Below the pieces are notes generated by a model. It was not told the DNA's origin and did no database searches. It saw nothing but the letters and a program-made list of their open reading frames with translations. From NCBI GenBank assembly GCA_002269645.1, contig NIVC01003828.1, positions 10,867 through 74,866 on the forward strand: a stretch of DNA of 64,000 bases. Reading direction: 5' to 3'. Positions 1 through 64,000 of this stretch are shown in pieces. Position 1 is the first letter of the stretch; each line of letters begins with the position of its first letter. The stretch is from Macrostomum lignano (taxonomy: Eukaryota). The translations under genes were made by a program, and so were the position numbers.

Positions 1-160
1 GCTTGGTCCCCACTTTAATTTTTTTAGGTCTCCATCGAAAGGGTTGCGTCGCAGATCGACGGAGGGGACCACGCACCTTGGCTGCGCCAAACAGAATTTT
101 TTGAGATAAATAATTAGGGACTAGGCCTAGGCCCTAGGCCTATGCATTTTTTGGCAAAGG

Positions 161-398
161 CTAGAGTTCCAGCACTGGAACCCATTTTCTCAGGGCTTTG
201 GATCCGGCAGTGGTATTCCAGTAGTGCAGTTTATAAGTATACAGTATATATATGAGGCCTAAGATCAAAACAAAATGATGAGATTCAAAATTAGATACTT
301 GAAACTAATGTTCAAAGATGTCATTAGTAGATAACTGCCTGCAGAAGACTGCTGGATCCATAGCTATTAGAAAATGGGTTCCAGTGCCAGAACTCTAG
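161..398. mobile_element. MITE-like element with ~51-bp terminal inverted repeats (161-211 / 348-398)
   Basis: ctagagttccagcactggaacccattttctcagggctttggatccggcagt is the near reverse complement of actgctggatccatagctattagaaaatgggttccagtgccagaactctag. Several arm mismatches fall at inferred former CpG positions. Confidence 0.7.
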
Positions 399-3327
399 TC
401 ATTGTCACATTTTTTAGTGCATACATAGAACAAAATTGGTTGGGCTTAGCCATTTTTCCCATAGGCCTCATCTATCACATTGGCCTAGGCCTACTTAATC
501 ATAGGCATTGGCCTAGATACAACTAGAACTTTATTTAGACAACTCATTTTTAATTTTAAGTATATAATATTTTTTTGTTTTAATTTTTTTCCCAATTTCC
601 TAGATTTCTTAATCAAAATCCCAATTTCTTTAATAGGGCCTATTCACAGACAGGAATAGGCATATATATATATTTATAATGTTTGCAATATATTTTGTTC
701 TAGGAATCTCAGCCTTACTGCCTTAGCCTATATTAGGCTGTCCAGTGAGATTTTAAAAGTTATTTTTATTTTAATAGTAGGGGCCTATACTTGAAAAATA
801 TAATAGAAGGCATTAATAGTATTTCAAAAGGGCGGCAATGGCCTCATTTATATAGGCCCCCTAAAACTAATTGAATAATAAAAAAGTTATAAAGATTTGA
901 GTGATAAGTTTTTGTATATTTTCAATGGAAAAATACATGCATATATAAAAATGCATTTTTTGCAAAACTTAAAATTTCTATATTCAAATGCATTAAGCCT
1001 AGGCTGTACTAAATGATTTTTTAAATAAATGTATTGACTAGGCCTATTGGTTTTAATGTTATTTGAAAGATTTTTTTCTATGTAATGAAATTAGAATCAA
1101 ATTAATCAATCTAATATTAGCAAGTTTTGTCAATTTATATATAGTTTAATCACTTTTTGCCTTATCCTTTCCTTCTGATAGTTGGTTTTATTGCTTCCTA
1201 GTTGCATTTGATGATTTCTTAGACTAGTAGTTCAAATATGATCTTTATTGTAATTGTAGCAGTATTGATTGAGTCTTACATATCTTCTCTTATGATAAGT
1301 CTAACTATAATGATTAACTAAATGGCTAGAAAATTGCCACAGAGAATATTTTTATATGGTATCTCAAAACAAAAAATGTAAAAAATGGCATAGTAAAATA
1401 AAATAATGTCTTCTGAGCCCTTAAATTATATCCTAAAGTTATGCATAAGGTAAGATTTCATACCTTGTCTCTAGTAAAAATAGGCCTACTTGCCTAATGG
1501 TGACTATAGTGATAGATTTTAGAGATTTTAGAGCACCTAATTTAATTTACTATAATAATATTAATTGTATACTAAATCACAAAACCTTACCAGCCATTCT
1601 ATGCTTATCTAAAAGGTTGTTATAGAAAAGATTTTTGGTTAAATAAATAGACAAACATAGTATAGCAAATATTCATTTAATAATATTATTGATAGAGATA
1701 TCATTTATATTTGCAACAATTATGTCATTTTGTAATATTGCTACAAAAAATTCTAGAATAATGAATATAAAGATTTGACTATCTAAAAAAACAAACTGTG
1801 TCTATAAAGATAGCATGGTAAAATTCAATATAGCTATGGCTAGAGATGTTGATTAAAAATAATTCTTGTATGCTATAATTTTTTATTATTCTTATATTAA
1901 AAATCAATTTAATACTTTAAGTCTAGTCTTACTTGAATTGGCTTTGTAAAAAGCCTAGCAAAAGAAACAATACAATAATGATTTGGTATCTAGCATTTAG
2001 CAATAAGACAATTCTTATAAAGTTCAAAATTTCAAAAAATCCTATAACTTGAACTTAAAGTATATAAAATACTTCCAATTTTCTAATTATTTCAATACTT
2101 TTCAATACTTATGCAGTTTTCAACCTTGTAATTTAGGCTAAAAGTACTAGTTTATTATAAATATTCTTTAGGAATTTAATTGGTTTGATTTTGGTAAGTT
2201 GCTGCTACCAGGTTTCCTAATATTTCTTAATCCTAATATTTAGCAGATAAAGAAGTAAGACAAGACACCAATATAGATTTTAATTTGTTAAAGCAAAATA
2301 TAATTAAATGTCAATATAAAAAAGTGCTCTATATTTAATTGTCTTAGTTGTTTTTATTTCTACTATGCATTGGGCAAGATTCCCAGTTTAGTCAAGGCAA
2401 GACTCTTATGCAATATTAGCTATTTGTCTATATTGGTCACTTATTTTCCTTACCTTGATACTTTTTGGTTGAACTTTCCTAAGACAAAAAGATAGCAAAT
2501 GGATGTTTTCTTAAGAGCTCAGCTGCTTTTTATTTTTAAATAATCCTGTATAACCCCAACTATTTACTAATATTTATGCAACTGAAAACTACTGTCGGTA
2601 GTGTAAAAGCAAATATTATCCCTTCCTAAATTATGCCCTACTATATTTTCAATAAGCCAATTAATATTAAGAAGACAATGCCTTCCCAAAAGTATTCAAT
2701 TGCCCTCCTTGCTTCTCTCATAGCTTTGCTCTAGCCATACCTGCCTAGGTCTATTATTGAATTCTCTTTGAGATTTAGACCCACAAAATTGTTTGTTGCA
2801 GCATTGTACTAGGCTAGGATAGAAGAGAACAAGCATATGCAAGTGTGCAGATACAAATGCTAACATGTATTCATATACTTATTCATGTGTTTATGTTGCA
2901 TGTAAGTAATTTTTAGTCGCTATTCTAGGTATAATTCTATTTTACTATTTTTTCTTAAAAATTGGCCTCTAAAGATGACACAATCTTTGAGTTTTTTATG
3001 TTCTATTATACTAGTACTAATATCCACAATATTCTAGCTTATTTTGTTATTATTGTACAATCGAGGCAGCTTACATTATTACTTGTAATAATTAATGAAA
3101 GGCTTAGGGAAAAAAGATTATTATACACCTTAAAGATTCCAGAATATCAAACGACTCATCCAATTGAGTTTCTTGTATGCAATCCAGGTGTCTTATTTAA
3201 CGTTTCCTTCTAAATCTTTTAAAAAATTTACTGACCAGCCTACTTACGCTAGAGAAGTAGTCATTAAGAAAAATAGCAATTATTGATACTTTTGAAACCC
3301 TATTTCTAAACTGTCTTTGTTCATTGC

Positions 3328-3648
3328 ATGTCTTCTTTTTGCGCCAGCGAAGAAGATGACAGTAGCGGCGCCGCCGCCGCCGTCGACACTGAAGCCACTC
3401 CAGCCGTTGCCATAGCAACCTCAGTATTGAGTCCCAATAGTACCGGGGCCTCATTTCACACGGCTACGTCTCCTGATGGCGGCGGCATGGCGGGCATCGG
3501 CGAGGAGCAGCTGGTGTACTCCGATGACGACGTGGCAGGCGAAGATCAGGACAGAGGCAGCAGCGCCGCCGACAATCTCGACATTCACGCCGACATGTCG
3601 GACGACGAGCTGAACAGTTCCAAGGGTCGGGCCGCTGCTAAGGAGGCG
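3328..3648 (+). CDS. ACIN1: Acinus-like protein, first visible coding exon (acidic, low complexity)
   Basis: ORF MSSFCASEEDD...AAAKEA ends at donor gcg|gtgggt, phase 0, and joins in frame to the 4304 exon. The start is uncertain because an acceptor-like ttgcgccag lies at 3347. Confidence 0.65.
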
Positions 3649-3879
3649 GTGGGTATTGTGGTCGAGTTTTGATTTGGAATCCCAGTTTCCATTGCTTCAT
3701 TTTCTTCCGAGTCGGTTAGCTCCAATCCCCAGGGGGCACAGTTAAAAGTCAAGGTCCGCTGTGCACCCTGTGTGAGCGTGTGGAATGTGCGTGGCTGCTG
3801 GCTTGATCAATGATTTGTGACAGCGCTAAATGCCTCTCTTCAAACTTTATAATTCATACCATAGCAATTATAATCCCAA

Positions 3880-4115
3880 GCCATGGCAACAAGTATCCCC
3901 CGTCCCATAGCGACAAGACATCCCATGGCAACAAGGATCCCATTCCATAGCAACAAGACACCCAGTCCCATAGCAACAAGGATCCCATCCCATAGCAACA
4001 AGGATCCCCATGCCATAGCAACAGGGTATCCAATTCCATGGCAACAAGGATCCCATTCCATAGCAACAAGACACCCAGTCCCATAGCAACAAGGTATCCA
4101 ATTCCATGGCAACGA
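3880..4115. repeat. minisatellite, ~20-bp unit with CCATRGCAAC core (Acinus intron 1)
   Basis: Repeated ccatagcaacaaggatcc and ccatggcaacaag variants. Confidence 0.9.
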
Positions 4116-4303
4116 TTATCCCAATCTTTAACAACAAAAAATCCTATCCCATGAAAAATGTTTCCCAATGTCAAATGATTAATTTTACGTTCGGTTTCTA
4201 TAGTGCATCTGTCATCCAGTATCTTTATAACCTACTATGTTTGAAGCTTCCTAGTACATGTTTAATCCTGCCTCAGTCAATTAATAAAATTAATTAATTC
4301 CAG

Positions 4304-4469
4304 GGACATCAGAGCAGAGGCGAGAAGCGCTCATCAGCTGCAGCTAAATCAGTATCCACAACCGCATGTTCAAAGTCTGACAGTCCTACTAGGAATAAGA
4401 TCGCTTCTCAAAAAGGGGAGGGCGAAGACGGTGAACCTCCTGCTAAGAAAACCGAAATCGATGTAGCTG
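4304..4469 (+). CDS. ACIN1: Acinus-like exon 2
   Basis: Acceptor ttccag|, open frame GHQSRGEKRS...PPAKKTEIDVA, donor g|gtgag (phase 1). Confidence 0.8.
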
Positions 4470-4499
4470 GTGAGAAATATTTTATACTATTTTATTTCA

Positions 4500-4730
4500 A
4501 TGTACGCAGAGCCCCCCCCACTCCCGGCAATGTACGTACAGCCCCACCTCACTTCCCGCAATGTACACACAGCCCCACCTCACTTACCGCAATGTACACA
4601 CAGCCCCACCTCACTTACCGCAATTTACACACAGCCCCACCTCACTTCCCGCAGTGTACACACAGCCCCACCTCACTTCCCGCAATTTACACAGCCCCAC
4701 CTCACTTCCCGCAATGTACGCACGGCCCCA
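4500..4730. repeat. minisatellite, ~30-bp unit (Acinus intron 2)
   Basis: gcaatgtacacacagccccacctcacttcc repeats. Confidence 0.92.
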
Positions 4731-4759
4731 CCCCGTCCCGCCCACTCTGCCGTCGATAG

Positions 4760-4914
4760 AAGTCCGACAACGTAAACCGCGACAGCGTCGAGGCGCATGG
4801 GGCTTGAAGAAGCAGTCGCAGCAGCAGACACAGCAGAGCAATGGTAGCGCAGCGTCGGCCACCGCTGCAAATGCCGCAACTCCTCTGCCTCTGATCACAT
4901 CGAAAGTTTTGGAC
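4760..4914 (+). CDS. ACIN1: Acinus-like exon 3
   Basis: gatag| EVRQRKPRQRRGAWG...PLITSKVLD |gtgagt. Resembles the Acinus RKRRWG...ITTESLK segment; phases are compatible on both sides. Confidence 0.85.
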
Positions 4915-4994
4915 GTGAGTTTGAATTGTTGCATAGTTACTACTAATGCCTTCCCGCCTTTCGTTAGTTTAGCCTGAACTATTCGTTTTAGACA

Positions 4995-5520
4995 CTCAGT
5001 TGCTGGGCCAGCCTCCCAGATCCTCAGTTGCTGGGCCAGCCTCCCAGATCCTCAGTTGCTGGGCCAGCCTCCCAGATCCTCAGTTGCTGAGCCAGCCTCC
5101 CAGCTCCTCAGTTGCTGGGCCAGCCTCTCAGAGTGTCAGTTACTGCGCCAGCCTCCTAGATCCTCAGTTACTGGGCCAGCCTCCCAGCTCCTCAGTTACT
5201 GCGCCAGCCTTCCAGCTCCTCAGTTACTGCGCCAACCTCCCAGCTCCTCAGTTGCTGGGAGAGCCTCCCAGAGTGTCAGTTACTGCGCCAGCCTCCCAGC
5301 TCCTCAGTTGCTGGGAAAGCCTCCCCGATCCTCAGTTACTGCGCCAGCCATCCAGCTCCTCAGTTACTGCGCCAGCCTCCCAGATCTTCAGTCCTCAGTT
5401 ACTGCGCCAGCCTCCCAGATCTTCAGTCCTCAGTTGCTATACCAGCCTCCCAGCTCCTCAGTTACTGGTCCAGTCTCCCAGAGTGTCATTTGCTAGGCCA
5501 GCCTCCCAGATCCTCAGCTG
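4995..5520. repeat. minisatellite, 28-bp unit (Acinus intron 3)
   Basis: ctcagttgctgggccagcctcccagatc repeats. Confidence 0.93.
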
Positions 5521-5542
5521 CTTACTGCATCCCATACTACAG

Positions 5543-5866
5543 AAGCTGCTCCCAGACTGCAGAGCTGAGCTCAAAGCCCGGCTTCGGAACGGTCGACCAG
5601 CCAGCGTCGACGGTGCCGGCTCCGACACCCTGGCGGCGACGGCCACCAACGGCGAGAGTCATGACCTCGGCAATGGAGATCTGGAGGAAGGCGAAGTGTA
5701 CGACGCCAACCAGCAGCTGCTGAGCCTGCGTCGGCGTCAACGCGATGCTTCGAGATCGCCGTCTCAGAAACGTCAGGTGATTCGTCGAACTAAAGTGGTG
5801 GACTATCAGGTTGACGAGCCGATTCGAGTGGGTCCGACTCGAGATTCGGAGAATAAGGAGACCGAG
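5543..5866 (+). CDS. ACIN1: Acinus-like exon 4
   Basis: tacag| KLLPDCRAELK...GPTRDSENKETE |gtgagg, phase 0/0. It continues the LIPD-like motif. Confidence 0.8.
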
Positions 5867-6049
5867 GTGAGGATGCGTGTCGATTGTTTGAACTTTGACC
5901 TTTACAGTTCATTAAACAGTTAAAATAGAGAATTTTTAGACTAAACAGCCGAAAAAAAGCAATTTATTTATGTGTACTACTTACTAAGTAGCTTAAAAAG
6001 GCCTTTATTTACTGTGTTCTTTCTGCAGAATAGTTTTTTTTTAAAATTG

Positions 6050-6410
6050 TTCAGGCAATTTCACAGAAGAATCATTGATTGGAGGCAATTTTCCCAAAGG
6101 AATCGTTAATGGGGAGGGAAGATTTTTTCAGAAGAATCATTGATTGATTTGGGGCGATTTTTCCAGAGGAATTATTTATGGGGAGTTGGCGATTTTCTCA
6201 GGAAATCATTGATAGAGGGTGATTTTCCCAGAGGAATCGTTGATGTGGGAGGGGCGATTTTCACAGAGGAATCATTGATTTGGGGTGATTTTTCCAAAGG
6301 AATCATAAATTGGACGATTTTATAATTTTTTTTCTACCTACTTAAGGCAGAGATTTTCGCTCTGAAATCGTTGGTGAGAGAGGCAGTTTTTCCTAGAGAA
6401 ATCCATCAGA
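6050..6410. repeat. degenerate ~30-bp minisatellite (Acinus intron 4)
   Basis: Recurrent gattttcccagaggaatcattgat..gggg. Confidence 0.75.
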
Positions 6411-6454
6411 GGCAATTTTCTTCAATTGCATCGCTGCCCCCTCCCTCATTTCAG

Positions 6455-7061
6455 GTGCTGAAGGTGACCGGCCTAGTCAGGCCATTCACGCCCCAGCAGC
6501 TGCGTGAACTGCTGACTCGCTATGGCCAGCTCAAATCTCCAGACCCGCCGTCTGCAGCGGCGACAACGTCTGAGACGGCATCGGCTGATGCTGCAAACCC
6601 CTCTGATGCAGACGATGACAAAACTGCAGCTGCCAATAACAGTACGGATAAGCCTGTCCAGCCTGATCCTGTCTGGCTAGACCGAATCAAAACTCGCTGC
6701 TACGCTCATTTCAATTCTATTGAAGAGGCTAAAAAAGTACGCGAAGCCCTAGACAATTGTCGTTGGCCTAAGGGTAATTCGCGCGCTTTGAAAGTCGATT
6801 TCGCTTGCCAGTCTGAGATGGACTGGGCGAGGCAGCACGGCGACACGGCGCAGTCGGTGCCAAGGCGGCTGTTGAAGGCGTCCAGACTTGGTGAGGATGC
6901 GCTCAAAGCTGATGAGGCTGATCAGGTTGGCGCTGCTAATGATCGCGACGTTAGCGATGATGAGGTGGTCGAGATTGAGGACAGCAGCAGCGAGGACGCC
7001 AGAGAGCCTCGGCGGAGGCGGAAATCTTCAACTAATTCGGCTAGCGACAAGAAGGCTGAAA
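6455..7061 (+). CDS. ACIN1: Acinus-like exon 5, RRM domain
   Basis: VLKVTGLVRPFTPQQLRELL...WLDRIKTRCYAHFNSIEEAKKVREALDNCRWPKGNSRALKVDFA matches the Acinus RRM (LVRPFT, W-x-D-x-IK, WP). Splice sites ttcag| and a|gtgagt. Confidence 0.93.
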
Positions 7062-7067
7062 GTGAGT

Positions 7068-7735
7068 GCTGTCATAACCCTCCCTGACCTCAGTTTGGTG
7101 TCATAACCCCTCCCTGACCTCAGTTTGGTGTCATAACCCCTCCCTGACCTCAGTTTGGTGTCATAACCCCTCCCTGACCTCAGTTTGGTGTCAACCCCTC
7201 CCTGACCTCAGTTTGGTGTCATAACCCCTCCCTGACCTCAGTTTGGTGTCAACCCCTCCCTAACCTCAGTTTGGTGTCATAACCCCTCCCTGACCTCAGT
7301 TTGGTGTCATAACCCCTCCCTGACCTCAGTTTAGTGTCATAACCCCTCCCTGACCTCAGTTTGGTGTCATAACCCCTCCCTGACCTCAGTTTGGTGTCAA
7401 CCCCTCCCTGACCTCAGTTGGGTGTCATAACCCCTCCCTGACCTCAGTTTGGTGTCATAACCCCTCCCTGACCTCAGTTTGGTGTCATAACCCCTCCCTG
7501 ACCTCAGTTTGGTGTCATAACCCCTCCCTGACCTCAGTTTAGTGTCAACCCCTCCCTGACCTCAGTTTGGTGTCATAACCCCTCCCTGACCTCAGTTTGG
7601 TGTCAACCCCTCCCTGACCTCAGTTTAGTGTCATAACCCCTCCCTGACCTCAGTTTGGTGTCATAACCCCTCCCTGACCTCAGTTTGGTGTCATAACCCC
7701 TCCCTGACCTCAGTTTAGTGTCAACCCCTCTCTGA
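7068..7735. repeat. minisatellite, 30-bp unit with 27-bp variant (Acinus intron 5)
   Basis: gtgtcataacccctccctgacctcagtttg, starting a few bases after the donor. Confidence 0.96.
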
Positions 7736-7850
7736 CCTTTTTCTATTACTTCTACGTCAAGCAGGTTCCCTAGCCCCATTCTTAGAGCCGAGCCTAGTAT
7801 AAGCTGTATCACGTGACTAATTACCTCTCACCATGCCTGTTTATCAACAG

Positions 7851-7942
7851 AAGACGCTGAGCCGGGCACGCTTCTCGATCAGCTGTTTCGTAAAACCTGC
7901 ACCACTCCGTTCATTTACTGGATGCCGCTGAACGACGAACAG
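7851..7942 (+). CDS. ACIN1: Acinus-like exon 6, RNPS1-SAP18-binding (RSB) motif
   Basis: aacag| KDAEPGTLLDQLFRKTCTTPFIYWMPLNDEQ |gtgag matches the Acinus LLDDLFRKTK..P.IYWLPL motif. Not listed in the ORF track. Confidence 0.93.
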
Positions 7943-8009
7943 GTGAGAGTGAACAGTTTTTATTTGTGTTCTTGCTTGTCATCCTTCTGCTGCCTATAAA
8001 TAACAATTC

Positions 8010-8700
8010 CTACTCCCATTAGAAATCTTTAAGCCTCATTAGAATCCTTAATTTCCATTTAAATCCTTAATCGGATTAGAAATCCCTAATCACTATAAGA
8101 TATCCTTAATCCCCCTTAAAAATCCTTAATCTCCATTAGAAATCATAAATCCTCATTAGAGATCCCTAATCGCAATTAGAAATCCTTAATCCTCATTAGA
8201 GATACCTAATCCCCATTAAGAAATCATAAATCCTCATTAGAGATCCCTAATCGCAATTAAAAATCCTTAATCCTCATTAGAGATACCTAATCCCCATTAG
8301 AAATCATAAATCCTCATTAGAGATCCCTAATCGCAATTAGAAATCCTTAATCCTCATTAGAGATACCTAATCCCCATTAGAAATCATAAATCCTCATTAG
8401 AGATCCCTAATCGCAATTAGAAATCCTTAATCCTCATTAGAGATCCCTAATCCCCGTTAGAAAATTTAAATCCTCATTGAGATCTCTAATCCCCATTAGA
8501 AATTATCCTCATTAGAGATCTCTAATCCCCATTAGAAATTCTTAATCCTCATTACCGGTCCCTAATCCCCTTTAGAAATCATAAATCCTCATTAGAAGTC
8601 CCTAATCCTCAATAGAAATCCCTAATCCCCGTTAGAGATCCCTAATCCTGATTTGAAACTTCATAATCCTCATTCGAATTCCTTAATTTCCTTATTCCCT
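8010..8700. repeat. degenerate ~19-20-bp minisatellite
   Basis: cctaatccccattagaaat / ttaatcctcattagagat units. Confidence 0.88.
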
Positions 8701-9156
8701 TGTAGAAAATCTTCTTTCCCATTAGCAAACCTCATGTTACTTTGTTCAGCGCTTTTTAAGCTTTAATAATTCTTATTAGATAAAATCATTTCCAAGCGGT
8801 AGAATATTAGGCATTATCTGGAACTAGAAAAAAATTTTCTGTCATTTTACCCCTAGAAGCAAAACTTGCCACGTGCCCAACAGATTTTTAAGAGTGCCTC
8901 TGGTCCTAGCAAACAAAAGCAACTCCTAGCAACTCCGAATTGTGCATGTTCTATATTTAGCTTCTGAAAAGAGAAAATACCAAGGGCTATGTTATAACGC
9001 CAACTTTTGGGGTACAATTCTTGGACCCTGGATGGACCCCTTTGAGGACAGCTGGGGACAGTCACCTGATTGTCACTATTTATTTCGCCGGTATCATGGT
9101 TTCGTTGAACATGCGTATAGTTGGTGTTAATCACGTGATTGTGCTTAATACTGCCC

Positions 9157-9187
<31 letters not shown>

Positions 9188-10019
9188 GGTCCAGGGTCGG
9201 CTAAGATGCGGCTGCCTTAAGCATCATCGGTTTTTTTTAATTTCATGTTATTATTTCGTCAGTGTCTAAAAATATCTTTTTTTCAGAAATGAATTACGAA
9301 AATGCCAATATATAAAATCTAATCAAATCAGATCAGAAGCTTTGTCTATGGTAGCGAGGTGCTTTTGTCATGCTGAAAATCCTCCATACGCTGCCTGCGT
9401 AGTCTATGGGCCTTAGTCTAAGTTGTCTATGGCTTTTTATCGCTTTGCCTGGCTTTTGCAGTCTATGGCCCATAGACTATTCTCAGTTAGGCTTTCAAAA
9501 GCTAAAGTACAGTCCTTAATTAAAAGCTCCACAGAACCCCCCTTTTTGGGCCATAGACACTAAAAAGCAAGCCTTCAAATAGCTTAATTTCTGCCCCGCT
9601 TAAATTAAAGTTTTTTTACCCTGGATTCTTCTAGCGTGTCTATAAAAAGAAATTATATTTTTGTTTTAACACGACTGCAGCTCGTGTGATTTCTTCTGTA
9701 TCTAAACTGGGTGTAGTACAGCTGGCTGAGTAAATTATGCTTTCCCTTTAAGTCTGCTTGCACTGGGCACTAAATGAGTCATAATACTTCATTGTTGCCG
9801 TCTATGAAGGACGTGCTTGTTTGCTTCAGATGCTTTTCAATTTTATTTTACGCAAAGTCGTAAGACTGAAGTGTGGCGTCAGTTCCTAAAATATATCAGC
9901 TTCTTTTTGTTGCAGAAATTCCTCTTTTAAATTACAAGAAGAAATTATACTGCTTATAAAATGCGATATTCTCTACTCCGTTACTCCTGATTCTTAAATC
10001 TTAGCCCTTCCCATTCCCA

Positions 10020-11260
10020 AATCGGAAATCCCCAGATTCCCCATTCAGAAATCCCCAAATTCCCCATTCAGAAATACCCAAATTCCCCTTTCAGAAACAC
10101 CCAAATTCCCCATTCAAAAATACCAAAATTTCCTATTTAGAAATACCCAAATTTCCTATTTAGAAATACCCAAATTCCCCATTCAGAAATACCCAAATTC
10201 CCCATTCAGAAATACCCAAATTCCCCATTCAGAAATCCCCAAATTTCCTATTTAGAAATACCCAAATTCCCCATTCAGAAATCCCCAAATTTCCTATTTA
10301 GAAATACCCAAATTCCCAATTCAGAAATACCCAAATTCCCCATTCAGAAATACCCAAATTCCCCATTCAGAAATACCCAAATTCCCCATTCAGAAATACC
10401 CAAATTCCCCATTCAGAAATACCCAAATTCCCCATTCAGAAATCCCCAAATTTCCTATTTAGAAATACCCAAATTCCCCATTCAGAAATCCCCAAATTTC
10501 CTATTTAGAAATACCCAAATTCCCAATTCAGAAATACCCAAATTCCCCATTCAGAAATACCCAAATTCCCCATTCAGAAATACCCAAATTCCCAATTCAG
10601 AAATACCCAAATTCCCCATTCAGAAATACCCAAATTCCCCATTCAGAAATCCCCAAATTTCCTATTTAGAAATACCCAAATTCCCCATTCAGAAATCCCC
10701 AAATTTCCCATTCAGAAATCCCAAAATTCCCTATTTAGAAATACCCAAATTCCCCATTCAGAAATACCAAAATTCCCCATTCAGAAATCCCCAAATTTCC
10801 CATTCAGAAATCCCCAAATTTCCCATTCAGAAATCCCAAAATTCCCTATTTAGAAATACCCAAATTCCCCATTCAGAAATCCCCAAATTTCCCATTTAGA
10901 AATACCCAAATTCCCCATTCAGAAATCCCCAAATTTCCCATTCAGAAATCCCAAAATTCCCTATTTAGAAATACCCAAATTCCCCATTCAGAAACACCCA
11001 AATTCCCCATTCAGAAATACCCAAATTCCCCATTCAAAAATACCCAAATTTCCCATTCAGAAATCCCAAAATTCCCCATTTAGAAATACCCAAATTCCCC
11101 ATTCAGAAATACCCTAATTTCCCATTCAGAAATACCCAAATTCCCCATTCAAAAATACCCAAATTTCCCATTCAGAAATCCCAAAATTCCCTAATCAAAA
11201 ATCCCAAAATTCCCAATTTAGAAATAACAAAATTCCTAATTCAGAAATCCCCAAATCTTT
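10020..11260. repeat. minisatellite, 23-bp unit
   Basis: cagaaatacccaaattccccatt, about 50 copies. Confidence 0.96.
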
Positions 11261-11309
11261 CAATCGAAAATGCCTAAATTCACTTTTCAAATCCCAATCG
11301 AATCTCCAG

Positions 11310-11510
11310 GTGAAGAATCGCCAACGCCAATCGAAAGAAGCCGACAACGCTGCCGGATCTGCGGCGGCGGCGCCAACTGGCCAGCGGCGCTATACCCGGC
11401 TTAACTTGGGCGCCGGCGCCGGCGGCAACGCCGCGGGCAGACGCGGCCGCACCAGCCGAAGCCGCAGTCGAGGAGGCGATCGAGACCGCGACAGGCGGAA
11501 CCGTCGCTAA
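11310..11510 (+). CDS. ACIN1: Acinus-like last exon, RS/RD-rich tail
   Basis: ctccag| VKNRQRQ...RSRSRSRGGDRDRDRRNRR*, phase 0 as required. AATAAA lies about 35 bp downstream. The spliced total is 1866 nt (621 aa). Confidence 0.85.
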   Translation: MKNRQRQSKEADNAAGSAAAAPTGQRRYTRLNLGAGAGGNAAGRRGRTSRSRSRGGDRDRDRRNRR

Positions 11511-12329
11511 AAAAGATGGGATATGAGTCATAAATAATGCTTTAGTAATAAAATATGCAGTCTCGTTGGGTAGTAGTAATTTTTATAAATAGAATCTTGG
11601 CCTAGTTGTTGTTTTATTACTTTGAACCCAACTAAATGTACTTTTGGTATCAGTTTAAGGCACAATGATTTTTGTTTGGGGAATTTTTTGTCCCTATAGT
11701 AGCCCTTTCGTATGCCCTACCATGTTATCCTATGACCTTAAATATCCTCAACTTATCCCATTAATTCTCAATTCATCCCATTAATACCCATTTTATCCCT
11801 ATGATCCTCAACTTATCCCTATGATCCTGAATTTATCCCAATAATTCTCTATTCCTTTATATCCTTTAGCCTCTCTTAAGCTGCGTTTACTAAGATTTGA
11901 TTGATACTTACAGAGGCTTAAGTAAGTTGTGCGTTCATTTTTGTACTTTTAATTAAATCCGTAGTTGCTGGGCTTGGGTGTCTTTTTCCTAAATGTATAG
12001 GTATGGTAACTAATAACTAATCTAAGCATTCTTATTCTACTACACTGCTATGCAAGTTTCAAAATTTAGTTTTTTTGCATTCATCTTTGCCTGCTGTTGT
12101 ATTTTTATAATACGTAACTGCTATTCCTGAAAATAATTAAAAATATCGTTTCTATCTGTATAAATTAATGTTCTAATCCGTTATTTATTAATATCAATTA
12201 ACTTGGCGTCTTAGTTATTAGTTTGCATCTTGAATAAAAATATCGCTTTTTAATGGCTAGGTAGATTAGTAAGTTAAGCCGTTATAAATCCCAAAACTAA
12301 AATATTCCAACTCTCGATTGTGCTCCTTT

Positions 12330-12625
12330 ATCCCTAATCCCAGCATTATATAATATCCCTAATCCCTACACTGTAATATCTATAATCCCAACTTTATGTT
12401 CTCCCTAATCCCAACACTGTAATATCCCTAATCCCAACACTGTAATATCCCTAATCCCAACACTGTAATATCCCTAATCCCAACACTATTATATCCCTAA
12501 TCCCAACACTGTAATATCAATAATCCCAACACTGTAATATCCCTAATCCCAACACTATTATATCCCTAATCCCAACACTGTAATATCCCTAATCCCAAAT
12601 TTATGTTCTCCCTAATCCCAACACT
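12330..12625. repeat. minisatellite, 23-bp unit
   Basis: tccctaatcccaacactgtaata repeats. Confidence 0.92.
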
Positions 12626-13812
12626 CAAGATCATCGCTTATCAGAAGTGCATTAATTACGTTTTCATTTGCTCTCATTTTTTATTCTTCAAAATGTAATA
12701 CTTTGGTCGGGAAATCGTTGAACTTGCGTAAGTCCTAAATCTGCTTGCAACTTCAAAATTTATTTAAAAACTATTTGTAGCAGACAGTCATCTTTTGTAT
12801 GTATTGTTTGTTTGAAATACTAGCATATGTATGCTTGTGTAGCCCGCTGAGCTTACACTAATCCGATCGTTTATATAGTTGTGGTAAAACAGCCCTGCAA
12901 AGCAGCAACCATTGTATTTGCATTCGTGTACCAATTAATATTTGTTGAAAAAACCTACTAAATTTGAAACATAAGAAACAGTCGCCGCTGCCGTATATAA
13001 TTATATACGATTCACGTGAATTGTAGACCCTGTGACGTAATGAATCAGTATGACTTCTGTTTGCCTTAATTATTTTCACTTGACTAGTAGTACTAATGTA
13101 GTATAATTATTAGAAATTATTTGTGTCAATATATAACAAAAATGGCTAAGTTTTGTATTATCATTATCAGGTCATAGAATCAGTAAATGAAATATATTGA
13201 AAACCTGTTTTAGTTTTCTGTTTACATATAACGTACGCACGTTGCCTAGGTGTAGATAGATAACTTAACCATTGGAATGCCTTTGTACAGTTAGTTCAGT
13301 TAGTGTTGAGTTGCGGCCAAGGAATCTCTGCCCTGGAACACATTTCCCCACCCATTAGTTAAACAAATAGAGCGGCCCAAACCAGGAGGCTTTCGTTGGA
13401 GGGGTGTAGGTTTTATGGGCCTCGCGTATGGGGGGAGAGAAATAAAACAAGTTCAATGTACATTTGCGGGTGTGTACATTCCCGATACCTCTTCACTCTT
13501 CTGTCCTAATTTTTCCGGAAAACCCACGGGAAATCCAATTTCTGACTGGCAGTGAAGAGATTATATTATAAAACGCATGAAACTGCAGAGAAAAGCACAG
13601 CACTGTAATAAAACATTTGAAACCTTGATTAGAAAATCCTTCCTACATCGTTCCCGTCTAATTGGTAATAATTTCAGCCGCCGATAAGCCGCTGTAACAA
13701 ATCAACCAGAAAGAAATCTATTAAAGACCGGTTCAACGTTTCCGCTTTTAGACTGCAGTCTCTAAGGAGACTGTCTAAAATAATTTTGACGCGACTTTCG
13801 AATCCAAGCGAG

Positions 13813-13898
13813 ATGGCGGCGGCTCGAATCGACGCACAACACGACAACAATGGGAATGTGGCTGATTTGGAGTCTCTTATTAGTCGATACGGCTCCAG
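13813..13898 (+). CDS. GADD45: GADD45-family protein exon 1
   Basis: ATG MAAARIDAQHDNNGNVADLESLISRYGS, donor ag|gtaagt (phase 2), matching exon 2. Confidence 0.75.
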
Positions 13899-13994
13899 GT
13901 AAGTTTTTTAGTGTTTTGTACTTTTATTTTTATTTATAGAACTAAAAGTTAAGATGTTTTGCAAGAGTGAGATCCAAACTATAAGACTTTAATT

Positions 13995-14920
13995 TAGAGT
14001 GAGATTCAGGCATGAGAATTGACTTCAGTAGAGTGAGATTCAGGCTATGAGATTCGACTTCAGTAGAGTGAGATTCAGGCATGAGATTTGACTTCAGTAG
14101 AGTGAGATTCAGGCGATGAGATTTTACTTCAGTAGAGTGAGATTCAGGCTATGAGATTCGACTTCAGTAGAGTGAGATTCAGGCATGAGATTTGACTTCA
14201 GTAGAGTGAGATTCAGGCGATGAGATTTTACTTCAGTAGAGTGAGATTCAGACTATGAAATTTGACTTCAGTAGAGTGAGATTCAGGCTATGAAATTTGA
14301 CTTCAATAGAGTGAGATTCAGGCTATGAGATTTGACTTCAGTAGAGTGAGATTCAGGCTATGAGATTTGACTTCAGTAGAGTGAGATTCAGGCTATGAGA
14401 TTTTACTTCAGTAGAGTGAGATTCAGGCTATGAGATTTTACTTCAGTAGAGTGAGATTCAGGCTATGAGATTTGACTTCAGAAGAGTGAGATTCAGGCTA
14501 TGAGATTTTACTTCAGTAGAGTGAGATTCAGGCTATGAGATTCGACTTAAGTAGAGTGAGATTCAGGCTATGAGATTTGACTTCAGAAGAGTGAGATTCA
14601 GGCTATGAGATTTGACTTCAGTAGAGTGAGATTCAGGCTGAGATTTGACTTCAGAAGAGTGAGATTCAGGCTATGAGATTTGACTTCAGTAGAGGGAGAT
14701 TCAGGCTATGAAATTTGACTTCAGTAGAGTGAGATTCAGGCTATGAGATTTGACTTCAGTAGAGTGAGATTCAGGCTATGAAATTTGACTTCAGTAGAGT
14801 GAGATTCAGGCTATGAGATTTGACTTCAGTAGAGTGAGATTCAGGCTATGAGATTTGACTTCAGTAGAGTGAGATTCCGGCTATGAAATTTGACTTTAGT
14901 AGAGGGATAATCAGGTTATG
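13995..14920. repeat. minisatellite, 35-bp unit (GADD45 intron 1)
   Basis: gagtgagattcaggctatgagatttgacttcagta, about 26 copies. Confidence 0.96.
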
Positions 14921-14987
14921 CTATGAAAGTCAATCTGTCAGTCAAGCCCCCACCTACATAAGCCTCCTAATCGTCTATCCACTGCAG

Positions 14988-15119
14988 CTCCATGGTCTCA
15001 GACGATGTGACTGCTCCTAATCTGGTGAACGCCAGCATGCAGGAGTGCCTGGCGATGGCCAACACTCAGGGCAGACTGGTTGCTGGCTTCAAAGCTGTGG
15101 TGGATGCTTTGGAAAAGAA
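14988..15119 (+). CDS. GADD45: GADD45-family protein exon 2
   Basis: ctgcag| SSMVSDDVTAPNLVNASMQECLAMANTQGRLVAGFKAVVDALEK |gtgagc. Resembles the L7Ae/GADD45 N-terminal helix and strand. Confidence 0.8.
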
Positions 15120-15219
15120 GTGAGCTTGGCATACTGTGGTGCCTGCACTGGTTTTGTATTGCTTTACTCTACACAATTATAGAATAATGTGAATTCAATT
15201 TATTTACCTAACATCGCTT

Positions 15220-15740
15220 AGATAATTGGATAATCCACCTGTAATTGACCCAATAATCCATCTCTAATTGACCCAATAATCCATCTCTAATTGACCAAAT
15301 AATCCACCTGGAATTGACCCAATAATCCACCTGGAATTGACCCAATAATCCATCTCTAATTGACCCAATAATCCATCTCTAATTGACCAAATAATCCACC
15401 TGGAATTGACCCAATAATCCACCTGGAATTGACCCAATAATCCACCTGGAATTGACCTAATAATCCACTTAGAATTAGCCCAATAATCCACTTAGAATTG
15501 GCCCAATAATCCACTTAGAATTTCCCCAATAATCTACCTGTAATTGACCCAAAAATCCATCTGAAATTGACCCAAAAATCCATCTGGAATTGACCCAATT
15601 ATCCACTTAGAATTTCCCCAATAATCTACCTGTAATTGACCCAAAAATCCATCTGAAATTGACCCGAAAATCCACATGGAATTGACCCTATAATTCACAT
15701 GAAATTGGGCCAATAATCCACCTGGAATTGGCCGAATAAT
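15220..15740. repeat. minisatellite, 23-bp unit (GADD45 intron 2)
   Basis: aattgacccaataatccacctgg repeats. Confidence 0.93.
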
Positions 15741-15802
15741 TGCCATTAAAATTTGAACCACCAATTTGATTCACCAATGAACGCACCCGAACACACCGCC
15801 AG

Positions 15803-15920
15803 CTCCCACCAGTGCCTGTTCTGCGTTCTGCCTGAGAATCTTTGGAACGACGGCAATCGGAAGGCAATGTTTTGTTTCGTTATATCGCTGTGCCATCAGC
15901 ACAATGTTAAAATGATTAAG
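15803..15920 (+). CDS. GADD45: GADD45-family protein exon 3
   Basis: cgccag| SHQCLFCVLPENLWNDGNRKAMFCFVISLCHQHNVKMIK |gtgagt. Parallels GADD45 VVLCLL...LIQAFCCENDINILRV. Confidence 0.82.
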
Positions 15921-15959
15921 GTGAGTAAAAAACTGTCTGGATGGGCAGAAATAGAGAAA

Positions 15960-17310
<1,351 letters not shown>

Positions 17311-17868
17311 CAGTGTATTACGCCTGTGTTGTTTTGAATGCAAGCAGAAGTGCAGTCGCAAGCAAAGCATTGAAATCTTCTGCAGCGGCACAATAAGGGC
17401 AGCCGGCTGCTGCTGTGTGCGTAACAGGGACCCGCAGGCCTGTCTGCCTGCCTTGCACAGACACCAGTGTACTCATTCAGTTTGTCATTCAAGGCATAGG
17501 TTAGAGGCGTTTTCTCTCTCACCTTAGCCAAGTTCAGCTAAGCAAAATGAATGAATGCGTTGAATTTAATTGCAGAAATTGAAGGCATAGGCAAGCTGAC
17601 TGTCTGCTATATCCTTATCCGCCAAGTCTGTGTGTATAAATTGTCTACACTAACGGCAGTTTGATGCATGCATATATCTGTTACACACACTGACTGCGTG
17701 GGCGTTTGTACTTAAATAGGAGAGGTTAATATGGAACTAACTGGAATCTGGTTTCTGGTTTTATCATTTCAAATGTTCAAGTTTAAGAGGTAAAATGATA
17801 AATTGGTTGAGATAATGAGATAAAAATGAGATAAGTGTTAGACATGAATGAGGCAATTTGTCCAATAA

Positions 17869-17869
<1 letters not shown>

Positions 17870-17927
<58 letters not shown>

Positions 17928-17929
17928 GC

Positions 17930-17986
<57 letters not shown>

Positions 17987-18390
17987 GCAGACAGACACAG
18001 GCAGAGACAGGCAGACAGACAGGCAGCCAGACAGACAGACAGACAGACAAGCAGACAGACAGACAGACAGACAGACAGAAAGACAGACAGATGACAGACG
18101 GACAACAGACAGGTGCCAAGCAGGCACACCAGACAGGTGCCAAGCAGGCACACCAGACAGGTGCCAAGCAGGCACAGCAGACAGGTGCCAAGCAGGCACA
18201 CCAGACAGGTGCCAAGCAGGCACACCAGGCAGGTGCCAAGCAGGCACACCAGACAGGTGCCAAGCAGGCACAGCAGACAGGTGCCAAGCAGGCACACCAG
18301 ACAGGTGCCAAGCAGGCACACCAGACAGGTGCCAAGCAGGCACACCAGACAGGTGCCAAGCAGGCACACCAGACAGGTGCCAAGCAGGCA
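17870..18390. repeat. (GACA)n tract plus 24-bp minisatellite
   Basis: gaca repeats to ~18110, then cagacaggtgccaagcaggcacac units ending at the exon-4 branch point. Confidence 0.95.
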
Positions 18391-18421
18391 CTAACACGCC
18401 CATCACCACTGCATCCACCAG

Positions 18422-18628
18422 GTGGACGACGACCAGCTGGTCCGCAAAATAATCGACCGCACTTCGGGCAACCCGAACCTGGGCACCCTGTCCTACGAGT
18501 GCATTCTCATCCAGTCGAATGCGAACAGGCAGAAGTTGCCGTGCGATCAGCACATGCTGCTGTACATCGACCGCTTTCCGGATAACGACTTTGAAAATCT
18601 TCCTCTAGTAAAATTGTCCGAGTTCTGA
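18422..18628 (+). CDS. GADD45: GADD45-family protein exon 4
   Basis: Branch point ctaac at 18391, caccag| VDDDQLVRKII...YECILIQ...LPLVKLSEF*. Parallels LHCVLV...VPVINLPE. The spliced CDS is 543 nt (180 aa). Confidence 0.82.
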   Translation: MDDDQLVRKIIDRTSGNPNLGTLSYECILIQSNANRQKLPCDQHMLLYIDRFPDNDFENLPLVKLSEF

Positions 18629-18689
18629 GGGGACCGGCTGTTCCTTTGCTGATGCTTTTACTGTAGGAGTCATTTTCAGGGGACTTGGT

Positions 18690-20220
18690 CGGTCCTGAAC
18701 TACCCATGAGAATCCGTCCTGAATCACCCATGAGAATCGGTCCTGAATCACCCATGAGAATCGGTCCTGAATCACCCATGAGAATCGGTCCTGAATCACC
18801 CATGAGAATCGGTCCTGAACTACCCATGAGAATCCGTCCTGAATCACCCATGAGAATCGGTCCTGAATCACCCATGAGAATCGGTCCTGAATCACCCATG
18901 AGAATCGGTCCTGAATTACACATGAGAATTGGTCCTGAATTACACATGAGAATCGGTCCTGAACTACCCATGAGAATCGGTCCTGAATCACCCATGAGAA
19001 TCGGTCCTGAATCACCCATGAGAATCGGTCCTGAATCACCCATGAGAATCGGTCCTGAACTACCCATGAGAATCGGTCCTGAATCACCCATGAGAATCGG
19101 TCCTGAATCACCCATGAGAATCGGTCCTGAATCACCCATGAGAATCGGTCCTGAATCACCCATGAGAATCGGTCCTGAATCACCCATGAGAATCGGTCCT
19201 GAATCACCCATGAGAATCGATCCTGAATCACCCATGAGAATCGGTCCTGAATCACCCATGAGAATCGGTCCTGAATCACCCATGAGAATCGGTCCTGAAT
19301 CACCCATGAGAATCGGTCCTGAATCACCCATGAGAATCGGTCCTGAACTACCCATGAGAATCGGTCCTGAATCACCCATGAGAATCGGTCCTGAATCACC
19401 CATGAGAATCGGTCCTGAATCACCCATGAGAATCGGTCCTGAATCACCCATGAGAATCGGTCCTGAATCACCCATGAGAATCGGTCCTGAATCACCCATG
19501 AGAATCGGTCCTGAATCACCCATGAGAATCGGTCCTGAATCACCCATGAGAATCGGTCCTGAATCACCCATGAGAATCGGTCCTGAATCACCCATGAGAA
19601 TCGGTCCTGAATCACCCATGAGAATCGGTCCTGAATCACCCATGAGAATCGGTCCTGAATCACCCATGAGAATCGGTCCTGAATCACCCATGAGAATCGA
19701 TCCTGAATCACCCATGAGAATCGGTCCTGAATCACCCATGAGAATCGGTCCTGAATCACCCATGAGAATCGGTCCTGAATCACCCATGAGAATCGGTCCT
19801 GAATCACCCATGAGAATCGGTCCTGAACTACCCATGAGAATCGGTCCTGAATCACCCATGAGAATCGGTCCTGAATCACCCATGAGAATCGCCCTGCACT
19901 ACTCATGAGAATCGGTCCTGAATTACACATGAGAATTGGTCCTGAATTACACATGAGAATCGGTCCTGAATCACCCATGAGAATCGGTCCTGAATCACCC
20001 ATGAGAATCGGTCCTGAACTACCCATGAGAATCGGTCCTGAATCACCCATGAGAATCGGTCCTGAATCACCCATGAGAATCGGTCCTGAATCACCCATGA
20101 GAATCGGTCCTGAACACCCATGAGAATCGCCATGAATCACCCATGAGAATTGCCCTGAACTACCCATGAGAATCGCCCTGAACTACCCATGAGAATCGCC
20201 ATGAATCACCCCTGAGAATC
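18690..20220. repeat. minisatellite, 24-bp unit, ~63 copies, just 3' of the GADD45 stop
   Basis: ggtcctgaatcacccatgagaatc, highly homogeneous. Confidence 0.97.
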
Positions 20221-21039
20221 GCCTCCGGCTCAGCTTGAGCAGAACGGCTTCCTGTGCCATAAGATTAGGTCAATTGTTTTGCCTATATTATAAATGTGCC
20301 CTTCTTGATTTTACTGTTTTTTGTAAATCGTTTGCTACCTGTCTGCTTGTGTTTTACACTGTACATACCTGCGCTTGATAGCGGCTGAAAGCGCTTGCGT
20401 ATTTTATAATTATCCTAATAATTAAAAAAAATTAAATTCATTGCGAACCGCGTGCCTTCCCAGTTCGGAAATCTGTTTTTTATCTAATTATGCAACAGGC
20501 AGGGTCTCAATAAAAGCATGTGGACAAATGGACGAATCTAAATATGAAATATGAATTTGAACGTTTAATTTATCTTGCGTTGCTAATTTCGGAATTTTCT
20601 TCTTTATATTTCTACTGCCCTCAGTAGCCTGATGCGCATATGCCCAGCTAAAAGCGGAGCGCCAATTGCTGGTGGCAGCTTACTAAAAATAGCAACAGAC
20701 TCTCTCGTTCGGAAAACGATGCCCGAATTCTATTGCTTCGGTTTAGGCAGGCGGCATGCAAAATAGAATTGGACTGTTTTTAAGGATTCGCAATGCTGCA
20801 ACAATGTCTTTATTATCTTTGATTTTGTTGTTTATGGATTAATTTTTCTTTGTTAGTTCTTTATCTGTGCGTGACATGAAAATATTGTGTTTTCTAGATC
20901 TCCAGAAGCTCAACCAATCAGCGCCTAGCTAGAATTCAATCGATTGAAGGGGGTTCAAAGAAGGTAGAAAGTCTTATCAATTAATGTACATCTAATTGTG
21001 TATGGTATACTTTCTCGCCCTAATTAATAAATGTCTCAC

Positions 21040-21770
21040 TGTATGTACGTGCTTTCCCCTCGCACACCGACCCCTCTGCATGTACATCTGTACGTACAGT
21101 GCTTTCCCCTCTCGCCCCAACCCCTAGCTACATGTACATCTGTACGTACAGTGCTTTCCCCTCTCGCCCCAACCCCTAGCTACATGTACATCTGTATGTA
21201 CAGTGCTTTCCCCTCTCGCCCCAACCCCTCTGCATGTACATCTGTACGTACAGTGCTTTCCCCTCTCGCCCCAACCCCTCTGCATGTACATCTGTATGTA
21301 CAGTGCTTTCCCCTCTCGCCCCAACCCCTAGCTACATGTAAATCTGTATGTACAGTGCTTTCCCCTCTCGCCCCAACCCCTCTGCATGTACATCTGTATG
21401 TACAGTGCTTTCCCCTCTCGCCCCAACCCCTAGCTACATGTAAATCTGTATGTACAGTGCTTTCCCCTCTCGCCCCAACCCCTAGCTACATGTAAATCTG
21501 TACGTACAGTGCTTTCCCCTCTCGCCCCAACCCCTAGCTACATGTACATCTGTACGTACAGTGCTTTCCCCTCTCGCCCCAACCCCTAGCTACATGTACA
21601 TCTGTATGTACAGTGCTTTCCCCTCTCGCCCCAACCCCTCTGCATGTACATCTGTATGTACAGTGCTTTCCCCTCTCGCCCCAACCCCTCTGCATGTACA
21701 TCTGTATGTACAGTGCTTTCCTCTGCACTCCACCCCAACTGCATGTACATCTGTATGCACAATTCTTTCC
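21040..21770. repeat. minisatellite, ~52-bp unit
   Basis: tgtacatctgtatgtacagtgctttcccctctcgccccaaccccta/ctct.. repeats. Confidence 0.95.
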
Positions 21771-23369
21771 GCATGCTAAATTTAAATTCATGCTTTCCCG
21801 ATGCTTAATAAAAACAACAGCTGCTCGATAAGAAGACAGATGGTAGGCTTTGAGCAACCGTCAGGTCAGCCATTCGACGCGACAGAGTTGGACGCTTAGT
21901 CACGCAATGATAAACAAAAACTGTTGGCAAATGTCTGATTTCCCATTTGTGATCCGACAGATGGTGACAGACGAATACGGGGGGGGGGCTACGCGGTGAT
22001 GAAAGGCAAAAAAATTATCTGCTGCTTTTTCACGAATTGCTTTGTGCGTGGAAAATCGTCACAAAGGGTTTGTTGTGTTGCTTTTGTGCTTCTTCTTTAG
22101 CCTTTATATCGTTTGCCGGATGGTAGGTGATGGATTTTTTTACATCTAATGGCTTCTTTTGATATAAGCTCGTAGATGCATTTATATGGATGTCCGACAT
22201 GTGCTGAGATCATGCCCTCTTTCATACTGATATTTTGAGTGCACTGTACTGACCATAGACTATTTTGACTGGCGTGTGGCTGCGCCTTCACTCTATGAAG
22301 GTCCGATCAAGGACTTGGGCAACGCTTACGGAAAATCAATAGAAACAAATCCCAGTTCAAAACATTCTGCCACCGAAGCAAGGTTTAGCCATAGACAAAA
22401 TTTTCCCCAGTCTGAAATGAATTTCCGCTAGTTTTTTTAGAACTGGACTTTGATCAACATTGAACGTGAAAAGGTGTATTAAATTCCAGCACAAGGACCA
22501 CTAAAGTCACTTCGTCACTTCGAATGACTTAAGTTGTCCTTGTTCCAGCAGCCAATGAAATTCATGGGGGGGGGGGAATATCCCAATTTTTAGGAAGCCT
22601 TGGCCATAGACTCTTTCAGGTGAGCCATCCTTTCTATTCCTTCATCCATGTGTAAACTCCCTGCAGTTCTTGAAGGTGGCTCTTTTTCTGTTAAATTTTG
22701 GGTGGCTGGATGAGAAATGTCTATGGGGGAAATCCAACATACATTGCTCAGAAAGTGAAATAAAGAAGGCGGTAGGCCTTCCTTTTCTACATGGGAATCC
22801 TACGGAAGCCTGAAATTCAAAATTACTGGGCTCGCCTTGCCAATTCCCATCGCCTCGCCAAGTTCCTCCTTGAACACAGCACTCTACTGCCGGCCGGGAC
22901 CATTCGTTGCAACCGAGGCGTCCATGCAGATGCCGACGCCGGCACCATCGCATTGCTACAACTGTCAAAGTGTCAGACAGGAAGGCAAGCGGTTTGAAAA
23001 CGCTAGTTCATGTACCTTGATTGACACATTCGGTACCACGATGCAGAGATGCAATCGAAATGGCAGGAGCAAACGCACCATAAACATCTAGATTAGAAAG
23101 TCAGAGCGCCTGTGGGGGCTCAGTAGTCAGCAGAATCACCCAGTCTGTCTGACATTTTTTGAACTCGGGTCAGCCGGATTAACAGTTTTTTTTCGAAACT
23201 TCTAGAGACCTTTGAAGTCTGAAATCAGTGCCTGCCTTGCTACATGCAGTCAGTTAACAGCTTTTCGCTAAGTTCAGCACTTGCTTGGGTGTTGATGAGG
23301 AGGCCTGATACCTGAGCAGCATCCACTGTCGCACTTTTCCCGATGATTTATTGATTCGCATCTCAAAAT

Positions 23370-23850
23370 CTCGCCTCCAATCCTCTCCCATCTCAAAATC
23401 TCTCAACTCCCATCCTTATCTCCCATCTCCATCTCCTGTCTCTCATCTCCCATTTTCACCTCCCATCTCTCATCTCCCATTTCTCAATTCTCATCCTCAG
23501 ATCCATTCTGTCATCTCCCATCTTCATCTTCTATCTTTCATCATCAATCTCTAATCTCCCATCCCTTAACTCTCATACTCAGATCCAATCTGTCATATCC
23601 TATCTGTCATCTCCCATCTCTCAACTCTCATCCTCATCTCCAATCTCTTATCTCCCATCTCTCATCTGACATCTCTCAACTTTCATCCCCAGTTCCAATA
23701 TTTCATCTCTTATCTCTTAACTCCCATCGCTCATTGTCAATATCCCATAGCTTACATCTCCGAAATCTAACTTTCTGTCTCTGATCTTCCATCTCTAATG
23801 TCTCGCATCCAGTCTTTCATCTCTTATCTCCAATCTCACCCTATTCCCCA
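23370..23850. repeat. degenerate pyrimidine-rich repeat
   Basis: Recurrent ctcccatct / ctcatct. Confidence 0.7.
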
Positions 23851-24288
23851 CCGGGCTGGCAATTAACAAAGGCGCAGTTGTCAAGTACTCAAGCCTTCAG
23901 TTTTATTTGCATTAATAAATTCTAGAAACGCGCGGATCGAATGAATAACAGTAAATGGACATTCGCCTGTCAGAAAATATTGCAGCCCTGGTTATTCGAG
24001 CAGTTCAAAGCGATTCCCAGGTTGCAATCGCTAAAGCAAGCAAAAGAAGCCAATAAAGAACGAAAAAGAAAAATCGGAACAAAAACAGAAGAACAGATTC
24101 GCATAGAGTCTTATTGTCAAAGTATTCTTGTCCTCGGAGTAGACTTGACAATTAAAATAGCTGTTTATGTGTACACGGCATTGTGGGGGTGAAAATAGTC
24201 TGACTTTATTGCGAACTCCAATTGAAAAAAAACGTTATTACACAGGTTAAAACAGAGTTTTCTTTAACTACGAGTTTGTCAAGCCAGT

Positions 24289-24302
24289 GTTGCTATAGCA
24301 AC
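24289..24302. promoter_or_regulatory. palindromic RFX X-box motif GTTGCTATAGCAAC
   Basis: Perfect 14-bp palindrome closely resembling the RFX X-box consensus. Function untested. Confidence 0.45.
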
Positions 24303-24399
24303 GTTCTTTGTTATTTTTAATGCGTAGGTTTATCACCTTAGCAAAGGAGGCTGTTTGTTAAGGTACATGTAAGTAACAGGGCCTACAAACTGTTTTTAC

Positions 24400-24850
24400 C
24401 TACTGAGATTTACCCTAGCAACGCGGGACTTTTTATTTAGCTACGATGGTTACCATAGCAACCGGGGACTTTCTATTTAGCTACGATGGTTACCATAGCA
24501 ACGCGGGACCTTTTATTTAGCTACGATGGTTACCATAGCAACGCGGGACCTTATTTAGCTACGATGGTTACCATAGCAACCGGGGACTTTTTATTTAGCT
24601 ACGATGGTTACCATAGCAACCGGGGACTTTTCATTTAGCTACGATGGTTACCATAGCAACGCGGGACTTTATTTAGCTACGATGGTTACCATAGCAACGC
24701 GGGACTTTATTTAGCTACGATGGTTACCATAGCAACGCGGGACTTTATTTAGCTACGATGGTTACCATAGCAACGGGGGAATTTTTATTTAGCTACAATT
24801 GTTACCTTAGCAACCGGGGACATTCTGTTTAGCTACGGAGGTTACCTAGG
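24400..24850. repeat. 38-40-bp minisatellite carrying RFX X-box consensus sites
   Basis: Nine exact GTTACCATAGCAAC copies (24449, 24489, 24529, 24567, 24607, 24647, 24685, 24723, 24761) plus degenerate end units. Confidence 0.95.
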
Positions 24851-25279
24851 AATCGTATTTCCTTACCAAGAGCGCTTTTGCCATTTAAGCCTGTAACAGC
24901 CAACTCAAGCCAATAAAATTTCACACGAAAGAGAATTGCCTCCGTTGTAAGTTATAAACTTGTGCTGTAAAAAATCGTTGCTGCTGACAACAAAAAACAT
25001 GGCGTGAACTGTACAGAGAAATAGGCGCAGCTTCAGTGAATGCAGATGATGTCTGTCCAATGACGCTCAATGACAAAATTGCGAGGCAAATTTACAAGAA
25101 GTATTTTAGTAAACACAGTCAACATGCGTATGAGGTTGCGTTTCAAGCTGGCGTGCTGTCAGCATGGTCTGATTCTCTATGGCTCCCCTAGAGTCAGTAT
25201 TCATTTTGGTGTGGGATTCCCTATTTAATTTGGAACTTCCCATTTATTTACTCCGACATTTATCCCTTCAATTTAGGAT

Positions 25280-25560
25280 TCTCCTTGATTCAGGGTTCTA
25301 ATTTAGGTTTTCCCCTTTGGGTTTGGGATTCTAATTTTGGTTCTAATTTTGGTCTGGGACTCCCCTTTTTTGCTTGGGATTCTAATTTTGGTTTGGGATT
25401 CCCCTTTTGTTTAGGATTCTCTTTTGGTATGGGATTCCCCTTTGGTTTGGGGTTCTCTTTTGGTTTGGGATTCCCCTTTGGTTTAGGATTCTCTTTTGGT
25501 TTAGGATTCTCTTTTGGCTTTGGATTCCCCTTTGGTTTGGAGTCTCTTTGGTTTTTAATT
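25280..25560. repeat. 18-bp minisatellite
   Basis: tttggtttgggattcccc / tttggtttaggattctct units. Confidence 0.85.
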
Positions 25561-26099
25561 TTCCTTTATGGGGCGCTTTCCAACTCTCAATGTCATACAA
25601 TGAGTTGATGTCACCAGGGCACAGACTTGGAGCATTAACGCTCCTCAAGCTCCCAGACTAAGCTGGGTGATCTACTTTAGGGAGCTAGCTTGCCCAGATA
25701 CTTTGCAAATGGCATTTTTGACGTTAATACGCGGAGGCTTGTCAGAGAGAAATGATAGATCACATACGCATGGCGACCTCTCAGACCTGGGGAGGTCAGG
25801 CAGGTGCACCTGTCCTAGCAGAGCATTGATGCGTGCGCAAAACCAAACAGGATTGAATTCTAACTAGCAGGTAGCAGGTAGCAGGTAGCAGGTGTGCTGG
25901 AATTTTAGCAAACAAACCGGCGAATTGGGAAAAAAAGAAAAAATTAAAAGCTATCAATTTAAAAAATATCTTCCTTTGCTAAACAGATCCCCATTTGCAA
26001 TCCAGAAGTGGGATGGTTTACCTGTCTGGACAACAAACGACTAAAAACGGGATTTGCTGAATTAATCGAAACGGATTTCCCCCTACTAATCAAATGGAT

Positions 26100-26750
26100 T
26101 TCCTTGTCTTATGAAATGGGATTTTCCCTTCTAAGCAAATAGGGAATTTTCCGTCTTAATCAGTGGGGATTCCCCGTCTTAATAAGTGGGGATTCCCCGT
26201 CTGAAACAGTGGGAATTCCCCGTCTAAAAGAGTGGGAATTCTCTTTCTAAGAAAGAGGGATTTTCCTGTCCAAGCAAATGGGATTTACCCTTCTAAAACA
26301 GTGAGGATTCCCCGTCTAAAAGAGTGGGAATTCCCTGTTTAACCCAGTGGGAATTCCCCGTTTAACCCAGTGGGAATTCCCCGTTTAACCCAGTGGGAAT
26401 TCCCCGTTTAACCCCGTGGGAATTCCCTGTTTAACCCAGTGGGAATTCCCCGTTTAACCCAGTGGGAATTCCCCGTTTAACCCAGTGGGAATTCCCCGTT
26501 TAACCCAGTGGGAATTCCCCGTTTAAACCAGTGGGAATTCCCCGTTTAACCCAGTGGGAATTCCCCGTTTAACCCAGTGGGAATTTCACGTCTAGAGCAG
26601 TGCAATTTTCCCTTCTAAGCAAGTGGAATTTTCCCTGCTAATCCTATGGGAATTTCCCTGTCTAAGCACCGGATTCCCAATTTTAATCCAGTGTATCTTC
26701 TCTGTTCAAGACAATCGGATTTTCTTGTTAGATAAAATGGGATTTGACCT
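26100..26750. repeat. 23-bp minisatellite with degenerate flanks
   Basis: Core 26335-26590, gtttaacccagtgggaattcccc. Confidence 0.9.
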
Positions 26751-27053
26751 TTCTAGGCCAATAGGAATTTCCTTTCTAAACTAAAATGGGACTAACCTCT
26801 CTACACTACAAGGAGCAATAGGGATAACCATATCAATCCAAACAGCTACATGTAAATACGGTGTCTACAAAAACAATTCGGAGCTACGAGCTATTTCCAG
26901 ACAATCTGGTCACAACAATTAACCGATAGGTAAAACATAGAATATTAAATAGCTACAAGTGAATAATATTTCATACTTCAAAACATTAGCCATTCAGGCA
27001 AAGGATGTTCAAGAATATTGAAAATCTCACGTAAAAAGAAATCACCAACGCCT

Positions 27054-28201
27054 TCACTGGTGCTTCTTCATGTGCAGCGACAGGTGGTCGGAGCGGCTGA
27101 ACGCTCGCTTGCACACGTCGCACTGGAAAGGCCGGTCGCCCGTGTGCTTGCGGAAGTGCCGCGTCAGCTCGTCCGACCTGGCGAATCGCCAGCCGCAGCC
27201 GTGCCAGCCGCAGTTGTACGGCTTTTCACCCGTGTGCGTCCGCATGTGCGCCTTCAGGTGCGAGCTCTTGCTGTAGGCCTTGCTGCACCCGAGCTCCGGG
27301 CAGGAGTGCACTCCGCTGCGCTTGCCTGCGCCTGAGGCAAGTTTATTGCCGCGGTGCTTGACCTGCTTCTGCTGCTGCTGCTGCTGATTCCGCCGATGCT
27401 TCGCTCTGGGAGTGGGCGATTTGTCAGACATTGAAGCAGATTCTGCAACAAAAATTGTTGTTGTCGGCGGCGGCGGCGGCGGTGGCGGTGGCGCTTTGGG
27501 CGAGTTCAAGTATTCGAGCAGACTGTTGGGATCCTCAGGCCCTGCAGGCTGCTGGTAGCTGATGTATCCGGCTGCAGGTTGCCGCTGCTGGCACGGCGTC
27601 GCAGGCGGACTCATGCTGTCCAGCTGGAACAGGGTGCTCACGCTGGGCAGAGGCTCCGACTTCACCAGCTGCTGATACTGCGGGTTCGCCACGCTGCTGT
27701 ACACAACCGGGACTTGGTGGCTCGCGAACCCGCTGGCTAGCACTACCTCGGAATCAGCTGGTTGTGCCAGCATCCCGCTGTGTTGATGAAGCTGAGGCTG
27801 CAGGTCTGAATGATCGATGATGAAGTCCAGATCCAGGAGGCCTTCGTCCTGGTTGCAGTTGCTGCTGTTTAGAAGCATCTGCTGCGAATGCTGATTGTGA
27901 TGGTTGAGAGAGGCCTGCTGCTGCTGCTGCTGGCAGCACAGGCTGGTGGATTCGTAGTACAGCTGACTAGCCAGGTCGCTGACTGGGTCAAGGCAGGTGA
28001 CCTGCGGGTGCTGCTGGTAGTGATGCTGGCTCTGGTGCACCAGGTTGAAGCTGCTGCGCACTGCGGAGGAGGCGCTGGAGGAGCCGCAGTGGCCGCGAAT
28101 GGCGACAGCGCTGGGAGAGTCCGGGGAGCAGGAGGTGCTGCCGGAGTGGGCCGAGAGCGGGGACAGCTGCGGCGTGGGGAGCTGCGGGTGGGCGGGTAAG
28201 G
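27054..28201 (-). CDS. klf4: Kruppel-like factor (KLF1/2/4 type), main exon with three C2H2 fingers
   Basis: KSSHLKAH / RSDELTRH / [12 protein letters not shown] fingers with TGEKPY and TGDRPF linkers, plus an LLDLDFII motif like KLF4 LLDLDFILS. The frame stays open upstream of the GTG at 28061 to at least 28201 (LPTPQLSP). The 5' boundary is approximate and subfamily naming is by motif only. Confidence 0.88.
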
Positions 28202-29010
28202 CTGCTGTGTCTGCTGCTGTGTCTGCTGCTGTGTCTGCTGCTGTGTCTGCTGCTGTGTCTATCTGCTGCTGTGTCTGCTGTTGTGTCTGCTGCTGTGTCT
28301 GTCTGTCTGCTGTTAAGTCTGCTGCTGTATCTGTGTCTGTATGTCTGCTGCTGTTGTCTGTGTCTGCTGTGTCTGTGTCTGTCTGTCTGTCTGCTGTTAA
28401 GTCTGCTGCTGTGTCTGTGTCTGTCTGTCTGCTGCTGTGTCTGTCTGTCTGCTGTTAAGTCTGCTGCTGTGTCTGTGTCTGTCTGTCTGCTGCTGTGTCT
28501 GTCTGTCTGCTGCTAAGTCTGCTGCTGTGTCTGCTGCTGTGTCTGCTGTTGTGTCTGCTGCTGTGTCTGCTGTTGTGTCTGCTGCTGTGTCTGCTGCTGT
28601 GTCTGCTGTTGTGTCTGCTGCTGTGTCTGCTGCTGTGTCTGCTGCTGTGTCTGCTGCTGTGTCTGCTGCTGTGTCTGCTGCTGTATCTGTGTCTGTATGT
28701 CTGCTGCTGTTGTCTGTGTCTGCTGTGTCTGTGTCTGTCTGTCTGTCTGCTGTTAAGTCTGCTGCTGTGTCTGTGTCTGTCTGTCTGCTGCTAAGTCTGC
28801 TGCTGTGTCTGTGTCTGTCTGCTGCTGTGTCTGTCTGTCTGCTGCTGTGTCTGTGTCTGCCTGTCTGCTGCTGTGTCTGTGTCTGTCTGCTGCTGTGTCT
28901 GTCTGTCTGCTGCTGTGTCTGTGTCTGTCTGCTGCTGTGTCTGTCTGTCTGCTGCTGTTGTCTGCTGTCCCCTGAATTTTCTGTTGTGTCTGTCTGTCTG
29001 TCTGCTGCAA
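28201..29010. repeat. compound 12-bp/micro-satellite
   Basis: gctgctgtgtct and tgtc repeats abutting the KLF exon. Confidence 0.93.
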
Positions 29011-29409
29011 TGTACTGTGATTATGGAACTTTAAAACACACCCTATTCTGGGGGAATAAAGCAAGGCATTGATCGGCAAATGCTCAACGGCCACGTGCAG
29101 CACACAACCGTGCATAGCGACTGCTCAACTGAAATATGCAATGCAACTAATGATTACAATATTAATAATAGCTACAGTGGTCACTGTCCATGGATCGCAT
29201 GGCTGCCGATTTAGGTATAACTGCAACTTAGTGAAAGCAAATAACAAAACCTCAGTGCCCTCCCGGCTGCACCTTCATCTTGTCGATGCAGTTAATCGAT
29301 TGCGTGGGATCAGAAACTGCGCATATGGACACTGGGATATAGGGAACAGACTTGGGAAATGTGTGGGAAAACCTGACGAAGATGGGGCAACAATTTTGAC
29401 GCTTCCATC

Positions 29410-30690
29410 CCTTCTGAAGCTTCTATTTCCCTCTCCTGAAGGTTCTCTTTCCCCTCTACTGAAGGTTCTCTTTCCCCTCTCCTGAAGCTTCTTTTTCCCT
29501 CTCCTGAAGCTTCTATTTTTCCTCTCCTGAAGCTTCTATTTCCCCTCTACTGAAGTTTCTATTTCCCCTCTACTGAAGCTTCTATTTCCCCTCTCCTGAA
29601 GCTTCTATTTCCCCTCTACTGAAGACTCTATTTCCCTTCTCCTGAGGCTCTTTTACCTTCTCCTGAAGGTTTTCTTTCCCCTCTCCTTAAGCTTCTATTT
29701 CCCCTCTACTGAAGTTTCTATTTCCCCTCTACTGAAGCTTCTATTTTCCCTCTACTGAAGCTTCTATTTCCATTCTCCTGAAGCTTCTATTTCCCCTCTA
29801 CTGAAGCTTCTATTTCTCCTCTCCTGAAGCTTCTATTTCCCCTCCCCTGAAGCTTCTATTTCCCCTCTCATGAAGCTTCTATTTCCCCTCTACTGAAGGT
29901 TCTCTTTCCCCTCTCCTGAAGGTTCTATTTCCCCTCTACTGAAGGTTCTATTTCCCTCTCCTGAAGGTTCTCTTTCCCCTCTACTGAAGGTTCTCTTTCC
30001 CCTCTCCTGAAGCTTCTTTTTCCCTCTCCTGAAGCTTCTATTTTTCCTCTCCTGAAGCTTCTATTTCCCCTCTCCTGAAGCTTCTATTTCCCCTCTACTG
30101 AAGGTTCTCTTTCCCCTCTCCTGAAGCTTCTATTTCCCCTCTACTGAGGCTCTTTTACCTTCTCCTGAAGGTTCTCTTTCCCCTCTCCTGAAGCTTCTAT
30201 TTCCCCTCTCCTGAAGCTTCTATTTCCATTCTCCTGAAGCTTCTATTCCCATTCTCCTGAAGCTTCTATTTCCCCTCTCCTGAAGCTTCTATTTCCCCTC
30301 TCCTGAAGCTTCTATTTCCCCTCTCCTGAAGCTTCTTTTTCCCTCTCCTGAAGCTTCTATTTCCCCTCTCCTGAAGCTTCTTTTTCCCCTCTACTAAAGG
30401 TTGTCTTTCCCCTCTCCTGAAGCTTCTATTTTCCCTCTACTGAGGCTCTTTTACCTTCTCCGGAATGTTCTCTTTCCCTTCTCCTGAAGGTTCTATTCTC
30501 CCTCTACTGAGGCTCTTTTACCTTCTCCTGAAGCTTCTATTTCCCCTCTCCTGAAGCTTCTTCCCCTCTTCTGAAGCTTCTGTTTCTCCTCTACTGAAGC
30601 TTCTATTTCCCCTCTCCTGAAGCTTCTATTTCCCCTCTCCTGAAGCTTCTATTTCCATTCTCCTGAAGCTTCTATTTCCCCTCTCCTGAA
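29410..30690. repeat. 24-bp minisatellite
   Basis: ctgaagcttctatttcccctctc(c/a), about 50 copies. Confidence 0.95.
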
Positions 30691-30769
30691 GCTTTCGCTC
30701 CTGTGGTCCTGAAGTCCTCCATTCCGGCCCTGAGGACCCCGGACGCGCCGCCCTCCCCAGCTCACTCAC

Positions 30770-30966
30770 CGGGATCATAGCGGAGAACTCCTCGTGCCGC
30801 GGGCTGCCGACCTGACCCCCAAACAGGTCGCAGTCGAACGAGGCTCCGCCGCAGACGGCTGAGTAGCACGAGCCGCTGCTTGAGGCCGCCACAGAGGACC
30901 CGGCGCAGAGGTAGGGACCGCCGCCTCCGACCTCTTCGCCGCAAATTCGAAACGGGGACTCCAGGG
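30770..30966 (-). CDS. candidate upstream exon of the KLF gene
   Basis: GC-rich island with a strong minus-strand donor ccg|gtgagt at 30769 and an open frame (...CDLFGGQVGSPRHEEFSAMIP). Its phase does not directly match the putative 28201 acceptor. Confidence 0.35.
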
Positions 30967-31469
30967 CTGCCTTGCTCCGAGTATTATTGAATAGCCGGAT
31001 TCAGCAGAGAAAACAAAACTGTTGTTAAGATTTAGGCAGTGAATGAGCGACAGATGAGGAACTGACCGGGGTTGAAGGAGAGCAGGTGAGCAACTGGTTC
31101 GATTCATTTCTCTTTATCAATACCTTGCCGACACCCCCAAATCCCCGCTCCCTCCCTCTCTTACCCCCATCATCCTTTCTTCGCATCCTGTGCTCTCCGC
31201 TTACCAACCCCCTCCCCCCCCGAACTGAGGAGATCCCCATAATGTCGGAGTTTCTGATATCGAATCTGAAGGCCACTGGCTGGGCTGGCACACCTGCGCC
31301 ACAGGTGAATTTGACACTCAAATTTTGACGCTTTGAATTTATAAGTTCTCAAGTAAAACTTGAAATTATCGTTGACTGTGATGGCATGTGATAGAAACCT
31401 TTTCATTAACTGTTTGTGATGATATCATTGATGCCGATGAGAACATGAATGACGCTAAGATAAACAACT

Positions 31470-31507
31470 AGACAGACAGACAGACAGGACAGGACAGGAC
31501 AGGACAG

Positions 31508-31559
<52 letters not shown>

Positions 31560-31758
31560 CACAGGACAGGACAGGACAGGACAGGACAGACAGACAGGAC
31601 AGGACAGGACAGGACAGACAGACAGACACACACACAGGACAGGACAGGACAGACAGACAGACACACACACAGGACAGGACAGGACAGGACAGGACAGACA
31701 GACAGGACAGGACAGGACAGGACAGACAGGCAGACAGGCAGGACAGACAGACAGGACG

Positions 31759-31799
<41 letters not shown>

Positions 31800-32190
31800 T
31801 CAGACAGACAGACAGACACACAGGACAGGACAGGACAGGACAGGACAGACAGACAGACACACACACAAGACAGGACAGGACAGACAGACAGACACACACA
31901 CAGGACAGGACAGGACAGACAGGCAGACAGGCAGGACGGACAGGACGGACAGGACAGGACAGACAGACACACACACACAGGACAGGACAGGACAGGCAGG
32001 ACAGACAGACAGGACGGACAGACAGAAAGACAGACAGTCAGACAGACAGACAGACAGACATACAGACAGACAGACAGACACACAGGACAGGATAGGACAG
32101 ACAGACAGACACACACACAGGACAGGACAGGACAGGCAGGACAGACAGACAGGACGGACAGACAGGACGGACAGACAGACACTAAGACAG
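31470..32190. repeat. compound (GACA)n/(GGACA)n microsatellite
   Basis: Visible directly in the sequence. Confidence 0.95.
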
Positions 32191-32689
32191 GCAGAAAAAC
32201 AGACTTATGAAGTTTATCCCTCATAGTCAGACGGATGAAAGCGAAATTCAGAAACAGGCAGAGCGAAGAGGCACCCGAGCGAACGCGCAGTGGCACTCAA
32301 ACGGGTCGGCAACCGGTTTTTGGCTCGTGTTGCGCTCAGCAAAGATCACGTTTCCCCACACACTCTCCCTTCTTCCCGATCCCTCACCCCGTCACTCTTA
32401 CTCAAGCCAGCCAGCCGCTGTGTTTTTCATTCCCCTTCGCTTCGGCCCGATTCGAAATCCCCTCAAAACATTGTACCTGCTGCCCCACCGGAGCACACAC
32501 ACACACACACGCACACACACACCCGATCTCCGGTATAGGTTTTATGAATATCGTCTCTCTGTTTTCACGGTTCAAAAGACCGAGCTAGCGCCGACAAGTT
32601 ATGGTTGAGGGAGGCTTGTTGAGTCTTGCATAGATTCAGAGTGCCTTACTAACTCTTGTGAGAACAGCTCTGAGCTTCAGGGTCAGCCG

Positions 32690-33030
32690 CTGTTGTCTTT
32701 CTGTGTCTGCATGTTGTCTTCCTGTGTCTGCATTTTGTCTCCCTGTGTCTGCATTTTGTCTCCCTGTGTCTCCCTATTGTCTCCCTAGTGTCTCCCTGTG
32801 TCTCCCTATTGTCTCCCTGTTGCTCCCTGTTTCTCCCTGTGTCTGCCTGTTGTCTCCCCGAGTCTCCCAGTGCCTCCCTGTGCCTCCCTGTTGTCTCCCT
32901 ATTGTCTCCCTGTGTCTCCATATTGTCTCCCTAGTGTCTCACTGTGTCTCCCTGTTGTCTCCCTGTTCCTCCATGTGTCTGCCTGTGCCTGCCTGTTGTC
33001 TCCCCGAGTCTCCCGGTGCCTGCCTCCGTC
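32690..33030 (-). repeat. 21-bp minisatellite, inverted copy of the 33440-34410 array
   Basis: tgtgtctccctgttgtctccc is the reverse complement of gggagacaacagggagacaca. Confidence 0.88.
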
Positions 33031-33336
33031 TTCCTGTGCCTTTGTGGGCAGCGAGACTCAGAGATTTATTGTATTTTACAACAAAAAATTCATTAATTTC
33101 AGGGTGCTGCAATCGAGCTCTTAACACGACAAGGAATTCAAATTAGGTGGCAGTCATGTCTGATGGCTTGTTATTTGCGAGTGTTACTCGATTCTTAATG
33201 GCCACTTCGAGTATGCACATTTTATCATTCAGTAGTCTACTGCAGACAGTTATTTAATGTTAATCCTGTGTCCTGTTGACAGGGGTCCATCCGGGTTCAG
33301 ATGACAAATAATGGCGTTAACTATGTGTGTTTACAG

Positions 33337-33420
33337 CGGATCACATCCTGGAGGAACGCCTCTGCAAAGGCAGCAATGACTTGCTCAGGCACTTGCCTGC
33401 ACCGGACTGGGGCGGCAACT
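33337..33420 (+). other. exon-like island between minisatellites, strand uncertain
   Basis: tttacag|...|gtaaga on + ([27 protein letters not shown]). Splice-like ends and an open frame ([20 protein letters not shown]) also exist on -. No family recognised. Confidence 0.35.
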
Positions 33421-33439
33421 GTAAGACATGGAATCTGGA

Positions 33440-34410
33440 GAGGAGGGAGACACAGAAAACAGGCAGACACAGGGAGACAACATGGAGACACAGGGAGACA
33501 GCAGGCAGACACAGGGAGACAACAGGCAGACACAGGGAGACAACAGGCAGACACAGGGGGACAACAGGGAGACACAGGGAGACAGCAGGCAGACACAGGG
33601 AGACAACAGGCAGACACAGGGGGACAACAGGGAGACACAGGGAGACAGCAGGCAGACACAGGGAGACAACAGGCAGACACAGGGAGATAGCAGGCAGACA
33701 CAGGGAGACAACAGGCAGACACAGGGAGACAACAGGGAGACAGCAGGCAGACACAGGCAGACAGCAGGCAGACACAGGGAGACAGCAGGCAGACATAGGG
33801 AGACAACAGGCAGACACAGGGAGACAACAGGGAGACACAGGGAGACAACAGGGAGACACAGGGAGACAACAGGGAGACACAGGGAGACAACAGGCAGACA
33901 CAGGGAGACAACAGGGAGACACAGGGAGACAACAGGCAGACACAGGGAGACAACATGGAGACACAGGGAGACAACAGGGAGACACAGGGAGACAACAGGG
34001 AGACACAGGGAGACAACAGGCAGACACAGGGAGACAACAGGCAGACACAGGGAGACAACAGGCAGACATAGGGAGACAACAGGCAGACACAGGGAGACAA
34101 CAGGGAGACACAGGGAGACAACAGGGAGACACAGGGAGACAACAGGCAGACACAGGGAGACAACAGGCAGACACAGGGAGACAACAGGCAGACAGCAGGC
34201 AGACACAGGGAGACAGCAGGCAGACACAGGGAGACACAGGGAGACACAGGCAGACAACAGGGAGACACAGGGAGACACAGGGAGACAACAGGCAGACACA
34301 GGGAGATAGCAGGCAGACACAGGGAGACAACAGGGAGACACAGGGAGACAACAGGGAGACACAGGGAGACAACAGGGAGACAACAGGCAGACACAAGGAG
34401 ACAGGGAGAC
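33440..34410 (+). repeat. 21-bp minisatellite
   Basis: gggagacaacaggcagacaca / gggagacaacagggagacaca units. Confidence 0.96.
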
Positions 34411-34899
34411 ATTAAATTAGTCAATCAACTCCATCTCTAGCTTTCGCCCCAGTGCATTTCCAGTTTCCATTTCTGAGAGCACACTTATACACTCTCCTAT
34501 TCCCTAATTGAGCAAGGATTCAGTTCTCAGAGAGACAAGAATTTTGGTTCGAATTTCGGGCATTCATCTATCGAATTGAAATCCTGCGCCCCCCATTATT
34601 TGCTGCTTTTTATGCTTTTCCCCTCTTCGCTTCCTTATCTGTTTTATCTCAGCCGTTTCTTAAGTGCCTTTCTGCCATATTTTGCCATTAGCCTCCAATT
34701 TCGAGTCCGGAGCCGAGGTCGCGCTCCATTTCGAATTTCATTCATCTCCTGGCTCTCAAGTATCTTTTTTTGTGGCTAATCTTCTTGTGTAACTCTACAG
34801 ATATCGTTGGACAAATTGTTGCATCCTTTTGTTGTTGCCCTTTGAAAGAGCTCGAAACATTAACTCCAATGTTTACCGGCTCCAAGATTCATACATTTG

Positions 34900-35680
34900 A
34901 ATATTCACAAACTCTTAGATTCACAAATTAGAATTGATTCACAAACTACAAAATTCACAAACTGCAAGATTCACAAACTGCAAGATTCACAAACTGCAAG
35001 ATTCACAAACTGCAAGATTCACAAACTACAAGATTCATAAACTGCAAGATTCACGAATTGCAAGATTCACAAACTACAAGATTCACAAACTGCAAGATTC
35101 ACAAACTGCAAGATTCACAAACTACAAGATTCATAAACTGCAAGATTCACGAATTGCAAGATTCACAAACTACAAGCTTCGAAAACTACAAGATTCACAA
35201 ACTACAAGATTCACAAACTACAAGATTCACAAACTGCAAGATTCACAAACTGCAAGATTCACGAATTGCAAGATTCACAAACTACAAGCTTCGAAAACTA
35301 CAAGCTTCGCAAACTACAAGATTCACAAACTGCAAGATTCACAAACTGCAAGATTCACAAACTACAAGCTTCGCAAACTACAAGATTCACAAACTGCAAG
35401 ATTCACAAACTGCAAGATTCACGAATTGCAAGATTCACAAACTACAAGCTTCGCAAACTACAAGATTCACAAACTGCAAGATTCACAAACTGCAAGATTC
35501 ACGAATTGCAAGATTCACAAACTACAAGCTTCGAAAACTACAAGATTCACAAACTGCAAGATTCACAAACTGCAAGATTCACAAATTGCAAGATTCACAA
35601 ACTACAAGCTCCACAAAATAAAAAAATTCACAGACTAGAAGCTTCACAAAAAATCCAGAAACTACAAGATTCACAAACTG
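34900..35680. repeat. 16-bp minisatellite
   Basis: aagattcacaaact(g/a)c units. Confidence 0.95.
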
Positions 35681-36458
35681 TAATCCAGCAGCTGCTCAAA
35701 GATTCAAAACCCTTAGCATTGAACTTCCAAACTGTCAAGAAACTCTGGCACACAGTCAGTCAGTGATCGAAATGCATGATTTTGAGCCGAATATAGTTAA
35801 GTTTAAGTGTATCTAGTGTACTAGATACACTTAAACTCAGGTGAACCATTCGACAAGAGTAGCTACACGATTATGGTTTAAATCAGAAAAAAACTCTCAG
35901 TCCCAAACATGGCAGGCACAGGACAGAGTTCTCAACTAGCAACCCTAGGAACTACAGCTAGGAGAAAGGGAAGCAAGGGAGAAGGCATTGAGTAGCGATG
36001 CAGTTTTAGCAAACAGCCGAGGACATAACTAAATAGCGTTTTGGGCTTCTCAATCATTCCGTCCTCATAGCTGGTACTGTAGGATTTATTTCAACAAGAG
36101 AAGAGAGAAAAAACTCTTTACTGGGGATGAATAAAATCTCCCTGTTGCGTGAGAACTTGCTATTAAGGCTTGCTTAAGACTAAGGTAAGCGAGGGTGTAT
36201 ATTAGAGAGCCGTGAGTCGCGGTTTGGGTCTGTGACGGCTGTAAATTGATCGCAAGTTTTATTATTATTAAATATTATTAATGCTGGTCTGATTTTGATA
36301 CTGCATACATAGTGTTGTTACTAGTATTGTAAGTGCAGTTTATGAATATAAGATGCACTGACACTATGATGTGTTTGTACTTCTTGCAATGCTTTGCAAT
36401 TCGTTCTGACGGGACCTGCTGTCCGATTGAGGTCCCACCTGGCTGTCACATCGCGGCG

Positions 36459-36557
36459 TTGTTCCAGTCGGCGGTCGAAACTATCGTGCTGTACAACGCC
36501 AAGACCTGAATGCTGACGGACTCATCCGAACAGCAAGTTGACGCGGCGCATTACTAG
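36459..36557 (+). mobile_element. degraded RTE-like LINE fragment (post-RT region)
   Basis: LFQSAVETIVLYNAKT*MLTDSSEQQVDAAHY* resembles the RTE-clade F..VE..LLY..ETW.LT...E..LD motif. Confidence 0.5.
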
Positions 36558-36619
36558 GCTACAACCCCTCTTTGTGCAAGTTTGCAGACTGCTATTTGTA
36601 AAAAGATCATAAATGATGT

Positions 36620-37195
36620 AAAAGACCACCATGGTGCACAAAGACCACAATGGTGCTCAAAGACCACAATGGTGCACAGACCACCATGGTGCACAAAGAC
36701 CACCATGGTGCACAAAGACCAACCATGGTGTACAAAGACCAACCATGGTGCACAAAGACCATGGTGCACAAAGACCACCATGGTGCACAAAGACCAACCA
36801 TGGTGCACAAAGACCAACCATGGTGTACAAAGACCAACCATGGTGCACAAAGACCATGGTGCACAAAGACCACCATGGTGCACAAAGACCACCATGGTGC
36901 ACAAAGACCAACCATGGTGCACAAAGACCAATCATGGTGTACAAAGACCAACCATGGTGCACAAAGACCATGGTGCACAAAGACCACCATGGTGCACAAA
37001 GACCAACCATGGTGCACAAAGACCATGGTGCACAAAGACCGCAATGGTGCACAAAGACCACCATGGTGTACAAAAACCACAATGGTGCACAAAGACCACC
37101 ATGGTGTACAAAAACCACAATGGTGCACAAAGACCACCATGGTGCACAAAGACCACCATGGTGCACAAAGACCACAATGGTGCACAAAGACTACA
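36620..37195. repeat. 16-20-bp minisatellite
   Basis: ccatggtgcacaaagacca units. Confidence 0.95.
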
Positions 37196-37641
37196 TGCAC
37201 AATTCGCACGAGTACTGAGACTGCATTGCGACATAAATAAAGGCAAACTAAATGCTTAATCAGTCAATTAAAAAAATTATAATCATCTTTCAAAAAACCA
37301 TGGTTTCAAAAGTTGTTAATGCCTACAAAATATTTTTACTACAGCAAAATAAAAGATTGAATTGAATTGAAAGATTGAATTCCCTTGAGGACAAGCAACT
37401 TGTTATTAAATAGTGATATAATCTGTCCAATTACCAGACTCAAATTTCAATCAGAAATCACTGCTAAGCCTGTCAGCTGAAGCATTTCCGCGAAAGCGAA
37501 GGAGAAGAAACTGATGAAGAAGCACAGAAGCCAAATCTCAAGCCATCCTCCCTGTCTGTGCGCCCCCTATGTCTTTGAGCATTCTGTCGTTATTAAAATG
37601 GCTCCCATTACTGACAGCAGCTGCTCCAGTGTATTGAGCGA

Positions 37642-37684
<43 letters not shown>

Positions 37685-40600
37685 CATGTAATGTCACAGT
37701 GGCCTTTTTCGCCCAAAGGCAGTCAGTCAGGGGGGGGGGGGTTGCTCGAGAAGCTCGAGAAGAAGCAGAATTCAATACGATTTGGATCCTGGGGGGGGGG
37801 GGAGAGAATGAAAAAGCAGGTCTTTATACCCTTTTCTTTTGCCCGATGGAAGAATCCCCGTTTGTGAAGCCGGCTGGATGCAGCGGCCCGCACGCATCGA
37901 TGGGTCGAGCAAGAGAGATGAAATAAATCGATTATTTTAACGGGGGGGGGGGCAACCGTCCTCCATTGCAGACCCGCCGAAAAGACCAGTTGCTTTTTGC
38001 GGCAGAAAAACCATCTCAGATGCAGAGCAAGATGGATTTTAAGTCAAGCGAGACAAATTTAACTAAGCTAATAGAAAATCGGTATGAGAAGGGATATGAG
38101 ATGGGGGCTTAGAATTGGCTTAAGCTTATTGATTTCGCTAAGCACAATGTCCCGGTAAGTCTCTAATTTCCCCAATTATTAATAGTCGATAAGTTGTGAG
38201 GCCAGGGCAATCTAATTGAGACAAGAGAGAGCTTCGAATTAATTTGAAAACGTTCGATTCAAGATTTCAAGTTTGACGAAACTTCGATTAAAGCTTTGGT
38301 CTCGTTTTGTTTTGTTTCAGAATTTCAGAATAAAGTTCCGAACAATTTTAGAAAATGCAGACGTTTTTAGTACTAATCTCAGCTTAAGGAAGAGCAGCTC
38401 GGTGATAAGTGTCTGGCTCTTGCGCCATGCTGGACCACTGGTTCCATTCGGAATTCCGTGCGCGGTCACATTCATTAGCCGGGGGATTGTCGTGTGATTC
38501 ACAGCCACAATTATAGAAATTCAGGGCCGGTAGTGCGATTTTGTGCTCAGGAGTCAGCGAAATTGGGCAGAATCTCCTCAGTGGGAAGATGTTGAATCTT
38601 TCTAAAAACCACTGTAGAGAACACAACAAATGCACTTAAGGTTTTTTCAGGTTCCAAATAATCTCTAAACTACATAAATATTGTTGAAGTCTTTTAAGGG
38701 CCATCAGTCTAGTTAAGTCGGCTGATCTGTCAAAGAAATAAGAAAGAAAACTGCTTAAAAAGATGGGCAATGATCTTTTTTTGAGTAGGATATTAAGGAT
38801 GCCCGGCCGACTGTGTATTTTGATGTGAGTCAATCACTCGACCGTGGACTGACATGAAAGCGCGCTTAAACACGGGATTAAAGCTCTCGAACCTCGACTA
38901 TAGTAGCTAAGTATCTCGAATGCAACAGCGATTTCAGTTATCGCATGTAGTGAATTCCTTGCTCACAACATGCAGCCATTTTGTAATGGATTTAATGGGC
39001 TTACTTCAGACCCTATTTTTCGCTTTGATTCCTAACACAATTTCGACTTTTAAGAGGCCAATTTTTTCACTGCTCAGCGTGATGGCCTGCGAAATTGGGA
39101 GCGCACTGTATGCAATATTTCAATCATCTTGCCAAGTCAGTCCCTTTGATCATATTTTCTCGATGCTGTGCTGCAAAATCCCCGTTCCACGCTCTACATG
39201 CGGTTGTGCCTTTGATTTTTGACTGAACCGTTTTTTGAGCCGAGTCCATGTCTGACTCTTCTGTTTAGAATGTTGAATGGCGATGTTAAGACTAGAAATC
39301 TGAAATGAATCATTCTCATAAAAAAGCACCGATCGAGATAAACAGAAGAAGACAAAGTGCATTTCTTTGGAGTTCTTAGTCACGCGAGACACATATTGAG
39401 TTATTTATTTATACTTTCCAATCGAAAAATTCGATTTTAATTGAAATTAAAAAAACAATCAATTCTCAATTGCTGTTTTTTGACAACTTTAAAAAGAATG
39501 GAAGGCACTAAGGAACAAAGAATAAAGTTTAAATTTTACTAACGGAATATTATACGTCGAATATGTACATTGACTTGCTAAATCGATATTTCATCGCCTG
39601 ATACGATCGTAAAAGTGTACATTGACAGTCCATTCCATCCACACTTCGCGTATTAGAGGCAGGAGGCTGTGTACATCGTCACACGAGACTGGCTAGAGGC
39701 ATTACTGCTCATTTTGCCGACTCCTCTGACCAGACAGTCATACCGCCCCAAATGTACAGTGATGAATTTACATTGTCCCACTCCGCCCCCTATCCACCCC
39801 ATGCGGTGGCCTATTCTGTTTGTAAGATGGCGTTAGGGGGATTGAGGAGCGAGTTAGCGGAAAGATGAACAGGACCTCCGTCACTAGGCTTCATCTAAGC
39901 GGCGAAATCCCAGAGCGACAAAGCTGCTGCCAACGGGGTACAAGGAATGGCTTGAATGGCAGATGCTATAACTCCTTGGTGAAATCAGTAAAACAAATAA
40001 ATATATTGAGTCAACATAGATGCATCAGTGTTCTAATTCCTAAAGAGACGTCTGAAATTACTAAAATAGGTTAATTAAGCATTCTTAATATGCTGTAACG
40101 TCAACGGATTACCGTTTACTCACGATCGGTCGTTGACATTTTAGCGAAAGCATGTTAAAAAGTTAAGATGATTTTAACGCTTTTATCATTAACGGAAATT
40201 GCACGATTGTTAATTTACGATGCCCAACACACTGTCATCGCTATTTAAAAGCGACAAAAGAGCGCCCAACAGACGCTAATAAGACTTGTGGTTACAATAC
40301 GAATCGAAGAGCGACGTGACGACTTGATGTTGTGACAGCCAGTAGCGTAAGCCATCATTGCTCTGGTCTCTCTTGTCTTTGCTGACTTTTCCGAGTAGTT
40401 AAGAGGATTATTAAATTCCCAAGGTCGCTAATTCGCATCCCCCCGTGACTCTGGATAAATCTACATCGACTGCAGTCCACTCCATCCATCCATTTCAAGT
40501 GTGCTGTCACGACTGGCTACATCAAATTTAGCAATGGGAAAATCGAGTGTCTCTAATATTCCATATTTCGTTTACCCTGGTACCTTTCAATTCACTGTCA

Positions 40601-40869
40601 CGCAAGCATTGAGCCCGCATTCTTTGGCTCGAGATCCTCCGAGGGCTACTGGTGCTAATCTGTTGTCAGATTTTTTCTCTGGCAATTCCGCATGAAAGCG
40701 ATACTGCAGGCATGCAAGAATGAGGATTTTTTCCCTAATCCCCAATTATCAAGAATGCGTTGTCAAAGTCTCGAAGAGAATGGTTTTAATTGATGGAAAA
40801 ATGATTTTCATGAGCTCGATTCCATCAGTATTCTAATTAAGCTCTCTGTCTGAATCTGATCTCCTTAAA

Positions 40870-41040
40870 TTGGCATCGAGCAAGGAGTCCTAGAACCTGG
40901 ACTAACAGTCCCTGGTTCGATTCCGTGCGCGGCCACGTTTATTTGAGACTTGTGCACAAAAAATAGCCCGAGGGGTTGTCGTGACATCAAGACCCAAATA
41001 GTTAAGCCCCCAGGCACAGATAGTGTACATGCCTGCCGAT
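40870..41040 (+). mobile_element. putative tRNA-derived SINE fragment (related copy at ~38430-38510)
   Basis: B-box-like GGTTCGATTCC followed by gtgcgcggccac...agcccgaggggttgtcgtg. Similar text at 38450-38500. No full cloverleaf. Confidence 0.45.
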
Positions 41041-41398
41041 TAGAAAGTCAACGGACTGCTGTAAACTCTATGTGAGCGTGTGTAGCTGCAGGGTCCACCA
41101 ACCGGCTGATGCAGCGTGTAGGCGGGAACTATAACTTCCATGGAAGTGATGTCGCTCGGGGGGGACCCGTCGGTCTCGCTTGCAGTGCGGTATTGTATTC
41201 CTCACCGGCGGTATGCTCTTGGGCTTGCAACCGTCAGAAAGAACCGGGTTTGGCCCGAGGTGAGTGAGCCTGCCCCTCGTGAATACCGGGCATTGGCAGA
41301 TAATTTGCTAATCTATTGTACTATTAGCAGTAAGTAAAGTCTATGACTCTGGTGGAAAGCAGTCTTCCTTCCAAGAATACGCTCGTAAGTCTGCCGAT

Positions 41399-41656
41399 CC
41401 AGTTAAAAGTAAAGCAAAAGCCGACAAGCAGGCAAGGATTTACGATACTGAAAAGGTGCCGCGGTATCTAAACTTCCTACTCGTTGAGACGAAGGATAAC
41501 CATCTATTTCCACGGCCACTAGTAAACTCTACAAACGGCAGTCCTGTGTTTTCAACGAAACAGAATCGCGGTGTAAACTATCTTGTTTGATTTATGCATA
41601 ACTTGAGCGAGAAGGCTGGTCTATCAAAGATGTATTCTAATCACAGCATCAAGTAA
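41399..41656 (+). mobile_element. Crypton-like tyrosine recombinase fragment
   Basis: ...RIYDTEKVPRYLNFLLVETKDNHLFPRPL...RGVNYLV*FMHNLSEKAGLSKMYSNHSIK*, with the YR box before H-x-x-R and one internal stop. Confidence 0.7.
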
Positions 41657-43140
41657 TATAAATTCTATTGATCTAAAAAATCTCTGTATCTTAGACAAAG
41701 CATGCTAACCTGATCCTTGTTCATATACCAATATGGATGGGCTGCTTAGGACAGAAATGAGCGAAACGGTCGAGGCGCGGAGCGCCGAGGCTGATTCACT
41801 TATTTCTGCCCGTAGCAACCTATCCATATTATTATGTAAAAGATGAAGCACGCTTTTCTGGGCACTATTTTTTCGAGTTGTATAATCTGGCCCCAAAGAA
41901 TGGCACCAGGGCAGACAGTGTACCCAGCAGGATCATCTCCAACTACGACTGGAAGCCCCCATCTGTGAGAGTCAAGGATGCACCCGAAGCCAACGCGATG
42001 TTTCTTCCCGATGTTACGGTTTAGAACCTCCGGGGCTCCGGCCAGTTTTGGGTTGCCGATCCGGAGACTGCAAACGGGCTGGGATCTCCGACCGGAGACT
42101 TTAAAGGGTGTAAGATCTCCTTCGGAGACTACAAACGGTTATGGGTCTCCGCGATAGGAGATCCGTAAAAACCGTTGTGGGATCTCTAGGGCATGGTCAG
42201 TTCTCCCCATCCGGAGATCCTAAACCAGATTCTGTTGTCCCCTCGGAGATTCTGCACCGTTTGCCATGTCGAAAATTATAATATTTAGCTTTTTATTGTA
42301 TATGGGAACCTTCTCTTAACCAACATCGTCAGTAATTTTTCCATTTCAAGGCATTTTCCAAATGAGGAAGTAGTTTTCTATGTAGCTCGCAAATTTCGCA
42401 GCCGTCATGCAGGGCCATGTCAGGGAAAAATAGCAAGCTTTGGTAAATAGGAGTAAATGTGTTGTCAGCACATTTTTTCGCAATACAATTGTAACAAAAA
42501 ACTGGAAATGCTCTTTTTCCCTCATACGCCTCTTTAAATTGCTTTTCTCTCTGGCGTTCAGTTCGACAAGGACTTGTGCGTGGTCATTGTTCAGTACATG
42601 GAGAATATTTGATTACAAAGTAGCCAAATTAGAAATTATTATTACTATTATTATTACTATTAGAAAGTAAGAAAATCACAAACTGAAAATGGCTCATCAT
42701 ATGCCTTCACTGCTTTTATACGAGCTACAATTTGCAATTTTTTCACTTTTCGCCCTCAATGGCTCATTCCTTCCGCCGTCAAATTACGCAATCAAATCAT
42801 TCGACTTACGAGTACGAGTACAGTACAGTACATACAAGACGACAAACAAGTCTAACCAAGCCTAAATTTAGCCTCACTTGATTGATGGGCTGTGTGACGG
42901 GGCGTATGAACTAAATAGATAAACTTATCGAAAAAGTTGCGCTAGCTAGGCTGCTCACATGCTGGGCTTTTTAAAATCAGAGAAATTTAATATAGCTTTT
43001 ATTTTCTAAGATAACAATACTCCGGAGAGTCTAGCATGGCGGTGATCTCTAACCTTATCTTATGTCGGGGTTTCTGATATCCATGCGGGCGATTGTAAAA
43101 TCGCGTAATTTTTCGTGTTGGATCTCCGGGCCGGAGATCC

Positions 43141-43578
43141 TTACACCGGGACTGAAGTGTTCGTGAAGCCAGCGAATGCTCGGTGCACGGAAGAGTGGCC
43201 ACGCGGCCAGGTGACGGGTCCAACCGGAGGCGTATCGGTGGAAGTCAACAGACTACTGCGCCATGTGGCTGACATCCGCCCCGTGCCTAGTACCCAGCCG
43301 CAGCCACCTGGAGTCGGCAGAGCGCAGGAGTGCGAACCTCGGAGGTCGAAGCGCAGGAGGTCGGCACCCCAGCGCTATATGCACCATCCTGACATGTGAT
43401 CTTGAGATCAGGGGGAAATATTGTACTTTAACTACTGTTGTCTTTGTTACACCGTTGCCGTTGCTTGTTGCCATAAACATCTTAGTTCTGTACTACGTTA
43501 AATTGAGCGTGCGCAGCGCAGCCTTCGCATTAAATAAACCTTCTGCTCTGCCAGCGCTCTGTAACTACACAAACTACA
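43141..43578 (+). mobile_element. Gypsy 3' end: integrase C-terminus, PPT and 157-bp 3' LTR
   Basis: VFVKPANARCTEEWPRGQVT...RHVADIR...RRSKRRRSAPQRY. PPT agggggaaa at 43410. LTR TGTAC(43422)...CTACA(43578) with AATAAA at 43533. Confidence 0.78.
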
Positions 43579-43762
43579 AAGGGCCGAGGGCGCCAAGTAA
43601 ATATTGCCCGGAAAATAGAGTGCTTTATCTCATATTGAGCATGTTGGGAGCCTCATAGATTTTCCGAGCATCAAGTAAATAGTGCCCGGAAAAAATTGAC
43701 TGCTGGGTGCAGCTTATGTCTATGGCCAAGTTCGAAGTTAACGAGTATGTACGAGTAAGCTA

Positions 43763-44791
43763 CACTTTTTTACTTCCAATTTTGAAAAACATGCTCTCAA
43801 ATATTGAGATCTTGGCATTCAATTTTGACAGTCTGTGGTATCGCTTATCGAAATGTTCAACCCATTTTGACAAACTCAGATGCAATAATCACAATTTTCA
43901 ATCGAAAATGACGAACTCCAAACTTTATTAAAAATTAGCTAGCAATTTTGACAGTGTGCATTCAATTTTGACGCTGGGGTAAAAAACAGTGCCTTTGTCC
44001 TGCCGTCTATGGAACATAACTTGCGTATGTGCATCAATTATTTGACAGAGTGCATCCAAAAGTGTCACATTGTATCAGTACAAATTGAAACATTATTTTG
44101 ATGTCTTATTACATTCTGTATGGCAGGTCTGCGAGTCAACTCCAAAGTTAGCGACGACAGGAGCCGGTTTATTGCTGCCTATGAGAATGGTGACGACTTT
44201 TTTTCACTTGGCTCGTGCTTTGGGGATCAAAGGAACCACAGCGTATGCAGTAGCAGTGTAGCAGTGGACGAGTATAAAGCTGCCAAAAGGAGGTCAGACA
44301 TTCAGACGAGTTGATCAGCTTCATGATCATGGGGTTCATGAAGAACTCGATTGATCCTTCATCTAGTCTTGCTATGGATGGGACCTGGGTTCGGCGAACA
44401 CTCTCCGGGGCGATTGGCCACGGCGAATTCTCGCCAGGTCAGTCAGGGCGCGTATGCCCGGCTAGGGTTCGGATTGGAGCTATAACTGTCACTTTTGAAT
44501 GCAGTCTGTCAAGAAAAGATGCACATATACAAGTTTTGTTCCATAGACGACAGGACAAAGGCACTGTTTTGTACCCCAGTGTCAAAATTGAATGCACACT
44601 GTCAAAATTGCTAGCAAATTGGTAATAAAGTTTGGAGTTTGTCATTTTCGATTGAAAATCGTCATTATTGCATCAGAGTTTGTCAAAATAAGTTGAAAAT
44701 TTCGATAAGCGATACCACAGACTGTCAAAATAGAATGCACAGATGTCAACATTGAGAGCATATACTTTTCAAAATCGAAAGTAAAAAGGTG
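43763..44791 (+). mobile_element. Tc1/IS630-like element with ~310-bp TIRs and an internally deleted transposase
   Basis: Arms 43763-~44070 and ~44485-44791 are reverse complements, with TA on both sides. The spacer encodes (one frameshift) MAGLRVNSKVSDDRSRFIAAYENGDDF/FHLARALGIKGTTAYAV, an HTH-like N-terminus. Confidence 0.75.
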
Positions 44792-45179
44792 TAGCGAGCT
44801 GAGATCATAAAAATATAGTCTGTGGGTTGCAGCTTATATGTCTATGGCCAAATCCGAAGTTGACCAGTACAAGTCAGCTAGCGAGTGAGCAAGCGCGCGA
44901 GTCTAAGTAAGATACTTTTTTATCTGCTCTGCGATGGAAGAGTCATATATAATAAATCTACTTGTTATACTATGGCGAAGACTGTTGGTGATTTTGATCC
45001 GAACTGACTGCGCCAATCTGACATCGATGCTGTCTTAGCTGTCGGTGGAGACCTTCGTAATCATCATGATATCTCAGCCGTCATGATGATTACGAAGACA
45101 TGATTGCGAATTCATGATGACTACTGGCAGCTACATGACAACAGCTACGTCGGAGGAGTCCGGAACGTCTCAATCGAAT

Positions 45180-45660
45180 TACTTCGGATCATCATTAACT
45201 TTCGAAGATGCCATGGCTCTTAACGACAGTAGGAAGTTATCAAAGACACTGGATAGAGACAAGTGGGCGAGTAAAGTGTTCACCGCCTGGATGGCTACCA
45301 GATTTCACCAACTTCCAGACACGGTTGGTGAACTGAGTCACGACCAGCTACGTGACTTGCTACCGCGATTCTTCCACGAAAATGGAGGAACGCTATCCCC
45401 TTGGATCAATTGTCTCCATCGCTGCTGGACTACAGCGTCAGGCCAGTGCTTGCAGTAAAAATCCACCTGCGGACTTCTTTTCGGGGTCAGGACTTCAAAG
45501 TTGTCACTGATTCGATTGATGCTGCTATGAAAATTTCTACTTCAAGTACCAAGGAGGGCAATGGACTAAAGCGCAAGAGTGCTGAAACGAATTAATTCGA
45601 AGAAGAGGCGCAACTTTGGGAGAAACAACTTGGTGACAACCAGCATGGCGTGGTGAAAAG
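45180..45660 (+). mobile_element. Crypton/DUF3504-type recombinase N-terminal fragment
   Basis: KTLDRDKWASKVFTAWM...LRDLLPRFFHE / ERYPLGSIVSIAAGLQR / FEEEAQLWEKQLGD across frameshifts. Confidence 0.68.
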
Positions 45661-46634
45661 AACAGTAACTGTTTTTGCCGCTTGTCGAGGAGCTCCTGCA
45701 TTGTGTTTGGGTGCTTGCTTTGCTAGCTGGCACATGGTTCATCCTAATTGACCATGGTAGGATGAGCGGCTTTTGTGTTGAAAAAACAATGAAGTTTTGG
45801 CGGCCTAATGCGCACTTCTATTTATTCATGAGCTGAATTCCCTTTTTCTGTCACCTATTCTACTGTGTTTTTCTGTTCGAATACAGTTCAATTATACACA
45901 GCTCGTTCTATCTATTAATAGTCAAGACTGCTTTATAAAAACTAATGCTTTTTGCGTTAGTTTGTGTTATCGATACAGAAATCATGATCTACGTTCGTGT
46001 TATACTATACTACGTATAAGATACAAATGTACTAACTACTTCAAATACTATTATTCGTTTTTAATATACGCAGGTGTACACTTGGTCCTGGTCCTATAAT
46101 TCTTGATCTGTGATGATTGCCATAGACATTGCCACCTAACCTATAGGAAAACAAGCAGCTTTCCAACGAAAACGGACGCGGCACGTTTTTGAGCCATGTC
46201 AGTCGGCAACGGGGGTATTAAATTCTGCAATCTACGATTGCCCTAGACACTAAGATTCGGTTCCGTCAATAACTATGATTATACCCCTTTTGGCCACGCC
46301 GAATAAGTCTATGGTCCAATGTAAGACCGGCCAAATAAACGATCCAAATAAAAAAAAATAAGATAAACGAATGAGCCACAAGAAAGTACTCAAAGAAATA
46401 CATGTACAAGCAACAAATTATACTGTTTTAGAAAGCGAGCAGTTGTTAACCAGTTTTTTGGCTTGACAGTTAAAAGTAAGTCAATAGGTAGTAACAGATC
46501 AACTCAATCAAAGTTGACAATCACCCCGCAAACTCCACATTGACCCCCCCCCCAAATCACAGAACTCACCAGTTGTTGTGAACATAACTACCAATCACGC
46601 CTTCAGACCAGAGTTTCTTTTCGGACGTCGGCTC

Positions 46635-46913
46635 TCATTGAATTCCCCGTCCTTCCAGAGGCTCCATGGCTTTCCGCATTGGTTGAACAAGTAGTATTGC
46701 AGCATGCTGAAAATAATCCTTCAACGTAGAAACACCATAGCGATCACCACGTTGATTCCGGATCTCAAAGATAAAACACTTGAGAATGTAGTTGAGATCG
46801 CGCTTGCTCAAACTCGGATAGTCGGTTGCGGTTGCCAATGGCAATTCACTTAAGACAGCTTCCACTTCAGCAAGACTAAGTGGTTTAAAGCTGACGCTAT
46901 TAACATCACTCAT
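46635..46913 (-). mobile_element. Crypton/DUF3504-type N-terminal fragment
   Basis: DLNYILKCFIFEIRNQRGDRYGVSTL matches the LN..L..F..E.R...G..Y...TL pattern. Confidence 0.65.
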
Positions 46914-47469
46914 GCAGCAAATAAATCGAAAATGTCACAGAAAAGGTTTATTAGAGACAGAGACAACTACTCACTTTTAAATACCCAACACAGTCGTTTT
47001 TGTGACGGGCATCAAACAATTTCTCTAGTTCAAATGTACAATGTTAATACGGCCAAACGGTGTATAAATAGAAATTATTTCCGTTTATTTTAGTCTATGG
47101 TCTGAAACATAAGCTTCGGACTCGCATCCAGGCCGAGGCGAAAAACGAGGTCCTCCTCTGCTTTTGTTTCAGACCAAAGAAATAAATAAATGGAAATAAC
47201 TTTCATTTAAACAACAACATCAACAGCAACACGAGGTGGTTGAAATCAACGTAGCAAGCAACAAAAACAAATTAACAAGAGTGAGTGAGAAAGGATACGA
47301 ATCTGATGCAATTTTTCTATGTCTAATTATTAATTACCACACTGCAATTGTTCAGATAGAAGTGGATTGCGATGTCACTGCTGCGTGATTGCTCATGAGC
47401 TGCACGTTGAATTTGGCAACCATCGATCACAGCGGAACATTCTTGAAGTTTCACGTCTTATTTTTCCGA

Positions 47470-47830
47470 CCATAGACTAAAATAAACGGAAATAATTTCT
47501 ATTGTCCGTTTGTACTGGCGCACACCGACCAAGCTCTTGTGGCCAGTTGTCTCCATGATTTGTTGTTCATCGAGTTCAGCATGGTACAATCTTGTGGCAC
47601 AAGTGGCTCCCAGGCTGTGATTCCGCCTATTTCCCTGGACACCCGATTCTTAACAGAGACGCTTCAACATGGTCGAAACGGTATTCTTACCAAGTGAACG
47701 CTTGTTGTACCAACATGTCTCAGTAATTAAGATTCCGCATTGCCTGCAGGTAAAAGCGACTGGTGTCTGTCGGGCGTAAGCTAAAAAACTTCATAACCGG
47801 CAGAAGACGGATGGCACGATTTCGTGCCAT
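47470..47830 (-). mobile_element. Crypton-like recombinase catalytic fragment fused to a CCATAGAC end
   Basis: RFYLQA / WYNKRSLGKNTVSTMLKRLC*ESGVQGNRRNHSLGATCATRLYHAELDEQQIMETTGHKSLVGVRQYKRT. R is replaced by G in H-x-x-R. Confidence 0.85.
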
Positions 47831-48237
47831 AAAGTAAGTATATAATCTCTCCCGTTCATTCATTTATCTGTGGCCGTCTGAACGACTAAGAGCTTGTTTC
47901 TCGGCCGAGGCGCAGCCGAGGCCTGAGAAACGAGTTTGAAGTCGTTCTGGCCATAGACAAATGAATAAACGGGAGAGATAGTATTTTTCCACAACTTGGC
48001 TCGGTCTTGTGGAAAAAAAGAACTATAGCTCAACAGTCTATGGTTCTGATCGAAACGGAACAGTCCCGAGTTTGATGCGATAGCGATAGTTTGATGCTGT
48101 GTTAGCAATTTAATTACAACGCTTGCGCACGAAATAGCTGAAGACATTAGTGACTTTGCCAGTATTGACGACGATATAGCGAGAATGGAGACACCCTCAA
48201 GCCCTCGCTTTTTGATTTTACGTCGGAAGAAGAGGTC

Positions 48238-48310
48238 ATGGCTGTTGTCGATGGCTGTGTGCCAGAAGCTACTAAGAAGAAAGCTACTTGGATGGTCAAC
48301 ACGTTCATCA
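48238..48310 (+). mobile_element. short Crypton-like N-terminal fragment
   Basis: VVDGCVPEATKKKATWMVNTF resembles the P..T.K.T.W....F motif. Confidence 0.45.
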
Positions 48311-48993
48311 TGCTGGAGGCGCTCCGACAACTGGGACTACGACGGTTGCCATTGTTCCTGATGCTGGAGGCGCTCCGACAACTGGGTCTACGACGGTTTC
48401 TACTGCTCCTGCGAAGAAAATGCGAATCGAAGTTTTTGGAAATGATAACACCGTCGTGCTCACTATGGAGTGAGAAAGACAAAAAGTGCTTTACTGTCAT
48501 CGACTATCAGTCCATTAGCGTTAGTGTCAACCATAGTTGCTTTTTGTGGCTTTTTTGTTGTTGTTGACAGTTCCAAATAAATCGTTTCTTCGTCCGGGAA
48601 AAATAAATAAATAGCGGGCATCGGGCAAAATTAAGGCCCATATATATCCCATAGACAAATGGTTGAAAAATAAAGCCCACACTTGACTAACTGCTTGGAA
48701 TAGCGGGCAATTTAAGGCTCACACCATGCTCTATTATGGCCAGCAACTATACTGGGCACGAAATGACGTTTCGCGCCCGCTGCATCTGTCAATGACAAAA
48801 ACGCCTTCACTTCTATAGATCAACTTCATTTCGCGCCCGCTGTCACTGTCTATGGTAAAAATTTATACGAAGGACACTATTTGTATATAGTAGCCTGTAT
48901 TTCTCGATTATTTCTCCATTTTCTCTACAGTATTTTTTTCGTTTTTGTATCATGTTGCGCTACGACAGAATACGCTAAAACGAAATTGGCGGT

Positions 48994-49830
48994 TTGACTG
49001 GCGATGAGTTGGATTTTGTCGCTCGTTTTGTAAACCGCGAGGATACCGTCCCAATCGGCCAATGGACAGGCCTTACTGAGAACCATGAACGCTTCAACGA
49101 CGAGGAACTCCGTGATCCAACCAACGCTGACATTTCTCTGTTGCGTGAGTTGACCTCTGAAGAACAATATCTTCTGCGACAGGTAGAGGAGGATAGCAAG
49201 CGAAAGTCTACCGCCAAGCAGACGGAACATCATATTCAAAGGTTTAAAAAGTTTCTGATGGAACAGGCAATGCCAACCGACATTGAGAGCATCTGATGCT
49301 GGTTCAAATTCTCTTTCGAACTGCATGATAGCCATTAGAAGTCCAGTTGGCGAAGCATCCAATTCGTTTGGGAACTGCAAGTTCGAAAACTGTACCTTAA
49401 CATCACCCTCAACAAGTGAGTGTCTGATCGAGCAGACTGAACTTTTAGCATGTTTGAGACAATGATGCGTCCCTTACTTCACTGTATACGTAAATAAGAG
49501 CTAAATAAGAGCCCACATTTCGTTTTAATCTGTTATTGCTGATTGACTTACAATTAATGACCGGCCTTTAATCAGAGGTCATTACTACGAAGTGACATTT
49601 TAATCAATGACCGCTGCCGTTTTTAATGTCTATGGCCAAGTTGAAGGGTTGAAGGGACGCGAAGGACCACCTTCTTATTTACAAGAATATGCGACCTTGA
49701 GGCTGCCGGGCACAGCATGTCCGACATCATGTCCATCACTGGAAAACTATCTGAAAGAACAACGCGCCGGTACCTGGCCAAGAGACGGGATCGACCATTG
49801 CAACAATCCAGTGCAGCCGTGGCGTCAGTG
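48994..49830 (+). mobile_element. internally deleted Crypton-like element (N-terminal piece 48994-49296, C-terminal piece ~49700-49830)
   Basis: KSTAKQTEHHIQRFKKFL and LEAAGHSMSDIMSITGKLSERTTRRYL. GTCTATGG motifs at 48848 and 49628. Confidence 0.6.
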
Positions 49831-51778
49831 CTTCAGCTACGAGTGGAAGATGAGAGTGCAGTTGCTCTGCAGCCTGGTGCCGCCCAGCGAACGGTTATTG
49901 ACGAGTCGGAAGTGGCGAGGGAGATCAGCGTCGGGTCGGGGCCCAAGCTTGTCGTTAAAAACTGAACGTTGCATGGTTGCACATTCAATTAAATAATTTT
50001 TTGAATCTGACAGAACTTATCACTGACTCACTCCACTGATACGAGTCGTGGCTACTGCAAAATGAATCAAGCTTTCTCGTTTTCATCCGTTTTATTGGTC
50101 CTTTTATTAAAATTTATGGTTTTTTTCCGTTTTGTAGTTATAAAGAGAAGCCATCTGTGTGTGACGGTGTGAGCTTTTGTAGATCGTTTTGTGAGCCGTC
50201 GTTGTGAAGCCTTTACAGAGTACATGTAATTATTGGTATTTAAGTATTCTATTTAATTGTACATCTGCACGTATTGTTTGACACGTTAAGTAGATTAAGT
50301 TCTTTGGATTTTTAAGATCTTTTACTACAACTTAAAATTACTACTAAAACGTTTTAAATTTGGTTCGCAGATTTTCGACAGTATTTTCGACAGCTCCCTG
50401 TAATTCGCCCAGTTACTTCTTCACTACGTGTAAATCCTGATAGACCGCTACACAACTCATCAACATTAGCAAAAGAAAAGTAGGTCTACAACTTCGTCAC
50501 ATGTGTAATAAATTCTGATTCAAAAGAATGGCCACCAATTGCATGGAGGTCACTGCATCAAACTAAAATTTTGGGCAATGACTACGCACAAATCCCTGTC
50601 GACTTGAACGTTAGAGAGAAAAGCAATTTTAACAGGTGCATCAGGGTAAGAGCAAACATTTTAGCATCCACGATGTAGAATTGTATTAAATAGTGAGAAA
50701 AAAGGAGGGCAGTAAGCGCAAGAAGCAAGGTGCTGTTTACTGAGCAAGAAGTGCAAGAAAAAGTTCTCTATTAGAATTGTAACGCAGAATCCTGAACTGA
50801 CAACACATTTAAACGTGTTTACCAACGCTTGCTATTTCTGCCCTGATATGGTGCGCGAAAGCTGCGAAATATGCGAGCTACCGTGAAAACTACTTTCCCA
50901 AGTGGAAAATGTCTTCAAATGGAAAAAAATATCTGACGTTGTTGGCCAAAGCACCATAAAGAATGGCGGGGATGCCGCTGCAGCCAAGACTGCTAAGCCC
51001 AATCGCTTCGCTGCGGCCGCTGCCGTTTAAACTATCACCTCTGATGGCATCATCATCGACGTCAAGCATCTCTTCGCCGAGGTGGCGTGTGCCAGCAGAA
51101 GCGAGAACATCCTCTTCCACCGCGGCCACCATCGCCGGTAGGTCTACATGCATGCATAAAGTACAAAATCGACTTAAAACTATTGTTTTGTGAATGTGAT
51201 ACAGCTTTAAGTATTGCGAAATATGGGCTGCATCTGTATGGCAACTTGTCAAAGTATAAATTACTATTACCAATCACAGACAAGGCTAAGCCAGCAGACT
51301 ATTCAATGGCTGTGGCTGCCTACGAGGCGACTATTCCGGTTTCGTAGAAACCGAAGTGCACGACATCGCGGCTCCTGACACCGGGCGTACCGCTGCACCC
51401 AGCAGTGCCCCTGTCTGCCAGTGTTACCGCTACCGCTGACGCGAGTCTCCGAGCCTTCCGTGCAATGTCCATATAGATGGTATATGTGCGAAACGCTTCG
51501 CAGATGAAGATGATGCTGGATAGCGCCTTGAGAAGGGGATACGCTACTCAGCTTGCGATTGGTAAGTAAAAACTCGCTGTGCCGCTTCTTTATGGGCGAT
51601 CTTGCAGCTGCAACGATAGACATCGATGATAGCTGCCTGTCTCGCAACGTCCTGCTCTACAGATGGGCCATGTCCTACCCGTTGGGCAGTGTGACCCCTC
51701 GGCCAGACGATTCACAGTTGGTCTGTGGCAACCCGCTGCTGATGCGACAGACTCGAGTATTTTTCCTCAGTACAGATA

Positions 51779-52159
51779 ATGCACCAGATACGGGCCGAGG
51801 AGTTGGGCATTAGCCCGCTGCCGTCCACCCTGGTTCGACCGAGTTTGTGCGGTGTTCTCAAGCTGTCTCCGGTAGTGGCATCGACCGCGGCTGCTGCCGC
51901 AGCAGATACCTCGCTCAGCAACATTAGCGCGCACCGCGTTGTGCTGGGTGGCGGCTGGGCAGTCCAGCGCGAGCTTTGCGCCTCAATGCGGCAGGCACTT
52001 GTAGCTCCGGCTATATTGTATCTCTGGGGACCAAGCGGCGTTGGGAAGTTCGCTATGGTCGCAATACACTTCGGCCGCGAGACAGTGTACACTCCCGACT
52101 TATCGGAGACTTTCCCATTCGACGGACTGAAGCTCGGCATCCACCGCTGTCTATTCTGA
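51779..52159 (+). pseudogene. degraded superfamily-3 helicase remnant (parvovirus NS1 / CRESS Rep-like)
   Basis: ILYLWGPSGVGK (Walker A, 52028-52048; next codon TTC is one transition from Ser), then TFPFDG and a hydrophobic stretch ending in a stop where Walker B is expected. Confidence 0.45.
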
Positions 52160-54379
52160 AGTGGCTCATGCACTGTCGTCAGAACGTGGACTCTTCTCCA
52201 AAGACTTAGAGCAGCGTTAATGCTGATGCACTTTATTGTTTTCTATATTGCCTTAAGGCTCAAACATGCTTTTAGGAAACAAACAAGAGAGCGGTGCTCT
52301 AAAATATACGAATGCCTGTAGAGAGATAGGACATAGACAAAAAGCGAAACTTGAAGGGAACGAGAGAGTCAGTAAGAGAATTAATAGTAGTACATCAATG
52401 CGCGCGTTGATAGGAGGCATTCTCTCAATGCACAACATATTCTTCGATGAGTTTCAGCAAGTACACGCGTCGTGGGGGCGCTGCAAAAGAACCCACAGCG
52501 GCAGACAGTCTGCACGCATCGATTGATTAGTCGAAACTGGAGGGCCGGCACAGAACCGAGTGGTGGTGGAGGCGCTACAGTCTTGCTGAGCCTGTCAGCG
52601 AGCAAGCGCATCCCCGTTTTGACCTCTTCTGGCAGACTATCATAGTATGTCGACTATCACAGCAAGCTGCATGCGGCTGAAGCTGCTGCTGACGACGGAA
52701 ACGATGAAAGTGTCGCCCGAACCAAACCGCGTCGGCAGCATCAGCAGCAGCGAAAGTTGTCATCTTTGGCAGCGTCTGCGGTGGTTGTGGCGGCTACGGT
52801 CAAAGCGGCGGCGGCGGTGGCGGCAGAGGTGACTGAGTTCGAAGCGGCAGCATTTAGTCAGCCTTTAAAGCAGCATCAGCAAAATGCTGCAGTAGACAAA
52901 CTGGACGCCGCGGTTTACGGCAAGGTGGCGGCCAAACAGCTAGCCATTTTGAAGATATGTTCTTCGACGAGGAGACCGGTATTCGCGACCGGCAGGACGC
53001 TGGTTTCCGAAAGGAATGGCAGTTTTACAATCTGGCGATGACGGCGTTGGCCAGAATGAACCCAAGCGCCGGCTTTCGCGATGCCTCATTCTGGTTGACG
53101 GATCTAAGGCAGGCTGCCAGAGGTCCGGTCCTCGTCAGAGAGCTTAGGAACGGCACGCATCCGGGCTGAGGCAATCGTCAAGTGCGTCAAATATATGCTC
53201 GATTATATAGACAACGACCCGGCGCGACTAGCAGCTGTCATTTCATCATTGTGCGTTGGGCCCGTGTTTGTGGGGGAAATCACGTGCACCCAGACCAGAC
53301 CCCTGCCTCCTCTGGACAAAACCCATGCGCCAGTTGCTAAAAAAGCAACAGAGCCACCAATGACTCGCAGCGGGGGATCTTGTTTTCGATGGTGCAATAT
53401 TTTTCTCTATATATGCGAGCCCCCTCATGCCTTGGTTCAGATCAGTTCAGTTCAGTTCGTTTCATTTCTTTATATTAAGACGCAGAGGGGAGGCCCCTTG
53501 CGCGCACGCGCTCGCAGAACAGGCGGGAGGGGCAGGCAGCAGCAGCCTGCGGGGTCAGCTAAAGCGCTTGCAAGTCAGCGATGAGGCAGTTCGTTAGAGT
53601 GGCAGAGCGGGCCTGGCCCCACGGCGCAATGCTCGGTTGGCCATTTCGATCATTTCTTTAGCTCTGTTCTCTCTCTCCAGTAAACGCAGTTCTGCAATTG
53701 CCCTATTTCTCCCATTGTCCTGACTCAGTTCTCATCCTAAACCAAGACCTCTGAGTCTGCTCTGAGGCTAACACCGTCCTCCCAGTCGACCCACTGAGCC
53801 CGACAGGATCTGCTGACTATTAGTCTGAAATCGCTAATCTGCCTGAAGTGCTGTGTTCGCTTGTCTTTGTTATTTCGTTCCGACGGGATCCTCACCTCAC
53901 CGAAGGCTGAGATCCGAAGGGACTGGTGGCAGCAACTACCAACGCTACTGATAAATAGATTCCTGAGAAAACCCAAGAGCTCCGTGCTAGCACAACTTGA
54001 GAACCACAGATACAACATAGGTGGCAGCCGTGAGATTTAAAGACCGATTTTAAAAACACTACTTGTGTCGACCATAGATCTTAGAACCAGTCAGCTGTTT
54101 AGGCTGTAGGGTTAGTGGGACTATAAATACATCGTAAATTCCTAGTTTTTTCCACGAGAAAAAACTTGAAAGGAACTGATTTAGACTTCCCTCGCGTTCA
54201 AGCGAAAACCACTAAAGTTGAAGCGGGATAAATATTTATAAACTCACCCAGCCAATATAATTAAAACGGGGACTACATCATGGATGAAGGAATAGAAAGG
54301 ATGGCTCATCTGAAAGTGAGTCTATGGCCAAGGCTTCCTAAAAATTGGGTTATTCCCCCATGAATTTCATTGGCTGCTT

Positions 54380-57300
54380 GAATTTAATAATCAAGTCATG
54401 ACACTTTTCCCCTCTCAGAAGAAGTCCGCTCCCTATCAATCACAGCTCCCGAGTTGCGAGTAGGTCAGCTTCTCAGGTGGCCGTCGCCGGCGTGCAGGCT
54501 GCAGTCCGCAGGGCGCGTCTGGCGGCTCCGGCTCCGGGTCCTCCGCGCCGGTCCCGGTCGAGTCCGCAGCCTCAGCTGCCTCGGTCCCGGCTGCTGGACC
54601 GTCAGGTTCGTCGCTCTCGACTCGCCGGCCCCGCAGTTGGTCGGCATGACGGCGCCAGGTCAGGCCGTCGCTCGTTTCGACTCGGAAGCTCAGCGGCCCA
54701 GTCTGCTCGAGAACTTTTGCTGGTTGCCAGGCCGCCGCATTAGGCCGGTAGTCCCTGGCCCAGGCCTCCGACCACGGCTCCTCCGGCAGCTCCCGCGACC
54801 GCCGGTCGTGCTGTCGTTTCTGGGCAGATTGCTCCCGCAGTACTCGATCCCGAGCTGACGGCCACAGCAGGTCCATTCGAGTCCGGAGCTGCCGCTTCAA
54901 GAAGAGCTCCGCTGGTGTCCGGCCGGTCGTTGGGTGCGGGCTAGCTCGGTAGCCCAGCAGCCAGTTGCACAGGCGGATGTGGAGGTCCGGCTGACTGCTC
55001 CGTGACGCCTCCATGGCCATCTTGAACGACTTCACCAGCCGTTCCACAAGTCCGTTGGTCTTGGCGTGATATGGACTGCTTCTTGTGTGGCGAATTCCAT
55101 TTGCTTTGCAGAAATCGCTAAATCCTTGGCTGATGAATGCTGGACCGTTGTCCGATGCCAGTTCTCTCGGCAGGCCCCATTGTGCAAACAACACTCGCAG
55201 CTTGCGAACCAGCTCGGCCGATTCGAGTGTTGACACGGCCTCCACATGCGGCCACTTTGAGTGCGCGTCGACTACGAGGAGAAACTGGCGGCCTCGAACC
55301 GGCCCGGCAAAGTCAACGTGGATGCGGTCCCAGGGCTGGTCTGGCCACACCCAGGGGTGCAGTGGAGCCAGCACCGGACGCAACTTAACGGATTGGCAGG
55401 CTTGGCAGCTGCTGGCAACCGACTCGATGTTAGCATCCATTCCTGGCCACCAGACGGAGGTTCTGGCGACACTTTTCATCCGGGCCATGCCGAAATGTTC
55501 CACGTGTAACTCGCGCAGAACTCCAGGTCGCAACGCTTCCGGAACCAGTACGCGAGTTCCCCAGATCACGCAGCCGTCTTCCACGCTTAGTTCTAGTCGA
55601 CGACGAAAGTAGGGCTTGAGCCGCGGCGGAACCAACTCTGGCCAGCCAGTCATCATCCGGAGAACATCTCGGAGCTCGTCATCTTGCTTCGTTGCTGCCG
55701 CTACATCCGCCGCCGTCAATGGGAACTCGCCCGTCAGCTGACAGACCCGATCGTCGTCGTCTGGGCTGTCGTCCTTCATCTGCAGGGGCAAGCGAGACAG
55801 GCCGTCTGCGTTGCTGTGCTGAGCAGTCTTGCGGAACCGGATGCTGTAGCTGTACCCTGACAGCAGCAGTGCCCATCTCTGAAGTCGCCCTGCTGCAGTC
55901 GGGGAGATGCCAACCTTCGGTCCGAAAATCGTCAACGGTTTGATGATTTGATGATCCGTAATTATCGTGAAGCTCCGGCCGAACAGGTACTGGTGGAACC
56001 GCTTGATAGCGAACACGATGGCGAGGCCTTCTTTCTCAATTTGCGAGTAATTTCGCTCCGCTGCTGACAGAGTCCTTGAAGCAAAAGTCACCGGCCGTTC
56101 CGAGCCGTCCTCCATCGTGTGGGACAGCACCGCGCCAATGCCTACCGATGAAGCATCCGCGGCCACCACCACTGGAAGCTGCTCGTTGAAATGCGTCAGC
56201 ACGCTGTCCGAACTCAGTTCTTGCTTAAGATGGTCCCAGGCTCGGTCCTCCGTCTCAGCCCACCGCCAGTCCGTCTCCTTCCTCAACAGTTGATACAGAG
56301 GAGCAGCGATCGTGGAGAAGTCTTGACATGTCGAGCATAGTAGTTTGCGAGGCCCAAGAATGATCGCAGCTCTGATACTGTCGCTGGCTTCGGGCTGTTG
56401 ACTATTGCTTCCACCTTCTGAGGTAGCTTCTTGACTCCGTCCTTGCTCAGCAACGAGCCCAGGTATTCGACTTCTTGCAGAAATTTGCACTTGATTCGCT
56501 TCAGCCGCAAGCCCGCCGCTCTCAGCCTGGTCGTACCTCGCGAAGCGCTGCTAGGTGCTCACTCATTGACGGACTGGAGACCAGGATGTCATCAATGCGG
56601 AAACAGACTCCCGGCACGCCCTTCAAAAGTGTTTCCATCAGCCTCTGGCAAATCGCAGGTGCCGAACTGACGCCAAATGGCAACCGGAGGTACTCGAAAA
56701 GCCCTTTATGCGTGTTGATGGTCGTCAGCTTGCAGCTCTCTTCGTCGAGTGGAAACTGAAGATAACATTGTGACAGATCGAGTTTTGAGAACAGCTGACC
56801 CTGTCCCACCTGCTCGTAAAGCTCTTCAGGCGTAGGCAGCGGGTATTGGTCGATGTGGAGCTGAGGGCTCAACGTCAGTTTATAGTCGCCGCACAGTCGG
56901 ACTGAGCCGTCCGCCTTGAGTACCGGAACCACTGGCGTAGCCCACTCGCTGTAGATCACCGGGCGGATGATGCCTTTGTTGAGCATGTCCTGGAGCTCGA
57001 GCTCCAGCTTGTCCCGCACTGCGAATGGCACGGGTCTGGCCTTGCAGAATCGAGGCTGTGCGTCACTTTTGAGTCTCAGTGCGACTGTCTGATCCTTCAA
57101 CTGCCCCAGGCTCTCGTCTAAAACATCAGCGAACTCCTCCAGCATTTGGTCGAGAGGCCCGCTGTTCTGCGCCGGCGCCTGGCTGATCTGGTTGGCAAAC
57201 AACTGAGTCCAGTTGAGTCGCACTTTTTCCAGCCAATTGCGTCCTAGCAATGGGCAGGCTCCGGTCTGACTGGTGACCACCAGCGGCAGCTTATCATGCT

Positions 57301-57960
57301 GTCTTCCGTCGTAGTTGACCCTGACCTCGGCTGTTCCCTTGACTTGTATTGGCTCGCCCGTCCAGGTCCGGAGTCGCAGGCATGTTAGTGTCAGCGGAGG
57401 TCGGCCGAGCTGCTTCCACACCGACTCCGGTACGAGGCTGACGCAGGCACCGGTGTCCAGCTGCATGGTGAGGGACTGGTCATTTATCAGCAGGCTTACG
57501 CTGATTTTCTTGGCCGATGCAGTGACTTGCGAAATCCAGCCAGTTGCTGCTTCCTCCTCCTCTTCCGTTTGCATTGCGTGCGCTGGTCCGTTCTCTGGCC
57601 GTCCGGCTTTCGTTGTACTGGAGGCTTTCTTGGCTGAGCGGAAAACTTTCTGCAGGTGTCCAACTTTCCCGCAGTTGTGGCACTTTGCGGTCCTGAAGTG
57701 GCAGGCTGCCGACAGGTGGCCTTTGAATCCGCACCTGTAGCACGCCTTAGAGTCTGGCGCTACCTGCTGGACTGAGCTGACCTCTGAGCTCGATTTCCAT
57801 TGCTCAGTTTCCGACTTTGCAATCTCCGCCGCGAGGGCAATTTTCTTGGCCGCATCCAGCGTGAGCTTCTCCTCCATCAGGAGTCGCTGCTGGGTCCGCT
57901 GGTCCCGAAGACCGCAGACGAAACAGTCTCGGAGAGCTTCTTCTCGAAACCCCCTGAACT
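54380..57960 (-). mobile_element. Ty3/Gypsy LTR retrotransposon (gag C-terminus, PR, RT, RNase H, IN), frameshifted and 5'-truncated
   Basis: Two CCHC knuckles, LDTGA protease, RT (LCGDYK, KLDL, LPFG, RIDD), RNase H (DASSVGIGAVL), integrase (HVDFAGP, SDNG, NGLVERLV). Frameshifts near 56520 and 56330. PPT gagaggggaaaag then TGT at 54403. Confidence 0.96.
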
Positions 57961-58039
57961 CGCACGAATTTACCAGAAGTAAATCTACTTTCGGATAATG
58001 CTTAAAAACGGAACTGAACTACGCTCGATAAGATATAAA

Positions 58040-59450
58040 TGCGAAGAATTGCGCTGCCTGCCACCGTTGAAAGAGGTCCAGTGCCGCAGGTGCCAAGGCC
58101 TCGGCCACCTTGAAAGCCGGGGGGAGGGCGGCTGCTCAGTTCAGGTGCAAGTGCGCTAGGGAGCATTTCTCAGGAGACTGCCTAATGGACACGGGCTTTA
58201 AGTGCGCGAATTGGGGCCTCGATCACTCAACCTTCTACAAATTCGAGAAATTAAATAAAATTACCTAACAAGCTGGAAACTGAGCGTGAGCATAGCAGAG
58301 TAATGGAGCTTAGAAGAAAATTTAGTCAGGGGGCTTTAGACATAGACAGGGGGATCCTAGTTAAGGCCCGGGACTTCAGGAGATCTTTCCGGTGTACTAG
58401 GTCAGTGGGTTGAGAGTAGCGATCCTGCGACCACCCAAACTGCGCCTGCTACCAAGACTGCGGACTCTGCAAGCGGTGAGCAGGGTTTTTATTAAAGTGA
58501 GGTCCTGGAGATAGTACTGAGGGCCCTCAACAGGCTTAAGGAGATCAATCCGGGTAAATCGCTTACTACATGGGAAGCAAGCCAGCTTGCAGCCCGTATA
58601 TTAAGGGAATTTCTGGCGACTTCTTGTGCCCAAGAGAGCCCGCAGTCAGGTAGGTGAAGCTGAAGTCACCTCGGTGTGCGGAACCGAGTCCTGAACTGAC
58701 TTTAAATAATTTATTTCAATTCGCAATGGCTACCAATAATACAAACGATCCCTGCTACCACCTCTGGCCACCCTAATTCTAACTTACCCTCAACATTGGG
58801 AACATTAACTGTAATAAGCTGAGCAACAAAATCTGAGATTAAAATGTGGCTGTACGGGTATAATGAGGAAATTGACATTGGTCTCTTTCTGAAACTCATT
58901 CTAACAAAAATAACGTTTTTGTCCAAGGGTACGCCATCATCAGGTACGATGTACCTGAGTGTCGCAGAGGACTGGCAGTTGCCTATTTAAACACCCTAAA
59001 TCTCAGGCGTTAACAAATACTTTGACAACTCCAACTATGAATTCGTTTTAATGTCCACCTTAACAATAAAACCATCGATATCATGCAGGTGTCTCTACTG
59101 TATAGGGCCTCCACCACTGATAGGCTTAATTTGGACATCCTAGAGCACCTGCTTGCTTACCCCAAATCAATTCTCATGGGGGATCTGAACTGTCGGCATC
59201 CCATCCTGGGCAGTGACAGCGCTTCCCCGGGAAACAGTTGATTGAACGGCTGGAACACCACCATGGCCCTCCTGCGATCTTCAATTCCTTTGGTGATCTT
59301 TGGTCCCTGGTATCTGGTGATTAACTATAGGGGAGGGAACGCGTCAGAACTAGGAATTTGCTCTCCCAAACTTGTTCAGCTTGTTAGTGAGGTGCTGGTA
59401 GGTTATGACATCGACAGTGATCACTTCCTAATAGTTACTAAAGTTTATCT
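58040..59450 (+). mobile_element. degraded non-LTR retrotransposon (ORF1 zinc knuckle plus APE endonuclease remnants)
   Basis: QCRRCQGLGH at 58079, ILMGDLNCRHPILG at 59170, DSDHFLIV at 59413. Many stops and frameshifts. Confidence 0.78.
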
Positions 59451-59807
59451 AGATCCCAACTCTGAGTTAGCCCATAAACGACCAAGAGCTTCTGGTGCGC
59501 TGATTAGGAAGCCTTTAGGTATTCCCTCACAGATAAACTTGAAAATTGTAGAAATATTCGGTCACGTATTTTTACTCTTAACCATTAGCCTCCCGCGTCT
59601 ATTTTTGCTCACCCCATAGCCTCATGTAGCAGCTCTGCTGCTATAGATGTAAAAGCTGAAAAATTCTGCCAGATCAAGTTTTCACCCCACTCCCTCTCAT
59701 AGGGCTGTCAAAAAATGGAAACATTAGTAGGCATCAGTAGGAAGTAGTGTGATGGGGTGAAAATATCGTTAAATCCCTGCGAAGCTCTTTTCCGGGATGT
59801 ATTTTTA

Positions 59808-60497
59808 CCATAGACACAAAACACCGAGCTAGAATTTGTATTTTTCGGGTTGTATATTTTATATTTCATTCTGGATGACAAAAAACGAGATTATGAATAT
59901 AACTAACTGGAAAAAGAAAATTTTCGGGTCTTATTAGTAGGCAGCAAAGTAGCTTAGTTTACTTAGATTAGTTGGTTAGTTTCGGCTTAAGGTTAATCAG
60001 TTTTTAGTTACTAACAGTTGGGTTCATTGCATGCTTGTAATCAATTTTTGATGATGACTGAGCAGTTATTAAAACTGAAATTCAGCTGACGCTCACCGCG
60101 GACGCTAGCTGCGTCTGTCTCAGCCTCACGTAGTATTTTAGCGTCCAATACAGCGCAGGAATTGGCTATTTGAATGTCGGACGTCCGCTTGTACGTGCGG
60201 ACTCCAGCCAAACTTCGGTGGCCTGTTCGTTCCATTATTTGCTGTTCTTCAACGCCAGCTTGGTAAAGACGTGTAGCACACGTAGCGCGTAGACTATGAT
60301 TAGTCTTGTGGCCAGAAATCTCGGCTTCAGTGCACATTTCATGCAGAAACTTTGCCAGGGTGTTTTTGCCAATTGGACGATTCGAGGACGATTGTTATGG
60401 AGTGAGGCTTTCCAGCTATTTATCTGTCCTCTGTCTGTCTTTATAAAATATGTCTATGGTATAGAATACACCCCCAATACAGTATTGATGTCTATGG
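59808..60497 (-). mobile_element. Crypton-like element remnant with intact catalytic C-terminus, bracketed by CCATAGAC...GTCTATGG
   Basis: RPIGKNTLAKFLHEMCTEAEISGHKTNHSLRATCATRLYQAGVEEQQIMERTGHRSLAGVRTYKR (H-x-x-R, H, Y). Motifs at 59808, 60452 and 60490. Confidence 0.88.
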
Positions 60498-60581
60498 CCA
60501 ATTTGCGGGTTGTAATTACATACAACCCGGAGAATTTTTACTAGCTGTTATATAAATTAGCGGGTTGTATTTTTAGCGCAT

Positions 60582-60751
60582 GAATTTAAGTGAGATGACA
60601 CATAGAGTTGAGGGATGTATTTATTTAAGCCCCGAGGGCCGCAGGCTCGGGCCGCAGGCTCGGCCGCAGGGGCCGCAGGCTCGGCCGCAGGGGCCGCAGG
60701 CTCGGCCGCAGGAATTTAAGTGAGATGACACATAGAGTTGAGGGATGTATT
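60582..60751. repeat. 40-bp perfect direct repeat flanking a 90-bp GGCCGCAGGCTC array
   Basis: 60582-60621 is identical to 60712-60751. Confidence 0.9.
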
Positions 60752-61249
60752 ATCTTATACGTATAAGTTGCTTGCATTATAATTCTAGCTTCATACACAG
60801 CTGTGTATGGCTAGCAGATCGAGTTGTCGGAGTCTGCTAAAATAGCTACCAGCCACTTCCAGAAGCAGGCCAGGATTGGTGTGAGCGTGAGAGCTTTACA
60901 TCGACAAACCGAATTCAAAAGTTTTACCATAGACATGTATTGCCTCGTATATTCATCTTATTCACTGCGTATTGAAATGAGAAAAACATTGCAAGCATAG
61001 AGATCCAGACATCTCTATGCTCGACATAGACAATTTTTTTTTTTATCGCAGTCATGAATGCAATAGTTTTAATACGTTCTCTGCAAAGCTTGTGCGACTG
61101 GACAAACGCTAGAGCAGACAGGGCTGCTACGCAAATTAAAAAAGAAAGCTGCATTGAAGCAGCAGGTGTTGAACCCACCATTCAACACCTTTTCTAGGCG
61201 TGGGGATCTGCCTGCCGTGAGATAGTGGATCGGCGAGCTTAGCCTCTAG

Positions 61250-61600
61250 TCTAAAAACCGTCTACATGCTAGACAGTGCTGGCACGGCCAACTGTGTGCA
61301 AGTTACAAGGGCTCAGCGAGGCGGTCAGGAGCAGCAGCTGCTGAAGGCACAGACAGCTTTGGACTATTATCAAAGCATGAGAGGAGTGGACAGGACGGAC
61401 GCTAGTTGTGAGCCGTACAAGACAAGTAGAAAAACAGAAGTGTTTTTTCAAGCTGGGTTCCTGTCTCTTGCTGCAAATTGTTTGCAACTCCTTTTATTAC
61501 CAACAAGCGCATTCGCGGATCCCGCAGTTCTTGCACTATTTAGAAGCATGTCAGCGAATTTTGCGAGGTAGCTATACCAGTATTGGGTGCTTGCGAGGTA
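61250..61600 (+). mobile_element. piggyBac-like transposase fragment
   Basis: ALDYYQSMRGVDRTD..YKTSRKT / CFFKL...VCNSFYY resembles the piggyBac DYN..MGGVD..D...Y...RK..W..K.F motif. Confidence 0.7.
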
Positions 61601-61690
61601 GAAGGCTCCTACAGCAGCCTGAGAGTTTTAAAAATGGTGAACATCCGCCTCCAACTGCGGAATCCGGTCTTTAGCACCTCGGGCCTAGGC

Positions 61691-62090
61691 TCATCTTCTT
61701 CCAGCCTGATTATCCTTCATGGTAAAGGAGATCAAACATTCGTCTCCTGTGACGACATCCGACAGTCGTCGTGGGCCGTGGGGCTCAAACATTTGCACCC
61801 ACAAGCGACAGATGCGCACCCTCTCTGCTTGCTGCTCTGGAGTGAGAGGATGGGGTACCCATCGAGCGCAGGTCTTTGTGCGGCCAAGTTGCTCATGCAT
61901 GATGTTATGAGCACTTCCATAGCTGACACCAAGCTCATAGGCAAGGAATCTCAGCTTAATGCTCCGATCCTCACGAATTTTTGGATCGGCACGGGCCACG
62001 ACATCTTCGGCCACGGATGTCCGGGGTCAGCCAGACCTCGGCTCATCGTTGAAGCTGTCCCGGCCTTCTGAGAAATGGCGCACCTAGCGG
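61691..62090 (-). mobile_element. mariner transposase fragment
   Basis: GRDSFNDEPRSG*P...CARWVPHPLT...VVTGDE (WVPHxL motif and first catalytic D). Confidence 0.88.
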
Positions 62091-63233
62091 GCAACTGTGT
62101 CAAATGATGGAGCAGAGTTAGCTAAAACATTTACCAGATCAGTATAAATATCAGTCGCTCTGCAGCCAAGTTGCATTCGCATAAAGATATAGAACAAACA
62201 GATATATATAGAGCACATATTAACTTTATTATTACACATGACTAGGAAAGAAAAACAGAACACATTTTTAAGCAGCATCAACAGGACAGAAAAACACATA
62301 CACACATTGCACTGGTAAATACGAGCAAAGCTCAAATATGGGGCACTTATTGGGACAACATTGTGCGGGATGTGATGTTAGAGGCATTTATTGTGACGCA
62401 CTTAATGGGAAATAGTCTGTTTTTTAACGCGGCTACTGTCTGTGACTAGAAAATGGTTCTGTAGTTGAGCCAGCAAAGTATAGCTCTCTCTAAATAAACA
62501 AAACAGAATAGCTTTCTAAGTAGCTTAAGTTTGAGTTTGGGAATATGTGAAACTTTGCTCAGTCAATGATTGCGTTCATGAGGTGTGTCTACACTACAAA
62601 ACTTTCACACCGCTTCTGAAGCCGAGTTCCGCTGATGCGTCGCGGATTGAGCAGAACTTGAATGCGGTCTCCGCAAGCACAGACGCCACTGGTTCAAGCC
62701 TTGTCGCTGAACTAGCTAGTGCCATTCCGCCTGCTCAACAGCAGCCTCCAGCCGGCTTCAGCCAGACAGTTGGTCAGCCGCCAAGTGGTCGCGAAATCGA
62801 TCAGTTGTTTTATGCACCAGTGGTGTGTGTATTGTTCTGAAGATGCAAATTACAACCGGTCTCAAATCCGAAGTCGTGCTGTGAGCCACATTTTGGGGCT
62901 CTAGCTTTTGCTTTTAATGATAATGATCCATATCATCTGGAAAGCAATACTGGAACTGATTGTTCAGCTGGAGCTGTAGTTGGTTGCTCAAATTACGAAA
63001 ATTTTGCTGCAGTCAATTCGAATTTTTATCCTCAGATGAATGCCTTGTCTGTGGTTCAAGATTTTTCTGCGCATTCAATGCCGTCCCAACTCGCTGATTT
63101 TTGTAACTGCGAATGCTGAAGATGGTGATCAGGTGACATTTTCAGCTAATGTCAATGTTAGTTCCGCGCGGATTGAAGAAAAAGGTGTCTCAATTACTCT
63201 ACCTGTTTCCTTAAAGGCTGAGGATGACGCAGG

Positions 63234-63688
63234 ATGCAGTGTTGTTTTGCAAAAGCTTGTCAAAAGACAACAAAGCTGCATTATTGCAAATATTGTGGCA
63301 AAATGTTGACAAAAATCTCTCGGCACTACAAAACAGCTCATAAAGCAGAATCTGACGTTAAGCGCTTGCAGCAGATCCGCCGTGAGTCCATTCGTAGAGA
63401 GGCATTAAAGGCCCTTGAAGTGAAGGCAATTATATTCACAATAAAATGGTTTTCGCAAAACGAGAAGGTGAATTGATAATTACAAGGAGACAAAAGGACG
63501 ATGAAAGTTCTCCAGCGAGTTTTCTTCCCTGTCATCGATGCTTTCAATTCATAAAGAAGGATCTTCTCTACCGCCACAGAAACGCATGCTTCGGTAGCCT
63601 GGCTGATATTATTAAGGAAGACGAGAATGACGCCAATGGAGACACTGAGAACTCTTTGTCTGCGGCACCAGTCTTTAGCCAGGATTAG
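63234..63688 (+). mobile_element. frameshifted Cys/His-rich ORF, probably the N-terminus of a tyrosine-recombinase (Crypton-type) element protein
   Basis: LHYCKYCGKMLTKISRHYKTAHKAESDV.../GNYIHNKMVFAKREGELIITRR...FLPCHRCFQFIKKDLLYRHRNAC, joined by one frameshift near 63430. The family link is from recollection and was not searched. Confidence 0.5.
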
Positions 63689-64000
63689 GATTATACTGGA
63701 TTAGCCTGGTCTCCCGACTCAGACAAGGCCGAGCTGGCCTGTCTGGCCGCTTGCAATGTAAGAACGCAGGTAATCCATGTAATCCAGAAATCGTTTGCGG
63801 CTGTGGGCCACAAACGCTTTCCCGCGAGCTTTTTCCTATCTTCAGTAGGATGCTCCTTAATAAGATGTTTTTTCAAACTCTTCACTGACAAATTGGCAAA
63901 ATGGGCACAAAAGGATCCCTAGGTTTCCTTTTCCGCGATTTGTACTGGCTTTAGCCTCATACAGAGTAAACAATTCGATCGCTTTTAGCCTCATTTCGCA

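What the first reader, a model, noticed from the sequence alone, without database searches (positions are those of the whole stretch)
41399..60934. Crypton-like recombinase hotspot marked by a recurrent CCATAGAC/GTCTATGG end motif
Seen: at least 7 mutually different tyrosine-recombinase fragments in about 20 kb. I counted 28 exact copies of the 8-mer by eye (9344, 9402, 9425, 9461, 9470, 9551, 22253, 22389, 22604, 22719, 43718, 44005, 44541, 44840, 46120, 46307, 47093, 47470, 47951, 48036, 48649, 48848, 49628, 54320, 59808, 60452, 60490, 60927); about 2 are expected at uniform composition. It extends to GTCTATGGCCAA (6 copies) or GTCTATGGTAAAA (3 copies). It often brackets short units as CCATAGAC...GTCTATGG (46120-46314, 47951-48043, 48649-48855, 59808-60497). 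Known: Cryptons are eukaryotic YR DNA transposons, and as I recall TATGG termini were reported for oomycete/diatom CryptonS. Inference: several animal Crypton families share one terminal or target site and insert into or beside each other, forming a site-specific integration system with non-autonomous mini-elements.
Basis: partly seen in the sequence, partly recalled or inferred. Interest (0 to 1): 0.85.

Follow-up and report, generated by a model that had tools for sequence, protein, structure and literature searches.

The report
Shared 8-bp site among Crypton remnants
An exact 8-base word (GTCTATGG) is about 16 times too frequent in this animal DNA and clusters around broken copies of Crypton-type recombinase genes; it is most likely their shared recombination site, which has never been defined for animal Cryptons, but one window cannot prove it.

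Summary
There are 28 exact copies of CCATAGAC/GTCTATGG against 1.7 expected, and it is the commonest 8-mer outside the satellites. One-mismatch variants are not enriched. The copies fall in five clusters, in about 24 unrelated sequence contexts.

The recombinase fragments belong to the DUF3504 plus Phage_integrase family (CryptonA type). Only two are robust. One is weakly supported, three more are marginal, two are unverified, and none is intact.

The motif avoids the recombinase-coding stretches but is enriched in their flanks. All three C-terminal fragments are followed by GTCTATGG in the gene orientation, and three of four N-terminal candidates are preceded by it. One 1.13-kb unit is bounded by a 13-bp direct repeat, GTCTATGGTAAAA. 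Left and right arms are recombined at the motif more often than in controls.

- Eleven copies lie away from any recombinase remnant, including six within 215 bp.
- Fragment ends are no closer to motifs than random points.
- The flanks show no inverted-arm architecture.
- Ten loci of relatives from other animals lack the motif.
- The window's own genome could not be retrieved.

Verdict: probably a lineage-specific recombination or target core of CryptonA-type elements (about 0.5 confidence). That would be a new variant of what is known for CryptonS and CryptonF. A protein-binding or regulatory site is the main rival.

The parts
9344..9558 (.). Motif cluster 1: six exact copies in 215 bp (9344-, 9402-, 9425-, 9461-, 9470+, 9551+). 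It includes the perfect 19-bp palindrome AGTCTATGG-C-CCATAGACT at 9460-9478. The DNA is non-coding and has no recombinase remnant.
   Evidence: HMM search negative; DNA fold not significant (z -1.7)
22253..22726 (.). Motif cluster 2: four copies (22253+, 22389+, 22604+, 22719-). The copy at 22604 lies in a ~135-bp dispersed unit (22520-22654) that recurs at 54274-54404.
   Evidence: six-frame Pfam scan negative
43718..49635 (.). Motif cluster 3: 13 copies delimiting segments of 93 to 1288 bp. Most of the longer segments hold one recombinase fragment or candidate each, separated in four places by short spacers without one (195, 385, 93 and 207 bp).
54320..54327 (-). Single motif copy inside the 135-bp unit that abuts the 3' end (polypurine run) of a truncated Ty3/Gypsy element. 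A CCAAT box lies upstream and a TATA box 79 nt downstream in the CCATAGAC orientation.
59803..60934 (-). 1.13-kb unit bounded by the 13-bp direct repeat GTCTATGGTAAAA (60934-60922 and 59815-59803 in gene orientation). It contains a minisatellite, a hairpin (60506-60530), two inverted motif copies (60490, 60452), the fragment C3 and a 226-nt 3' region. It is a candidate internally deleted, non-autonomous Crypton.
   Evidence: TACAACCCG occurs exactly 4 times, all within 59846-60569
60041..60415 (-). C3: the best-preserved recombinase fragment (reference residues 337-441, plus its tail to the stop at 60041). The NHSLR box, the GHRS box and the catalytic Tyr are present; the N-terminal two thirds are missing.
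   Evidence: Pfam PF00589 E 2.3e-12; tblastn 9e-29; 66% identical to P0001
47494..47794 (-). C1: C-terminal recombinase fragment spread over three reading frames. The box I Arg is replaced (NHSLG). The reading frame runs through the motif copy at 47470 (..YKRTIEIISVYF-SLW-SEK-stop).
45126..45676 (+). N1: N-terminal half of a recombinase (reference residues 54-244), frameshifted. A GTCTATGG copy lies 279 nt upstream in the same orientation.
   Evidence: two collinear tblastn HSPs, E 0.002 each; no Pfam hit
46638..46934 (-). N2: N-terminal-domain fragment (weak QRICH1-type match).
   Evidence: Pfam PF25561 E 0.0022, below the curated cutoff
49645..49962 (+). C2: degenerate C-terminal recombinase fragment that begins 10 nt after the motif copy at 49628.
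   Evidence: hhalign E 0.037, in register with box II and the Tyr; phmmer E 0.009 in a 123-sequence database
41312..41647 (+). M1: possible middle portion of a recombinase. There is no motif within 2 kb.
   Evidence: weak only: phmmer E 0.12, hhalign E 0.2, HMM E 1.7
47061..47503 (.). Three copies of a ~50-nt '3'-end module' (YR reading-frame end + motif + last codons and stop): 47061-47114(+), 47160-47213(-, motif decayed to TTCTTTGG) and 47457-47503(-).
47840..47984 (.). Inverted pair of a related 3'-end module (..CCCGTTYATTCATTT + motif + CC): 47949-47984 holds an exact motif, and 47840-47875 a decayed one (ATCTGTGG).
43690..44869. Composite a-b-x-b'-a. A ~309-bp inverted repeat (43759-44067 / 44487-44795; the repeat finder core is 243 nt) carries one motif copy in each arm. 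It is flanked by a ~60-bp direct repeat that also carries the motif (43718, 44840).

Best explanation
GTCTATGG is the short recombination or target core used by a set of CryptonA-type (DUF3504 tyrosine-recombinase) DNA elements of this genome.

Proposed element layout: GTCTATGG, then roughly 120-280 nt, then the recombinase gene, then 0-230 nt, then GTCTATGG.

Proposed mechanism: an excised circle carries one core. It integrates by conservative strand exchange with an identical core in the chromosome, often one that belongs to an earlier insertion. Repeated integration builds nests. Deletion between direct cores and inversion between inverted cores then leave the observed array of truncated recombinase pieces and short non-coding units separated by exact cores in both orientations.

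Shown: the enrichment, the sharpness of the 8-mer, the co-localisation with Crypton-type fragments, the orientation pattern, one 13-bp terminal direct repeat, arm shuffling, and the absence of target-site duplications.

Inferred: that strand exchange happens in the 8-mer, that the elements were mobile, and that the copies away from recombinase remnants are free targets or remnants of non-autonomous elements. No intact recombinase is in the window, so any activity would depend on copies elsewhere in the genome.
For: 1. 28 copies against 1.7 expected, in five clusters. It is the top 8-mer in the window.
2. Eight bases are exact with no excess of one-mismatch variants. This fits a strand-exchange region, which needs identity between partners, better than a typical degenerate protein-binding site.
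3. The motif contains TATGG, the terminal direct repeat shared by about 60 CryptonS families (PMC3212892). The chance that an arbitrary 8-mer contains that 5-mer on either strand is about 0.8%.
4. The fragments are Crypton-type.
5. The motif is excluded from YR-coding stretches (0 of 28; p 0.006) but enriched within +/-300 bp (11 against 3.0 expected).
6. In gene orientation, all three C-terminal fragments are followed by GTCTATGG (17 nt, 226 nt and 4.4 kb downstream). Three of four N-terminal fragments or candidates are preceded by it.
7. The unit 59803-60934 has 13-bp direct terminal repeats. The third copy of that 13-mer lies 124 nt upstream of another (unverified) N-terminal candidate, in the same orientation.
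8. That unit also has a private subterminal repeat: TACAACCCG occurs 4 times there and nowhere else.
9. Arm shuffling. The right arm CCAAkTT.. is joined to three unrelated left arms. The left arm CCGTTTATT.. (the 3' end of the YR frame) is joined to different right arms. There are 6 one-sided pairs against a mean of 1.3 and a maximum of 4 in 60 shifted controls.
10. No target-site duplications flank the bracketed units (read).
11. An active CryptonF behaves this way. It ends in CACCG, targets CAYCG, and mediates inversions and translocations between copies and free targets (PMC9977147).
12. CryptonA copies are reported to sit in nested-insertion regions with undefined boundaries (PMC13465315).
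Against: 1. In the four clear homologous site pairs, and within each local group of 3'-module copies, the motif is internal to the homology rather than at its edge. In the C1-type module the homology runs about 14 nt past the motif, to the stop codon.
2. Ends of YR homology are no closer to motifs than random points in the dense region (p 0.5).
3. Eleven of 28 copies lie where no recombinase remnant can be found, including the densest cluster of six in 215 bp. Integration and excision do not readily produce cores 9-81 bp apart.
4. The flanks show no dyad symmetry, so the classical arm-spacer-arm core site is not seen.
5. Ten loci around relatives in other animals show no enrichment. The near-match 203 nt past the stop in the closest relative is within background.
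6. Only two fragments are robust, none is intact, and the orientation statistic is weak (6 of 7, p about 0.06).
7. No filled or empty site pair and no second genomic copy could be examined, because the window's genome is not in the searchable collections.
Confidence: 0.5

Rival explanations
1. The 8-mer is the binding site of a sequence-specific DNA-binding protein rather than a crossover point. The protein could be a host transcription factor or insulator protein, or a domesticated Crypton-derived protein. The non-coding parts of several repeat families and some free-standing clusters would carry the site as a cis-regulatory element.
For: - A homotypic cluster of six sites in 215 bp, with a back-to-back palindrome, lies in non-coding DNA away from any recombinase remnant.
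- One copy sits between a CCAAT box and a TATA box in a promoter-like unit next to the Gypsy polypurine run.
- The motif is internal to the clear homologous repeat pairs and is intact in all four of them, while neighbouring bases vary.
- It lies in non-coding flanks and never inside the recombinase-homologous stretches tested.
- It lies 124-279 nt upstream of three N-terminal fragments or candidates in sense orientation, where a promoter element would be.
Against: - There is no tolerance of variants: one-mismatch forms are at or below background, which is unusual for a transcription-factor site.
- A TATA box at a fixed distance is not general. Two TATA boxes explain all four hits.
- No copy lies near the one confirmed host gene, the KLF-type gene; there are none between 22.8 and 43.7 kb.
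- Decayed copies exist in dead modules (TTCTTTGG, ATCTGTGG), so there is no host-level constraint on those.
- It does not explain arm shuffling or the 13-bp direct repeats.
- No paper in the library links the word to a factor.
Confidence: 0.25
2. The motif is the conserved core of some other, unrecognised family of short non-autonomous repeats, or the preferred target of a different mobile element. It would merely share this transposon-rich region with decayed Crypton fragments.
For: - The region from 41 to 64 kb is a graveyard of mixed elements: Ty3/Gypsy, a weak endonuclease-RT (LINE-like) fragment and unclassified repeats.
- Three of the five clusters have no recombinase remnant.
- The motif occurs inside a 309-bp inverted repeat (243-nt core) and inside a 135-bp dispersed unit of unknown type.
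Against: - About 24 independent contexts share nothing but the 8-mer plus a few flanking preferences.
- There are no inverted terminal repeats beyond the 8 bp and no target-site duplications.
- In the C1-type module the motif sits inside the last codons of the recombinase reading frame itself. That ties at least this subset physically to the recombinase gene.
Confidence: 0.15
3. Chance, compositional bias or an assembly artefact.
For: None beyond the general repeat richness of the window.
Against: - 0 of 100 shuffles exceed 5 copies, against 28 observed.
- The copies lie outside the tandem arrays.
- Only 8 bases are shared, which is too short for an adaptor or linker.
- The similar word TGCTATGG (18 copies) was checked and is purely satellite-borne.
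Confidence: 0.01

Closest known systems
CryptonS elements of oomycetes and a diatom (Kojima & Jurka 2011, PMC3212892)
   Same: - Many different families, including non-autonomous ones of 465-1656 bp, share one short terminal direct repeat, TATGG, which is contained in GTCTATGG.
- The elements encode only a tyrosine recombinase.
- They have no inverted terminal repeats and no target-site duplications.
   Different: - The host is an animal.
- The recombinase here is the DUF3504/CryptonA type, not the CryptonS type with its own C-terminal domain.
- The conserved word is 8-9 bp rather than 5.
- Terminal position is not demonstrated here.
CryptonA elements of animals and Glomeromycota (PMC3212892; Glomhopper, PMC13465315)
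   Same: - The same recombinase family (PF12012 plus PF00589, with a QRICH1-type N-terminal domain).
- Small elements of 1.2-2.3 kb.
- Mostly truncated copies in nested-insertion regions.
- Non-autonomous derivatives are known in medaka.
   Different: No terminal repeat or target site has been found for any CryptonA family. All are listed as 'n.d.' in 2011, and the 2026 study found no detectable repeats. A shared 8-bp core would be new for this group.
CryptonF-1_cRei, an active Crypton of Chlamydomonas (PMC9977147)
   Same: - One terminus ends in a 5-bp word (CACCG) that matches the target (CAYCG).
- Excision is clean.
- The recombinase also drives inversions and translocations between copies and free target sites. 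That gives a mechanism for the scrambled, bidirectional array seen here.
   Different: It belongs to a different Crypton group in an algal host, and its activity was observed directly. Here there is only static sequence and no intact recombinase.
Classical tyrosine-recombinase core sites (loxP, FRT, lambda att cores)
   Same: The strand-exchange region is an asymmetric stretch of 6-8 bp that must be identical in both partners. That matches the length and sharpness of the motif.
   Different: Those sites have 11-13-bp inverted binding arms around the spacer. No dyad symmetry was found around the 28 copies.

Membership tests
Crypton (CryptonA group) | Encodes a tyrosine recombinase of the DUF3504/Phage_integrase type | tested here: met
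   C3 matches PF00589 at E 2.3e-12 and C1 at E 4.8e-5 (the latter below Pfam's cutoff). Relatives carry PF12012 plus PF00589, and their neighbouring ORFs carry PF25561 plus PF12012. The window holds fragments only.
Crypton (CryptonA group) | Intact catalytic residues (R-H-R-Y), indicating a functional recombinase | tested here: not met
   C3 keeps the box I His and Arg (NHSLR), the GHRS box and the Tyr, but lacks the N-terminal two thirds, including the first Arg. C1 has NHSLG (Arg lost) and frameshifts. There is no intact gene in the window.
Crypton (CryptonA group) | No other transposition enzyme (reverse transcriptase or DDE transposase) belongs to the element | tested here: inconclusive
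   The recombinase-bearing segments of 0.5-1.3 kb hold no other recognisable domain. However, the elements are fragmentary, and an unrelated Ty3/Gypsy lies between two of them.
Crypton (all groups) | Short direct repeats at both ends that match the target, without inverted terminal repeats or target-site duplications | tested here: inconclusive
   For: 13-bp direct repeats around the unit 59803-60934, the orientation pattern in 6 of 7 ends, no duplications, and arm shuffling. Against: the motif is internal to the homology in the clear repeat pairs, and fragment ends are not closer to motifs than chance.
Crypton (all groups) | Multiple dispersed copies, or polymorphic filled and empty sites (mobility) | not testable with these tools
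   The window's genome and its close relatives are absent from the collections (best Gypsy match about 50%, best recombinase match about 80% over half the query).
CryptonS | TATGG terminal direct repeats | tested here: inconclusive
   The motif contains TATGG (read directly from the sequence), but its terminal position is unproven.
CryptonS | CryptonS-type recombinase with its conserved C-terminal region, in a stramenopile host | tested here: not met
   The fragments are of the DUF3504/CryptonA type, and the window carries an animal KLF-type gene.
loxP/FRT-type core site | Inverted recombinase-binding arms flanking a 6-8-bp spacer | tested here: not met
   A dyad-symmetry scan over 48 arm and spacer placements was run. 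The only z above 2.4 is produced by the fixed bases themselves.
DIRS/Ngaro tyrosine-recombinase retrotransposons | Reverse transcriptase and RNase H in the same element, with split or inverted terminal repeats and an internal complementary region | tested here: not met
   The only RT and RNase H belong to a Ty3/Gypsy pol that has its own DDE integrase. According to PMC3212892, DIRS and Ngaro recombinases do not match DUF3504.
Invertible-segment system (shufflon-like) | An intact recombinase plus inverted sites that flank alternative gene segments of one expressed gene | tested here: not met
   Inverted sites are present, but there is no intact recombinase. The flanked pieces are decayed fragments of different genes carrying stops and frameshifts.
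Homotypic transcription-factor site cluster | Degenerate site variants, and a positional bias relative to promoters of host genes | tested here: inconclusive
   One dense cluster exists at 9344-9558. However, variants are not enriched, the TATA spacing is not general, and there is no site near the KLF-type gene.

The most novel reading that the evidence does not exclude
This animal genome holds a community of CryptonA-type tyrosine-recombinase elements that all use one exact 8-bp core, GTCTATGG. The core embeds the TATGG crossover of stramenopile CryptonS. That would be the first defined recombination or target site for animal Cryptons. It would also suggest either deep conservation or convergence of the crossover sequence between Crypton groups that were thought possibly unrelated. 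The free-standing clusters could be landing pads, or sites bound by a domesticated Crypton-derived protein.
Probability: 0.4. Interest if true: 0.65.

Novelty: new variant of a known kind. Interest (0 to 1): 0.5.

Why it matters
The ends and targets of animal Cryptons (CryptonA) have been undefined since 2011, and a 2026 study that applied many repeat finders again found none. Without ends, copies cannot be delimited, non-autonomous relatives cannot be recognised, and the transposition model cannot be tested.

An exact 8-bp core would make all three possible. Element boundaries could be annotated genome-wide. Filled and empty sites and circular junctions could be searched for. A small eukaryotic recombinase and site pair could be tested in vitro.

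The shared TATGG with stramenopile CryptonS would also bear on whether the Crypton groups have a common origin. Several vertebrate regulators (ZMYM2-4, QRICH1, KCTD1, KIAA1958) derive from these recombinases. Knowing the ancestral DNA site could therefore hint at what their DUF3504 domains once recognised.

Tried and rejected
1. Retrieving the same genome. Exact-protein look-ups of window ORFs failed. All three homology searches returned only distant relatives (recombinase up to 80% over half the query, KLF 41%, Gypsy pol about 50%). Cluster look-up gave no species names.
2. Cross-species test. Ten loci around recombinase relatives (L001-L010) show no motif enrichment. None has an over-represented word of its own that is not low-complexity.
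3. A recurrent breakpoint at L005:6925 looked like an element end. It proved to be a separate 570-bp insertion with CATCAC direct repeats.
4. TGCTATGG (18 copies) as a sister motif: rejected, because all copies are in two satellites.
5. RFX X-box reading of GTCTATGG(Y)AA: rejected, because the defining ..AAC half-site is not conserved (position counts).
6. Promoter reading. A TATA box about 80 nt downstream occurs at only two places, and a TATA box at -30 at three sites. The bacterial promoter and terminator scan is at background, as expected.
7. LTR reading of the 54320 copy. The homology with 22.5 kb spans only about 135 bp, and no LTR pair exists.
8. RNA genes: no Rfam family and no tRNA in the window.
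9. Hairpin or cruciform at the six-copy cluster: not significant.
10. Dyad arms: none.
11. A second co-occurring word: nothing survives multiple testing.
12. The copy at 48036 mapping to the GHR or NHSLR codons of a decayed recombinase: the alignments are too weak and disagree with each other.
13. My by-eye labels 'Acinus-like' (6371-7087) and 'mariner-like' (61694-62026) got no Pfam support.
14. Literature searches for the word itself returned only primer noise.

Full report

Yes for the motif. One hundred dinucleotide-preserving shuffles give 1.70 +/- 1.37, with a largest value of 5. After masking tandem arrays it is the single most frequent 8-mer in the window, ahead of poly-A words.

- The extended forms are as stated: CTATGGCCAA occurs 6 times and GTCTATGGTAAAA 3 times.
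- The conserved word is really 9 positions, W-GTCTATGG, in 26 of 28 copies. The bases after it show a weak Y-M-A-A preference.
- It is sharply defined. The 24 one-mismatch variants together occur 29 times, which is no excess.
- The copies form five clusters: 9344-9558 (6 copies), 22253-22726 (4), 43718-49635 (13), 54320 (1) and 59808-60934 (4).
- Self-comparison shows only four clearly homologous site pairs, so about 24 contexts are unrelated.

**2. What is around it?**

The window is animal DNA.
- It carries a KLF-type three-zinc-finger gene at 27054-28061(-) (Pfam). Its best full-length relatives, at about 41% identity, are from a hemichordate and a crinoid.
- Minisatellites are abundant between 4 and 37 kb.
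- From 41 to 64 kb there is a transposon-rich stretch. It includes a truncated Ty3/Gypsy element with protease, RT, RNase H and integrase domains at 54436-58018(-).
- There are no Rfam families and no tRNAs.

The recombinase fragments belong to the DUF3504 plus Phage_integrase family, i.e. CryptonA. The only named relatives are from Lottia and Mytilus. I mapped them against a 496-residue relative (L001) and a family profile.
- Robust: C1 (47494-47794, -) and C3 (60101-60415, -).
- Weak but collinear: N1.
- Marginal, none reaching a conventional threshold: N2, C2 and M1.
- Unverified: three further candidates.
- None is intact. C3 keeps the NHSLR box, the GHRS box and the catalytic Tyr but lacks its N-terminal two thirds. 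C1 has lost the box I arginine and is frameshifted.

So 'at least seven different fragments' is plausible, but only two are solid.

**3. How do the motif and the fragments relate?**

- No motif copy lies inside the recombinase-homologous stretches tested. Within the dense region, a permutation test gives p = 0.006.
- Eleven of 28 copies lie within +/-300 bp of a fragment, against 3.0 expected. The sites are clustered, so this p-value is optimistic.
- Between 44.8 and 54.3 kb, each longer inter-motif segment holds at most one fragment or candidate. In four places these segments are separated by short spacers of 195, 385, 93 and 207 bp.
- In gene orientation, all three C-terminal fragments are followed by GTCTATGG, at 17 nt, 226 nt and 4.4 kb. 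Three of four N-terminal fragments or candidates are preceded by it, 124-279 nt upstream. This fits the layout GTCTATGG-[gene]-GTCTATGG, although 6 of 7 gives only p of about 0.06.

The best-preserved case is 59803-60934.
- Read on the gene strand, it is bounded by the 13-bp direct repeat GTCTATGGTAAAA. That 13-mer has only three exact copies in the window. The third lies 124 nt upstream of another, unverified, N-terminal candidate in the same orientation.
- The unit has its own subterminal 9-mer, TACAACCCG. All four exact copies are inside the unit, against about 0.5 expected in the whole window. One pair forms a hairpin next to a motif copy.

In the C1-type family the motif lies in the last codons of the recombinase reading frame (..YKRT-IEIISVYF-SLW-SEK-stop). 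Related copies read it in a different frame, so the conservation is at the DNA level.

**4. Is the motif a junction?**

This is the crux, and the evidence is mixed.

Against:
- In the four clear homologous pairs the motif sits inside the homology. In the C1-type module the homology continues about 14 nt beyond it, to the stop codon.
- Ends of recombinase homology are no closer to motifs than random points in the dense region (p = 0.5).
- The compositional discontinuity at sites is marginal (p 0.035-0.11).

For:
- The two-sided pairs in the dense array are mostly local duplicates, 145-1100 bp apart. The exception is the 22604/54320 pair, about 32 kb apart.
- Between independent groups, the relationships are one-sided. 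The right arm CCAAkTT..G..GGTT is joined to three unrelated left arms (43718, 49628, 60490). The arm TAAAAAT.. is shared by 48848 and 59808, which have unrelated left arms. The left arm ..CCGTTTATT.. (the 3' end of the recombinase frame) is joined to different right arms.
- Counting such pairs gives 6, against a mean of 1.3 and a maximum of 4 in 60 controls in which every site was shifted by a fixed offset. Some pairs are not independent, so this is modest support.
- Site 49628 combines a 3'-end arm with a 5'-type arm, as a head-to-tail junction would.
- The bracketed units have no target-site duplications.

**5. Other tests**

- Classical recombinase core sites have inverted binding arms. None is detectable here.
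- Decayed copies of the motif exist in dead modules (TTCTTTGG at 47174, ATCTGTGG at 47866). So the sharpness does not come from host-level constraint on every copy.
- Eleven copies have no recombinase remnant nearby (profile search; six-frame Pfam at 22 kb).
- The densest cluster, six copies in 215 bp, includes the palindrome AGTCTATGG-C-CCATAGACT. An integration and excision cycle does not easily explain it, and it looks more like a cluster of protein-binding sites. Its DNA fold is not significant.
- One copy lies between a CCAAT box and a TATA box in a 135-bp dispersed unit next to the Gypsy polypurine run. Fixed spacing to a TATA box is not general.
- No second co-occurring word survives multiple testing.

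**6. Evidence from elsewhere**

The window's genome and its close relatives are not in the searchable collections.

Ten loci around recombinase relatives from other animals show no enrichment of the motif. The closest relative is L009, 66% identical to C3 with the same C-terminal tail. It has GTCTATGT 203 nt past its stop, where the window has GTCTATGG at 226 nt. Such one-mismatch words occur about once per 1.5 kb everywhere. The association is therefore lineage- or family-specific.

**7. Comparison with what is known**

- Kojima & Jurka (PMC3212892) list about 60 CryptonS families, including non-autonomous ones of 465-1656 bp, that share TATGG terminal direct repeats. They list 'n.d.' for every animal CryptonA and CryptonI family and state that no terminal repeats were found in animal Cryptons.
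- The 2026 Glomhopper study of CryptonA again found no boundaries or repeats. It notes that copies sit in nested-insertion regions (PMC13465315).
- Direct observation of an active CryptonF in Chlamydomonas shows a terminus CACCG, a target CAYCG and clean excision. It also shows recombinase-associated inversions and translocations between copies and free targets (PMC9977147).

That last behaviour, repeated at a shared core, would generate what is seen here: truncated gene pieces and short units separated by exact cores in both orientations.

**8. Verdict**

The motif enrichment is real and striking. The Crypton identity of the fragments is right.

The window supplies several independent but individually weak lines in its favour: co-localisation with exclusion from coding sequence, orientation, one 13-bp terminal repeat, arm shuffling, the embedded TATGG, and the exactness of eight bases. 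It also supplies real difficulties: the motif is internal in the clear repeat pairs, there are clusters without any recombinase remnant, there is no arm symmetry, and there is no cross-species support.

I put the recombination or target-core reading at about 0.5. A protein-binding or regulatory site stands at about 0.25, and an unrelated repeat core or target at about 0.15. The decisive tests need the whole genome, or a bench assay with an intact family member.

Noticed in passing
window 24450-24800 and 3860-4100: Two tandem satellites (units of ~39 bp and ~22 bp) carry, in every unit, a word that looks like an RFX X-box (GTTGCTATGGTAAC; GTTGCYATGG). They account for all 18 copies of TGCTATGG.
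   Followed up: partly
window 9460-9478: A perfect 19-bp palindrome, AGTCTATGG-C-CCATAGACT, lies at the centre of six motif copies (four in one orientation, then two in the other). The two right-hand copies are each followed by a similar ~30-nt stretch (..AGGCTTTCAAAAGCTA.. / ..AGCCTTCAAATAGCTTA..). A GTCTATAAAAAG TATA-like word lies 80 nt further on.
   Followed up: partly
window 22520-22654 and 54274-54404: A ~135-bp dispersed unit (about 90% identical, inverted) contains a near-palindromic CCAATGAAATTCATGG, a poly-G/C run of variable length and one motif copy. At 54.3 kb it directly follows the polypurine run at the 3' end of a Ty3/Gypsy pol, but it is not an LTR: no LTR pair exists in the window.
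   Followed up: partly
window 59846-60569: TACAACCCG occurs four times exactly, only here. One pair forms the hairpin CCGGGTTGTA-tgtaat-TACAACCCG, 8 nt from a motif copy. A GC-rich minisatellite at 60640-60710 is flanked by a 39-bp direct repeat (atacatccctcaactctatgtgtcatctcacttaaattc).
   Followed up: partly
window 60285-60300 (C3, gene strand): The codons for the conserved recombinase box I (AAT CAT AGT CTA CGC = N H S L R) resemble the motif on both strands (GTCTACGC and TCATAGTC, each 6 of 8). Recombinase genes of this family may therefore easily acquire internal pseudo-sites.
   Followed up: no
window 43690-44869: Composite structure a-b-x-b'-a. A ~309-bp inverted repeat (89% identical; the repeat finder core is 243 nt at 90%) surrounds about 420 bp and is flanked by a ~60-bp direct repeat. 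All four repeat arms carry a motif copy. Several internal short repeats (GCATTCAATTTTGACA) are present. The element type is unknown.
   Followed up: partly
window 42320-42589 and 50576-50945: An inverted pair of an unclassified repeat (77-82% identical) brackets the whole recombinase-rich array. It carries no motif copy, and one copy has a ~100-bp indel.
   Followed up: no
window 4000-37500: An unusually dense series of distinct minisatellites (units of 16, 20, 21, 23, 24, 28, 30, 35 and 52 bp, plus (GACA)n and (GA)n) surrounds the KLF-type gene. Strong GC and AT skews occur at 10-12, 16-18 and 28-30 kb.
   Followed up: no
L006:6925-7495 and L007:999-1338 versus L005:6925: In another animal genome, a ~570-bp insertion flanked by the direct repeat CATCAC lies 484 nt downstream of a CryptonA-type recombinase gene. 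The gene sits inside a tandemly duplicated cluster of class C (7tm_3) receptor genes. The insertion's ends behave like a Crypton-style or short-duplication insertion.
   Followed up: partly
window 6371-7087 (+) and 61694-62026 (-): Two ORFs that I labelled by eye as an Acinus-like RRM region and a mariner-like transposase N-terminus gave no Pfam match at E <= 0.01. The labels are unconfirmed.
   Followed up: partly
window 51000-54100: A GC-rich stretch (53-57%) lies between the recombinase array and the Gypsy element. It has several 90-175-residue ORFs on both strands and no Pfam match. Its nature is unknown.
   Followed up: no
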